From Psammoneis japonica (lineage: Eukaryota): a stretch of DNA of 64,000 nt. A program made the translations under genes and the position numbers. Numbering within the stretch: position 1 is the first letter of the stretch; every line of letters starts with the position of its first letter. The DNA lies in NCBI GenBank assembly GCA_008632985.1, contig QPGO01000081.1, positions 248,001-312,000 of the forward strand, in the 5' to 3' direction. This document shows, piece by piece, positions 1 to 64,000 of the stretch. Under the pieces are notes generated by a model. That model was not told the origin of the DNA. It worked only from the letters and a program-made list of their open reading frames with translations, and made no database searches.

Positions 1-600
1 CCGTTGGCCACAAAAGTGGAGCTGAGGTGCTCGAAACAGCACAAAAGCAAGAACTTGGCATCAATGTCATCATTGTTTGAAATGACATCATCACAAGCTG
101 AGAAAACCAAAGCAGTGTCACTTGTGACTTGGATGGTCAACTCCTGCAATGTCTCAAAAGTTCAGAAGGCAAAAGACATCTTAGAAGCAGAGAGTGACAA
201 AAACATCACATTGCCAGATTGAGACAATGCCGCCATCATGGTGCCCACTTTGCATGCTGCCACATCATGTTGCAACAGTGGCGATCAGCACCTTCTTGGC
301 ATCAATGCCAGAACACCTTTGTCCAGATGGGCACCACACAAAGGCGCTGACAACTTTGCAGTGCTTGTTTGCCGGAGGAGCCACACGTTGACCCACGCAG
401 TTTTTGTGTGGCCTTCTGGGCACTGGGCTGAAATTGTTGATGTGCAACACACCTTAAATCATGTTGTGACAAAGGCACGGCTCTGTGGGACTCAACTGGA
501 CTTAGAGATGTTTTGACATCAACCAAAAAGCAAGCACGAATCCACAAGAAAGAAATCTTCCTTCGCTTGGGGCAGCGATCAGAAAGTCAATAAGCCATGT
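1..600. other. TpA/CpG-depleted hypermutated block A (runs off the left edge)
   Basis: The few TA that remain are in TTA/TAA context (cttag, cttaa, aataa). ORFs are Tyr-free and Cys/His-rich. Normal composition resumes at about 620. Confidence 0.8.
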
Positions 601-603
601 GCA

Positions 604-1062
604 CTGGTGCAAAAATCACGTAGAAATTTTACGTAGAAAAAATTATAAAAATTAGGGTTTGGGCCGATTTTTTTCTCGTGCTTCTACCGTGCCTCTCTGC
701 TCCACCGACGCCTCAAGGAATCGTTTTCCCCTGAAACCATTGACACTTTACATGATGACTATTACATAAGTAACACGATTCTGTGCGTGAACACTTCAAA
801 ATTCCATTTTCAGAAATTCGATCAACACTTCACCACGGTACCACCACGGTAAACATTTTCCAATGATGGAATTTTGTCGAACGGTGGACATCGTCGTGTT
901 TGTCATCAAAAAGTAAGTACGCAAAGTGTCAACCGTTATGACTGAAATCGATTCCTTGAGGTCGTGGCCTATTTTTCGCAAAGCACGGGAAAAGCACGAC
1001 GAACAAGATGTTCTACACGAATTTTCTACGTGAGTTTTGTACCAGAAATCGGCCCAAACCCT
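604..1062. repeat. Modular inverted-repeat element (MITE-like or transposon end)
   Basis: Three inverted pairs: 604-629 vs 1020-1045, 654-670 vs 1046-1062 (exact 17 bp), 676-692 vs 983-999. Confidence 0.6.
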
Positions 1063-1321
1063 GTTTTTCGGGACTCATAACCCCTGCACATGGCTTATCA
1101 CACACAGCTTGCAAGCCTCCGAACAGAAACGGAATCTTTGTGCGCGCCGAGCGCAGAACCGCGCTGTTGTTTGTTGGCTGTTGGCTCATTGCTCATTGCT
1201 TTTTAGTGTTTAGTGTTGCGCTGCGTTGTTGGGGTTGGTGAGCGTCTCTATCATCTCTCTACTCTAGCGAGCTGTTCTGGCGAGGCTGATTAGCTCTCTT
1301 TATACCTTTTATCCTTCCAAA

Positions 1322-2173
1322 ATGCTTGCAAATAGCAAGTATTATTTCATATGCCTATGGGTTCTCTCCGTATTGGCTTTGCAAACTTGCGCTTCAGCAC
1401 AAGCCACAACAACAACGTCTGCATCCAACAAGGCAACGTCGTCGTCATGTCCCGCTGAAATTGCCACAGACATTGAAAAGGCCGACGAGTTGTGGCGAAA
1501 GGCCGAATCTCAAGATCCCAGCAATCATTTGCCCGTTTACAACTTCCTAAAAGAACTGGACACCCAGCAACCCGACAGTGTTTTCATCAAGTGGCGCTTG
1601 GCTCGAGCCTGTAAGGACATGTCGGAAAGTGCAAATCTTGACAAGGCAACTCGCAAAAAGTATGCCTACGAAGGAAAAGAAGTAGCCATGCGTGCTGTGG
1701 AACTCGACTCGAAGAATGAAATTTGGGAGGCACACATGTTTCTCGGTGCGTTACTGGGAGTGTGCAGCCGATTTGAAATCCTCAACAAGCTCGGGTCGGC
1801 ACGCGAAATGAAGGATTGCTTTCAAAAGGCATGCGACATTGCAGGCGACTCGTCTCCCGAGCCCTACCATGCTCTTGGTGCAGCCGAGTATGGCTTTGCC
1901 GATGCGGGACGGGCGGCGTCCGTCATGGGACTCAAGGGTACCTATCAAGGCGCGTACGAGTTGTTTACCAAGGCCGAGTCTCTCTGTCCCCACAAGTGCT
2001 ATGAAAATCAGGGCGGACACTACAATCGAAACTGGCTCATGATGACCAAGGCATTGGTGGCAATGAAACAAAAGGATAAAGCCAAGGAATGGCATACAAA
2101 GCTACTGAAAGCAAAGGTAATTACGCCCGATGATAGGGCGGCTTTGGCAGAGGCAAAAAAGATAAAGTTGTAA
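1322..2173 (+). CDS. RMDN/FAM82-like TPR protein (regulator of microtubule dynamics family) with N-terminal signal peptide, 283 aa
   Basis: Motifs KWRLARAC, KKYAYEG..A..A..LD and AHMFLGALLG; TPR-like helices; hydrophobic N-terminus ending ASA-Q; intact single ORF. Confidence 0.7.
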   Translation: MLANSKYYFICLWVLSVLALQTCASAQATTTTSASNKATSSSCPAEIATDIEKADELWRKAESQDPSNHLPVYNFLKELDTQQPDSVFIKWRLARACKDMSESANLDKATRKKYAYEGKEVAMRAVELDSKNEIWEAHMFLGALLGVCSRFEILNKLGSAREMKDCFQKACDIAGDSSPEPYHALGAAEYGFADAGRAASVMGLKGTYQGAYELFTKAESLCPHKCYENQGGHYNRNWLMMTKALVAMKQKDKAKEWHTKLLKAKVITPDDRAALAEAKKIKL

Positions 2174-3008
2174 GCGACACACGCAGGACTATTGTATAGT
2201 TGTCTTCTTTATAGAGAGAGAGAGCGATCCACCCTCAAGCACCACTGGGACAAGAATAGGTTGTATGCGTCGTTCTTTCTCCTCCCCGAGTGGATTCATT
2301 CAGCATTTCATTTCGTGTTAGTTCTTTGGTGATTATTGCCCAACACCGATTTCACGGAAAAGAAATCACAGAACTTCGACTTTGTAAACATTAGATCATT
2401 CTTGGTACTTTCAGTAACACAGCTCTTGAGCGTAAGTCGGTTTGAACAAATCGCGAGACTGCGCAGCACCACGCATTGGGAGGATATCGCACGAAGCTTG
2501 TGCAAACTTCATCCCCCAGAAGCACATAGTGATTCAACGGAGGCAATACTCGACAGGTAGTAGTGGTGACGGCTTTCAGCAGATTTGTGCAATCTTTCGA
2601 TAAACATGCTGGTAGCATGAGTGTTTCTCGTCTTTTGCTCATGGCGCTCAGCTTTTGTTTGCACAAAAGGAGGAGTTCTTGCTGATTCGTCAACCTATTT
2701 TCTCCCGAGTACAAAAGAAAGGTGCTATCATCATGGTAGAAACTCTCTGGTCATCTCGTAGGACCACAAGGGTTTGGAAAGTTGATCTTTCTTACTATTT
2801 TGCGACCCAAGTATCCTGCGGAGAGAAACTGCTGTTGGAAGTACCTTCTTGTGTATCTTCCGAATTGTTCAACGCATGCCAACGTACTCAAGCAAGAAAT
2901 GGCTCAAACCTTTACCAAAGAGAGTTGTTGTTTTGCACAACTCTCAGGAATTACAATAAACTGCAGTCCAATTTATTGCTCCCATCCCCTGCACAAGCTC
3001 AAGCAGGG

Positions 3009-4711
3009 CTAGAAGCTAGAAACACTGGCATCTAGTCCAGAGTCGAGAATGTGGTCAAAGATGCTTTGCAGACACCAAAAAGTGCGCAAGTGCGAATCTT
3101 CTTCGGTTGTTGTTGGATTCGCAGTCGCTGCAGCAATTCGCACGTGTCGACACTTTCGTAGTCGTTCACAATTTGGTGCATGCGCGACATTCTTGGGGGG
3201 CGTCTTGCCGAGCTGGTAATGCAACAAACATGCCGGACATTGACACTCGACGCCTTGTTGACGAATCAGAGCCAGTTTTTCACGACCTCCGGACGTCGCA
3301 AAATCGGGATGCTGCGGACACAAACGGGTGATGCACTTGATTCGTTGAGCCACGACAAGCCTTGCAAAACGGAACTGTATCTTGTGGTGGTTGTTGGTTT
3401 GTAGGAGTAGTTTGGGCGAGTTGGCGGTTGGTAGGATCCAATGACGGGGTAGTCGTCAGTGCAGTGGTCATGTTGGAGGAGTTCTTCTCTGTCGCAGCAT
3501 TGGGAGTATATACTTCTTCTTGTCGACGGTCGATCTTGATACTTGCAGTAGGTTCGGCGTTGAGGTCCGACTCCGCAGACGTACTCGTAGTAGTAGCTTC
3601 GGCAGGGACGAGCACGACTCGAACTTGCATCGACGGCGACCGCAGTAGTAGTAGTACTTTCCGACGACAGTGCTTAGGAAGAGGCCGCTGGACCTGACGG
3701 TTTCTGTTGCATCGGCTGCGACTCGACTTGTTGTTGTTGTTGTTGTTGGATCTGCTCATCTTGCAATGCCGTGCTGTCTTGACGAGCCATCGATGATGTA
3801 TCATCCACTCCATCACGTCGTGATGTTGGCGGTTCTCGCGCCACGCAAAAGACAATTGGTCGCAACCTGGCCATGGCCAAAAAGTCATCATAGAGAAACC
3901 ATTCCTTGCGTGTGCGAGTGGACGAGGTGTGACAAATGACATCGCCCACTTGGACTCCGGCGAGAAATGCCTACGAATCAGGACTGACAGTTGACACAAT
4001 GGCGTGCGACACATCACCACGCTTGTTTCGCTTGAGCGCCACTGCCATGCCAATCTTTCCCTCCTCACACTATGCAATCGTGTCACTGATGTCCCAATCC
4101 ATGTAATCGTCGGGATCCACCACCACCTCCTCCTCTGTTTCCGGCTGCTGTTCTTGTTGCGGTGGCTCTGGCTGCTGCACTTGTTGAGGTTCCGATGGCT
4201 CGTGTTCCGATGGCTGCTGCGGTGGCTCCATTGGCTGCTCTTGTTGCGGGAGTGGCTGCTCGTGTCGTGGCTCCGATGGCTGTTCTTGTTGCCACTGTTC
4301 TACGACTTGCTGATGCAAGTCTTGCATGACTTGCATGGCCTCTTCTTCTTCATCATTTCCATTTGCGTGCTCTTTCAACTCACAACGTGGCATCTCCTCT
4401 CATTGCAGCATTTCCTCCTCCTCTTGTTGTTCAAGTGCCTGTGCATCACGTTCGAGCTGCAACAAGTTGTGTCACAGTCTGTGATGGCCATTGTCTTGAG
4501 ATTCTGACAGCAACTGCAATGTCTGTGTTGCTAGAGATGGAAGAATGGGAGAATCTGGCTGTGGTTGCTGCAATGACATGGAAGGAGAGTGTTGCAAAGG
4601 AGCCAGCAAATCAATGGATCCATCATCCGCATCCTCACAATGACCACCGCTGAGGGTTGTGTGTGAGTCGTCACCATCATTTGCCATTGTCGTGAGCAAC
4701 GACAGGTGCAA
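3009..4711 (-). pseudogene. Disrupted gene: Q/E/P-rich region, PDZ-like segment and C-terminal Cys/His zinc-binding module
   Basis: Fragments in several frames join: KIGMAVAL..AIVSTVSPDS*AFLAGVQVGDVIC (PDZ-like), then FCKAC..HHP/LCPQHPDF..CQCPAC..H..C across a +1 shift near 3317. The 5' half lies in TA-depleted DNA. Confidence 0.55.
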
Positions 4712-5850
4712 TCCTTCCTTTGCTTCTTCTGTCAGTGGAACAGATCAACAATGATGTGACACAGTGGGAATGAAATGCAAGAATGAATGTTGCCACTCAT
4801 GTGTGTGTGACAGCAAGGAGAGATGGATCGCTTTTGCTCATCGCGAGTTCTGTTCAGCTCTGTTGTGAAACAGTGTGCACTCTCAGATTTTTGGGGCGTG
4901 CGCCAGACTGCCAGTGCAATTTCTGTGTGACATCCAGGTTGCTTCTGTTTGAAACGGAGATTGCATTTCGGCCCTGCATGCAACTGCAAAAGCCACATGC
5001 TCTCATCACATCATCACATTGTCCATGGCAAGTGCATGTCATTGCATTGCCATCATTGTTGTTGTGGCCACTTTGCTCTCTCTCTGTTTGCACACTTCAA
5101 TTGACTGCAAGCAGCAGTGTCACTCCACAATGCCTCCATTGCATGGGACAAATCATCAAAAGATTGGCATTGCCTCTTGCAAGAACCTTCAATGATGGCA
5201 GCCTGAAAATGAGAGTGAGTGGGATGCATGGCAAAATGACAATGGGGAGAAGAGTGTCGTGGATGCGACTGCTTCCAAAACAAGCAACCAGAAGAAGAAG
5301 AAAAATGACAAGCCCACAGTTGCCCAAAGTCTTGTGGGGCATCCACAGATGCACTGTTCACAGATGCACCGTCCATGGAAACAACAACAAAAGCCAGTGA
5401 CAACACTCCACTTGCAGCAAGATTGGCTGCTGCCATGGTGACTCGTCCAGCAAACAAAATGTGCCAGACTGAGGACATCCTCTGAAGACTTGACAAACAA
5501 GGAGGAGAAGAAAAACTCAACTGGCGACAATGTGGAATGGATGAATGGCATCACCAGTGCAACAGCAGATTTGCCAAAGGTGGCCACTCCGCCTTGTTTG
5601 ATGCCCGGCACCTTCTTTTTGTTGAGACGCAGTGTCCCAGCCCTCCCGTGCCCATTTTGGAGTGCGACTCCATTCCCGATGACAAGAAGGCAATGCGAGG
5701 CCATCCAGGTGGTGGTGCAGTGGAGTGGCGGCAAATTTTGTGTCCCGCCATGTCCAATGTTTTTGATCTGTCCCTCTGCCTGCTGACCACAATCATGGTG
5801 ACATCTGGAATGCGACAGAGGAGGGACAAAGGTCACAATGGGAGGCACAC

Positions 5851-7403
5851 ATGCTGGGTTGGATTCACCGTGAGAGCAAGACTGCTTTGCTGTGCTTTGC
5901 ACAACCTCTTGATCTCTTGAAGAGTCATGATGATGGTCATCTGTCATTGTGTCTGGATGTTGATGGAGAACTGGCCAAGATGCTGGGGTCATTGGTGGAT
6001 GTGTTGAGATGGAGCATGAATCATGGTGATGACATTCCAGATGCCATCATTGTGTGGATGATTTTGGAAGTTCTTCGTGCAATCAAAACGTTGCATCAAT
6101 GCCACATGGCACACAATGATTTGGGTTTGGATTCATTTCCAGCCACAAGGCACAAGAATCATGCTTGGAGTCTTGTCTGTGCAGGACTGGGAAGCAAGGG
6201 TTGCAAGTTTTCCAATGAGAGGAAGGCCAGTGATGGAGAAGACTGGAGGTTCTGTCATGACTTGTGCAGGATTGCTCATGTGGTGCACATGCTGCAATCA
6301 GGTGGGATCCTGCTGGAGTTGGAACCAGTGAGAGACGGTTGCATGTTCAGCTGTCACAGTCACGGCACTCAAGCTCCGCTGGAGTGGGGTCACTTCTTTT
6401 GGGCCATTCTCAATCCACCTTTGCAAGACTGCGGAGTGCACATGGTGGATGTGGCATGTTTGCATGATGAATCTCACTTTCATGCATGGTCAGAGCTTGC
6501 CGATGCCTGCAAGGCTCCATTGCATCTGACGGACTGTGACACGTTGCATGTCAACAGTTTCATGGAAAAGGCTCCATTCCAAAAGGACAAGGGATGATCA
6601 GAACTGTGCTTGGCTGTCAAATTCATCAAGTCCACAGATGCTCATTTGGATGTCTTCCCAGAAGAAGCACACTGCAATGTGCTGTCAAGGAAAAAGTCAA
6701 AGAGCAACAAAAAGCCACATGGCAAGAACAAGAACTCCTCCAAAGTGACTTGAATGCTGCTGCTAAGCAGTTTGATGAATGTCACAAGAAGGCCAAGGCA
6801 GAGAAGCACCAGTTGCAAGCCAAGTGCAAAGCCAAGCTCAGCTCAGTCATGCTGGAACACAAAGCAGCAATGCGGACTGAACAAGAGGCTTCCAAGGAGC
6901 CCAATTCCAACCTGGAAAGTGTTTGCCAGAAAGCTCTCAGTGTCAAGGAGTCTCATTGTGAAGAGCTGTGTTGACTTGAAGAGCATCATTGGAATGAGAT
7001 CCAACAGCACAAAGAGCAACCAGATTCTGACAAGACAATGGTCAACACGAACAAGTGTGTCTCACAAGAGCAGCTGACAGAGCTTGCGCAACAGCTGCAG
7101 GTTGAGGACGAACATCATCACTGTGAGCTTGAACAAGTTGAGGAGGCTTGTGGCAATGAGATTTGTTGATTTGAAGAGCGACTCTTGTCCAAGATGGAAC
7201 ACATGACAAAACTTGAGTCAGACATGTGTGTGTTGCAACAGCAGGTTGCAGAACTCATGGAGCAGCTTCGACAGAAGAATAAAGAAGTGCTTTGGTTGCA
7301 GGAACATGAAGATGACACAGTGCATGAGGAAAAGATGCTGGACAAGTGTGCCAGGGAATTTGATGGCAAAGAGGCCAGAGTCCAAGAGTCACTCAGGCAA
7401 TGA
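5851..7403 (+). pseudogene. Decayed Bub1-like kinase domain followed by a long coiled coil
   Basis: GSLVDVL..IIVWMILEVLRAIKTLHQCHMAHNDL (subdomains V-VIb). FCHDLCRIAHVVHML resembles the Bub1 YQxDYxGxAxxxHxL segment with Y->C/H. The downstream E/K/Q heptads are broken by TGA stops; the kinase ORF has no Tyr. Confidence 0.55.
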
Positions 7404-8296
7404 GTGCGTGCCTGCAAGGAAAGGGCGGATTGTCTGCAATGCGTGGAAGAGCAGCCATTGGAGGGTGCCATTGCAGTGTTGGGGTTCAAGACGCCACTGC
7501 CAAAAGGCAAGGCAGCGAAGTGATCACCCCTTTTGGGAGAGAAATGGCAAAGATCCCCGCAACTTTCCTTGAAAAGATCCAGCCCCAAAGGATGAAGCCC
7601 CCGAGTCCATCATGCTCCAGAGTGCACACTGACTGGGTTGTCTCACAACGGTGATCTGAAGAGTTCTGCAGCAGACTCTTCATCATGCTCCACATGAGTC
7701 AAGACAAAGAACAAGGCCAGATGAAAGCTTGTCATTGAGCCTCTTTCAGACTCTGAGTCAGAGGAAGACCAGCTGATGCATTGGGAGCAATGCATTGTGT
7801 GACAGAGAGTCTGCCACAGTTGAACTGAGTTGAGTTTCCATGTGACAAAATGACCATTCCTCGATTGGATTCACAAACCCCCAAAGTCTGGCGCACCACT
7901 TTCATCCATCCATTCATGCATGCAAGTGGTCCGCCTCTTGCAATTGTCATCCACATCATTGGCAATGATGCAACACTTCCAAAGAGCCTCTTCTGCCCAC
8001 ACTGAGGGATGGGGCGGAGGGCCATGAGGAGCACCACTCTCCAACAACTTGAGACAATGAGCCTTGGTGAGGTGTTTGGCCAACAGAATGCCATCATGAT
8101 TGTCACAGAAAATCTGTGCCAATGTCAGAATCTGTGCCTGTTTTTCAGGGCTTGAAAAAATCTGCACCTGTTCTGAACGGAAATCTGGAATCTGCACCCA
8201 GTGCAAAAGTGCACAGGATGTGCGTGGAACGTGCCAGGCCTGCCTGGGGAGGGGTTCTTCAAATCTGAGGAAATCCCAAATCCAGTTTTGGCAGAA

Positions 8297-9170
8297 TCAG
8301 TTAAAATCCATGCTTTTTGACAATCTGCATCCATTTTTCTGGAATTCTTGAAAATCTTTCCAATGTTGCACTTTCAGCACAATTGCAAAAGGTGCACTGA
8401 AGAATGTTTGTCCAAGATTTCTTGAATTTGCCACCACCGTTGAGCAGCAGACCCATGATGGCATCTTTGTCGGGGCTCCATCTTGACAAATGGGTTGTTT
8501 CAAGACCCAACAATCATCACAGTCGCCGCTCCAATTGCAGTGCCATTCATTGTTCCTGTCACAGTGGGCCTGCCACTGGACATGCAATGCTGCACACTGC
8601 TGTTTCATGTCGGGGGTGATCCAATCGTCTTCAATTTTGGCAGAAATGTGGTTGGGAATCTTGGCAATCTTGGGCTTGTCAGAAGTGGCAGAGGTGGCAC
8701 GTTCACAAATGTTCTCAACCACCACGTGAAATTTGGCCAACTTGCCCAAGAAGGAACCCTTTTGACCCACCTCAATGCTGTTCAGTTCGGTCAAGAGTCG
8801 GGGATCTTGTTCATCAATGTGACTGACCTTCGTTCCTCCGTCCCTCTGTCCATGCGAGTGCTTGGTTTCCTGGAATTTCAAAGACCAGAGATGGCTGCAA
8901 CAGGAATCTTGTGTCAGATTTGCACTCTGCAAAATGTCAAAGACAGAGGAAACAAGATGATGGAGTCCGTGTTTCGACGTGACGAGATCGACAAAGTGGT
9001 CGTGTTCTGCGTGTCCCCGACCACCTTGGAGCTGTGTCACATGAAAGCAACAGACAGCAGCACTGGCAGCAGTCGTGGATGTGGTTGGCTTGGCTGCAGG
9101 TTTCACATCATCCTTCGCTGTGTTCAAGGAGACGCCGCCGGCGTTGCCGGACGCGGTCGTCGATGGGAGC
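8297..9170 (-). pseudogene. Decayed gene of unknown function, divergent from the YEATS-amidoligase gene
   Basis: Globular-looking ORF (HDHFVDLVTSKHGLHHLVSSVFDIL..SHLWSLKF) with no Tyr in the 374-aa frame; the C-terminus appears to continue in another frame (8301-8513). Confidence 0.45.
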
Positions 9171-9426
9171 TCCCGAAGGTGTTCTCGAATCAGCAGAGGA
9201 CATGGCAAAAGGCTGAGATGGACGTGAAAGTGTTCAAACAAGGCAAGGTTGCTTGGATTTTGTTGCAAAGCAGTGCAATGCTGAAAATTGAAAATGAAAA
9301 GGCAGCGTTGGTCCGAATTCAAATCTTGTGTGCTCGTTTGTCTGTGGGATGTGTTCTGCACGAGCGTGGCGCCACGAACCCAGACGTCTGTGTCAAAAGT
9401 CACGGCACAAAACAGCAGCAAGCACC

Positions 9427-10902
9427 ATGATGATGAACAGCGGCGGCAACACTACGGACGACCGTTCCGTTCAGTTTTACGTGGAAAACTCCTACAGGAA
9501 GGTTCCTGAGGAAAAAGCCGAGTGGGATCGTAGTGGACGGCATCGCAAGATTCATGATTGGATGCTGTCGGTTGACATTGTCGACGGCGATCCGGATCTT
9601 ATCGAGCGAGTCGTTTTCGATCTGGGTCCTTCCTTTTCCCCGCAACAGTTCATTTCTCGCTCTCCTATCCCTGTGCAGCTGTCCAATGGCCTGTCTGGAT
9701 GGCGATTCTGTACCCGTCAGCAGTCGTATGGCTCCGTCACCGCGCAAATTTCCATCCGAGGGACTGGCGGCACCAAGAAGATGGCGGTATCTCACACCGT
9801 TGTCCTGGAAGAAAGAAGCAGGAAGAAGAACATTCTGCATTCCTTTTCGGAACATCGTCCAGTAGTTCCACTTCGTATGAACTAGGTTGCTGAGGAACAA
9901 CGCTTTGGAATCGAGCTCGAACTATCCTCGGCCCCCGGTGTGGATCCGTCCACCGTGGCCAACATGATGCCAAGCCGCGCGGGCAACGTGTTTGTTGTGG
10001 ACAGCTATCGTCAAGGCCGCCAAGACTACGACGGTGGCTGGAAGATTGTTCCAGATTCCAGTTTGGTCTGCAATGCCAGCATGCCCAGCTGTCACAAGTT
10101 TGAGCTCGTGTCACGAATCCTGCAGGGAGGAGAGGGTCTTTCCGAAGTTGCCTCCGTCACCAAGTCGCTTCAACAGCTGCCGTTGCAAGTGAACAAGAGC
10201 ATGGGATTCCATGTGCATATCGATGTATCGAAGTGCTCACTCGAACAGCTCATCAAGGTCTGTCAGAATTTCATCAAGTACGAAGACGTGATGGATTCCT
10301 TCCTGCCACCGTCCCGGCGCACCTCGAGTCCCGAGTGCACGCGATACTTTCAAAGCAACCGTACGTCGGTGCAAGCCTTGTGCAATGGACGAAACTCCAA
10401 CAAGAAGCGTCATGACGTACTGTCCGAATGTTGCAGTGTGGAGGAACTGGTTGCGATAATGAATCAAACGGGCCGATACTACAAGCTCAATCTCCAAAAT
10501 TTGGCTACCGGACGCCAGCCGACGATTGAGTTCCGTCAGCACTCGGCCACCTTGAAGTACGACAAAATCAGTGCCTGGATCCGCTTTTGGTACGTAAGAA
10601 TGTGTGTTGGTGCTAGTAGTGATGTCTTTTTTGGCAGCTCACGCCGCTCGCCCATCCCTTCCACTCTTCTCTCTAGCGTTGCGTTTGTCCGAAACTCGGC
10701 TCGATTGGCCCCACCGAAACCTTTCAAGGAGGGACGTGATTTGGAGTTTCAGTTCAATGCTGTCTTTCAGTATGTTATCAAGGATCGTGCCCTGCGCAAT
10801 TTCTACAAGGCTCGACAGTGGCAAGTCCTCCAAGAGGCATCATGCTGCAGCGGCTGTGCCAGTGGAGGGACCTGCTCTGCTACAGTTGCGTCGTCCAAGT
10901 AG
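9427..10902 (+). CDS. YEATS-like domain fused to Amidoligase_2-type COOH-NH2 ligase, with a Cys-rich tail; in-frame TAG at 9883-9885; intron 10590-10676
   Basis: YEATS: HDWMLSV, IERVVFDLGPSF, QQSYG, H-x-V-x-L. Same frame after the TAG: RFGIELE, WKIVPDSS, FELVSRIL, GFHVHID, RYYKLN, TIEFRQH, ISAWIRF. An 87-nt GTACGT..CTCTAG intron restores WIRFCVAFV. Tail CCSGCASGGTC. Confidence 0.8.
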
Positions 10903-11014
10903 TGAAACGTGTTGCGGCGATTCATCCGATTCGTTCATTCGAGAGTTACTGTACAGCCATTTCGTAGGTCTATTTCTTCTTCTAGATATTGTTGCATGTG
11001 CTACCTACCTATAG

Positions 11015-12325
11015 CTAGTAGTGTCCCCGAGCAGCCGTGTGTTGGGCCAAACTTCGACTGGTGTCAAATTTCCGGCGGCACACGCGGCACCGCCAGCAGT
11101 GAGTCGTAGTATCGTCCACGGCAAAGAGTCTTCGTTCCACCGTAAAAAATTGCTCCAGTCCATGGCAGTTTACCAAGTCAAAGAGTGCCCGAAGCTCTTG
11201 TTTTGGCGTGCTATCTTCCGGGAGAAGACACGCAGAAATGTCCTTCTCTGCTGCTTTGCGACAACACACGACAATCAATCGTATCCACGCTTCCGCCTCA
11301 CAAATGTCCTGTACCCCTCCGTGATGCCGAAACTCACACGTCGACGGCCGCGATGACTTGATGAGGTTCGTCATGTTCAATTTGTAGTAACGATCCGGAC
11401 TGATCAATTCTACCAATTCTTGTTTGGATCGTACCTTCTCAATCCGTTCCCATCGTTGTCGATTGGATCGTTCTCCAAATACAAGACGGTTCGAACGACA
11501 ATATCGATTCCGGTTTGCAGCACGTGTACTACTACTACTACTAGTAGTTGGTTGACGTGACACGAGCAAATCAAAGGCATTCTCCAGGGACACAAAGCAT
11601 TGCGCCATGCGCTTGAGAACCGACAAGGAGAGACATTCACAGTCCACGTGCACATGAAAACTACACGTCCGATTGGTCCCAATGCCCAAGCGACGGACAT
11701 GCTCCATGACCTGTCGAACCTCTGCCAATCCATTTTCACTCTGCAACACAGGAGACACGATTTCCAACCCCAAATCGTCATTCTCATTCTCATTTTGTAC
11801 ACTGGAATCGGTGACAATCTTCCAATATGCGGTCGTTTCGTGAGTATATCCACGAAAGCGAATCTCAGGAGGACCCATGGCCGATAGTTGTCGTGCCATG
11901 TGTTCCAATGTAAATCCATCTCGTTTGCCTTGTGGTATGAAGAGTTCCAGTTCGACTCCGAAACGAGTAGAGGGCATTTCCTGCTCAAAGACCAACACGT
12001 GCGGGGGTGCTGCTTTACAGCACGCCTCACATTTGGGTCGATAGGGAGTGTTGCGAAAGGTACAAACACTGCAGTCCCAAGCGCCTTGATTTCGCTCGTC
12101 CGAGGAAGTTTGCTGCGATTCAAGCAATAACTTGTTTTCTACCACTGCCTCTTCTATCGCTTGCTGCTGCTGCATCATCGTGTTGATGTAGTACTCGTCA
12201 TCCTCATGCTGCTGAGCAGCCTGCCTTTTTTCTTCTTGTAAGGATGTTTCAATGGCGTGTCCCAGGAGTACGTCATCGTCAAAGTAATCGGTGCTGGAAT
12301 CGTAATATCCATCAGTGGCGCTCAT
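11015..12325 (-). CDS. UIM-like helix + NZF/RanBP2 zinc finger + Amidoligase_2-type COOH-NH2 ligase + C2H2 zinc finger, 436 aa
   Basis: DDDVLLGHAIETSLQE (UIM-like); WDCSVCTFRN...CEAC (NZF with TF motif); RFGVELE, WKIVTDSS, LEIVSPVL, CSFHVHVD, RYYKLN, TCEFRHH, EAWIRL; CRVCRRKF..SLAQH..GH. Confidence 0.85.
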   Translation of the reverse strand: MSATDGYYDSSTDYFDDDVLLGHAIETSLQEEKRQAAQQHEDDEYYINTMMQQQQAIEEAVVENKLLLESQQTSSDERNQGAWDCSVCTFRNTPYRPKCEACCKAAPPHVLVFEQEMPSTRFGVELELFIPQGKRDGFTLEHMARQLSAMGPPEIRFRGYTHETTAYWKIVTDSSVQNENENDDLGLEIVSPVLQSENGLAEVRQVMEHVRRLGIGTNRTCSFHVHVDCECLSLSVLKRMAQCFVSLENAFDLLVSRQPTTSSSSSTRAANRNRYCRSNRLVFGERSNRQRWERIEKVRSKQELVELISPDRYYKLNMTNLIKSSRPSTCEFRHHGGVQDICEAEAWIRLIVVCCRKAAEKDISACLLPEDSTPKQELRALFDLVNCHGLEQFFTVERRLFAVDDTTTHCWRCRVCRRKFDTSRSLAQHTAARGHY

Positions 12326-12815
12326 GCTTGTGCTATTCAGTACGACTCAACGTCGTCGTCGTCGTCAGATACAACATATACCGTGCAGTAGCTTTTCCTT
12401 ACGAAAGCTCTCCATTCCGGAACGATCGACTCCGCCCATAGCGTTCATCGCCGCTCCGCCGCCTCTCCACGGCACGCCGGCATCATTCGAAATCTTTGTT
12501 TGAAATCTTAGAGCCATTCGTGACTCGAGTTAACACGATTACCTCCTTGTAACGGTTATGTAGAGATTCTACTAAGCGCTCTGTAGGAAGATTTAGTCAC
12601 GTATTGAACCTCTTCGTGTTTGGCGAATGCGTACAATTTGTACCAGATCCTACACAGTCACGATTCATTTGTCGCCCTCCGGGACTGACTTGGGGTTCGC
12701 ATCGCCGTTAGTCAGATCACCCTCATCGCGCGAACGAAAAACGAGGCCCTTCTTTTTGTTTTCTCACTTTTTTTCGTTCTTCCTTTTCGAACTTCACCTC
12801 AAGAAATCATCAAAC

Positions 12816-13049
12816 ATGACCATCCCAGCCTCCATATACGCTCCTACAGTTCCATTCACGTCCTCAAGATCCTTTCCAGAACGTCGTCCTGCAGTAGCAC
12901 CGTTTCTGCACGAGTCAAGAGATGATGATCAAAACGATAATGTTGTGTCACTCGAAAATAACTCAAGACAAGATTGGTTTCATTCTCCAGACCAAGACAG
13001 AAAAGAAGCAAGAAGAACACTTGGCGACATTTCAAACGTTGTGCATTAG
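12816..13049 (+). CDS. Small disordered protein (77 aa) ending in a destruction box RRTLGDISN
   Basis: ATG in a caaacATG context after a pyrimidine-rich leader; C-terminal RxxLxxIxN. Confidence 0.5.
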   Translation: MTIPASIYAPTVPFTSSRSFPERRPAVAPFLHESRDDDQNDNVVSLENNSRQDWFHSPDQDRKEARRTLGDISNVVH

Positions 13050-13291
13050 ATGGGCGCGGGTGGCTATCGCAATTCATGTTATTTTTACATTGTAAAAAGC
13101 ACTCCGCCGAGATGAACTCTACATATACATTGAAGTTGCTCGGAAGCCAAGAGTGAATAAAGCCTCGGGCTATAATTTATAATCTAGATCCATTATCAAA
13201 AATGCTCTTTCTTATCGTTGCCTGACCAATCTTGTCAATATATCATTACCAATTCATCCCCTAAGCAAACCCGGTGGGCACGGACAATTAT

Positions 13292-16200
13292 TCATCCCCT
13301 GGACAAACCCGGTGGACGCTTGGCACGGACAATCCGGCGTCCCCTTTTACTAGGCTTCTTTGCGTCGCTCGTTCCCATGCTGAATACCGGCGCATTGGCC
13401 ATGTTAGCACCGAACCCACCACCAAAGGCTGCAGGTGCGGCGGGCGCAGCTCCTGCTCCAAACGTACTAGGTGCTCCCCCAAAGCCAGGAGCTGGCGCAG
13501 GTGCTCCCCCAAAGCCAGGACCCGGCGCAGGTGCTGCTGCTCCGCCAAAACCAGAAGCCGATGCACCAAAAGTCTGTGTCGTCGCAGAAGCCCCAAAGAT
13601 CGGTGCATTGGCTGCGGCATTATTGGCAGTTCCAAAGGAGGCACCTACTGTTGGAGCAGCCGTAGTTCCTCCAAAAGGCCCCCCTTGTTGCGCAGTAGTA
13701 GCAGGAGTTGTAGATCCAAACGGAGCACTTCCTGCTTGTGTGGACCCGCCAAAAGGAGCCCCTTGCTCCGCAGCAGCGGGCTTCGAGGATGCGCCAAACG
13801 TTGTGGGTGGTGCTTGCGTTCCCGTGTTGTTGCTACTACCACCAAAGGCAAATCCAGACGATTGAGCTGATAGAGCCGGAGCAGTTGTGGATCCTGCAAA
13901 AGATGTAGCAGCAGCCGGAGCCGCGCCTGGAGCAGTTCCAAAAGTCGCAGCTGCCGGAGCTGGTGTAGTAGTTCCCCCAAAGGACGGAGCTGCTGGAGCT
14001 GGAGCAGTTCCAAAAGTCGCAGCTGCCGGAGCTGGCGCAGACGGAGCTGCAGGGGCGGCGGCTGCAGCGGTGCCAAAAGTCGCAGCTGCCGGAGCTGCTG
14101 GGGCAGCGGCTGGAGTAGTTCCAAAAGTTGCAGCTGGTGTAGTTCCCCCCAGGGAAGGAGCTGCTGGGGCTGGAGTAGTTCCAAACGTCGTTGCTGCAGG
14201 AGCTGGTGTAGTCGTCCCCCCCAAGGATGGAGCTGCTGGAGTAGTTCCAAATGTCGTAGCTGCTGGAGCTGGTGTAGTTCCCCCCGCGGCCGTCGTGGAA
14301 CCAAATTGAAACGCATTGGAGGATGACGTTGTAGCAAACGTAAAGGAAGGCTTGGGCTGGTCACCTCCAGAAGGCTTTGCATTACCAAAGGTAAAGGATG
14401 GTTTGGGTTTTTCTGTGGATGGTGCAGAAGAACTAGTACCAACGGCGGGCGTTGCTGCATTTTCCGTAGAATTATTATTGGCGACGGCAGCACCAAACAA
14501 GGAGGGTGCTGCTTGACTCGTCGGCGGCGCAGCGGGAGCACTCAGCGATCCACCAAACAAGGAAGCCGCGGCTGGAGCAGCAGCAGTATTGTCCTCATCT
14601 GCACGACGCTTCTTTTTCCCATCGCCGCTTTCATCCTTGTTCTTGGGCGTGGCCGTTGGTGAAAACCGAAAGGCCTTGGTTCCGACGTTGGCTTTTCACC
14701 CAACGAAAACAACGGCTTTGGTTTGTCAGGGGCAGCTGCTGTTGGTTCGTTTGTTGTTGCCGCTGGTACGGGTAGCTGGATGGAGCTATTGGTTCCAAAC
14801 TGAAGCCGGGGTGGTGTCGTCGTCGTCGTTGACTCTTTTGTTTCGTCCGTCTTTTCTGGAGCCTTTTTGGTCTCGTTAGAATCCGAAGGCTTGGCGTCCG
14901 CCGCAGGCTTGGCATCCGTGTCCGTTGTTGCAGCCTTTTCTTCCAACAAAGTACCACCACTGGGCGGTGCAGTAGTAGTTGCTGTCGTGCCTCCATCGGT
15001 AGTAGTTGCGGCCGCTGGCTTGGCGTCGTCATTCTTGGTCGTCGTCGTTGTTGTTGTAGCCGCGGGTGTTGATGCTCCAAACGAAAAGCCACCGGTACTG
15101 CCAGCTCCATTCGTTGTCGTTGCGGGTGTAGCAGCCGCGGGTGTCGTCGTAGTTGCAGCAGCCGCGGGTGCAGCAGCCGTTGGTGCTCGAAAGGTGAATC
15201 CAGTGGAGCCAATGGCAGAAGCTGCTGCACCACCGCTGGCTGACGTATTAGTGTCGGTTCCAGCAGCAGCAGGGGCAGTTGCAGCCGGTGCTGCTCCAAA
15301 GTGAAATCCACCAGCGCCAGTACTAGACGTAGAAGCGGTTGCGGCACCAATACTAGACGAAGAAGCTGTTGCGGCGGGTGCTCCTGCTGCAAAGGTAAAA
15401 CCACCTGCACCAATGCTCGATCCACCAGACGTGGTGGCGGGTTGAGTCGTCGTCGTCGTCGTCGTCGTCGTTCCTCCTTCTTGCGCAGTGGTTCCTTCTT
15501 GTGTTTCTTCTTCTTCTTTTGGAGGCGGACGTTTCGTTTCACACGCAGGACATTGATCCTTTTCAGTGGAATTGTAATTCGTGCAGCCAGGACATTTCCA
15601 AAAGTTGGGATCGCTGGCACGTTGCATGACCCCAAAGACCAAAGTTCCCTCCCATCCTGTTGTTCTCATTCTTTTTTGGGGTTGATCGTTGTCGTCTGCT
15701 TCGGGAGAAGTAGTTTCGTTGTTGTCCTTCTTTTTGTTTTGTTTGTCTTTTGAAGGTTTGGCAGCACGGGGGCGGTCGACAAAGGTTGCATCGTCTTGTG
15801 GTTCTTCTTGTAGATTGGGTACAAGAGTATTGCAAGAATGCTCCATGCCCGTGCGGGACCATGTGTTTGCAATCAACAAACTTTCTCGTACCAAGGGTCG
15901 TTCTCGAGGTGGTGGAGGAAGCACCATGGGTAGAGTCATGTTGGTCCGCATAGGAGGATGGCGGACGGGAGGTCGTCGAGTCGTCGTCGATGATGATGGT
16001 GGAGGCATCACGGCGGCTGGTTTCTTTTCCGAATTGGGCGTGCTTGCTGTAGCGGCTTTGCGTTTTTTGCCAATCGGCGTCGCGTCCTTTGTAGTGGAAG
16101 AATCCTCCAGTTGCATTGCCTCTGGTTGTGCTACTGCTGCTACGGATGACATGGCAGGCAATCGCGATCCCGTTTGATGGGTTCCATAAATGCGTCGTCC

Positions 16201-16796
16201 ACGCGTGGCTGTGTAGGTTTTGAAATTGGGTGTACCCTTGGGTACGTCGGCCAATGCGGCAAGCTCACGACTCTTTTTCAAAATTTGTTGAGCCGTTTCG
16301 GCATTGTGGAGTTTTCGTCGTTTCACGGGTCGATTGATAATTTTCGAATTGGGACGGTACGGTCGGCGGCGAAATAAAGAAGACGAAGAAGTGTCGTTGC
16401 TGGTGGTGGTGCCCATGGAAAAGGAGGGAACATCGTTGGTGGTCGTCATGTGATTGTCTGCCGTCCACGGAGACCATGCTTGTCTTTTGTTGTAGCAGTC
16501 GCAGTAGTAGTACTAGTCCTTGCCGTGGTAGTAGAATTATGATTGGCAGGCGTCGGTGCTGGAGTCGGAGCCGGTAAAATCGTGTCGGAATAACTCAATC
16601 GGGACGAGGACAAATCGAGTCTCGTAGAATTTGTACCATTTCCTACGACGGTAATCTCCAACGTTCGTTTTTTGGGTTGTTGCTGCTTTTTCGAAGAAAA
16701 GGGTGTTGACAATCGACTCCAAAACGAACCTCCGTTGTTGTTGTTGTTGTTGTTAGAGCCGCCGTTGGGAGGAGGAGGTGTGCCGGAGGATGACAT
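13292..16796 (-). CDS. FG-repeat nucleoporin, Nup153/Nup1-like nuclear-basket type (three ORFs joined by two apparent 1-nt indels)
   Basis: RanBP2 finger WKCPGCTNYN..CPAC; FxFG/TFG repeats; basic C-terminus FSMG..GRRIVRAKR. Adding one T at about 14662 gives a continuous GFSPTATPKNKDESGDGKKKRRA; a second shift lies near 16480-16500. Confidence 0.8.
13900..14290 (-). repeat. Coding tandem repeats (PAAATFGT / PSxGGTTP units) in the nucleoporin
   Basis: Recurrent ccaaaagtcgcagctgccggagct-like units. Confidence 0.8.
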
Positions 16797-17084
16797 GGTG
16801 TGAAGTTGATAAGCGGTCGGTCGTATGGTCCGATTTTGCTTGTGTTGTTGTTTTTGTGATTGACAAAAAATGCGGTGCGTTGTCGTCCATACAATTTCTA
16901 CACGAACGGGTGATGGGCAGTCGTTCTACGCAAATTTCTACGCGATCTTTCAGTACATCACATTTTCCGTTGTAGTTAACATTTGATAAATTCGGAAATG
17001 TAGATAAATTTTATTCAATTCAGTCGACTGATTCGAATCCGGCATGCACTTTTGCACTTTCACTTTTGTGTGCATGCGTTGACC

Positions 17085-18465
17085 ATGACGAACAGCAACG
17101 GCGGCGACGAAGAACGGATTGGCGACTATAGCAAGCAACACTTGCTCAAGCATGCACTCAAACTAGTAGAAGAAAAGGCCAGTGTGACTTCGGTCTTTAG
17201 CGAGGAAGCAGAAGCCAAAATTCCAAAATTTCAAACAAAAGGTATGTAATGTTGAAGTTGTGTCTATGAATCTGAATCGAGTCTCATTACTTTTTTCTTT
17301 TTAATAAAAAAACTAGAACTCGACCTTGGTCGAGTTCTTGGCCGTGGTGGGTTTTGTGCCGTGAGTGAAATTCAAAAAATTACCTTGGAAAATGATTCTA
17401 CTTTGGAAGAAGAAACAAATAATGATCCATCCCACGAGATGATTGTTCAGAATCGTAAATTCATGGCGGATTATTGTATACGAGATGGTAATCATGCCCG
17501 TTATGCCATGAAGCAACTCTCCAAAGAAAGTTTGGCCAATTCGGATTTGTACGTGAGAGGATTGGTCGATTTGCTCATGGAGAGTAAATTTCTAGCCGTC
17601 TTGCGTCATGCGCACATCATCAAAATGAGAGCCATTTCGTCGTCTCCCCAAACTCATTGTTTTCTCGTTTTGGATCGACTTTATGAAACGTTTGAAATCA
17701 AATTGGGAGAATGGAATCGTGCTTCGGCAAGCGGTTGTCCGTGTTTGGGATCCTCGTCCAAGCAGGCGGAAATATGGGGTGAGCGATTGCTCATGGCGTG
17801 CGATTTGGCATCGGCCTTCAAGTATATGCATGGAATCAAGTGAGTATAACAACAATAATTGGACTGTACTTGTTAGAGTCACCCTCCCTCACGCTCCTTT
17901 TCCATTCTATTATTATAGTATTATATATCGCGACTTGAAGCCCGATAATATCCGCTTCGATGTCCGGGGCGATGTCAAGTTGTTTGACTTTGGACTTTGC
18001 CGTCAACTCAATCCCGACTTGCTGGACGAAAACGATGGATTGTATAGATTGACGGGTGACACGGGCTCGATCATTTACATGGCACCCGAAGTGGCCCTGA
18101 ATCAAAATTACAATGAAACTGTGGACGTGTACAGTTTTGGTATTTTGCTTTGGCAAATTTGTTCTGGCAAAACGACTGTATACGAAAATTTCAATTACAA
18201 CATGATTCTCAAGAGCATTGTCAAGGGCGGGGCACGGCCCGCCATGGACAATTCATGGAGCAAGCCATTGCAATCTTTAATCAATAATTGTTGGTCCAAG
18301 GATATTTCCAAACGACCCAGCATGGAAAAAGTCATGGAGGGCTTGTATGCCGAAATGAGACGATCCGATATCGATGCCGACCTTCAATCGGATGAACTCG
18401 ATGCTAGTACCAAGAGTATGCATTCCTTGCATGCCAAGAAGCTACAGCAGCAACAACAACAATGA
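17085..18465 (+). CDS. TKL-type protein kinase; exons 17085-17241, 17317-17839, 17919-18465
   Basis: LGRGGFCAV, YAMK, YRDLKPDN, DFG, YMAPE, DVYSFG; both GT-AG introns splice in frame. Confidence 0.9.
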
Positions 18466-18590
18466 AATGTGAATTTTGTATCTTCGATGCCGTCGGATGA
18501 ACTCGATGTCAGTACCAAGAGCATGCATTCCTTGCATGCCAAGAAACAACAACAACAATGAATGTGAATATGTGATTGTGTATCTTTTTT
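18388..18590 (+). repeat. About 105-bp tandem duplication of the kinase 3' end, including its stop codon
   Basis: tcggatgaactcgatg..gtaccaagag..atgcattccttgcatgccaagaa..caacaacaatga occurs at about 18388 and 18493. Confidence 0.85.
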
Positions 18591-18726
18591 GTAACTTCAA
18601 TTTTGTGAAAATAAATGTGACTATTGTAAGAAAAAGCTAATGCAGTTTTGCAAGGTACTTGTACTAGATAGCATCATTGTCGTCGTTGTCAACAATGATT
18701 TATATGGTAAGGTAGCAACATTCATT

Positions 18727-19497
18727 TTAGACAGACAATAATTCAAACTTGTCTCCCACTTTGGGAGTAATGACACGATTCAGCATGCCCAGATAGCTAT
18801 TGAGTGCTCGTTTCGCCGCCTCGTGCGCAGCACGCTTCTTGTCACTTGTCGTGGATCGTTGAATGTCTTGCAAATCCAAATACACTTCATTGATATAATA
18901 TCGCGCCAAGAGCAATTCATTGGTCGTTCCGGTATTTTCGGATGCCAAGAAACCATTCGCAAAGAGTCCCATGGGACGTAATTGATACACATCCGACGAG
19001 TCGGTTGGATCCACCATGGATTCATCCTTCAACACATTGTCAATTCGTGTCATGCCCTTTTGAATACGACTGCCATATTTTTTCAAGGCATCATAACGTT
19101 GTTGGGTCAAGACAAAGGGCATGGTTTTGGGAAAATCCGTGCTTCCCTCTGGAATAAAGGGAGCTGCAGTTCCAAACTTGAAGTAATAATCCTGCTTGAA
19201 CAAAACATTGGAATTGTCAAAGGCACGTGACGGACTTGCTTGGGCATTGCCTACTTGGACACCGACTGTATAATCCACAAGGGTTCCACCGGGAGCAAAA
19301 TCGGCAAATGCTGGTGACGATGACAATGTCAGTAGTGTTGTTGTTGTTTGCAAAAAGACGTCACGTCGTCGCAAGACGGTAGCATGCAACGCTGATGTGC
19401 TTTTCTTGTTTGTTGTTGGGAAACGAAAACAAAACGCATCCGAATGGAACACACTGCTTCCAAACAACAGGTTCAGGAGTAAGAAGAATCGAGCCAT
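18727..19497 (-). CDS. Plastid thylakoid-lumen protein (signal peptide, transit peptide and twin-arginine signal), 256 aa
   Basis: MARFFLLL..SDA-F; S/T/K-rich transit peptide; RRRDVF..hydrophobic..AFA-D cleavage site; helical C-terminal domain. Confidence 0.75.
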   Translation of the reverse strand: MARFFLLLNLLFGSSVFHSDAFCFRFPTTNKKSTSALHATVLRRRDVFLQTTTTLLTLSSSPAFADFAPGGTLVDYTVGVQVGNAQASPSRAFDNSNVLFKQDYYFKFGTAAPFIPEGSTDFPKTMPFVLTQQRYDALKKYGSRIQKGMTRIDNVLKDESMVDPTDSSDVYQLRPMGLFANGFLASENTGTTNELLLARYYINEVYLDLQDIQRSTTSDKKRAAHEAAKRALNSYLGMLNRVITPKVGDKFELLSV

Positions 19498-19504
19498 TGT
19501 TGTA

Positions 19505-21450
19505 CAGTGTTGGAGAACACAACGTGTGTGTGTGATGTGAGAAACAAGACACAAAGATTTGAAGATGAGTGAGGGTGGGCGTGGGCAACTGCTTGAGTGT
19601 GCGTTTTTACTTGTTGACAGCAAGACCACGTGCAACAACCACACCTGCCTACGCCTGCCATCCACAAACATCACACCAGAGGAATGACAATGCCCACCCT
19701 CTCTGTGACAAATGTGCTGAGCACACCCGTTTGTGCTCTCTCCCCCAGTGTGCACGTTGTCACGAGCAGAGGACTGCACACCATACCACCTGCGGTGTGG
19801 GCTTGGTTTTGACCACTTGTGTGGCACGAGCTTTTGGCTCTTGTTCAGAACACAATGTGTTGGAGAAATGGAGTTGGGTGTTGATGATGTCTCTAAAATG
19901 GAGGGGTCTTCTAAACTCAGATTTTGTGACCATGACAATGAGAGTCAGTCATTCTTTGCACAGTTCTGGGCTTGTTTTGTTTGCTGGAGCAAGCCGAGGA
20001 GGCCAGCTGCCCCCCTTTCTCCAGATCTCCAGATCTCTGAGTTTTCTTCTCTCTTTCTTGCTTTCACTCTCTTTCACAAGAGCCATGCTCATGTTGAAGG
20101 CCAGACATTGCTCACAATGCAATTCCTCTCTTTTCTGTCAAGGCACAACACTGCTGGCTGTGAAACGCTCCTTCATGGACACAACTGGGGAGGGTGCACA
20201 CACGCTGCTGCACTGCACGCCACGGAAGCGCCTGGAGCACAATGATGGAGCAACTTTTCAGCAAGTTGCAGGCACCCTGGAGTGTCAGCACAGAATGCCT
20301 TGCAGCTTCCAACACAAATTCTTGGTCCAACAGTGGCGCCTCCAAGGCAAAACCGCTCAAAGCGAGGAGAGGGTGTGTGTGTCTGTTTTGGTGCCCCCAG
20401 CACAGTTTGCCACAAAAGTGTGTGGGGACAATCCAGTTTCTGGGCCATGGGGTTTGCACCCTGTGTGTTGGCTGCACAGAGTGCATGAAGCATGATCACT
20501 GGAAAGAGGCCCTCACCCCCACCTGTCACCCTGCCATGTCCAAAGAAGGCCTGGCTGCAGCAGCTGGTCTTTGTCTTCCAGCAGCAACACAAAACCCATG
20601 AGAAAGTCTTTGCACACCAAAAAGACTTTTTCTCTGGGGACAAATTCCAAAGCAAAATGGCCCACTTGCATGACCTGCATGGTGGTGAGTTCCCTCTTGG
20701 TTTGAGGGCATTCTAAGATTTGTTGGGGGGGGGGGGGGCAAGAACAAGTCGTCAGCACATTGTGCGGCAGGGAGAACAACCTTTGGGTCATGATCTCTCT
20801 CAAAGTTGGAGAGGGGATCAAAAGACAAAAGAAAGCAAGTGCTTGTCTTTTTGAATGCACTCTGAACAACCTTCTTGTCATCCTTGAGACAATCAAAAGC
20901 AAGCTGGGGTGTTCCCCCCCCCCTTTTTTTGTTGGACAGGACACTTTGCAATCTCAACTCTTGCCCGCTCATGATGTGCGCCTGACCAACTTCATGGAGA
21001 ACTCCTTGCCACAGGAGCCCTGCCATTGCTTGGGACCTCCCCACCTTCTGATGGCTTGCACTGTCACTTTGACACTGTCCGACATGGTGGCCGCAATTTT
21101 CCTGCCTTGTTGCGGCATTTTTTTTGCTGTCGCCAATGTGCTTTGGTCCATGCTGATGGCCAAGGCCTGGCAAAGAAGAGAGAGAGATGCTCTGGCCTCT
21201 CTGGCTGAGATTCCTGGGTTGTCTGAGCATGCCACACTTCTTTTTCTGGCATGTGGGCAGCACTTGCTCCTCAGCACAGAAGTTCTGGGTTGGTTGACAC
21301 CACGCATTTGGTGGTTGATTGTTGGAGTCAGAGCAAGATGTCACCACCACTGCCAGTGTGCTCACAGAATCTGTTGATGACAGTCGTTGGACAATGGGAG
21401 TGTGAAGGATTGCGCTGTTCCCAAAACGAGGGGACCAGCAGGGGGAAGAG
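19505..21450. other. TpA/CpG-depleted hypermutated block C (content unidentified)
   Basis: TA nearly absent (survivors such as tttac, ctaaa, ctaag); overlapping Cys/His-rich ORFs in all frames. Confidence 0.85.
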
Positions 21451-21859
21451 TCGGGACACGTGGTCGTGAATCATCGACCTTCAACGACTGTTCTGCTGCC
21501 CGCTACCGAGTAAAAGTGCTTCTAGCAGCTCTGGCCAACACAAAGTCTGTATGCATGCACCGACAATCGCACGTGCAAGTTAGGTTGCCTTTTTCGATGA
21601 GTACAGAGATTCAATCAAGTTGCTCGATAGAGCACTTCAAACACCGTACGGTAGCTGACGACTGCACGATTTCCAAACTCATCAGTAATCATTTGGATGC
21701 AACTGTCCATTTTATCTCGAAAGATGGCGCAGGTGGACCCTCCTACCATGGTTTGACGCAATAATGCTACATAAAACAACACAAAACAATCACGTTGATT
21801 CGGATGATATACCTTCTTAATGTAGTTCAACACCCCTGTTGCCGTCGTTTGCGATTCTT

Positions 21860-22678
21860 CTAGCGTTCTTTCTTTCTCTTCCTTCTACTCTCGTTTTCCT
21901 CAACATATTCATAATCCGAATCATCATCGTCACTACGTTCCTCCTGAGCACTATGCTGAGCACTGTTTCGGTGCTCTTGGTGCTGTTTTTTGCGCTTCTT
22001 CTTTTGCTTGTTCTTGTTTTTCTGCTGCGTCTCATCGACGTATTCAAAATCATCATCGTCATCACTGTTCTGTCCGAGCCAATCGTTGTACAGTGCGTTG
22101 TTTCGATTAACCATTTCATTGACATTCTTAACCATCGTCTGGACGTGTTCTAGGCTAGTTCTGGCCGATCTGGAGGAGCAAATCACATCTCGGTTCGCCT
22201 GGACAAAGGTGAAGAAGGGATTGCAATACTGGTCGATTTGTTTCAGCTGTTCAGTCAAATGGCCGTAATCCAAATCGCTTTCGGGACAAGCCGTCTTTTG
22301 ACATTCCAGCGCGTGTTCGAGTTTTGGTACCAACGGGCTGGCCAAGGCCCAAAAAGCAGCCAAGGGATCTGACGTACTAGTTCTGGTTGATCCCGTCGCG
22401 ACAGAGGCCCCGGCTGGATGCTGATGTGTCTTATCCTCGGACGCCAACAAATCTCTCATCTTTTGCGCCGAGTGGACATGATCCAGGTTTGCCTTTTCAT
22501 CATCTTGCTGCTGCTGCTGCTGTTGTTGTTGTTTTTGTGCGATGGCGGCAGTGTTGTCTTGGATGGCCGAAATGCTTCGATTGTCCTCGCCGTTTTGTTG
22601 TTGCTCCTTCGGGACAGCCGGTGGTTGGATGTCGTCGAGCCCGGCGTACAAATCATCGCTGTCATCATCGGCGCTCAT
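21860..22678 (-). CDS. Hypothetical protein, 272 aa (acidic N-terminus, poly-Q, basic NLS-like tail)
   Basis: Intact ORF beginning MSADDDSDDLYAGLDD with normal codon content; no family recognised. Confidence 0.6.
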   Translation of the reverse strand: MSADDDSDDLYAGLDDIQPPAVPKEQQQNGEDNRSISAIQDNTAAIAQKQQQQQQQQQDDEKANLDHVHSAQKMRDLLASEDKTHQHPAGASVATGSTRTSTSDPLAAFWALASPLVPKLEHALECQKTACPESDLDYGHLTEQLKQIDQYCNPFFTFVQANRDVICSSRSARTSLEHVQTMVKNVNEMVNRNNALYNDWLGQNSDDDDDFEYVDETQQKNKNKQKKKRKKQHQEHRNSAQHSAQEERSDDDDSDYEYVEENESRRKRKKER

Positions 22679-23179
22679 GGTGATGGCTCACCATGATGTC
22701 ATCGTTTGCCCCTCGTGTTATTATGTTGTCTGCGTGCTAACAGTTTCACGTCAGCTGCGTTTACGTACGCGAGCTTGTTGCGTGGTTCGCGCCAATCCCC
22801 GACTAACGCAGTGTCAACGCAATGAAGCAAATCAACGCATGCCAACACTCTACTGTAGGAATCAAACTCTAGCTAGAAGTACTTGCGTTAGTTTTGGCGG
22901 GAAGATAATCTGATGAACGTTTATCTTGGTTTTGGCAAACCAAAGTCGAAATGCTGTAGGTGTAGTGAATCAAGATCTTGCCATTCCGAAAAGCTCTCCT
23001 CCTCTGAATTCACTGAATTTGTAAGGACTACCTGTGCTACTAGTAGTAGGAAACGCCCTTTCACCATGCACCAGTTCCTGTTCAGTACGACGAGAAAGGG
23101 GCAATGCACTGTCTGCCGGAAGTTAATTTTTAGTAAATTGGTTGCCATACTTTTTACTTCTGTAGGGAAATGATTCAGT

Positions 23180-26100
23180 TCAGTCCTCTTCTTCCTTCTT
23201 TTCTTCCTTGGCAGCGGGCTTGGGCTGGAACACGGCAAACTGAGGTGGGGCTACACTGCCCGCAGGCACCTTATTATTTGCTCCTACTGGTGGCATGCCG
23301 GGAAGACGCGCACTACCTGGGCCTCGGGCTGCCGTCGGTGTGCGTCTCGTGGGAGGTGCCATCATGGCAGCCAAGGGGTCATTATTTGCAGCAGCTGCTG
23401 GAGCCTTCTCTTGCTTTGGTTCAGCCGTATTGTTGTTCTTAGGCATGATTGGGGGTGGAGCAATAGGTTTGGCAACCTCGGCGGGATCTTCGCCGGGAAA
23501 TACCCAAACCTTCTTGTCCTCGTCAAAATAAGCCTGCATCCCTTCACCCAAATCAGCAGTTGTTGCTTCCGGATTGAGCCATTTTGTCATTTTGTTTCGA
23601 ATTCCAAAATCGAGACCCCAACTCCGGTTTCCTGTTAAGGATAGATAAACAAGCGTCAATGAGTAACAGACAGAAATCACGAATTTGCATCGCAAAACAT
23701 AAACGTCAATACTTACTCTTGTCAGGCGAAGATGCGTTTGCTTCTTGAACTCTAGCAGGCGCAGAGTTTGGAGCTGCACCGACTCCTGGTTTAAACGCTT
23801 TTGGTGCTGGTATTGCCGGTGCAGTGTCGACCTTTTTGGGTGGCATTTTGGCAACAGGTGTGTCTTTGGGTATCATGGGAACTTTTTCGGCTGTTGCTTC
23901 TGAAATCTTACTCTCCCCAATAGTCTTTAATTCTCTCGGGGGCTTGCCGTGTGCTGCTGGTTTCTTGTCGGCAATGGATGCACTTGTCATGTGTGACTTG
24001 GCTGAATGAAAGCTAGCATCTGGATCGTCTAGAGACTCGGCAGCTTTGTTGACTTTTGTCGACAGTGGAGAATCCTTGACGCTAAAAGAAGGTGCAACGG
24101 GTGAAGGTTTGTGTCCTTTGAACTCCGCCGTGGTCTTCTCTCCTACTCCCGTGGACTCCTTCGTCTTGTTTACTTTAACGAGAGGTGTAATCATCGTTGG
24201 CTTCTGTCCATTGAACTCCCTAGTCTTCTTCGCTAGTCCCTTGGGTGCGGTTGTCGTCTTTTTATCTGCGATTCTATCCGTGGGTGGCACCGCCGTTCGG
24301 AAGAGGGGATCTTTCAAAGGCTCTGGCGTATTCCGCTTCTCTTTGGCATCATCAACGGCACTGGGCAACACAATATGCGACCCTTGTTTGACGGGGAACG
24401 GAGTTGGAGACTTACTGAACGACAGGCGGTGATCAAACTCATCCAGAGCTGCTAGAAACGGCTCCTTGCACTCCACATACGCAAAACTCGTAGGAGTCGG
24501 CACATTACTTTGAACTTGTGTATCTCGGGCGCTAGCACACTGCCGAATACTCTGAATGTACGTGGCGGCCTTATCGTCGAGCCCAGTGTCAGCCAAGAGC
24601 ATGGCGTACTTGAGCTTGAATGGCTGAATGGCCTGAATTACAGCCTCAGGATTCCCTCGTCGTTTCGCCCATTCGTAAGCCTCAGTGCGTTCATAGCTAT
24701 CGATGCTTTCTCTAGACATGAGCGTCTTATTTCTAGGAAGCATGTGGTCAGCCCCCACCAGAGAAACTCTAGAGGATGCATTCAGAGAAGAGGTGACTGA
24801 ACACCCACACACCATGTAACAAAAGTGAGCGGCGTGGATGTCTCCCAGCAAAAGAAGCCGATCCCCAAGAGATAGAATGATTCTGTCCGCACCGTGAACG
24901 CGATTACTGATAATGCCGGCCAAGTGGTACCTCCAGGTGGCGAGGAGCTCCTCCGAGTTTCCATCCCAAAAAGACGGTTCGGCTCCGGTTCTATCCAATG
25001 TACTGTCGTCAGGAGGATGGAACTGACCAGCAAAGAGCATTGCAAGTGTATGAAGCGGGGATCCCGAACAAAGAACTTCTTCCGCAACCTTTCGCATTGT
25101 CTCCCGGAATGAGTCACCGTCACACACGCTCGAAATCATCAAAGCCATTGCGAAATTCTTACTAGCGACAGCTTCCTGCAGCGCCTCCTCTCTCATCCCC
25201 CAAAGTAACAGATCCTGAAGAGTGTCCAGTGAGGACGACGCTTCATCGCCTATTGACGAAACAGAACGGAGAAAGACAAATGAGTTGACGGATAGCGTTT
25301 GAAACCGTCTGTTTGTCTGTGGATCAGACTTACCATGTTTCATCAATGAGTGCCCATTCATGGCTTTCTTGTTTGCAGACGACGGTGCTTTCTGGCTTAA
25401 GCCCTCGTGAAGTAAGAGCTTCAATATAGACGACTCTGGACTACGTGGATCTGCTACTCCATCATCACTTCGACACCGGCCTCTGGACTTTGCAGCGACG
25501 AGAATGAGCTGCCAAAGAAGATCTCCTTTCGCTTTGCATTCAATGTGACGCAGAACAGCAGTACTTTCAGACGCGTTTAATGGACCGAAAACATTGGATT
25601 TTGTTTTCTCCTTCTCGATTACAGCAACCATGTCGTTCGGGATCACTGCACAAGTTCGATGTACTGCAACTATGTTTCCTTCCTTCTTCTTCTTCTTCCG
25701 CCCCTTGCCTATTCGTACAACACAAAGTCTTCCGCCAAAGCCAAAGGTAGCAACTGCGTGCCCGGAACGTTCAGATGATCTCGAAGATTTAGAAGCAGCC
25801 GTAGTGTCAGCATCTGTGACTTGATCTGCTGGAGAACTTTGATCGCTCCCAGTTCCCGTATCACTTTGTCCGGCAACACTTTCTGCATAAGGCTTTTCCC
25901 ACGTTGTGTAGTTATCCGTTTCTCGCAAAAAGTATGCATTCCCTGAAGATGGATCCACCAACTCGACCCACCCAGGTGGCAGTGGTGAAGTAGCGGACTC
26001 CTTGGTCGCATTTGGTTCTTCTGACGGCTCGGCTGCGGTGTCGGCTTCAGTGAAGCTCTCCCTACTAGGGGTGTCTACAGTATTCCGAACGCGTTTGTCT

Positions 26101-29100
26101 TCGTTCACACCCCCCTTCACCTTATCCGGCGCATCGCTTCCAACACCAGCATCTTCGGGCGGACCAGCTTCAGTGATGGCAGGCTTTTGCTTGGAAACGG
26201 GTCTTTCCCAGGATGTGATGTTGTCTGCTTCGTGAAAGTAGTATGGGCTATCTGAAGATGGATCAATCAACTCAACCCATCCTGGAGGCAACGACGACGA
26301 TGTTCGGGTTTCCGTTGCTTGCCGCTTGTCGACTTCTTCTCCGCGTGAAGAGTCGTGCTCGGGCTCATTTTGCCCTTTGCTAACCGTTTCCGCCGCAAGG
26401 GATTCATCGTGTTGCGGCTTCGAAGATGTGGGGGGCATGTCTTCTGCAACCGTCTCGTCTCCGATGATTTCATCTGTCGCTACTTGTGCAGTCTCGGGTT
26501 GGTCGATAGAGGGACGTTCCCAGGTGGTATAGCCGTCTTCTTCTCGTTCGTAGTATGGATTTCCAGTGTCGGGATCAACAAGCTCCAGCCAACCCGGAGG
26601 AAGTTCGGACTTCTTCTCCTGGAGAGCCGCCCTATCGTCTGCCGTTGATTTTCCCAAGCCTTCGACTTCGGGGGTTGGTTTTGACTCTTTGTCGATATTA
26701 ACAGCATCTGAAACGTCGTCGCCATTATCAACTGACAGATGTGGTTCTTCGGTGGGGGTGTCTCTCGCATTTTTTGAAACCGGTCTGTCCCATGTGGACA
26801 GATTAGCGGCCTCGTTCAAATAGTAAGGCCTTCCGGAAGCTGGATCCGCTAATTCAACCCAACCCTCGGGAAGCGGCGGGGGCTCCTCTTCTTCAGGCGA
26901 GACAGTTCGTTCAAGCTCTGGCTTCTCTTCCTCTTCGGATTTGTCGTCGATCGCAACCGTATGAGTAAGAATCTTGTCCTGCCCGACACCTTCTATTGTT
27001 TCCTTGGAGATACCGTCAGAGGCATCGCCTTCTGCAGATGATTCTTTGTCACTAAGCTCTACTTCATCAACTTTATCGGGCTGCTCACTGCTCAGAAATT
27101 TTGTGTCAGCTCCCATAGACGTTTCGTCCTTGGAGCCAAGAATGGGTCGTTCCCATGAGGTAATGTTTTCAGCTTCACAAACGTAGTACGGTTTTCCAGA
27201 TGCATCATCTACCAACTCAACCCAACCATCAGGCAGTGCCTTCAAAGTCTCTTCTTCACCTTCGGCGTCATCATTCGTACTAGCCCCGTTTTCGGTTTCT
27301 GCATCTTTTGGCTCAAATGGACCAGCCTCGCCTTCCACAGGAGGAATCTCATCGTCTGCGTTGTTGCTGTCTGGAACGACGGGTCTCTCCCAGGTTGTAA
27401 TATTTTCGGCTTCATTCATGTAATACGGCTTGCCAGATGACGGATCGACTACCTCCACCCAGCCAGGAGGCAAGGACTTCTCAGCCTCTGTCGCTGCATC
27501 TTCAGCGACGGCGTCATCTTCAGCTTGCGGCGTATCAGCGACGGCGTCGTCTTCAGCTTGCGGCGTGTCACTATCTTGAGCTTGCTGATCAACCTCAATT
27601 TCATCTGTCTCTTCCGCTGCATTATCTGTTGCTACTTCAATGCCTTCCTCTGGGGTTGAAACACCCTCTGAACCATGCTCTTCTGGAGTCGGCCTATCCC
27701 ATGTCGTAGTATTCTCCAACTCATTAACGTAATATGGGTTGCCAGAAGAAGGATCGATACATTCGACCCATCCCGGAGGCAGAGCACCTTCGTCTTCCGA
27801 CTCCTTTTCTGGCGTAATGGCATCGTCCATCACGGGGCCGTCGATTTTGGCCATACTTTCGTCGTCAACCTCGTCGACGTGAGTTTCGGGAGCATCTTCC
27901 GTCTCTGTCGGGCTGTCGATTGCTTGCTCACCGTCCATCATGTCAGAGGCCGCATCTCCATCATCGATTGGAGGCACCGCATCCTCTTCAGCACTAGTCG
28001 CCTCTTGTGATGGTCTTTCCCAAGTGGTAATATTCTCGGCCTCATTCATATAATAAGGATTCCCCGATGAAGGATCAATGCATTCAATCCAACCAGCAGG
28101 TAATGGTGCGTCGCCCGTCATCTCTGCCACCATGCCTTCGTCGTCCACGACAGGAGCTTCGCTATTTAAATTTAGTTCTTCTTCCACCTCGTGAACTTGA
28201 GACTCGGGAGCGTCATTTAACTCCGTCGCTCCAACGTCTGAGATCTCGCCTGCCAAAGAGTCTGGCTCCCCGACGCCTTCCTCGGGAGGAGAAGCGTCCT
28301 TAGTACCTTCCTCTGTCGGGATTGCATCCTCATCGGTATTAGTCTCCACTGGAGCTGGTGGTCTATCCCAGGTTGTAATATTCTCTGCTTCATTCATATA
28401 GTACGGATTTCCGGATGTCGGGTCCACGCATTCAACCCAACCAGGAGGCAACGGGACGACGTGCTCTTCTGGTTCTGTCGGAGTGTCATCGTCGGTCTCT
28501 TGAGTGTGGCCGTCATCCGCCTGGTAAACTTGAGACTCGGGAACGTCCTCTGAATCTGCCATTTCGTCAATTGGCCCCTCGTCTGCCTTTTCAGTAACGT
28601 CCTCTGGAGATTGAGACGCACGCTCGTCAGCACTCTCTACTGAAGCGGGTCTATCCCAAGTGGTGATGTTATCAGCCTCATTCATATAATACGGATTTCC
28701 AGATGACGGATCAATGCATTCAATCCAACCAGGAGGCAAAGGCGCTCCCTCTCCTGTCTCTGCCGCAATGCCATCGACGGCCGGAGCGTCAACTGTTTGC
28801 ATTTGCTCATCGTCCATAGTTGCGAGTACATCCTGAGCGCCATTGAGTGCTTTATCAATCGCCATAGCGTCCGATTCGCCATTGCCTTCCACAAGAGAGA
28901 TAGTAACCTTGGTACCTTCTTCCTCTGGAGTTGGAGAAGCATTGTCCTCGTCATCGCGATCGGGTCTATCCCAAGTGGTAATATTCTCTGCCTCGTTCAT
29001 ATAATACGGACTTCCAGATGACAGATCAATGCATTCAATCCATCCGGGTGGCAAAGGTGCTTCGTTTTCTGTCTCTAGTGCCGCGATACCTTTGTCGTCG

Positions 29101-32012
29101 GGAGCGTCGACCGCTTGCATTTCCTCATTGCTCGCCACCTGAGAATCGGGAGCGTCCCTTGGTTCTGTCACTTGATCCATTGTACCCATTTCATTGGGGG
29201 TGTCTGCCTGTTCATCAATAACAGCTTCTGGAGAGAAAGCATCCTCGTCTGCATTTTCTAGTGGAGCAGGTCTATCCCAGGTGGTAATGTTCTCAGTCTC
29301 GTTTACATAATATGGGTCTCCGGACGAGGGATCCACACATTCCATCCAACCAGGAGGCAAAGGAGGTGGCGTTGCATCGTTTTTCTCTCCCTCTATACCC
29401 TCAACGTCCACCACGGGAGATGATGATTCCATCTGCGCATCTACATCATAAAGTTGAGACTCGGGCGGTGCATCCGTCGCTCCATCGACTGCATTCTCAT
29501 CGTCCTCCAAAGACTCCTCTACCTTGTCCTCAGAAGGAGCAAAAGCATTTTCCTCCTCTTCAATATCGTTTTCTGGAGAAGCATCCTCATTATTATTTGC
29601 ACTCATTGGTCGCTCCCATGTGGTGATATTTTCGAATTCATTCGTATAATATGTGTTTCCAGAAGCAGGATCAATACATTCCATCCAACCAGGAGGTAAA
29701 GGAGGTGGCTGCTGTGCACCGTTGCCCTCGGCGTCTACTATTTCTTCAATTTCTTGTTCCTTTTCCATCTCGGGTGCATTCTGTTCAAGAGTCACTTCTT
29801 GCTCTGCTGGAGCAGCAGTACCGTCCATCTCCACTGGTCGATCCCACGTGCTAATGTTTTTCGCCTCGTTTCGAAAATACAATTTTCCACTAGCCTCATC
29901 GACACATTCTACCCAACCATCAGGAGGCAAGGGTGCGTTTTTCGTTTCTTGCAACAAGGTTTCATCCTCGGGCGCATTCGCGGTTTCTTGCACATTTTCG
30001 TCCTCTGTACGAGATTCTTTCTCGCGAGCCATGGATGATTCTTCATGCTGCTGCTGCTCAAGAGTTGCACGACTCGACTCGTTGTGTTTATCCACAGTAG
30101 CTTCTTGGACCGGCTCATCGTCGTTTCCATTTACAGCACTTGTTGTTGGTTTAGTATCCCAAGTCGTTTCTGCTTCCAAACCTTCTTCTTCTTCCCAATC
30201 ACTCGACATTCGTGTTGTTTCTTTTTTTGCGTGATTATCCATAATGGTCGTTTCCTCGGGTGCACTACTATTGCTTTGCTGTTGTTGTTGTTGGGGCAAC
30301 TCGTCTTCGGGACACGATGATTCTGTTGTGACTGGAATTGCTGGTGGTGCTTTTGGAATTGCATCATTGCTTCGTAATGGTGATGATGATTTGAAAAAGG
30401 ATCCATCATGTGACGACAGGGGCGATGCATTCTGCAACGTTGCCTTGGAAGTGCCAGCATTGGTCGGTGTTGTTGGAATGTGTACCGACGTGGGTGGACG
30501 TTTGAATCGACGACTACTGGGGTAGGTCGTCGATCGCTTGTGACTGCCACTACCATGACTACTACCCAAACTTGTCACGGAAGATGCTGCAGCGGGTGGT
30601 GGCAAGGGAAGAGGACGAGCAAAACGAGCATGATGATGCTTGCGATGTCCACCGCCTGTGGGTGGTAATTCCAAATGCAATCGTCCTTTGGAATGAATCG
30701 TAGTAGTACTCTTGGCGGCTGATGTTGGCGCTTGTTTAGCAACACTTTTCTGTGGCGTATCCACACCCACACGACTACTCGTTGTCGCATCCGACAGCAT
30801 CGAATCATCTGGTAGTGGTGCCGTGCTGCCTGATTTCTTGTGATATAGACTCGATGCAGCCGACATGGCATCCTCGGTTATTGGTGGATCCGGTTTTGCT
30901 GCATGATGCGTGGGTGTCGGTGGTTCCGCAAACAAACTAGCCGCATCGTCCTTGTCGTTTAGTGTCGTGTCAATGGGTGGCGGCGGTGGTGACACGGGAG
31001 GCAAGTCGTCGTCTTCAAACAAAGCGGACGCTGATCCGCTTCGAGGAAACACGGGTGGTGGTGCCGGTACGGTTTTCATTACGACTGGCGGAGCAGCATT
31101 CTCGGCCAAACCATCACTCCTGCTAAACAAAGCGGGTGCTGCTGGTCTTGCTTCCAAGGGAGCTTGTGCAGCCGGTGGTACTACAGGTGGCGGTGGTACA
31201 ACAGGTGCAGGTACTGCTTTGGGAGATGCAGAATCAAACAAACTTGCTGCTGCAGTCGAACCATCCATGGGATTCATAACTACTGGAGATGCCTCTTTGG
31301 GAGAAAACGCGACAGGCGGTGGTGGAGGTACTGCAGCAGCAGTAGCTCTGGGAGACGTTTCAAACAAACTTGCCGCTGAAGCTGTAGTAGTAGAACCATT
31401 GGGAGGAATGACTGGAGATGCATTTTTGGGAGAAAACGTCTCGTTAGTAGCCTGCACAGCAGCAGCTGGTGACTGTTCAAACAGACTTGCAGCAGAACCA
31501 TCGTAACTAGGTACTGTAGCGATTGGTGGTGGAGCTGTCGAAACGGTTGGTACATTTCCTGCGGCTGATGATGGTGTCGAATCATCAAACAGACTTGACG
31601 CAGAACCATCGTGGCTTGGAACAACAGGCGGAACGTTGCTGTTATTGTTTGCAGCTGGCGGTGCCCCCTCAAAGAGACTTGCCGCAGGTGGAGGAGCCAT
31701 GGAGGATGTATGATGATTGTTTACCAACGGCGGTGGTGGTGGTGGTGGTGCACCAAACAAGGATGCAGCAGCAGTAGAGCTGTTCTGTTGTTTGTTATTC
31801 TTGTGTACCTCGGGACTGGTGGAGGGTGTATCCAAATTTACCGTGGGCGGCTGCATGTTAGTATTGCGTGTTGTTGATGTTTGTGGAAAGAGTGCTGACG
31901 CGACACCCGATACCATGTTGACTGCCGATGTTAGAGAGCCTGTAAACTTTTCGTCGTCATCATCCTCGTCAAACGACGACGGAGGAGGCGGAGGCGCCAT
32001 GGTGGACCACAT
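23180..32012 (-). CDS. SEC16: Sec16-like COPII/ER-exit-site scaffold with 14 WW domains; introns 25250-25333 and 23632-23716
   Basis: FGFGGRL, LLWGMREEAL..A..NFAMALMIS, WRYHLA.IISN, LGDRL..AAHFCY, RTEAYEW, KLKYAMLLAD (Sec16 core); C-terminal ADLGE..AYFDE.KKVWV; two GTAAGT..AG introns splice in frame. Confidence 0.85.
25890..29930 (-). repeat. Array of 14 WW domains separated by acidic linkers
   Basis: LPPGW.E..DP.SG.PYY.NE..NITTW(D/E)RP counted 14 times in the translation. Confidence 0.95.
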
Positions 32013-33469
32013 GATTTTGGGTTGTTGTGTGTGAGGTATTTTGCGAATGCCAGTTTCTACGCAGAACTTGTACGGAGATGTACGTACGTGCAGACATTAC
32101 ACAGTCTTTCAAGATCGATGGGCTGTTGACGTGCGAGGTCTGCGCTCCTTAAAACATTATTCCACGTGGATGCTTGTCGTCGAATACAGTATGTTTGGTC
32201 TACGTAGAATTCTACGAAAAGATCGTATCGAGCGAAAGCTGAGTCGCGCGGAGACGAAACTGCGAGAGTTTTTGCACTCTCGGCTCTCGGTCAGTCCCGC
32301 ATTCCGCATTCCACAACTAAAACCCAACAAACAAACAACAACAACAACAAAAACAACAACACCAATATAGCAACTCTCTTTGTTACACAAATCATATACA
32401 GTAACATGAAGATATTATCAGCCATTCAACACTTTTTCATTTCCTTGTGGACGGGAGAGAGTGCGGATTCACGAATCGAAAAGGAAACATGGAATGAATT
32501 TCATCATAAAAATGAGGTGAAACAAACAAGACAACAATACTAGTAGTTGTGAAAGAACGAGAGAGCGAAAGATAGCAAGAGATATCAAAATGGAAGTTGC
32601 ATTTTCTCTTATTTCAAGAGAGATTGGAGATACATTTTTTAATAGACAAGGTGTGTGTGTTGCCTTCTTTCGAAGCTTTCTCATTTTCTCCCTGTATCGC
32701 TCCTGACGCATTGTTTTATTTTTTGCAGTTTCTAATTCTAATAGAACAGAAACAACCGCGAAAGGCATTCACTTTAAGTTGCAGTCTCGCTTTTTTCGCT
32801 CTGCGTTGTTAAGAATAGGTGTGCAGAAAGACAGTGGGCCGCTGCTCTTTTGTATTTTATGAAACTAGAAGAAAAAGCATGAGAATGCTGTGTACAAACG
32901 ACTCTTCAACAAACTCGAGGATAACCAATAATGTAAACGAGCCATCCACATGAATTTACATAATGGGCAGCACGTGGATGGACAGTTCAACTGAAACGGT
33001 TGTTTTAGAAAAACATTGCAGGACTTGGCATGCCGCCGTCGGTCTGCTGGTGTATTGGTTGGACAAAAGAGATGGTTTGAACCTCCTACAAAGCTTCCAA
33101 GACAGAGAGCGAACGACTTGAGTGGTATCGAAATCTACCATGAAAATGACGACATTGTGAATAAAGATCCAGCAGGATTTTTTCAGAGTCTTGGCCACTC
33201 GCAAGGTGGGGTCTGCTCTAGAGCTGTTTGTTTCAAAAAAATCTAGCTCAGGTGGGAATCAGAGAATTCAAAAACCAAGCCACGTTTGTTTGGGGTCAGC
33301 AATTGATGTTTCAACTAGGTCCTCCTGGCGTGTGTGACTCAGCTTTTCCTTGCGAAGCGAATCCGAAAAGTCTTCAGGACAGAGACACAGTCGGTGTCTC
33401 TCTCCAAACCAAAATTCCGCATCACTTTCTTGCACCCGTCATGTTCCCGCCTCTGCTAAATACTAGAGC

Positions 33470-33685
33470 TAGATAGCCACCGGCAGAGCTCTAAGGCTGC
33501 TCTCTCTCTCCCTCCTTCTAGTGGCTGCTCTCTACAGTGCCGATAGCGAGAGTACCCACTCTGGCCAGGTAGCCCTCTCTCTCTCTCTCTCTCTCTCTGC
33601 TGTATAGGTTAGGGAAACTACCTAGCTAGTAGTACGCGCGCGTGAGGAGTTCACGTAGCTAGCTACTAGCTACCTACCGTAAGAC
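33470..33685. repeat. CTAG/TAGC-rich low-complexity patch with a (CT)n microsatellite
   Basis: ctagctagtagtac, gtagctagctactagctacc; CT run at about 33574-33598. Confidence 0.7.
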
Positions 33686-33929
33686 TGAGGGGAAGGTTTG
33701 TGACGACCGGCGATTAAAATTCCAAAAATTGATTCATGTACAAAGAAATTAATAATTGAATTACAAATAAATTTTATTGATACAAAAGACGTTGTGTAGG
33801 TTCATACTGTGTCTCTACACACATTTTATTTAACGAGTCCGCGACCCAAAGTGATACCCGGTACTATGGAATTTTGAAATTTTTTGAGTTTTTCTCGTCA
33901 CACTCTCCTCACTTTTTTCTTCCTCCATC

Positions 33930-34828
33930 ATGGCGAGGTTCACCGCTGTAGCGATTCTGGCGGTGCTTTGCACCTTGAGTCATGGTGCTGAGATCTTTGA
34001 GAACTTCTTGTCCCCTAAAGAGTGCGAGAAGCTCTTAACGGGTCCCATTTCGGAGCTCTACAAGGAAAACCAAGACACGGACGGCCCAATGTTGTTTTAT
34101 GAGCTTGACGACAACGACGCGAGCATTCAACAACGCGTGGGTCAAGCCATGTCGCTGCTCGCCGTGAGCTCTACCTGTAATGAGGGAAACTTTTTGGGTG
34201 TTGCAAGGGACTCTCGGTGGTAGTTTCGTCCGTGACTAGTTCGGTATCCATCGAAACAACGAATATCCCCTCGATGATGAGTGTCCCCGTGTTGCGTTTG
34301 TTTGCCTTGAAGACAGTAATGATGCCTATCTTGTTGATGGTGATCAAGTCAGTGGAATTAAACAGGGCCAACTAGTCATTGCAAATAGCGTGACTGTCAT
34401 TATTGACACGCATTCGAAAAGCCCTGTCCATCTACTGGGACCTTTTGATGTCGATGTTTCCCGATCGTTCAGAGAGAGTTAAAAAAATGGCGGTGGTGGA
34501 AAGGTGGAAAAGGTGGAAATCGGCTCTCTTGGACGAAACCTGCTCCAAGGCCAGCTCCGTGGAAAGGTGGAAAAGGTGGAAATCGGCTCTCTTGGACAAA
34601 ACCTGCTCCCAAGCCAGCTCTAAGCCTGCTCCCAAGCCAGCTCAAAAGCCGAAGCCTTTTCCCAAACCAGCTGCCAAGCCCGCCCCCAAACCCGCCTCGC
34701 ATCCTGGACCCAGCAAAGGAAAACGCAAACGGGTGAAAAAATATGGCAAAGGGAAATACGGCAAGAAATACGGCAAATGGAAGGGGGGTAAAAAAGGCGG
34801 CTGGTGGTACAGGGAATACCTCGTCTAA
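33930..34828 (+). CDS. Secreted protein: 2OG-Fe(II)/P4H-like domain plus Lys/Gly/Pro-rich tail (frameshifted; assembly error or pseudogene)
   Basis: Signal peptide and IFENFLSPKECEKL; a second frame gives RVAFVCL..KQGQLVI..VHLLGPFD; tail KPAPKPA..KKYGKGKYGKKYGKWKGGKKGGWWY; 63-bp tandem repeat at 34496/34559. Confidence 0.55.
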
Positions 34829-35347
34829 GGTTGGAGGCCTTTATGTGGTGTTCTTTGGCTGTTGTACGTTTGTTACATAGTTGGTATTCAAGTTAGTAGC
34901 TCTAATATTAGCTGATATAGTTTGTGTGACAATCTTAAAACTGGTACGTCCCCGTCTTATTGGAAGTCTCGACCACTAGAGTGAAGGGGTGGGGAATATA
35001 CTCGACTAAAAAATGGCATGAATGAGCCGTTGAAGCGAGTTGCTTGTGATCGATTATCCAGGGCTATAAGGTAGGTAGTCATTTAGGAGGTGGGAAGAAG
35101 AGGTGGAGTCTTTGGCTCTGGTGGTAAGGTTTGTAGTAAACAGGAGGCTTCTGAAACTCATCAGGTTGAAACTCCTACGCGTCGGTAGTTCTATAGAAAA
35201 TAAAGAAGGTGATGGAATTGATGCGTTACTGACATAAGAAGCTCGTTACCATAGTATACAAACAGAGACTTCATAAACAACTACCTCGTGTAGTCTTTTT
35301 TAGATCCAGCGGAATGAGTAGGGCCCTACCAAACATATGGACATAGT

Positions 35348-37329
35348 TTACACAACCTCCCTTGCTTCGTTGTCTTCACCCAGTACCCCGGGGCCAATAC
35401 TCTCTCCTATGAAATGCCTAGGCCACATCTTTCGAAGGTATGTACATTGCTCCATAACCTTAACATAGGATCTAGCATCCATTGGTTTGTCATTCTTCTT
35501 CTGTATCAATGAAGTTTTGGGCTTCGGCTTGTTTTTATCAAATAGATAGGCAATTGCAATTGGTTTCCTAAATGGATCAGTCTTGATTGAATGGCCAACG
35601 TGGGTATAAGAACAGGAGTCAGGAGTACTAAACACCGTGGTGTCATCCTCGAGTTCGATACGTATAATCTTTAGATTGGGCAACGAATTGACCAGCTGTC
35701 TGAAATTGGATGCACCAACCCTCGGACAACCAAATGCGTGACACGAGACTCGGATCATTTCCCTAAAGTTTGAGAATCTCAACGCTGCAATAGTGGCCAT
35801 GGCTGCGCCGAATGCGTGACCCGTCATGACGACATCAAAGAAATGATTCTTTGCTGCCAGAGCGTCGAGCAAATGAAAGACTCGATCTTCCAAATTAGAA
35901 CTGAAGTATGCATTTCGAAAGGGAGGGAAGACATCCACCTGCTGCTCTTCGCTAAGCTTGACGGGCGACATGCGTGTCTGCTTTTGTCGGACAGGCCTGG
36001 CTTGTTGGCTTGATGTTCCACGGTAGACTACGACAAACTGTCTAAATCTTTGGCTGCTGAAAACAGCTACTTCGATTCCGCTGTCTAGCTCATTTGGATT
36101 TTCTCGAAAGTAAGCCTCAATCTTGATGTCCTCTGGACACTTGACGAGAGCGTGAGCGATGGGCCAGTGTAGTCGTACCATTCCTTCAAGCTCCTCGCCA
36201 TCAATGAGATCCTCAAAGTCCTTTCTTGTTTTGCCTTTTAGACTTTCAAAGTCAAAATTCTGATCAACCTTGTGGTAATGATCGAGAACGTGACAAAGGC
36301 GACTGTGAAACAAGACTGTCGACTTTGGTGGGATTTCCACTTGGTGGGAAACTGGGTTTAATTCAGAAGAACGTATCGTCAAGTTGTCCATGGGCGTCAG
36401 AAAGCCTTGACAAGGCGCAAGTGTAGGAATCATCAGGTCATCTAAGCCTTGCTTCAAGTTTGATTCTGTCGAACAAGACAACCTTTTTGCAAAACTGCTG
36501 AAGGTGAGTTTGGTTTCGTCAGCACTGTTAGTTGTTGATGAGACCTTCTTCAAGCTTTCAGTCGTCTTCCTTGTCAAGACGAGATATGATTGAGGCGATC
36601 CGTTAGAGTAACGTTTTCTGTCGCTCGATGAATCGCCGCTTTCCTTTCTCTTGCTTTCCTTTCGTGCCACGGGAGCGTCGCTATTCACCTGGTCTACATA
36701 CATTCCAAGATCGTCGGGTCCGAGACTCCGGGCCTTCTTTCTGAATTTCTTCAAGAGTTTCTTGTCAGAGGTGAAATCACTGGCGTTATCTCCTAGGGTA
36801 TGTCGACGTCCCATACGCTCAAGTTCTTCGCGCTCGCGTGACGATAGAGCACGAGGCATTTCTTGAGCGAGGTCCCTTGCAATTTCCTTGAGGCCGTGAA
36901 CACTACTCGAGAAACTCTCAGGCACCAATGGCACCTTCACATATGAGCAAGCAAAGGAGATGAGAAAAACGAAACTGCGGTAATACCGAGCAAAGGTCTC
37001 ATACTTACCATAACGTCAGTTTGAGACACAGATTCAGACTTCTTGCTAGCATCTTGATGCTCCCTTCGATGGCTTTTGTCGTTTTCAAAACTAGAAATGT
37101 TGACCGTATTACTTTGTGAACGATACGACTTGAAAGACTGATTGAAATCCTCTCCATCATTCCTACTAGTATCGTCTCTACCTTCAGAAGCTGTGAGAGG
37201 GAAGTTGGCCGTACTTTTCCTTAGAAGATTGCGGACGGAACCTTTGCGTGGCGAGCCTTCATGACCAGCTCCACGTTTCTTTCTGGACAAGGAAATTGTA
37301 GGCGAGATCTCTTTGATTCGCGGTAGCAT
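35348..37329 (-). CDS. Lipase class 3 fold protein lacking the catalytic Ser; intron 36935-37008
   Basis: FVVVYRGT, VVMTGHAFGAAMATIAA, AFGCPRVG; a 107-codon exon 1 joins in phase 0 through GTAAGT..AAG. Confidence 0.8.
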
Positions 37330-37715
37330 GGTATGTCGAAAGATAAAAAAGCTTTCGAAAGGTTGCAATAGTTGCATCGAGTGAAAGTGTGGTTCGAGAA
37401 TGGTGAGCAAAAGATTGATGGGGAAAAGAAAGGCTGAAATCGTTTAACGGCTTTCAAATATTATTAACTTCAATGACTTAATATTTTAAATATTATGACA
37501 TGCGTTACCAGTTAAAATATCCGGTATCGGTTTGGCGTTCAACGGTCCAAAGAATTTTCTAAGGAGGGCTTTTCCGTTATAATTTTTATAACTCATCAAC
37601 AGCAATAATTTTTTCCTTTTCATTTGAGAAACTTCACAAAGGTCTATACTAAATTTGAAATATAGTATAACATGATAAAACATAACACATTTCCGTACGA
37701 CATGTACGTAGGGCC

Positions 37716-38400
37716 TACAGCATGGCAGGAGAAGAAGGATTGGCGAGCTCGTCGCAGGAGCTCAAAAAAATGCTGGCACTCGCCTCCACCAAGAGAAAGT
37801 TCCTTTGTTTTGTTGGCTTGGTGCAAGGTGGGGCCTGCTGGAGGGAGAGAGAGAGAGAGAGATCAGAGATCAACCAAAATGTGCAAAGATGAAGTTGTTG
37901 TTGCCAAAACCTCCACTCATCATTGTTCTCCTTTTTGGGGGGAAATCACGGGCTGCTGAGAAAGATCAAAATTGTCGTGCTCTGGTGGAGCTGAAAAACA
38001 TGCAAAGATGAGCTGCTGTCACTGCAAAACCTTTTTTCATTGTTTTCTATTTTTGGGAAATCAAGAGTTGCTGAGAAAGACAAAAAAAGTGTTGTGGTGC
38101 TGGCGGCGCTGCTCATTGGCTTCTTGCTGCTGTGAGACCCAGGTCCTGAGCGACTTCAAACTGGTGTGGCAGGTGCACTCTGGATGAGTGCACAGACCAT
38201 TGCCATGGTGAAAACATGGAGAACTTGTCAAAAACCCACCGGAGATGATGATGATGTTGACACGGCAGACAGGGTGTCTCCAAACATTCGTCCTTTTTTT
38301 GCCATTTTGCAACAGAAGCTCTGTTAGACCCTCATTGCCACATGGTTGTGATCATCCATTTGGTGATGCACAGTTTGGTGAGAAATGTTGAAACTGTCAG
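37716..38400. mobile_element. Dispersed repeat copy 1 (hypermutated block D)
   Basis: About 37722-38110 aligns with 51485-51850 (shared tggcaggagaa..ctccaccaagagaaag..caaggtggggcctgctgg..tgaaaaacatgcaaagatgagctg). Confidence 0.75.
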
Positions 38401-38696
38401 TCGATCGAGGTGGACATTTGGTTAGAAACGGGGGGGGGGGGTAATTTTTACACACGGAGCTGGGACGGAAAGCAGCGCGTGGGTGGATTGCATGCTCGCT
38501 CAAGCAGTCCCATACGACGTAATGCTAACATTAGCGTCCAGGTGTTCAAACATGTCAAAGCTAGCTAGCTAACTGCATTAGTCCACAACTGTGTAAAGCA
38601 TGCCCACTTGTTAACATTGTGGTGAAAGTGAAACCAATCCGTATTTTCGTCGGCCTCAGCATCAGGCAGTCACTGCTACATTGAATTAAACTCGGT

Positions 38697-39963
38697 CTAC
38701 CGGCATCTTCTCGTCGTTTCTTCTTTCTCTGACAAAGAGCTTTTGCTCCCTCCGTTTTCTGGAAATGTCATTGACGTAGCTCCAGCTACAACGTAAGAAG
38801 CCGACGAGCCATCTCCGTTGGACAGGTTTTTAGCATTGATTCCGTTTTCTTGTTCCTGCAAGGCAAGAAAGTCCGTAGTAGCTAAGGATCCAGGAACATC
38901 TACACCGTCCATTGATTCCGCTTCTGTGAAAGCCTCGGGCCTTCTATGGAGCTATGGACCATCGCTGTCGAGGTCGGCTGCTAGAACACCCGGCGCGTTC
39001 ATCGATGCGTCCTTTTCATTGACATTTCTTCTCCTCCGGTTAAACAAACGCCACAATAGCAAAGGCCAACAAGCAATGATTCCAATGCAGAGCAAAGTGA
39101 TACCCAAAGAGTCTAAGCCACCGCCGCCAGAGTTGTCACCAGTGTCTCTGGTCCCGTTGTCGCCTTCAATACCCGATGTTCCCTCGCCCCGTTCGTCAGT
39201 CCTGTCACCGATAAAAGAAGCCTTTCAGAGATCTCCAGCTATATATCATTCTGCATACCTCCACGAATAAATCGCTTGAGCGCAATTCTCACGAAAGCTT
39301 CCTGACTTGGATCCGCCATCACCCCTTTTTCATATGCTGTCAAGAAGCCCAGTCATGGCTTGGCATGTTGAGCCGCTAGAGACGGAAGGGGGGACAAGAA
39401 ACCCGCACTTAGCTAAATGCGACAAAACATTGAAAGCAAAAGAAGAGGCAGAGAAGATCGTTTCAAAAGCATCAATGTGTGTCAAACACGATTGACTTAC
39501 GATGTTCCAAGTCCTTTTCGTCAATAGGATCTGAACTTAGTGAATCGAAAAGGTCAGGAAAATTACCTCGACACTCTCAGTAATTGGGCAATCAACAAGA
39601 CCTGTAGCTGTAGCAAGTTGTTCCAGAGGATGCATCCTTCTAGGCTAGAGCTGGTAGAGTGCTGTTGAAATCGGCCCCTGTCGTGAAATGCGTCTCATGG
39701 ACAAACTCCACCACTATTCTTGACGGATCACGTGCGATCGCGGTATCGTTACTGGCAGCCACCCTCCCATTACAATCATGGCGTAATATTGCATGTATTA
39801 GGATCATCTGTCTCGGTTGATTCAAAGGATCGTTCGAAACGGCAATGCGACACGGGCTAATGTAATCGACAAACACCTGAAAAATATCATCTTCGAGCTC
39901 GGTTAGCTCGCGAAATGGAATGAGAGGAGCAAGTTCTCCGCGGCGACGGAGCACGGAGCACAT
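38697..39963 (-). pseudogene. Probable degraded single-pass membrane protein gene
   Basis: A TM segment (LGITLLCIGIIACWPLLLW) followed by RRRR is visible on the minus strand, but the frame has several stops; composition is normal. Confidence 0.35.
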
Positions 39964-40190
39964 TATTTCTCATAGCGAGGTGTGACGAGTATATGGCGAA
40001 TGGTTTCCAATGTCTTGAGGAATGTGTTGGGGTGTCAAAGAATAATGAACACACCACATAGTCGCGTCGTTTAGGAATGTTGGCCTCTCTAGAGGTGTGA
40101 GCTCACCGTCGGGTTTTTCTTTGTCATTGCAGATGGGATGGCGTTTAGTTTCTTATAGTTTGTTCTTGATACGAGATGCTGGAGATCATT

Positions 40191-41213
40191 CTAAGATCGC
40201 TTCACCGGCCTTTGCCCAAAGATGTTGGGAACATAAAGCGGCGTTTGCTTCTGATAAAAAGCATACTTGGGTACTTTGACTTTGAGATCTTCTCAGTTAG
40301 CCAACCAGATATTTGGAAAAGGGATATTAGCAAGAGGCAGCCAATACCGGACCAGTTCCACCAGTGGCCCGTGACGGACACAGCAAAAAGGTAGAAGCTA
40401 ATCCAAATGGCTTGCTCTGCTGCGTACATTGGTTTGCGCACCACGGCAAAAAGTCCGGATTGACAAAAGCCATCCGCAAAGTCCCCCGTCAAAGGCTCTT
40501 TGTTTGCTTGACGCCTGTATTTTTCCGTTTGAAATGCGTACTGTTGATTATCTGCAATGCCTTCAACGGCGACAAAGCTTGTAATTAGAATAGCCGCGGT
40601 AAAATCCAAGGAGTTGAGCGGAACAGCCCGACAGTTTGGTGAAGTAGCCACGGTATTAGCAACAAAGGATGGTGCCACAATCAAAAGAAGCAGTACATTT
40701 TGATACAAGCTGATAAAGAAAAAGTTAAAGGCAATCCAGGCAGCAGGACGCGTCAAATGCTGAGAAATCCGCCGGTTCGAATGAATTCCCACTACATCAT
40801 GCGAACCAAAAAATGCAAGTCGTGAGGGTTTTGAGAGAAAAAAAAGAAATCTCTCTTCGTGTCAATTTCCAACTCACACGATAGTCTTCATCCCCTTTCC
40901 ACGGTGGCCACTTGTACCCACCACGCCTCGAGAAGTTCCACGTCAAGCGAACTCCCCAAACAGTTGTACAGATGGCAACCAGCAATGTACGATTGTCGCA
41001 TGCTGCAATCCATGTGTACATAACGGGCGTGATACTCCATAGCTTGTCGACTTGCGAGTAATTCCTCGTGACGGTTGATGTGACAAAGGTTACAACGACG
41101 ATGCAAGCACACACGACAACCGCGATATTACAATTCGTGCCTGGTGTCAGAATGTCCTCAGACATTGATAGAAAGGGTTCACAACTTGTTGGAGTGGCAG
41201 AAGATGACAACAT
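40191..41213 (-). CDS. DUF1295 / steroid 5-alpha-reductase-like membrane protein; intron about 40792-40877; two apparent 1-nt deletions
   Basis: NYSQVDKLWSI, WGVRLTWNF.RRGGY, EDYR|W, ADNQQYAFQ, GF..SGLF..R.P.Y. Restoring one base at about 40757 and one at about 40268 gives FLSILTRP and KYPKYAFYQKQTP. Confidence 0.8.
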
Positions 41214-41502
41214 TCTCAATCCAGTCTGCTCTGCAATGTATGGCACTTATTATGATATGCTCCGCTTCCTACCGGTAAGGAAATAACCGGTAACCTTACC
41301 GGTACGTAGACTACCGTACTTCTAGCTTCGCTCGGGCGGCCGGGGCTGATGGTGCCGGCACGTGCGTGTGCGTGGTGCGCACCGGAAGTCCAGCAGACTG
41401 CGCGCGCACGTCCCACATCGCGCGCGATTGTCGAGCGCACGCACTTGCCGGTCCGAGATCTCGGAAATTCCGCGACTTCGGAACCCGAAACCGCGGACAG
41501 AA

Positions 41503-41533
41503 TCCGAAATCGCGGAGAATTCGCGATTTCGGA
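41503..41533. repeat. Perfect 12-bp-stem inverted repeat at the edge of block E
   Basis: tccgaaatcgcg-gagaatt-cgcgatttcgga. Confidence 0.85.
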
Positions 41534-41889
41534 ATCCGACATGTAAGAAAATTTTGCACACCTTTCTGCGTGTGCATGGCATCATCTGTTGTGTTGAAAA
41601 CTGTTTTTTGGCTCTTCCGTTTGCACTGCCCTTTTGTTGCTCTGGCCCGTGCTCGTTGCTTGCTGCTTGTGCCCCAAGCAAAGAGCAAAGCTTTGCAGCG
41701 GCAGAGCAGCATTTTTTGTTGCGGCACATGGCAGCAAGCTGGGCAGGAGCAGCACTTTTCATTTGGCACACTGGCGCTTTCACACCTCCCTGCTTGGCAA
41801 CACCCCTTCTTGCAACACGCTCCAGGTCCAGGTGGGACCTCGCACTGCTGGGCTGCGACAGATGTGCTCCAGGTCTGAGTGGGGCCTCG

Positions 41890-42600
41890 CGCTGCTGAGC
41901 TGTGACATTGACAGTTTTTTTTTATTGCGTCGCATGTCACGCACGCACACTTCTTCATGACTTTGGTGAAATTTTGCATCATTTTGTGGCACAAATGTCA
42001 GGCAATCCATTCAACAACTTTTGACATTTTTTTCTTCTGCACCATTCTTGAGTGTCTCAAGAGTGGCACAGGGCAGGTGCATTGTCCAAAGCTTCGAGTG
42101 CGAACAGAGACTCATGTGCTGCAAACTTGGCCATTTGTTTTGTGTCAAAGACAAACATGTCCATTGACCAGAGTGCGAGCTGCAGAGCTTGCACGTGGAA
42201 TTCTGCGGGGCAAATGTCACAAAAAGTCCCGCCTGGGACTGGAGCCCATCAACATCAACAGTTTTTTGAATCTTGTCACATGTGGCACTGCACACAGATT
42301 TCTGCGTGATTTTTTTGACATTTTGTGTCATTTTGCAGTGCACTTGTTGAGCGATCCGTCCAACAACTTTTGACATTTTTTGTTGCAGCACGATTCTGTG
42401 ATGTCTTGGGAATCGCGCAGGGCAGGTGAGTTTGCAAAAATGTCAAGTGGCAAGAGGCACAATTGCACCACAAACTTGGCTGTTCATTTGATGTTGAAGA
42501 CAAACACATCCATCAATTAAATTCTCGCACTGCGGAGCTCGCACGCAGAATTCTGCCAGCCCAATGTCACATGGAGTTCCGCCCAGGGCTGGAATGTGTC
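41890..42600. repeat. Diverged tandem repeat of about 349 bp (2 units), possibly TE subterminal
   Basis: caacaacttttgacatttttt at 42012 and 42361; shared cagggcaggtg, caaacttggc, agacaaaca, gaattctgc and aatgtcaca. Confidence 0.8.
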
Positions 42601-45600
42601 TTGCTCCTCCGCGTGTGCTTTCTGTGTTGACTGAATTTTGGGCGAAGCAGATGATGACCCAGCCATGTTTTTGGGCACTTTTCTGCAGCGCACCCTTTGT
42701 GAGGCTGCTGCAGCAGGCTCTTGTTGGCTTTGTCATTCACTTTGGCAGCTGCACGCTTTTGGCTCACATTGCCTGGCACTTGTGTGGCTCCTGCACAAGC
42801 CTGGATCTGACCAGCAAATTGGCAACCTGGTGCTTCCTTGCGCACCATTTTCTGGCACCCCTGGTGACTCCAGCTCTTTGGAGCCTTTTGCCACAGTCCA
42901 CCATGGCAAGCTCTCTTGCTCTCCAGCATCTTTGCTGCTGCAGGCCCAGTGCCGCAACAGAGCATGGCTGCCTTTGGAAGAAAGGCCCCACTCGCAAATG
43001 GTCTGTGAGCAATGGGGGGCCCTGTCTGCCCCCCTTCTTCCAGCCAAGGCAGGACAAGAACAAGCTGTTGCCTCCAAGCACAAAATTTCCCTTTGCCCAT
43101 CTGATTTAGAGCAGCTTGGTTGTTGCAGCGGCAGCTGTCAGATGTTTGTCAACCCCGTGTCTGCTTGTGCAAACAAGCACTGCAGAGGCAGAGCCTGCTC
43201 TGGCAAGACTCAGGAGCAGCACGACTCTGAGTTGGCTGCAGCCCAAAAGCCTTGGAGGCTTGTTTTGTCTTCTCCCACATTTGCCTCCTCTGTTTCCCCA
43301 GCAACTGAGGAAAATCATGAGATCTGGTGCAAGAAGATTTGGCATTTTCTGGCCATGACTGGGTCATGGGATGTTGCAAAGAAGGTTGCCACCCCATTCG
43401 TGGGTCCTGCCATTGCAGGTGGTTGTTCCTTGGTGTTTCGCAAGCTTTTTTGGGGGGGAATTTGGGGATCAAATGACACGCTGCTCCAAATTTGTCATCG
43501 TTTTCTTGGAGCTTGATGTGCAGGACTTGAAGACAGCGACATTGATGCCCGCGGGTCTGCACCATTTTCATTGCCGTTTTGGCTCCATCCCTGTTCCATG
43601 CCATTCTGCCATGGCACTGCTTCTGCCCTGGTCCATGCCATCCTGCCATGGTGCTGCCTCTGTCCTCCAAGCCACTGCCATGATTGCACAAACTGGGCGA
43701 GTCCCTTGAGCTCAAGTGCCAACTTTCTGCCACTGCCCATGCCAATCTGCCACCTGCTTTTGTCACCCTGCTCCATGGAGCATGGATCCAGCAGATGCTC
43801 TTCCATCTTTCCTCCCTGCCCGCCTGCTGTTGGCAATCCAGACATCCCAAGTTTTGCTCCTGCTGGTGAGTTTCCATTGCTTGTTTGCTTGTCATTGCCT
43901 TGCATTTGCAGAAAACTCACCTCCTTGTGTTGTCACATCTCACCACAGATGATGTGGTCATTTTTCAGGCAATGGTGTGGTGCTTCTCTGTGTGAGTTTT
44001 CATGCGTGCCAATGCTGTCTTGCTTTGTTTTTTTGTTCAAGATGTGGCACTGACTCAAATGGATCTTTCCTCTTTTTGTGCCCTTGCAATGTTGTTGGAT
44101 TGCTGTCCTCATTTCTCTCTCTGGTGTTTGCATTGTTGTTGGTCTCTTCACTTGCGCCATCTCTTCACCATGCTCATTTCCCCTGATGTTTGTGCATGCT
44201 TAATTTCCCTCACATGTGGAGTGCCAAAATGCTGCCAAATTGCATGGTGATGGCAGTCAATGGTTTTTAGAATTGCTTGGGCCCACCCACACTCAAGCAG
44301 TGGGAGTCCTGTTGTGGCTCCCTGTTCTCAAGTTGAGGATGATGGGGAGCACCTTGGACCTGCCACATTGTTGCACGACAATGCTGTGGTGGTGGTGGTG
44401 GGTGGTGGAGGGGCTCAGTTCTCTGGCACAATCTTCTTTGGTTTGAATCACGTGAAAGGGGGGGGGGCATTTTTTGAGAACTGGAACGAGATTGTCCCCT
44501 GACTCTGTGATGCACCAATTGGCTTCCTTTCTTCATTGGTGCACAGCTTGCGCGAGCCTTGATCTCTCCACTCTTTTACATGGTGGCAGCAATTTGTTGT
44601 GAAAAAGGTTGTCATTGGTGAGTTTGAGCCTGGGTCCCAGAAAAATGCAGAATGGGAAAAGTTTTGCCACTGGTGGTTGGCCGCATGCCTTTTCACAAAG
44701 CAATGCATTCAAACATGCAAAGAGCTGATTGGACGGCACTGCGAAGGTGTTTCAGTGATGCGCCACATGCTTGGAAGCAAGATTGGCAAACAAGGTGCAT
44801 GCTTTCAGTGTTCATGGCTTTTTTCACTCCTTTCATTGACGTCTCATCCCAATGTGCTTTTCTTTCATTGGCATTTTGGCCTGGAAGCCAGCTGGTGACA
44901 GATGACACATTTGATTTGTTGCGAACTGGTGATGACATTGTGTTTGGGTTGAGATTTTCCATCATCTGCACAACAAGTGATGGGGTCAAGTGTGTTGTCA
45001 TTTGTGCTGGTGCAAATGTTTCCAACAAGTGTGTTGTGATGGTTGGATCAGTCATTGGAGTGGGTGCTGTTCACGGTTCAAATTCTCTCTGCTCGGAAGG
45101 AAAGTGCTTTCCATCCAGGAGCATGTGGTTCAGTTCAAGCAAAAGGTTGCACACCAACATGCCATCAAGAAGGTGATTGAAGCGACAATGAATGCTGCCA
45201 ACCACTGGATGACAAAGACTCAGATGGCACTCCCTCACATGCAAGCAACCATCTGGACCCACGTGCTGTCAAGATGAAAGGAGATGAGACAACTCTTTGA
45301 CCTTTTGGAAAGGCTTTCTACCTGTGAGGCAGATGTCAGAATTCACAATTCTTTCTCTCAAAAGCATGAGTCTTTTCTTCATGGCCAATCAAATTTTTCA
45401 GCTTGTCTTTCACCTTTTGGCTTCATGTGGGGCTGCGCAACTTGCCGGATGAGCTCCAAAAGATTGAAATCAAAGACAGGTGCACGCTGTGGATGCATTC
45501 TTGTGTTCAGCAAGGAGTCCGCATGGAGACTGGCAGCCAGCTGTTGGAAAAGTCAACTGCCATGACTGGGGAAATCACAGACTCGCGATCGGTCTGGCAG

Positions 45601-45887
45601 GGTGGCCTTGCATTGCGCTGGTTCAAGCACAAGGACAAAGGTTTGGTCACACACATGCCACCTTCCGACGTTGATGAATCATCCTGCGGCATTGAAGTGG
45701 AACTGACAAAATGCACATAAATTTTAATCTGGCAATTCAACCAAACGTTTTGAGTGCATGTCACATGCAGCTCAAACAAGTTTAAACGTCAACAATGCAC
45801 GTCCTAGACAACCGACACCAATTTGTCGAAATTCATGCAGCAAGGGACACTTGCAACTCACATGTCCAATTGGGACCAGCTTCGAAT

Positions 45888-47544
45888 TCAGGACACCCAA
45901 TTTGTCATCGCTTCAATTCCACAAAGAATGCTGTGAGCTTCTCTTTTCTTCATCTTTTGCAGCTGCTTTGCTGGTTGAATTCCTGGCCATGACACCTCAA
46001 GGGATGTTTCATTTGATGAGTGTTGGTGAACCAGAGACTCTTCATTTGACGAGTGTTGGTGAACCAGAGCCTGAAAACGTGGTTCGACAACAAGGTGGCC
46101 AAAGCACAATGGATTGCCCATCAGAACATGCCGCCATGTAGGGTTGTGCTCAAACAGCTGCACAACACAGCACAGTGCACATTCGACCTTCCGCTCCATG
46201 GCCAGAACACCTGTCAAATTGTAGAGAGCACCCTCGATTTCTGCATCCTCTTCAGCAAGCTTGAGAGCAAAGACTAACTCATTCTCTGCTTCTTCAAGCC
46301 TGCCTGATCGTTTGAGCACAGCAGCCCTGCAGGTGATGACTCTCGATTTGAAATTTCTTCCCACCTCTTCAGGCATGATGGCAATCGCCAAAGAGCAGGT
46401 GCAAAGGGCTTCCTGACTCTTGTGAGCGTTGGCACAACGCATGCCCTCATTGTAGAGGTGCCAGAACTCGTTTGAGGGAGACGCAAATTGTCAATGCAGG
46501 GCTTGTTCTGGTGTTGCTGGCATCCTTTGTGCCTTGGGTGCAGAAGCAGGTGCATCCTTTTGTTCCTCAAATGATTTGCATTGGTTGCCAATTTCATTCA
46601 GAATTCCGTGTACGTGCTCCTTCAAACGCTCTTTCGCCTGATTGTTTGTGCCATCGTACCCACCCGGCTGGGCTTGCAGAAGCTTCAGAATGTGATCCCG
46701 CTCAGATGTTTGTGAGGCCTCGGCTTCTTCCACCTTGATGCTGTGGAGAGCTTCTTCAAGAATCTCAACCGGACTCTGGCTAGAGTCTTCTCGCTCGAGC
46801 AGCAAGTCTCTGATAAGACCAAGCTTCTCCCTGGGTGGCAAAACCACAAAGACCTGGCAGCTGTTGCTGGCCAGTGCTTGAGACATCTCGCAGATGCGCC
46901 ACATGCATCGGAGACAAATTGGGTTTTGCCACGGTGCCATCATGCAAACAATCCTTCCAATTCTTTCTACGCGGCTGCCAAACGTGTCCAAAAACTCTGC
47001 TGTTGGCACATCTGCCTTCGATGCTACCCTGTGCTGGTTGACACACAGGAAGCACATCCACACGAAAGTGGACCCAAGCTCCAGGTTTTCTCTCTTGCAA
47101 AAATCAACCAGTGTTCCCACAATGTCACCAACCATGCATCTTCTCAGAAGAAAGAAGGCAGCATGAGGTGCAAAGCATTGTTGCATTGAGACCATAGAAC
47201 ACGGATGCTTGCCCCCATGTGCAGCTGAGCATGTGCGTGGCAGGTCCCACGTCATCAGATCCTGTCAAACAATGCACGTAAGCAGCTCCGATTTCTCCAT
47301 CCAGAGGACAACAAGTTCTAAGACCCCTGCTCCGAATGAAACCAGGTGGGCCTTCCAAATCCTCAATGTCACAGATCGTGGACTCAAGCAAGAAGCCCGC
47401 CCCTTGCACTTCATCTAGAAACACGTCCTTGAGGTGATGCACCGACATCCCGTCTGCGTCTGTTCTTCCCATTTTTTGGTGACCTCCAGTGTTTGTTGGC
47501 CCTGCCGGTAGCCCTCTCCATCTTGGCACAGGCCCATTGCGCAT
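45888..47544 (-). pseudogene. HET-like domain + TPR gene (diatom 'kinesin light chain'-annotated family), hypermutated; intron 47140-47212
   Basis: GMSVHHL, CPLDG..GAAYVHCL, ATHMLSCTWG|CMVGDIV, FVWMCFLCVNQHRV, MMAPW.NPICL, AEAS..ERDHIL, then TPR-like helices; family Tyr positions read Cys. Confidence 0.75.
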
Positions 47545-49899
47545 TTCACACTCCTAAACCCCAAATTGCACACCTTTTTTTGGCACTTTGCGCAGTGCAC
47601 ACAATTCCACGTTTCTCTGGTGCTGGATGACAGCAAGACACACAGCAATCCAATTGAGTGAGAGTTCAACCGCCCTGCATGCATTGTGAATTTCAAAGAG
47701 GAGCTGAAGGTGTGCAAGGAGAAGATTGATGAAACAGATGATGACCATTGGACCACTCTTGAAGGGGCGGATGAGCATGACACCATGCTTGCATTGAAAA
47801 AGCAGGAAGAAGCTGGAGATGAGAGAATGCAATCCTTGAAGAACACATGGGCCGACTGGCTTGGAAAGAAAATGATGCAAAAGTTGCAAGGGGGGTTTGG
47901 GAATGGTGGCGTGTTCACCATGAGATGCATTTGGCCATGTCTGAAGCTGTGTGTCCAGCTGGTGGTCCTCGTGCAACTTTCCAGTGCTCCAGTTGAGTGA
48001 GGTTTTTCTCAGCTCAAGCACATCATTGAGACAGTTCAGCACAACAGGCTGCATGATGCCATTTTGTTGCAGCTTTTTTCTCATTTGCACAAGGGATGTG
48101 ATGTCAATCAAGACCATTGGTGGTGCTGCAAGAGAAGCCCAGAGTCAAGAGAGCTCTTTCTCAGCTCGAGTGTGCTTGCATCATGGTGCAATTTTGTTCT
48201 GTGTCATTTTTTCTTCTCATTGGCAAAAGGGGTGTGGTTTGGTGGCAATGCAGTGTGGCAGCAATGTGGCCAACATGATGCAGTGGTGACATGATGCACT
48301 GGCAATGTGATGTGGTAAAATGCAATCGAGAAGCAATGAATGGTGTCATTGCTGCATTGCTGGCAACAAAGCATGGTTGCCGGAACCTGGTGCTGCACCA
48401 CACACACTCTGCACAGTGTGCACTCTTCGCAATGCATTGCGCACTCTGCTGACAGAAAATCCCCACTTTGCGCACAGGCCCATCCCTCTCATGCCTGGGT
48501 GAGCTCGTGGTGCAGTGCAGCAAGTGGGCGGGTGTCTGCGGTGACCGAACTTGGTCACTCGTGCTCTGTGTGAGCATGCCTCTTCTTGCTTGCTTCTGTC
48601 TGTAGACTGTGCATTCTGCCACATTCTCCTTGGCTCACTCACGAATGCTTCTTTGTCAAGTCTTCTGAGCTGGATCTTGCACTGCAATGATTGCAGTCAT
48701 CTGCATGGCTCTGTTCTTTGTTGTTCATGCCTGTGCAGCGTTTGACGAGACAAAAGAGAAAATTTGTCTGTAAGAAGCATGAGCTGAAAATTGGGTTCAA
48801 GAGTGATGCACAGAGAATCAGCCCAATGACACTCATGGAATTGGCAACAGCAAGCTGCTGTGACTCATCAATCTGGGAACTCGTTTGGCTGCATTGGAGT
48901 TTGCTTTCATGTGTCTGTTTGTTCTCCTTGCGTCATTTGGATTGAGCGAGATTGCATTCTTGACTCTTCATTTTGTGGCACACTGTTGATTGGCTGGTCA
49001 CCAAAGTCACACGCACTGTTGCATGCAAGACCAAGTTTGTGCACTCTGAATTGGAGGATGCTGTTGAGCTCATGCACAAGAGTTCAGTGATGGACAAAAG
49101 TTGCCATGCTGTTGTCCCGCATTCACTGGAGAGCATGGAGTTGAAGCACCATTTTTTTCATGATTTCCAGTGCCAGGAAATGAAGCTCCAACAACTGATG
49201 TGATGGCCAAGAGGAGGTCAACCATGATGCAGCACATTCTGGTCTCTTTCCACCAGGTTGTGTTGCAACCAAATTGACATGTGTGAGCACAAGTTTGCCA
49301 CAAGAACACACCAAAAAGCTTTCCATCACTCATCTTGGCCTGTCCTGATGAACAATTTTGCCCTGAATTCTGTCTTGGGGCAACTCAACAATCAATCGCA
49401 CAATGCATCCTCATGGCACCACAAAAATGCCAGATCTTTCCATTGCCATTGATTGTTGGAGTTGGTTGACCACAGTGTCCTCATGGACAGCTGAACAAGT
49501 GGCAGCGGCACTGCATTTCATTGTCAGGTGTGCAGCTTTTTAGTGGCACTTGGACCTTGTCAGCCAGCATGTTGCTGTGCGGGCAGTGCTGCAGAAGCAT
49601 TTCACCTGAAAACAAACAATTGTGATTTTTTCTTGATTTTGCAGCAGGCTTGCTCAATTCACAAAGCTGTCCCTCCCTTGCATGCACCTGCTGCTTGCAG
49701 GGAAGAGCTCAATCTTCAACAAGACATTCAGGACATTGTCATGTCACACAGCTGACATCGCACACATGGCAGACTCAACTTCATGCACACACACACTTGC
49801 TCTGAATCATCATCAAGACTCAGTTGCATCCAAACTGCTCCCACTCACTCCACCTGAACATCCCTCCATGATTCATCCACCCTGGGGAGTGTGAGAATG

Positions 49900-51482
49900 T
49901 CCACAATTCTGATGATGAATTTGTGTGCACCTTGCTCATCACTGCTCACTCAGCAGCCCCTCCAAATGAGTTGCAAAATGATCTCCACCCCACCATGGGG
50001 AGCTCTTTTGGGGGGCAATGGTGTGGTGGTCTGACAATCACACAGTTGAGCATTTTGATGAAGCTCTGCAATTGTTGCACTTGTGTCATGTGAAACCCAC
50101 AGCTTTTGATGTGATGAAAGTTTGCTTGCCAACAACCTGTGTGAGAGAAGGGCTGCAACACGGCCACCAACACACATGTTGACAGCATTGAGACAGGCTG
50201 CCTGGGACAGTGCCAGAGTTGATCAAACAAGAGCAGAAGAACATTGTTTTCTGCACTTTCCCCAAGGCATTGGAGCAATTGCATGTTCAAGCAGGCAAGG
50301 ATTTGGCAACAGACTCCATGGTTGAAATCCAGACCTGCGTGGGCAACAAAAATGTTTTTGCTGATTCCAATGACTCTGAAAGAAAGTGCAAGAACAATGA
50401 GTCTGGCAGCAGCAGTGGCAACTTGAACAAGCAAGGCAAAAGCAAGCATGCTGATGGCAAGAAGCAACCCCACCTGAATGATCCATGTCCAGTTCCGTGG
50501 CATCATGGCAGGCACACTTGGGCTCAGTGCTGTGACAACTCAAGCAACGCCAACTGCCGTGGACCTCAGAACCACACTGGTCAAGGTGGCAATTGCAACA
50601 GCGGTCATGGACCAGGCCATGGAGGTCATGGCAATGGTTGAGGCCCCGCAGATGCTTTGGAGGCAATGGATTTGATTGGAGCAACAGCAGAGGCAGGCTG
50701 CAGAGGCCAGCATCACAACAACTGCAACAACTGCAATTGGGGTGGCAACCATGATGACAACAATGACAACCAGAATGGCAGCCAACGGTGTCACAAACAA
50801 TGATGGGGGGGGGGGGTGCTGATGATCATGGTGGCCAAGGTGTGGCTGACAGTTGTGCTGCTTCCAGAGTTCAACAAGATGAGATGTGCTGACAGCTGTG
50901 CAGCTTGTGCTTTTGTGCTCCTTGTGTGCATGGCATTGTTTTGGGCCAAGATTTCCTGGACAAGTTTGGGCTCCACCTCAACTTTGAAACAAGAACACTG
51001 TGTTGGCTTGACCATGTCATTTCCATGAAGGAGCCACATCATTGGCTCAAGTCACACAACTGGCATGTTGCCTGGGACAGAATGGATGAGTTCAATGAAG
51101 AGTGGGAAGAAGATGAGTCAGATTGTGGCTTCACATGGATGAGCTGCATTCTGGATGCCACAAGTGTGAGAAAGCAGACACAGTGATGCCACAAAAACTC
51201 TGGACAATCCAATGGATGAGCAGAAGGAACAACTGCAAGTGGCATCAGAGAAGCACAAAAGATTGTTCAGCAGGTCACTGGGAAAGTTCAAGGGCAAAAA
51301 AGCGCATTTGGAAGTCAAGGAAGATGCTGAGCCCCGCCATTCCAAACTGCACACAGTGCCTCAGGTCAATCCAGTTGCATTCAAAAAGGAGCTCAAACAT
51401 TTGCTTGGTCAAGATGGGGGTGCTCCCCAACCTTGTGGACTGACAGAGTGGGTTGCAGGCACTTTCATCATTCCAAAAAAAG
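49900..51482 (+). mobile_element. Ty3/gypsy LTR retrotransposon relic (gag, protease, start of RT), truncated
   Basis: Gag knuckle DPCPV..H..HTWAQC..N; protease end HGIVLGQDFLDKFGLHLNF..W..ISMK; RT start KRLFSRSLGKF..HLEV..AEPRH..VP..FKKEL..TEWVAGTFIIPKK. No LTRs identified. Confidence 0.8.
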
Positions 51483-51900
51483 TTTGGCAGGAGAAAAAGG
51501 ACTGGCTGGCAAGCTCATCACAGGAATTCAAAAAATGCTGGCAGTTGCCTCCACCAAGAGAAAGCTCCTTTGTTTTGTTGGCTTGGCACAAGGTGGGGCC
51601 TGCTGGGGAGAGAGGAGCTTAAAAGAAAAATGTTCAAAGATGAAGTCATTGTCACCAAAATCTCTTTTCATTGTTCTCCTTTTTTGGAAAACCAACGGCT
51701 GCCAAGAAAGACCAAAAAGTGTTGTGGCACTGAAAAACATGCAAAGATGAGCTGTTGGTGTGACTGCAAATTGTCTGTTCATTTTTCTCCTTTTTTGGGA
51801 ATTCAAGATGTGCTGAGAAAGACCAAAAATGTTTTGTGGCACTGCCTGCACTTTGTTCTTTTTGTGTGTGTGCTGGCTCCCTCCTGACTTCACATGACTC
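51483..51900. mobile_element. Dispersed repeat copy 2, abutting the gypsy RT
   Basis: Homologous to 37722-38110; begins immediately after the FIIPKK codons. Confidence 0.75.
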
Positions 51901-53841
51901 ACAAGACCTGCAATGTGCTTTTTGCTGGCTGCTGGGCAGATCATGTTGTGACTTTTCCCAAAAATCAGAGAATTTCAAACAACCAAGCTTAGCCAAATGA
52001 AGTGCACACAGGGGTGGTCCTTTTTTTGCACCAACTCTTTCTCTGGGATGAGCAGACACAGGAGCTCAAGTGAGGAAAAGCAACTCTCTGGCCCACTGCA
52101 TTGTTTGTGTGGCAAACTGTCTTTTGCACAAAGCGCACCCAAGTGATCTCTTTGCAGAGGAAAAAAGATGCAAAAAAGAAAAGGCACGACCTCTGTGGCC
52201 AGTGCACCACATTGTTGCAATGTTGCTGGCTCTCCTTGGGTCACTGACACGTGTCTTTTAGAGAAAATGAGAGAGTGTGTTGCAATGTTCTCCAGTTTCC
52301 TGGGAGCATTTTGCACCTTTGGGATGTCTTGCAGCAAAGCTTTCAAAGAGATTCATTGTTCACATGAGCATGGCAAAAACATGAGCTGAACATGGCACCA
52401 GAAAAAATCAGGGAAAGAACAGACCACTTGTGCAGAGAGTGGCTGCGAGTCCTCCTGAATAACAGGGGTTGAGCAGCACGTTCCTGCCTGCTGGCACAAA
52501 AGCCACATGTGAAAATGAAGCAGGATTTTCAAGGGTCAACTTCAGCTGTGGCAGTTGAGACTTTGTGGCCTGCTTTGTTGTGACAACAAAGAAGTGCAAT
52601 GGCTGCTGCAGAGGTGCAAGTGGAGATGAGAGACACTTTGATTTTTTGTGGCACACCTTGCCTCCTGTTTTTCTCAATTTGACTCAAGTGAATTTTTCAC
52701 TTCTCACAAGGGTCCATTGCCTTAAATTGCACAACCACTGAAGGCATCTCTTTTGTTGCATGAGTCTTTGTGGCTGTCATTGTGCATGGCAAAACCTGCT
52801 GTGCCCAAATGCAAATTGCCCAAGCATGGTTGCCTTGTGCTTGTTTGGAGGAAAATGCCAGAAAAAGCAAAAGCAACTTGCTCCCCAACAAATGCAACAC
52901 AAGAAGCGCTGGCATCCTTCAGCCATTTTGAAGACAATCCATTTCCTCCTTGGCATCCATGAGCCATTGGCACAGCAGCCAACTCCACCCCATTTTGAAC
53001 CAAGCATGACATCTCAGTGGAATCATGATTTGCTGTGACTGCTTTCTGCTGTTGATGCATTGAAGCAGAGCAGCATTGTTGATGAGATGAGCAAGAGTGT
53101 TGAGGTGATCATTTGCAAGCACTGTGATGGCACTCAGAGTGTGCAAAGCCATTGCCAGTGCTGCCTCCACTTGGCACAAAGCATGGGCCACTGCAAGATG
53201 CACCAGTTTCAAATCCCATCTCAGGTGACTCTCGAAAAGGCTCAGAAAGCCAACATGACAGCACATGCACAGAAGAGACAGTGCCTCTTGTTTACAATCC
53301 AGTCTGTCAACAAATGAATGGTTGCTTGGAAGGTCATGCTGTGAGGGCCTCTCAAAGAAAATGATGAGACAGAGGGCTTTCTTGGCATGAGCATCCAGGC
53401 AAATGCAATGTAGTGCACAGGGAATTGCCTTTCTGCTGTTTGAGCTGGTGTTGGAGACGATTCATTGACAGTGTCAGACCATGTGAGTCTCCAAGGAAAG
53501 CCAAGGGGCACTGCTTTTGTTCATGTCTGCATCTATTCAAATGGTCGGATGCCATTTATCATCTGTGGAACTGGATCGAGTCTGATGGAAAAATCCACAA
53601 AGTAAGAAGTCTAACTGAAGGAACCTACCCACTAATTCCAACAAAGACGATTTTCACTGTAAGAAAGGTGTGATACAGAGCGAATCCCTCCAAACAGTGT
53701 AGTAGAATTCGTTGCAAGACAAAACAATTACATATATAATATCCTTAGTTCCGAAAGAGAGGCAACTGCTATCTTTTCACTTGGCTACTCCAAGTACACA
53801 CAAGTGGGTCAATCGTGGATATTTGAGAAAATCGCAGCTGT

Positions 53842-56800
53842 CTAGAAGACATTTAGACTGCGCTCTTTGAATGCAGCCTTTCTGCTCTTCGACGCTGACT
53901 TTCCGTTGCCTTTCTTGGCAAGATCTCTTTCCTTGGCTTCCGCAGCTAGTGTCCTCCACTTTCTTGCCTGCATTGGCGTTCTCTGAACGGGAGATAGACA
54001 TAGATTTTCAGGTGTCGCGTTCACATGATGCTGTCTCTGTTCACGAGGATTCACAGGCGCAAATGATCCAAAAGAGGGCGCATAAGAAAACGATTGAGAA
54101 TACGTAGACACCGACTCCGCTTCTTTTTCGCTTATGAATGTCTCGTCTGCAATGCTATGATCTTCAATGTCATAGCTTCCTTGCGTCTGTACCCTAGGAG
54201 GATGCTTTACTTCCTTTGTGAGGGTGGAAGCAGACGGTATCACAGATTCGTCGTTTGTGGAAAAACGGCGACGTAGCGTCGAAACGGAAGGTGCTTCGGA
54301 GGTGTCAATCGAAGGATTGCTCACAATCTGGTCAAACAATTCTTGAGCTTCATCAGAAAGAACACTCTCCTCATCTTCTATCTTCTGAGTATCGCCTGAT
54401 TCCTGATCATCATCCTGAGCATTCGACGTCCTTAGATGTGTGAAGATGTCACTAGCACCTTCTGTAGATGTAGGGGAAATTTCCGTAAAAACCTCCTCTT
54501 GGCTGTCTTCCGTTTCGAGTAAATCCCCAGATTGTTCCAGTACAGCAGTCTCTTTTGGTTTTTGCTCGTCATCAATGTCATCGTGCTTCCGAGAAAAGAT
54601 CGGGTTTTTCAGCTTGGCTGGACGTGGCGCTATTACTCCGTGGCCACCTGTGTCTCTTCTTACGTCTTTCGGTTGCTCCGTATTCTTGATTCGTACGTCG
54701 AGCTCTGTAATTCTAGACGAGACTAGCCCATACTTAGGACTTCGTCGAGCAAACTTCTTGGGCGGAGTCTTCTTTGCCGGAGTGTGTTTGGCTGGGGGGT
54801 TCGCAAATTTGTGCTTTGCTGCATAGAATCGTTTCATAGGAGAGGTAGTGGGGTTCGTTGCTCCTTCGATCTTTCCAATTACTGGCGTGACGGAGCTTAA
54901 ATTCCCATCTGCGGATTCACGGTATGACCAACCAGAAACCTTGGGATGACTTGACAATGATGCCTTCTCAGCATCACAGTCACTCGCGTCCTCCTTGACA
55001 GGAGCTTTCTTCAATGGCTTGGTAGAGAGATTGGTTTGGCGCGTGTTCTCCGAGAGATCCGACAATTTACTCTCTACCGTGGGCAGTTCAACATTACTGG
55101 GCTGACTTGACAAAGATACCTTTTCTCTATTCGAAACACGGGCTTCCTCATGAACCGGATCTTTACCGGAATATACGGTTGAGCTAGCTGTTTGACGCGT
55201 GTTGTCGGAGAGATCGGACAATTCGCTCTCCACTGCCGGCAACTTAACATCCTTCGGGTGGTCTGTCGATTTCTTTGAGCTTGTTTTACTGCCGTCTGAG
55301 AATCGAACCTGTTTGTTGCTGCTCCCTTGGGAGCTTTTAGTTCTGAAAACACTTCCTCCTGTAGTTGTGCTATCGTCATATGAAGAAGTCTGTGCCACGG
55401 ATGGACTTTCAATCGCGTTATAACTCTTGGCAGGAATGGAAAACGTTGGCCGAGTACGTAACGCCAGGTTGGTAAGTCGGTTGCGTGAAGCGGAAGTCGT
55501 TATAGCAAAATGCGACTCTCTTGTCAAGCTTGGAGGATGAACAATGTTTACGGCTCCATGAGCGTAGCTTGGAGAAAACAAGAACGCAGCATTTGAAAGG
55601 GCCTGGTCAGAGACTGGTGGGTATGACACTGAACCATCAAGAAGCGAATCGTGAGTTGGACTGTAAATTGCTAGAGCCCTTGTTTTATCGGATGCTTGTG
55701 GAGGAGATAAAGAATCTTTCGTCTCCTTCCTTTCTTGGAAGATCTTTTCCTTCATCGCTTTCCTCGAAACAGTTTTGTCTGGAGCCTCTGTTGCTTTGTC
55801 GAGATCCCGTTTCACGGGGCTCTTTACAGTCTGACGAAGAACCTCAGTAGACACTTGATGAGGAGAGCTCTGACGGAAAGAAACTGGGAACGTTTCAACT
55901 GGTTTTGAACTCGTTTGTGTAGTCTGCTTTCCTGGTTTGTCAACCGCGTTGCTGTTCGGCTTCCTGGTCTGCTTTTCCTGTCTCTCTACATGCCCAGACT
56001 TTTGAGATACAGGCTTATGGGTCTCAATCACGCTTGGGGCCGACTCAGTCTGCCGAAGAGACAAGTTGTGACTGATGCTCGAGGTCGCTTCCTCCAGCAC
56101 ACTTGGGGCGGTTTCGTTCTGAACGATTGCCGGTACCGACGACTCCTTGTTATGGACCAACGAGCTTTGGGGATTCGCTCGAGATTTCTTCGCTGCATCA
56201 GCCTTGGAGGACATTAGCATTGGCTGGCCATCAGGAGTAAGCTTCAGCCAGGTTGTATCCAGTTTATACGAAGCATGAGTTGATACCCTCATGTTCGGCT
56301 TACCCGGCCGCTTCACTTGATCGTGACTCTTAGTCTTTCGAACGTCATGGTTGGCCATGTCGTGTCCCTTCTTGGAGACAGGATGCCGAGCTGTGTTGCT
56401 TCTTTCAACCACGTCGTTACTTTTGGAGCGGTGAATATTTTGACTTCGAGGCTTGGAATGAGAACGACCTCTCGTGATCTCTCGCGAGCCAGCGTGCCTT
56501 GCTTCTGCTGCTTGGATACTGCGACCACTCCTCCGTCATGGCCCACGTCTTGCGGTTTCTGGTCCTTTCGTTTGTCACCACCGGTAAATAAAGAGGCTAT
56601 AGGACTTGATTGAGATTCCGGAGAGCTCATGTAGTGAGCATTGCGCGCTCCAATGGCGTTCTGACTCACTGGTGGGGAGGTTTTGGCGCTGGCGAGCCTC
56701 TTGAAGTACGAATCTTCGTGATGAAGCGCCATTTCTGCAGAATTTGCGCCTTCCAAGTGCATCATGTGAAGACTAGAGCAATCCTTGCTCTCCACCTTGG

Positions 56801-57719
56801 ACAAAGCAGATGCCTTAGTACTAACTCTTGATTCTTGAGATTTAGCCTTCTCGAGTGGCTTCTGCTGCTGTTGTTTGTTCGAGATATCCGTTTGTTCCAT
56901 CATTCGGATGCATTCCTGCATGTTGCGGTAGTGCTCTTGATTCATCTGCAGCTGCATGTCCCGTCGATCTTCTGCCGAGTCGGATGAATATCGTAGCATA
57001 CGCTCGTCATCATTGTAAAGACCGCGGCGACGCTCGTTGAGATGGTCGTCGCCATAGGCGTCCACGTGGCGAGGACGCTCGGCCACACAATTCCCAACAG
57101 TTTTGGACGGGATGCTCTTGACCTTCTTCATGACATGGCGATCACGGAGATTTTTGACTGCTGCTTTTGAGTAGCGCTTGCCTGCCTTGCCTGTAACCTT
57201 GAGACCCGACTTGATCTTCTTGGCAGCGGGGACAAGAGCGTCCGTTTTGACCTTTTGTGCCGCCGGGACGAGAGCTTCATCCTTTACGGTTTCCACCTTG
57301 TGAGCACTTTCTTCCACACAACCCATAAATGCTTCCTTGAACCGTTGCTGACGGGTCGGCGGTGCCGATCGAGAACGACGACGCCTGGCCGAGTTGTCCG
57401 TGGAAGGTCTCTGCCCTCGGTATCTTGCGTTTCGGCGATCGCCGCCTACACTGTCATCGCGAGATTCCTCTTGAATGGTCGGAGGCGCAATTTGTTGGGA
57501 CAAACGTCGCCGTGATTCATATTGATGACGTTGATGCCTGTATGCAATCCGGGACGGCGCTGAAATGTCCGACTGAGGCGAAATGAGGTTAAAGTTAGCC
57601 GAGCTGGTCTTCCATGAGGCCGGAGGGTCCACACCACCGTTACCTCGCCTCCTCTGAACGTCTCTATAGCGTATCTGGCTAGGAGGTAGGTGATTGGGTC
57701 GAACACCGTCGTGCTTCAT
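53842..57719 (-). CDS. Large S/K/T-rich disordered protein (two ORFs joined by one apparent frameshift near 56450)
   Basis: Overlapping 470- and 856-aa ORFs of the same composition; conserved-looking C-terminus LSPVQRTPMQARKWRTLA; function unknown. Confidence 0.65.
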
Positions 57720-58296
57720 TGTCAAACGAAAGTTTGATATTCGACTCCGTTCGAAACGAGAATCCGCCTGATCAACGATCTATGCCGTGCTCTGCGCCGT
57801 TGCGTTTCGTCGTTGGCTACTTTTACAAAGACAATGCAAATATAATGGACTTGAGCTGTGCGGTGATAGCAAAGTGGAAAAGTTGTTGTTATTCCTTGCT
57901 TGCCGTTCTCTCTGGTCTTTTGTGTCTCCCTCGCTGATTTTGCGTGAGTTTTGAGATGGCGGGAAAAATGTGGCGGTCCAAATCTCATGAATCTTTTTGA
58001 AACGGACACATGAATTGGGGTTCGGGAATTGTATCCATTATTGTATGCTATCATTTCATATTTTTCATGTGTTTCATATAAAATTTAAATATGACTTTGA
58101 ATACAAATATAATTCTTCAACGGGAAAAGTAAGAAACAAGACTAATCAAGTACTAGGACTTTATAAAATAATGAATTTCTCTTTATTATTCATGAATGGC
58201 GTCGGCCCGTCGGTCGTACGTCGGAGCTGAACGTACGAGGCACGATACGGTAACAGCAACAAGCAGCACACAAAAAAGAGTTGATTTGGATTGACA

Positions 58297-58830
58297 ATGA
58301 GCATTGACCCCCCGACGCTCGACGAAGCATGCCAAAGAGCTGGTAAGAACGACAAGACCTTTCCATATATAGACTTGAGTGGAAAGAGAATAGGCGACGA
58401 GGGCGCTATACGTTTCGCAGAGGCTCTCAAGGGCAACACACACGTCAACATAATATTTTTACCCTGCAATGGCATTGGGCCTCGAGGTGCCAAAGCCTTG
58501 GCTGATGCACTAGTGGGACTACAACAAATGGAAGAGGTGTATATAGCACAGAATCGAATAGGTGATGAGGGTGCCAAGGCGTTTGCTCGATATATCGAGA
58601 ACGCCAGCAGGACGCTCAATGTGTTGGATCTTTCGGCAAACAAAATCACGGCCGAGGGAGCCGCGGCGTTGCACCAAGCAAAGCATCATTTAGGGAAACT
58701 TGCGCTTATTGGGAACCCATGTCAACACGACAAAGTGGCAGGCGCTCAGTTTGTGCCAGAAACACAAGGCACCATGATTTATTCACTTTGTTGCGAAAAA
58801 ACAAAACAATTGGTGGAAAAAGAAAACTAG
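58297..58830 (+). CDS. Ribonuclease-inhibitor-like LRR protein, 177 aa
   Basis: Four repeats of the type LxLxxNxIGDEGAxxLAxAL. Confidence 0.85.
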   Translation: MSIDPPTLDEACQRAGKNDKTFPYIDLSGKRIGDEGAIRFAEALKGNTHVNIIFLPCNGIGPRGAKALADALVGLQQMEEVYIAQNRIGDEGAKAFARYIENASRTLNVLDLSANKITAEGAAALHQAKHHLGKLALIGNPCQHDKVAGAQFVPETQGTMIYSLCCEKTKQLVEKEN

Positions 58831-59308
58831 AACAGCCAAGAGGAACAGGTGCACGTGTACTCGTAGCTCCTACTTCTTAGAGGCGCTAAGGCATCAGAGA
58901 GAACATATCCGTCAGTTTAGAGACGGGATAGAGAAAATAAAGGTCATCTCTTTGTGAAATTAGGCATGGAGTATGGTCATCAAAGAAACGAAGGGTCACA
59001 CGAGGCTTACGTTTGATATTTCCCAGGTCTTCATGGTACAATACGATAAGTGCGCCTTTTACAATTTCATTGCATCCACAATCCGCATTGCATAGTCTAG
59101 TGGTTTTGCATAGTGGTGTGGGCTCCAATGAATCATTGACCATAACATGTTTAGTCCTATGGTTTGATGATGGCATGCCCGCAGTCGGCACAGATGAGAA
59201 GATAAGCACTTGTGCCACACATAAGTAGGAATAGGCTACTAGGTGCTACTGTAACTGTTTGTGTTGCCCCATTGGATAAATATTTCAAATATACCTCCGA
59301 ACTTTCAG

Positions 59309-60130
59309 CTAATTCTGTTTCTTTTGCTCCTCATCATGCATAGACTTCAGATTCGTCACCTTGAGTTTACCGTCCGCCGTGTGTTCGGCTTCTCCAACAT
59401 CATACAAACGCGACCAGATGAACCACAGACCCACTTTGAACTCCTCGAAATCGACCACGCCGTCGTGATTGGTGTCCGTGTCTCCGAACACTTGTTTGGC
59501 CACATTACATGCATCGGGGAGACCCCAGCCTTCAAACAGCTCTTGCACCTCTTCTAGCTCAATGGTGTTATTTTCTCCAGCAATGATGTGAAAGGCCGCC
59601 CTGGCGACAGCCAAATGCTCGTCTTCCGGGTGCTTTTGCTTGAACTCAGCCAAAGTGCCGTGGAAATCAACCGTCTTGCCATTGAACTCGTCGGGAAAGA
59701 CATCTGCAACGGACCGATTGACTTGCAGAAGATTTCGCATGTCGGGCAAGAGCAGCTCCAGGAGAGCATTCCACGCGAAAATGACCGAGACCAGTTGCAC
59801 ACATCCCGTCGGTCCAATGGCCACGGGAAAGTTGGTGACGCATGCCGGAATGAGCGCTCGATCACAACTCGTTTCGCACTCCACACCGAGCTTCAATTGA
59901 ACCTTGAAGAACACTCGCACCAAGGCAAAGCAGTTGACAGCGTAACCCATGGAAACGACGGACTCGGTCGATCCCTTTTCAAACCAGACATCGGAGCACT
60001 TGACGAAAATAAAGAGCGCAAGGAAGCAGTGCAGTGGTTGCATGAGCTCTCTATGACCATGAAGGTTGCGCGATTGCCAAAACGACGACGGCACGTGCAA
60101 GAGCAGACATTCGTACAGTGCCGGTGCAAC
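59309..60130 (-). pseudogene. Membrane + EF-hand protein, apparently 5'-truncated and TA-eroded
   Basis: EF-hand DTNHDGVVDFEEF and upstream hydrophobic helices; no clear ATG before the block F core; TA rare but CpG abundant from about 59440. Confidence 0.6.
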
Positions 60131-63100
60131 GCATCATCTGCACATGCTGGCCTGGCACACAGTGTAAAATGTCACATTGTTGTGTTGCACAATCTCTGCT
60201 GCTGCTCTCTACACTCTGCTCTGCTCTCTAGAAGCAGCCAGGAGCTAGCTGCCACTCTGGCAGCAGTGCTGGTAGCCAGTGGCAGAGGCCTCTCTGCTCT
60301 GCCACCAGCAGAGAGCAGCCAGCAGAGAGGGCCCTGCGAAAACACATGGCGACAACACACGCATTTGCATGATGCACATGCCATCGGCACTCACTGCAAG
60401 GAGCAAATCTCCACCGGTTTGAGTGGGATGAAGATCGCCTGCCTCCAGAAAAAAACACACATGGTGTTTGAAATCATGCAGGCCCACAAGGTGTTTAAAA
60501 CATGCAATTTGGTCACCAACATCCTCAGGAAATTCCAGGGACTGTGGGCCAGTTTCTGCATGAAAGCCATTTTTTGTGCCCCACTGAAAAATTAGAATGA
60601 GCTGAGGAGCTTGGAGACATGTGTCCTGGCCATTGCTTCCAGTTGCCAACCAGCTGCTGCTGGACCATTCTTGGCTTGTGAGCTGCACTGAAGCAGGCAC
60701 TGAACATGTGCAGGTTGCCCTGGGCAAAGGAGCAGAGCAGGCAGAAGGGCATGCCGATTCCATGGTGGCTGCGCTGGGGCCTCCAGATGCTGTGCAGCTT
60801 TGCATGCTGCGCTGGCAAGCAGCCACTTCACTGCCTGAAATCTGCAGCTGACAGGTGGGAGGGGGGGCTGCTCTTTGTCAGCGGTCCTTTTTTTCTGCAG
60901 GTGCCCCGATGGACTCAAGGTGCTGCAGGCCTGCAGCCACTGCTCAAATGAAAAGACCCTTTTTCTGCTCAGCCAGAACAGCAGCAAAACAAAAGAAGGG
61001 CTGCTGGGTGGTGTGCTGGGGCCAGGACGGGGACTGGAGCAGATCCATGTGTGAATCCTTTTTTCCTCAATGGGATTTCCAAACATTTTGGTCTCTCAAT
61101 GTGAAGATGATGGTTGCAGGGCGGGAGCATGCATGGTGTGCAACAGCCAGGTGTTCATGCTTCTTTAGTCTTTCTGGGTTGACTGCAAATCTTGTTTCAG
61201 CAAATCCATGATCTGCTGCAGTTTGTTTCCAGCTGCAGCAGAGGATTTGTCTTTGAGTGTGGCAAGCTTCTCAAGCAACTGGTCAACGGCAGCTCACCCC
61301 TGCTTTAGTGTGGATTCCAAAGCCTGCTGCCTTCCCTCCAGCTTCGCCATTTCATTTTCAACTTAGCTTCTGGACTCACATGCCAAGCACATTGGGAAAC
61401 TGGCTCCTTTTTGCTTGACTTTAAAGCAGATTGCATCTCCAGCAACTGCTGCTTTTGGTGCGCTTCTTTGTTGGTGACCTTCTTTGCCTTGCTCAGCTCT
61501 TTGCCTTGTTTGGCGGTGCCTTTTGCACACAAAAGGTTGTTCTTGAGTTCTGACTTGCTTGAATCAGCAAGCTCTTGCATTGTGAGGATCTCTTTTTCTT
61601 TCTGAGCCAAGTCCATTTGCATTTTTGATTCACTGGCCTTGAATCACTGTTGTTGTGTTGAAAGCATTTCATCTCTGGCAGAGCTTCCATGTTTCAGTTG
61701 TTCTGCTTTTGCTGCAAACTTCAACTTCTGCAAGGCGTTCTTGGAGATCCTTCACCCAGGTGCTTCCTTTTCTTTTTGATGTGGACATGGTGCAATTGAT
61801 GTTCACATTCTTCTGCAGCCAATTTCTGTTTCTGTTTTGGCTTTGTTTCCAATTCCCACAGCTTCAGCTCAACATCATTTTGGTGCTGTTGACAAGAAAG
61901 CATCAACTGTTCCTGCAGAGCAACTGATCATGATCATTCATGTGCCACAAGCTCCTCTTGCTGGGCACCAACAAGCTCATTGAGATGCTTTCCCTCCTTT
62001 TCTTCCTGCACATGCTTGGCTTCTTGAATCTCAAGGTTACATTCCTCATGAATGGCAGACAGCTGGTGCTGAAGAAAATCCACTTGTTCCTCTTTCTCCT
62101 TTTTCAGGGTCTCCATTTGATCCCCAACAACTGACAGCTCAGGAGCATCCTTGAGCTGGTTGAGATCTTCTGGATTTTTGCACCGACCCTTTTCCTGAAT
62201 CAGCTGGCCTTCCATTGGTGAAACATGCTCTTGTTCATTTCTTTCCTTTTGCATCATTTCACACTCCATTTCACATTCAGCCAAAATCTTGCTGAGCCAT
62301 CTGTGGCTCTGTTCTTGTCTCTTCCATGGACTTGGTTTGGGCAATGATTTTAACTTTCAACTTTGCAATTTCCTGTTCATGGCTCTGTTGTGTGTCCTTT
62401 GATTTGTGGACTTTCTTCTTGCTCCTTGTCCATGAGCTCCTTGAGGCCTGAAAGTTCCTGATCCTTCTTGTGCATTTGGTTTTCAAGGGCTGCAATGTCA
62501 GCACTTGAGAGTTGCAACTTCTTTTGTGTGCAAATGCATGTCAACTGTTCTCCACAGCCTTCCCCCAGTTCACCCCATCCCATTTGCACATCTTCTCAAC
62601 TCTGCTCCAGACGTTGTTGTGCAGCCAGCACCCAGAGACTCTCTGAGTGAACAAATGTGATCTGTGTGCTCCTTGTGCGCTCTGGCATCAGCTTCTCCAA
62701 CTGTCTGATGGTTTGCTTTTGTTGGCAAGCTTCATCCTGCAAAAAAATGTCATGATCTCGAACAAGCAAAATGTGTCTGTAACTTTAGAGACAGAACAGA
62801 GAAACAAAGTTCACCTCTTTCTAAAATTGGGCTCTGAGTGTGGTCATCAAAGAAATGAACAGTCTCACGGGAGTTGATCTTCTCTCTCCAGACTGGGCGC
62901 ATCAAGCCTGGCTGCACTCTGTGTGATCCATCTTTAGCATCAATGCCACTGTGGATGATTTTGATTTGTTCAAGTTGGTCAATCTCACGTTTCTGCAGTT
63001 TTTGCCAAACCTCATCCGAACCCTCTTTGGCGTGCAACAGAACAATCAATGTCTCTCTGATGCCTGGGCCTCTGCTGCAGTGCAGAGCCGGCAGCCTGGC

Positions 63101-63210
63101 CCACTGCTCTCTAGCCAGCTAGAGACCTCTTCTCTAGCCACTGCCAGTTGGGCCCTCCACTCTCTAGCTAGAGGCCGCGTAGAGCCCCAGGGCCCCAGCC
63201 TGTCTATCCC
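60130..63210. other. TpA/CpG-depleted hypermutated block F core, with a decayed coiled-coil gene on the minus strand (about 61200-63050)
   Basis: E/K/Q-rich heptad fragments broken by TGA, without Tyr; flanked by CTAG/CAG-rich patches. Confidence 0.8.
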
Positions 63211-63442
63211 AAGCAAGCGAGAGACCGACACAAATCGGACCGAAACAGCACCGACGGCCGACGGACAAGAGCGAAAGACGGGCGGTCGGTCGGACAGAAG
63301 TCGAAAGATCCTCGCTGTAGACTTCTACGTGTTTCAGTAGGAGACATCAGATTTGAAACGTCAGTCACAAAAATCTGTGGCGACTGGATTTCGACACATC
63401 ATTTCCCATTTGCAACTTCGCATTTTTCACATCATCAACAAC

Positions 63443-64000
63443 ATGAAGCTCTCTGCGTTTGCCCTTCTTGCCATTTCAGTCTCTGTGAATGGGTTTGTCG
63501 CTCCCAAGCCCACAGGAGTAACCCGTTTCACTTCGTCCTCACTTTTTGTTTCCAAAAAAGATCTCCAAACCGCTCAAGACGCGATTGATGAAATCCTCAA
63601 GGAAAAGAACTGCGGTCCCGTCCTTGTTCGGTTGGCATGGCACGATTCGGGTACCTTTGACGTCAATCTCAAGGACGAGGAATGGCCCGCAGCCGGTGGT
63701 GCCATTGCTTCGATTCGTTTCAGTCCGGAAATAGATCACGGTGCCAATGCGGGCTTGGCGGGAGCGGCCAAATTGTTGGAACCCGTCAAGGAGGCTGCTC
63801 CCGACGTGTCGTATGCTGACATTTACCAAATGGCGTCAGCTCGTGCAATTGAATTGGCGGGTGGTCCCAAGATTGATATGAAATATGGGCGTGTCGATGC
63901 CTCGTCTGCGGATTTGTGTTCTCCTGAAGGAAATCTTCCCGACGCCGAACCCGGACCCGAAGGCAAGTACGGTGGTGCTGGTGGAACCGCGTCCACCGAG
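63443..64000 (+). CDS. APX: Plastid-targeted ascorbate peroxidase (class I heme peroxidase), 3'-partial; absent from the ORF track
   Basis: My translation: MKLSAFALLAISVSVNG-FVAP..CGPVLVRLAWHDSGTFD..GGAIASIRF..EIDHGANAGL..VSYADIYQMASARAIELAGGPKI..GRVD..PEGNLPDA. Confidence 0.92.
   Translation, partial: MKLSAFALLAISVSVNGFVAPKPTGVTRFTSSSLFVSKKDLQTAQDAIDEILKEKNCGPVLVRLAWHDSGTFDVNLKDEEWPAAGGAIASIRFSPEIDHGANAGLAGAAKLLEPVKEAAPDVSYADIYQMASARAIELAGGPKIDMKYGRVDASSADLCSPEGNLPDAEPGPEGKYGGAGGTASTE

Follow-up and report, generated by a model that had tools for sequence, protein, structure and literature searches.

The window analysed here is a 64-kb stretch of DNA from the diatom Psammoneis japonica, in which six delimited blocks, ~24.8 kb when summed, contain almost no TA dinucleotides (Table 1). 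A composition table drawn in 500-bp steps places all six at about the coordinates given in a preliminary description of this DNA. The blocks house a decayed tandem duplication, a repeat unit with copies in two of the blocks and a Ty3/gypsy relic, and a MITE-like element lies at the edge of the first block.

Table 1. Features of the 64-kb window (positions count from its first nucleotide).
Feature	Position	Strand	Remarks
Block 1	1..600		TA- and CG-depleted; continues past window start; ends at MITE-like element, ~590
MITE-like element	590..1100		High-copy; 14-nt terminal inverted repeats; borders block 1
Block 2	3700..9452		TA loss from ~3700, CG loss from ~4300; TA-poor core 4533-9452
Block 3	19500..21503		Core 19913-21503
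Block 4	37717..38400		Small island; repeat-unit copy in common with block 5
Block 5	41400..53550		Largest island; core 41545-53292
Tandem duplication, block 5	41905..42593	+	Decayed; copies 41905-42243 and 42252-42593, 69.5% identical
Ty3/gypsy pol relic	50893..51574	+	Protease end, linker, first reverse transcriptase residues; tblastn extent
Repeat unit, block 5	51485..51852	+	76% identical to block 4 copy 37723-38110; truncates gypsy relic
Block 6	59570..63100		Core 60594-62779; left edge adjoins last exon of EF-hand gene

Composition and edges of the TA-depleted blocks

Composition was compared between the 24,835 bp of the blocks, as drawn in the preliminary description, and the 39,165 bp outside them. 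The observed/expected (o/e) ratios within the blocks are 0.06 for TA, 0.33 for CG, 1.74 for CA and 1.69 for TG, against 0.57, 0.97, 1.17 and 1.12 outside. The block cores (21,045 bp) hold 48 TAs where the density outside predicts ~797, and 20 of these 48 are concentrated at 45.7-47.6 kb in block 5. A reported absence of TA from 4534 to 6763 is exact, the consecutive TAs of block 2 lying at 4532 and 6764, ~2.2 kb apart; other TA-free gaps within blocks measure 1022, 1151, 1094 and 2079 bp. The first 500 bases of block 1 contain two TAs (o/e TA 0.06, CG 0.31, TG 2.01, CA 1.83), and the strongest CG decay is seen at 49-53.5 kb in block 5 (o/e 0.04-0.2).

The dinucleotide balance between blocks and outside is -35.6 per kb for TA and -40.9 for CG, a sum of -76.5, and +75.7 for TG and CA together, so the gains match the losses. 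G+C content is unchanged (49% in the blocks, 48.5% outside), since one process gains G:C pairs and the other loses them. TG and CA are near equal in number within the blocks and follow one another without runs (z 0.9, 1.0, 1.7 and -0.5): both DNA strands are affected.

The block edges are sharp, with the change in TA completed within ~100 bp. At the right edge of block 3 the number of TAs per 100 bp rises from 0 to 5 at 21500, while at block 4 it falls through 11, 3 and 0 across 37600-37800 and is restored at 38400. TA loss extends a few hundred bases beyond CG loss at 3700-4300, 9000-9450 and 59600-60000, and mutation may spill into the adjoining edges of genes.

The coding content of the blocks bears the same imprint. 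Amino acids were counted in stop-to-stop open reading frames of at least 90 residues, 115 within the blocks and 125 outside: Tyr makes up 0.19%, Cys 5.9% and His 5.1% in the blocks, compared with 1.85, 3.0 and 2.8%. The six-frame stop codons in the blocks are overwhelmingly TGA (1143, with 65 TAA and 72 TAG). The Tyr-poor, Cys- and His-rich frames and the dominance of TGA had been described before and are borne out by these counts. A Pfam search of the 115 block frames found no transposon domain, and the blocks have no recognisable function on which selection could act.

Contigs assembled afresh from the reads of run X1 span 1071-8177, with six letters differing from the assembly, and 8148-12376, with three. 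They cross both edges of block 2 unbroken from the flanking genes, at a depth in the block about equal to that of those genes. Four of the six differing letters in 1071-8177 fall where CG or TA alternates with TG or CA, including a TA>TG at 7281. Run X1 probably derives from the same sample as the assembly, so that the agreement excludes an error of assembly but not an artefact of chemistry common to the whole library.

Conversion in duplicated and related sequences

Comparison within the window finds two repeat pairs lying in blocks, so the earlier impression of repeat-rich blocks holds weakly. Both pairs diverge in a characteristic manner. Fifteen of the 41 adjacent double differences between the tandem copies of block 5 exchange CA for TG, whereas shuffling the alignment columns yields 1.48 on average and never more than 8 (0 of 5000 shuffles reach 15). 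The repeat unit of blocks 4 and 5 has six such doubles against a shuffled mean of 0.74, and again 0 of 5000 shuffles reach the observed number. This excess between duplicates that both reside in blocks shows that conversion took place in situ and that the sites were resolved independently. The tandem copies have three CpG sites intact in both and ten in which one copy is converted; by arithmetic on these duplicate states CpG accounts for ~4 of the 15 doubles, leaving ~11 that require TA ancestors. Conversion of TA in this duplication is ~4 times more complete than decay of CpG.

The gypsy relic noted in the preliminary description is genuine but is a fragment of ~0.7 kb, and it is the sole transposon relic recognised in the blocks. 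It is matched by 354 library proteins at E<=0.001, the long matches carrying protease, reverse transcriptase, RNase H and integrase domains. Among its 12 conserved mismatch columns three fit a CA derived from TA and one a CA derived from CG; seven need other changes and one has no single-base route. His occupies just one of its three Tyr-rich columns.

The direction of change can be read from decayed and intact gypsy copies aligned from metagenome contigs rather than from the window's own genome. On the branch of the decayed copy L034, 41 of the 72 context-resolved changes are TA>TG (21) or TA>CA (20), whereas the branch of its intact sister L077 has none in 23; on the branch of a further copy, L076, the count is 29 of 59. 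The 41 changes in L034 fall on ~100 TA bases, whereas the remaining 384 A/T bases have 11 changes (Fisher p = 4e-22). Thirty-nine TA sites are converted in both L034 and L076; at 16 of these one copy has TG where the other has CA, which shows that the copies were hit independently. All eight Tyr residues of the intact copy L055 are replaced in L034, five by His and three by Cys. Across 78 related gypsy loci the TA o/e ratio ranges from 0.2 to 1.08, and seven of 119 related database proteins are without any Tyr.

Conversion depends on the bases that flank TA: TAY (equivalent to RTA on the opposite strand) is favoured and YTAR is the most refractory. In the metagenome gypsy loci 0 of 32 RTAY sites are still TA, compared with 19 of 34 YTAR sites (p = 1e-7). 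The product varies with the flanks, RTAR yielding CA 13 times and TG 5 times and YTAY yielding TG 20 times and CA 7 times (p = 0.005). The window obeys the same rule: the TAs in the cores and outside number 26 and 255 for YTAR, 20 and 807 for mixed flanks, and 2 and 413 for RTAY. The gain per kb in the blocks is 26.7 for RCAR plus YTGY and 15.7 for RTGR plus YCAY.

The TA-converted copies keep their CGs (49 in L034 and 54 in L076, compared with 49 in L077 and 44 in L064). Loss of TA without loss of CG, in these copies and at the block edges, shows that the two processes are separable. CpG decay most likely results from 5-methylcytosine deamination where repeat chromatin is methylated, and the depletion of CpG makes methylation of the blocks probable. 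Diatoms are known to carry CpG methylation in repeat blocks, reported as reaching 30 kb and lying beside unmethylated gene-rich stretches (PMC5124317). The decay expected of such a methylome would explain both the block-wise layout and the CG>TG/CA half of the changes; in contrast, 5-methylcytosine deamination cannot remove TpA, which is removed here.

A probable process that erases TpA

It is highly probable that the blocks were produced by a targeted process of mutation from TpA to TpG or CpA. The preliminary description had proposed that, in addition to the decay of CpG, a second and strand-symmetric mutator makes A:T>G:C changes at TpA in silenced or repeated DNA, and this proposal is supported by the mass balance, by the CA/TG doubles and by the equal gains of TG and CA. 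None of the three outcomes that it named as contrary was found: changes at TpA are in excess on decayed branches, intact relatives are not free of TA, and the X1 reads reproduce the assembled bases.

The best explanation overall, to which we assign a probability of about 0.8, is that of islands of TpA-erasing hypermutation with a separate decay of CpG. The blocks would be intergenic islands containing mobile DNA in decay, duplications of some age and defunct reading frames. There, near-saturating, strand-symmetric transitions in place would turn TpA into TpG or CpA, most efficiently at TAY and least at YTAR, while CpG in the same islands decays to TpG or CpA more slowly and by a separable process. 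The lesion may be hypoxanthine, formed when an enzyme deaminates adenine in the DNA of a silenced chromatin domain; that the agent is an adenine deaminase we put at roughly even odds. The process could serve genome defence by wrecking reading frames, turning Tyr into Cys or His among other changes.

The preliminary description knew of no pathway that acts in this way, but that statement has been overtaken by a 2026 preprint on the alga Bigelowiella natans, which measured TpA>TpG/CpA hypermutation directly. In its mutation-accumulation lines two viral inserts acquired 231 mutations, of which 230 are A>G or T>C; all of these GC-biased changes lie at TpA according to the text, and the TpA-confined rate in one line is up to 2e-6 per site per generation; Mettrop et al. 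propose an ADAT/TadA-type deaminase as candidate (bioRxiv 10.64898/2026.01.13.699255). The process in the window may well be identical to the one measured there in real time: both make only TpA>TpG and TpA>CpA, on both strands and in delimited regions, and both leave a long-term depletion of TpA with a gain of CpA and TpG, the B. natans clusters being enriched, as reported, for transposon-type domains and unannotated reading frames. There are also differences. B. natans is a chlorarachniophyte and a rhizarian, whereas a diatom is a stramenopile; its reported targets are giant-virus and virophage inserts rather than intergenic islands with a gypsy relic; and the TA o/e ratio of 0.45 given for its giant-virus insert is far from the near-saturation (0.06) of the present blocks. 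CpG is depleted here, while the available text of the preprint makes no mention of CpG, and the TAY/RTA rule with refractory YTAR is absent from its main text. The B. natans evidence is direct, whereas the process in the diatom is known from its sequence footprint. The blocks bear the mark of a mutation process that is still scarcely known and has been reported once before, in an unrelated alga; a literature search found no report of TpA hypermutation in diatoms.

Competing chemistries and known systems

The same targeting could operate through thymine: a TET/JBP-type enzyme would oxidise the T of RTA to 5-hydroxymethyl- or 5-formyl-uracil and so bring about T>C. When oxidised, thymine mispairs with G, and in some protists 5-hydroxymethyluracil is found preferentially at TpA. 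The flank rule reads from A or T alike, so the sequence is equally compatible with an A- or a T-directed change. No TET/JBP-type enzyme is seen within the 64-kb window, which also encodes no deaminase gene. Among eukaryotic enzymes, adenine deamination in DNA has been shown for the ADAT2/ADAT3-TadA family alone, and the sole eukaryotic ADAT2 whose DNA activity has been measured, amphioxus BjADAT2, prefers GAA for adenine, TCG for cytosine and hairpin loops (PMC10354150), unlike the TAY footprint left here on both strands of ordinary duplex. That misfit of the DNA context lends weight to thymine oxidation, but deamination of adenine is the route preferred, as a proposal, by the authors of the B. 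natans study, and we consider the thymine route unlikely.

Biased mismatch repair would dispense with a dedicated mutator, fixing G:T mispairs at TpA in methylated chromatin to G:C in the manner of very-short-patch repair. In Escherichia coli that repair changes TA to CA or TG through G:T mispairs beside methylated sites, bound to the Dcm site context, and depletes CTAG; the net change is the same as in the blocks, and their probable methylation would keep G:T repair busy there. The flanks are opposed, however, since YTAR, CTAG included, is the least converted class here. Conversion of TA is near-saturating and outpaces the decay of CpG in one and the same duplicate, L034 and L076 were converted without any loss of CpG, and the rate reached in B. 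natans seems too high for replication errors. Taken with these points, biased repair is quite improbable.

Still less credence attaches to a native composition, whether of TA-avoiding donor DNA or of DNA under selection against TA, for example to avoid a nuclease. TA is under-represented outside the blocks too, but the ratio within them and the 2.2-kb TA-free run far exceed any general bias. The gypsy relatives are not uniformly poor in TA, the duplicates were resolved independently after duplication, and selection would have no recognisable function in the blocks to act on.

A-to-I editing of retrotransposon transcripts, by an ADAR-like or fungal Tad-type enzyme, would deliver copies that were already mutated when they integrated. 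ADAR and fungal editing prefer G after the edited A, whereas a pyrimidine is preferred here. One block does contain a retrotransposon relic, and U is favoured before the edited A by ADAR according to the B. natans preprint, but editing is contradicted by the strand symmetry (near-equal TA>TG and TA>CA in L034, no strand runs), by a tandem duplicate that diverged in place and by blocks that include non-transposon sequence and may extend into gene edges; it is scarcely credible. Equally little weight can be given to a sequencing or assembly artefact, such as the miscalling of modified bases. Methylation of the blocks is probable and the reads likely come from the assembly's own sample, but independent contig building yields the same bases at about flanking-gene depth, an artefact would not leave TG at a site whose paralogue has CA, and the signature recurs in metagenome contigs of other projects and in many database proteins.

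TpA-erasing hypermutation has a mirror image in the repeat-induced point mutation (RIP) of Neurospora and other fungi, which changes C to T mainly at CpA, creates TpA and lowers G+C. Both are dinucleotide-specific, near-saturating transitions that destroy reading frames in delimited non-genic DNA, but in the diatom TpA is the dinucleotide lost and G+C stays level. A dependence on duplication may also be missing here. Read-derived contigs run across block 2 in the way expected of single-copy sequence, and the high-copy MITE-like element, which is spread over many contigs with a summed depth of 1100-3700 against ~60 in its flanks, is unmutated (TA o/e 0.48, CG 1.25).

Composition and content of the islands

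Six islands of the window, blocks 1–6, are nearly devoid of the dinucleotide TA. In a 500-bp sliding table, the observed/expected ratio (obs/exp) of TA is 0.00–0.17 within all six blocks, that of TG and CA is 1.4–2.4, and that of CG is mostly 0.04–0.55, with 0.65–0.95 in block-edge windows; outside, intervening genes included, TA lies mostly at ∼0.4–0.8 and CG at ∼1. Over the 24,835 bp of the blocks as first drawn, the ratios for TA, CG, CA and TG are 0.06, 0.33, 1.74 and 1.69 at a G+C content of 49%, against 0.57, 0.97, 1.17 and 1.12 at 48.5% in the 39,165 bp outside. The block cores (the inner 21,045 bp) hold 48 TAs where the outside density predicts ∼797. Consecutive TAs at 4532 and 6764 enclose a TA-free run of 2.2 kb, other TA-free gaps in the window measure 1.0–2.1 kb, and the block edges are sharp, at ∼100 bp or less. 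Open reading frames in the blocks (n = 115, stop-to-stop) contain 0.19% Tyr, 5.9% Cys and 5.1% His, compared with 1.85, 3.0 and 2.8% outside, and stops counted over the blocks are TGA in 1143 cases and TAA or TAG in 137. The preliminary description had claimed six TA-poor blocks, neighbouring genes that keep TA, an excess of TG and CA, ORFs poor in Tyr and rich in Cys and His, and a predominance of TGA stops, all of which these figures bear out; its claim of no TA in 4534–6763 is exact.

Two stretches stand out by their TA content. Positions 33500–35500 have the highest of the window (obs/exp up to 1.0, with G+C 0.43–0.49, CG ∼0.6 and no family match). Positions 45700–47600, in block 5, carry 20 of the 48 residual TAs at a CG obs/exp of 0.45–0.55, and may represent an insert that entered that island later or was less exposed.

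The bulk of the block sequence is unrecognisable. Self-comparison of the window shows the blocks to be distinct sequences, with only two repeat pairs inside them, and a Pfam search with the 115 block ORFs of at least 90 aa returned no transposon or viral family, only weak chance-level matches and an EF-hand at one block edge. The ORF at 51170–51619 has 354 relatives in a representative library, the long ones being Ty3/gypsy polyproteins with protease, reverse transcriptase, RNase H and integrase. The gypsy relic and repeats of the preliminary description are therefore only partly upheld: the relic is real yet a 0.7-kb fragment, and the repeats amount to two in-block pairs. One gypsy pol relic, with two decayed repeats besides, is all the mobile DNA recognised in the blocks, and tblastx of the blocks against the remaining window found no mutated paralogue of any flanking gene. 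A short motif occurs at 8110–8360, with AATCTGTGCC and AATCTGCACC each present twice inside ∼90 bp; read contigs contain the loose end of another genomic copy, AATCTGTACC. Anecdotally, the motif copies show one TA resolved both to TG and to CA.

Features of the window and sites of disagreement with the read contigs
Feature	Coordinates	Strand	Location	Basis or remark
TA-poor block 1	1-600
TA-poor block 2	3700-9452
TA-poor block 3	19500-21503
TA-poor block 4	37717-38400
TA-poor block 5	41400-53550
TA-poor block 6	59570-63100
MITE-like element	590-1100		adjoins block 1	14-nt terminal inverted repeats; TA, CG normal
Letter differences between assembly and X1 contig	CA/CG 4856; CG/CA 4956; CG/TG 5370; TA/TG 7281
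amidoligase_2 gene	9940-10902	+	beside block 2
amidoligase_2 gene with RanBP-type zinc ribbon	11015-12325	-	beside block 2
Sec16-type COPII protein, 14 WW domains	23706-32012	-		uninterrupted 2768-aa ORF
Repeat unit, ∼370 bp			common to blocks 4 and 5	self-comparison
Decayed tandem duplication	41905-42243 and 42252-42593		block 5	self-comparison
Ty3/gypsy pol relic, ∼0.7 kb	50893-51574			tblastn with intact relatives

Genes lying between the blocks are of eukaryotic type. The closest named relatives of the Sec16-type protein are from diatoms (Fragilaria crotonensis 52%, Cylindrotheca closterium 47%, a Nitzschia 41%), and its architecture of Sec16 with 14 WW domains recurs in other diatoms. The window thus belongs to a diatom and not to Bigelowiella. 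A YEATS-domain ORF (9298–9882) has its start inside the TA-free edge of block 2. A second read set (run X2), labelled ‘DNA?’, behaves like RNA: its contigs fall on genes only and have GT..AG joints of 75, 79 and 87 nt. They do not cover 4670–9338, a gap that is no evidence of silence.

The block sequence is supported by reads of run X1, probably from the same sample as the assembly. In this run, 97% of the sampled words of 3000–11000 are present, and contigs built independently from it match 1071–8177 with six differing letters and 8148–12376 with three. The contigs cross both edges of block 2 at a depth figure of ∼60, equal to that of the flanking genes, as expected of single-copy sequence. 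Because they reproduce the bases of block 2, an error of assembly is excluded; taken alone, they do not exclude an artefact of library chemistry. Four of the six differing letters in block 2 are sites where one version has CG or TA and the other TG or CA, the one hint in the window of a raised rate of new mutation. The MITE-like element has many copies (summed contig depth 1100–3700, against ∼60 in its flanks) and is unmutated, so that either copy number alone is insufficient for mutation or the element is young.

Conversion of TA within the window

The dinucleotide losses and gains of the islands balance. Per kb, the cores have 35.6 TA and 40.9 CG fewer than the outside, a loss of 76.5, and 75.7 more TG+CA. 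The counts of TG and CA in the blocks are near equal, and clusters of strand-coordinated TG or CA, as left by processive single-strand deamination, are absent from the blocks (z 0.9, 1.0, 1.7 and −0.5).

Repeats within the islands allow the fate of single sites to be followed: if two copies resolve independently, one half of the sites converted in both should differ between them, TG standing against CA. The tandem duplicate in block 5 is identical at 235 of 338 aligned bases, and CA↔TG accounts for 15 of its 41 adjacent double differences, a number reached in none of 5000 column shuffles (mean 1.48, maximum 8). The pair shared by blocks 4 and 5 has six such differences, again unmatched in 5000 shuffles (mean 0.74). 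In the tandem duplicate, CG is retained in both copies at three sites and in one copy at ten, from which ∼8 doubly converted CpG sites and hence ∼4 of the 15 CA↔TG pairs are expected; by this arithmetic, the remaining ∼11 require TA ancestors. Nearly all conversions in this repeat postdate the duplication. The mass balance and the CA↔TG double differences thus show TpA-specific substitution in the window indirectly.

The gypsy relic departs at 12 columns from a residue conserved in at least 60% of 39 relatives. Three of these are explained by CA from TA (Leu to Pro, Leu to Ser, Tyr to His), one by CA from CG, seven by other single steps and one by none, a result that is supportive though drawn from few columns. 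The relic has only three Tyr columns, now His, Phe and Trp (the Trp column lying where the alignment is poor), too few to weigh.

Polarised changes in metagenome copies

The relic alignment, run against metagenome contigs, matched 78 gypsy loci, and no host gene was found among the ORFs flanking the loci. Their TA obs/exp ranges from 0.20 to 1.08, so the gypsy family is not inherently TA-poor, and TA-free runs of at least 300 bp occur in two loci only, L034 and L055. Four loci are copies of one element, 80–89% identical: the decayed L034 and L076 and the TA-richer L077 and L064. Over a shared 1.45 kb they hold 17, 22, 88 and 100 TA, respectively, and 49, 54, 49 and 44 CG.

Changes were assigned to branches by three-way parsimony, with no consensus built. 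The 72 context-resolved changes on the L034 branch comprise 21 TA>TG, 20 TA>CA, 11 other A>G or T>C, seven other C>T or G>A, five CpG transitions and eight transversions; a further 34 changes are of ambiguous context. TA>TG/CA makes up 41 of the 72, compared with 0 of 23 on the sister L077 branch, and 29 of 59 on the L076 branch, compared with 1 of 32 for L077 measured against L076. As a rate, the L034 branch has 41 changes per ∼100 TA bases and 11 per 384 other A/T bases (p = 4e-22). Alignment of decayed with intact copies, a check put forward in the preliminary description, therefore finds the predicted excess, in related metagenome loci rather than in the window's genome. The strand-symmetric A:T→G:C mutator at TpA proposed there is supported by the similar numbers of TA>TG and TA>CA, together with the mass balance and paralogue differences of the window.

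Of 61 TA sites intact in both L077 and L064, 39 are converted in both L034 and L076, and at 16 of the 39 one copy has TG and the other CA, which shows that the two were hit independently. All eight Tyr residues of the intact L055 copy are replaced in L034, by His (five) or Cys (three). Among the listed protein relatives of L034:914–2479 (P0179–P0297), 7 of 119 lack Tyr and 21 of 119 have less than 1%, the median being 3.0%; converted copies are thus common in public metagenome protein sets, annotated as ordinary ORFs. Locus L055 consists of a TA-free tandem-repeat stretch (1–2200; 0–3 TA per 200 bp, CG normal) with a sharp edge to a TA-rich, intact-looking gypsy copy (2200–3623), and resembles a recent insertion into an island that had been converted before.

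The bases flanking TA govern the outcome (R or Y before T, R or Y after A). In the loci, none of 32 RTAY sites is left as TA, compared with 19 of 34 YTAR sites (p = 1e-7), and the mixed classes differ in product: RTAR gives CA 13 times and TG five, YTAY gives TG 20 times and CA seven (p = 0.005). The footprint is A>G in 5′-TAY-3′ on the A strand, or T>C in 5′-RTA-3′ on the other. The window agrees by two independent measures. Residual TAs in the cores (outside counts in brackets) are YTAR 26 (255), mixed 20 (807) and RTAY 2 (413), and the gain per kb is 26.7 for RCAR+YTGY and 15.7 for RTGR+YCAY. A rule common to both is evidence of one mechanism in the diatom and the metagenome copies.

Loss of TA is separable from loss of CpG. 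At three edges (3700–4300, 9000–9450 and 59600–60000) TA is lost and CG retained, and L034 and L076 have lost TA without losing CG. In the tandem duplicate, conversion per copy is ∼0.6 for CG and ∼0.97 for TA. Decay of CpG through 5-methylcytosine accounts for the CG deficit (0.33) and not for that of TA, and is rejected as a full explanation. In the diatom methylomes described in PMC5124317, CpG methylation clusters in blocks of repeats, as long as 30 kb, that lie beside unmethylated gene-rich stretches. This pattern agrees with the CpG half of the footprint and with the island layout, and by analogy the blocks would be methylated. The CpG loss has a context of its own: TCG is the most depleted (block/outside 0.25) and GCG/CGC the least (0.49–0.56), and YCGR is lost more than RCGY (cores 57 vs outside 569, against 100 vs 438).

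Candidate mechanisms and known systems

The best reading of these observations is a lesion made by an enzyme at TpA within a domain of silenced chromatin. In the simplest form, adenine would be deaminated to hypoxanthine and then fixed as G at replication. No deaminase is encoded within the 64-kb window. A thymine-directed route, in which T is oxidised at RTA and mispairs with G, would leave an identical footprint and is considered improbable. Repair of G:T mismatches with a bias, of the VSP type, is also unlikely: it is expected to deplete TA around the methylase site context (CTAG), whereas YTAR contexts, CTAG included, are the most refractory in window and loci alike, and conversion is saturating and independent of CpG loss. 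RNA editing of the ADAR type before reverse transcription would confine A>G to the element's transcribed strand; it is contradicted by the strand symmetry of the L034 changes, by the lack of strand runs in the blocks and by a tandem duplicate that diverged in place. A native TA-poor composition and a sequencing or assembly artefact are both contradicted by the paralogue pattern, the X1 read contigs and the independent metagenome data.

The footprint differs from that of fungal RIP, which is triggered by duplication and converts C to T, mainly CpA to TpA, raising TpA and A+T. The blocks have lost TpA and keep their G+C at 49%. On a trigger by duplication the observations point both ways: nearly all conversions in the tandem duplicate followed the duplication, yet the MITE-like element is spared and block 2 is single-copy-like. 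Among DNA-acting deaminases, amphioxus ADAT2 (BjADAT2), as described in PMC10354150, prefers hairpin loops, with GAA as its context at adenine and TCG at cytosine; the adenine context of this one enzyme does not match TAY.

The closest likeness is to Bigelowiella natans. In mutation-accumulation lines of this alga, 231 of 302 nuclear point mutations fall in two integrated viral regions, and 230 of the 231 are A>G or T>C, all stated to be on TpA (bioRxiv 10.64898/2026.01.13.699255). Rates in these regions are ∼6e-7 per site per generation, only some lines are affected, and an ADAT2 homologue is the candidate agent proposed by the authors; the main text of the preprint does not mention CpG or give a flank preference. 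As in that account, the changes lie at TpA (A>G after T, T>C before A, polarised here in the loci), in delimited regions that spare genes, and TpA depletion is coupled to a gain of CpA+TpG. Compared with what the preprint describes, the diatom footprint is more extreme, is accompanied by separable CpG decay and has the added flank rule. The statement in the preliminary description that no described pathway does this is superseded by the 2026 report; the diatom case represents a second supergroup. In the literature surveyed, the footprint is reported in B. natans only, with no diatom or other-organism report found.

With one prior report in one alga, a saturated footprint in a diatom and in metagenome contigs suggests that the process is widespread, and thus that it may be old rather than one lineage's curiosity. 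We give a probability of roughly 40% to the joint reading that a dedicated enzyme system edits DNA at 5′-TAY-3′ in silenced chromatin, SAR-wide, as a heritable defence. Such a system would mirror fungal RIP and amount to a natural adenine base editor that works on duplex DNA. Diatoms, a chlorarachniophyte and at least one environmental eukaryote with a widely hit gypsy family would have it in common, and it would erase transposons and integrated viruses. Three properties offer a handle on the mechanism: the flank rule (TAY/RTA, with YTAR refractory), the hitting of both strands without strand runs, which would fit action on duplex DNA, and the independence from CpG decay, which is slower. A natural A:T-to-G:C enzyme for duplex DNA, if confirmed, would be of interest to genome engineering. 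The islands leave G+C untouched, so scans based on G+C would miss them, and their lack of TAA and TAG creates long false ORFs in genome annotation.
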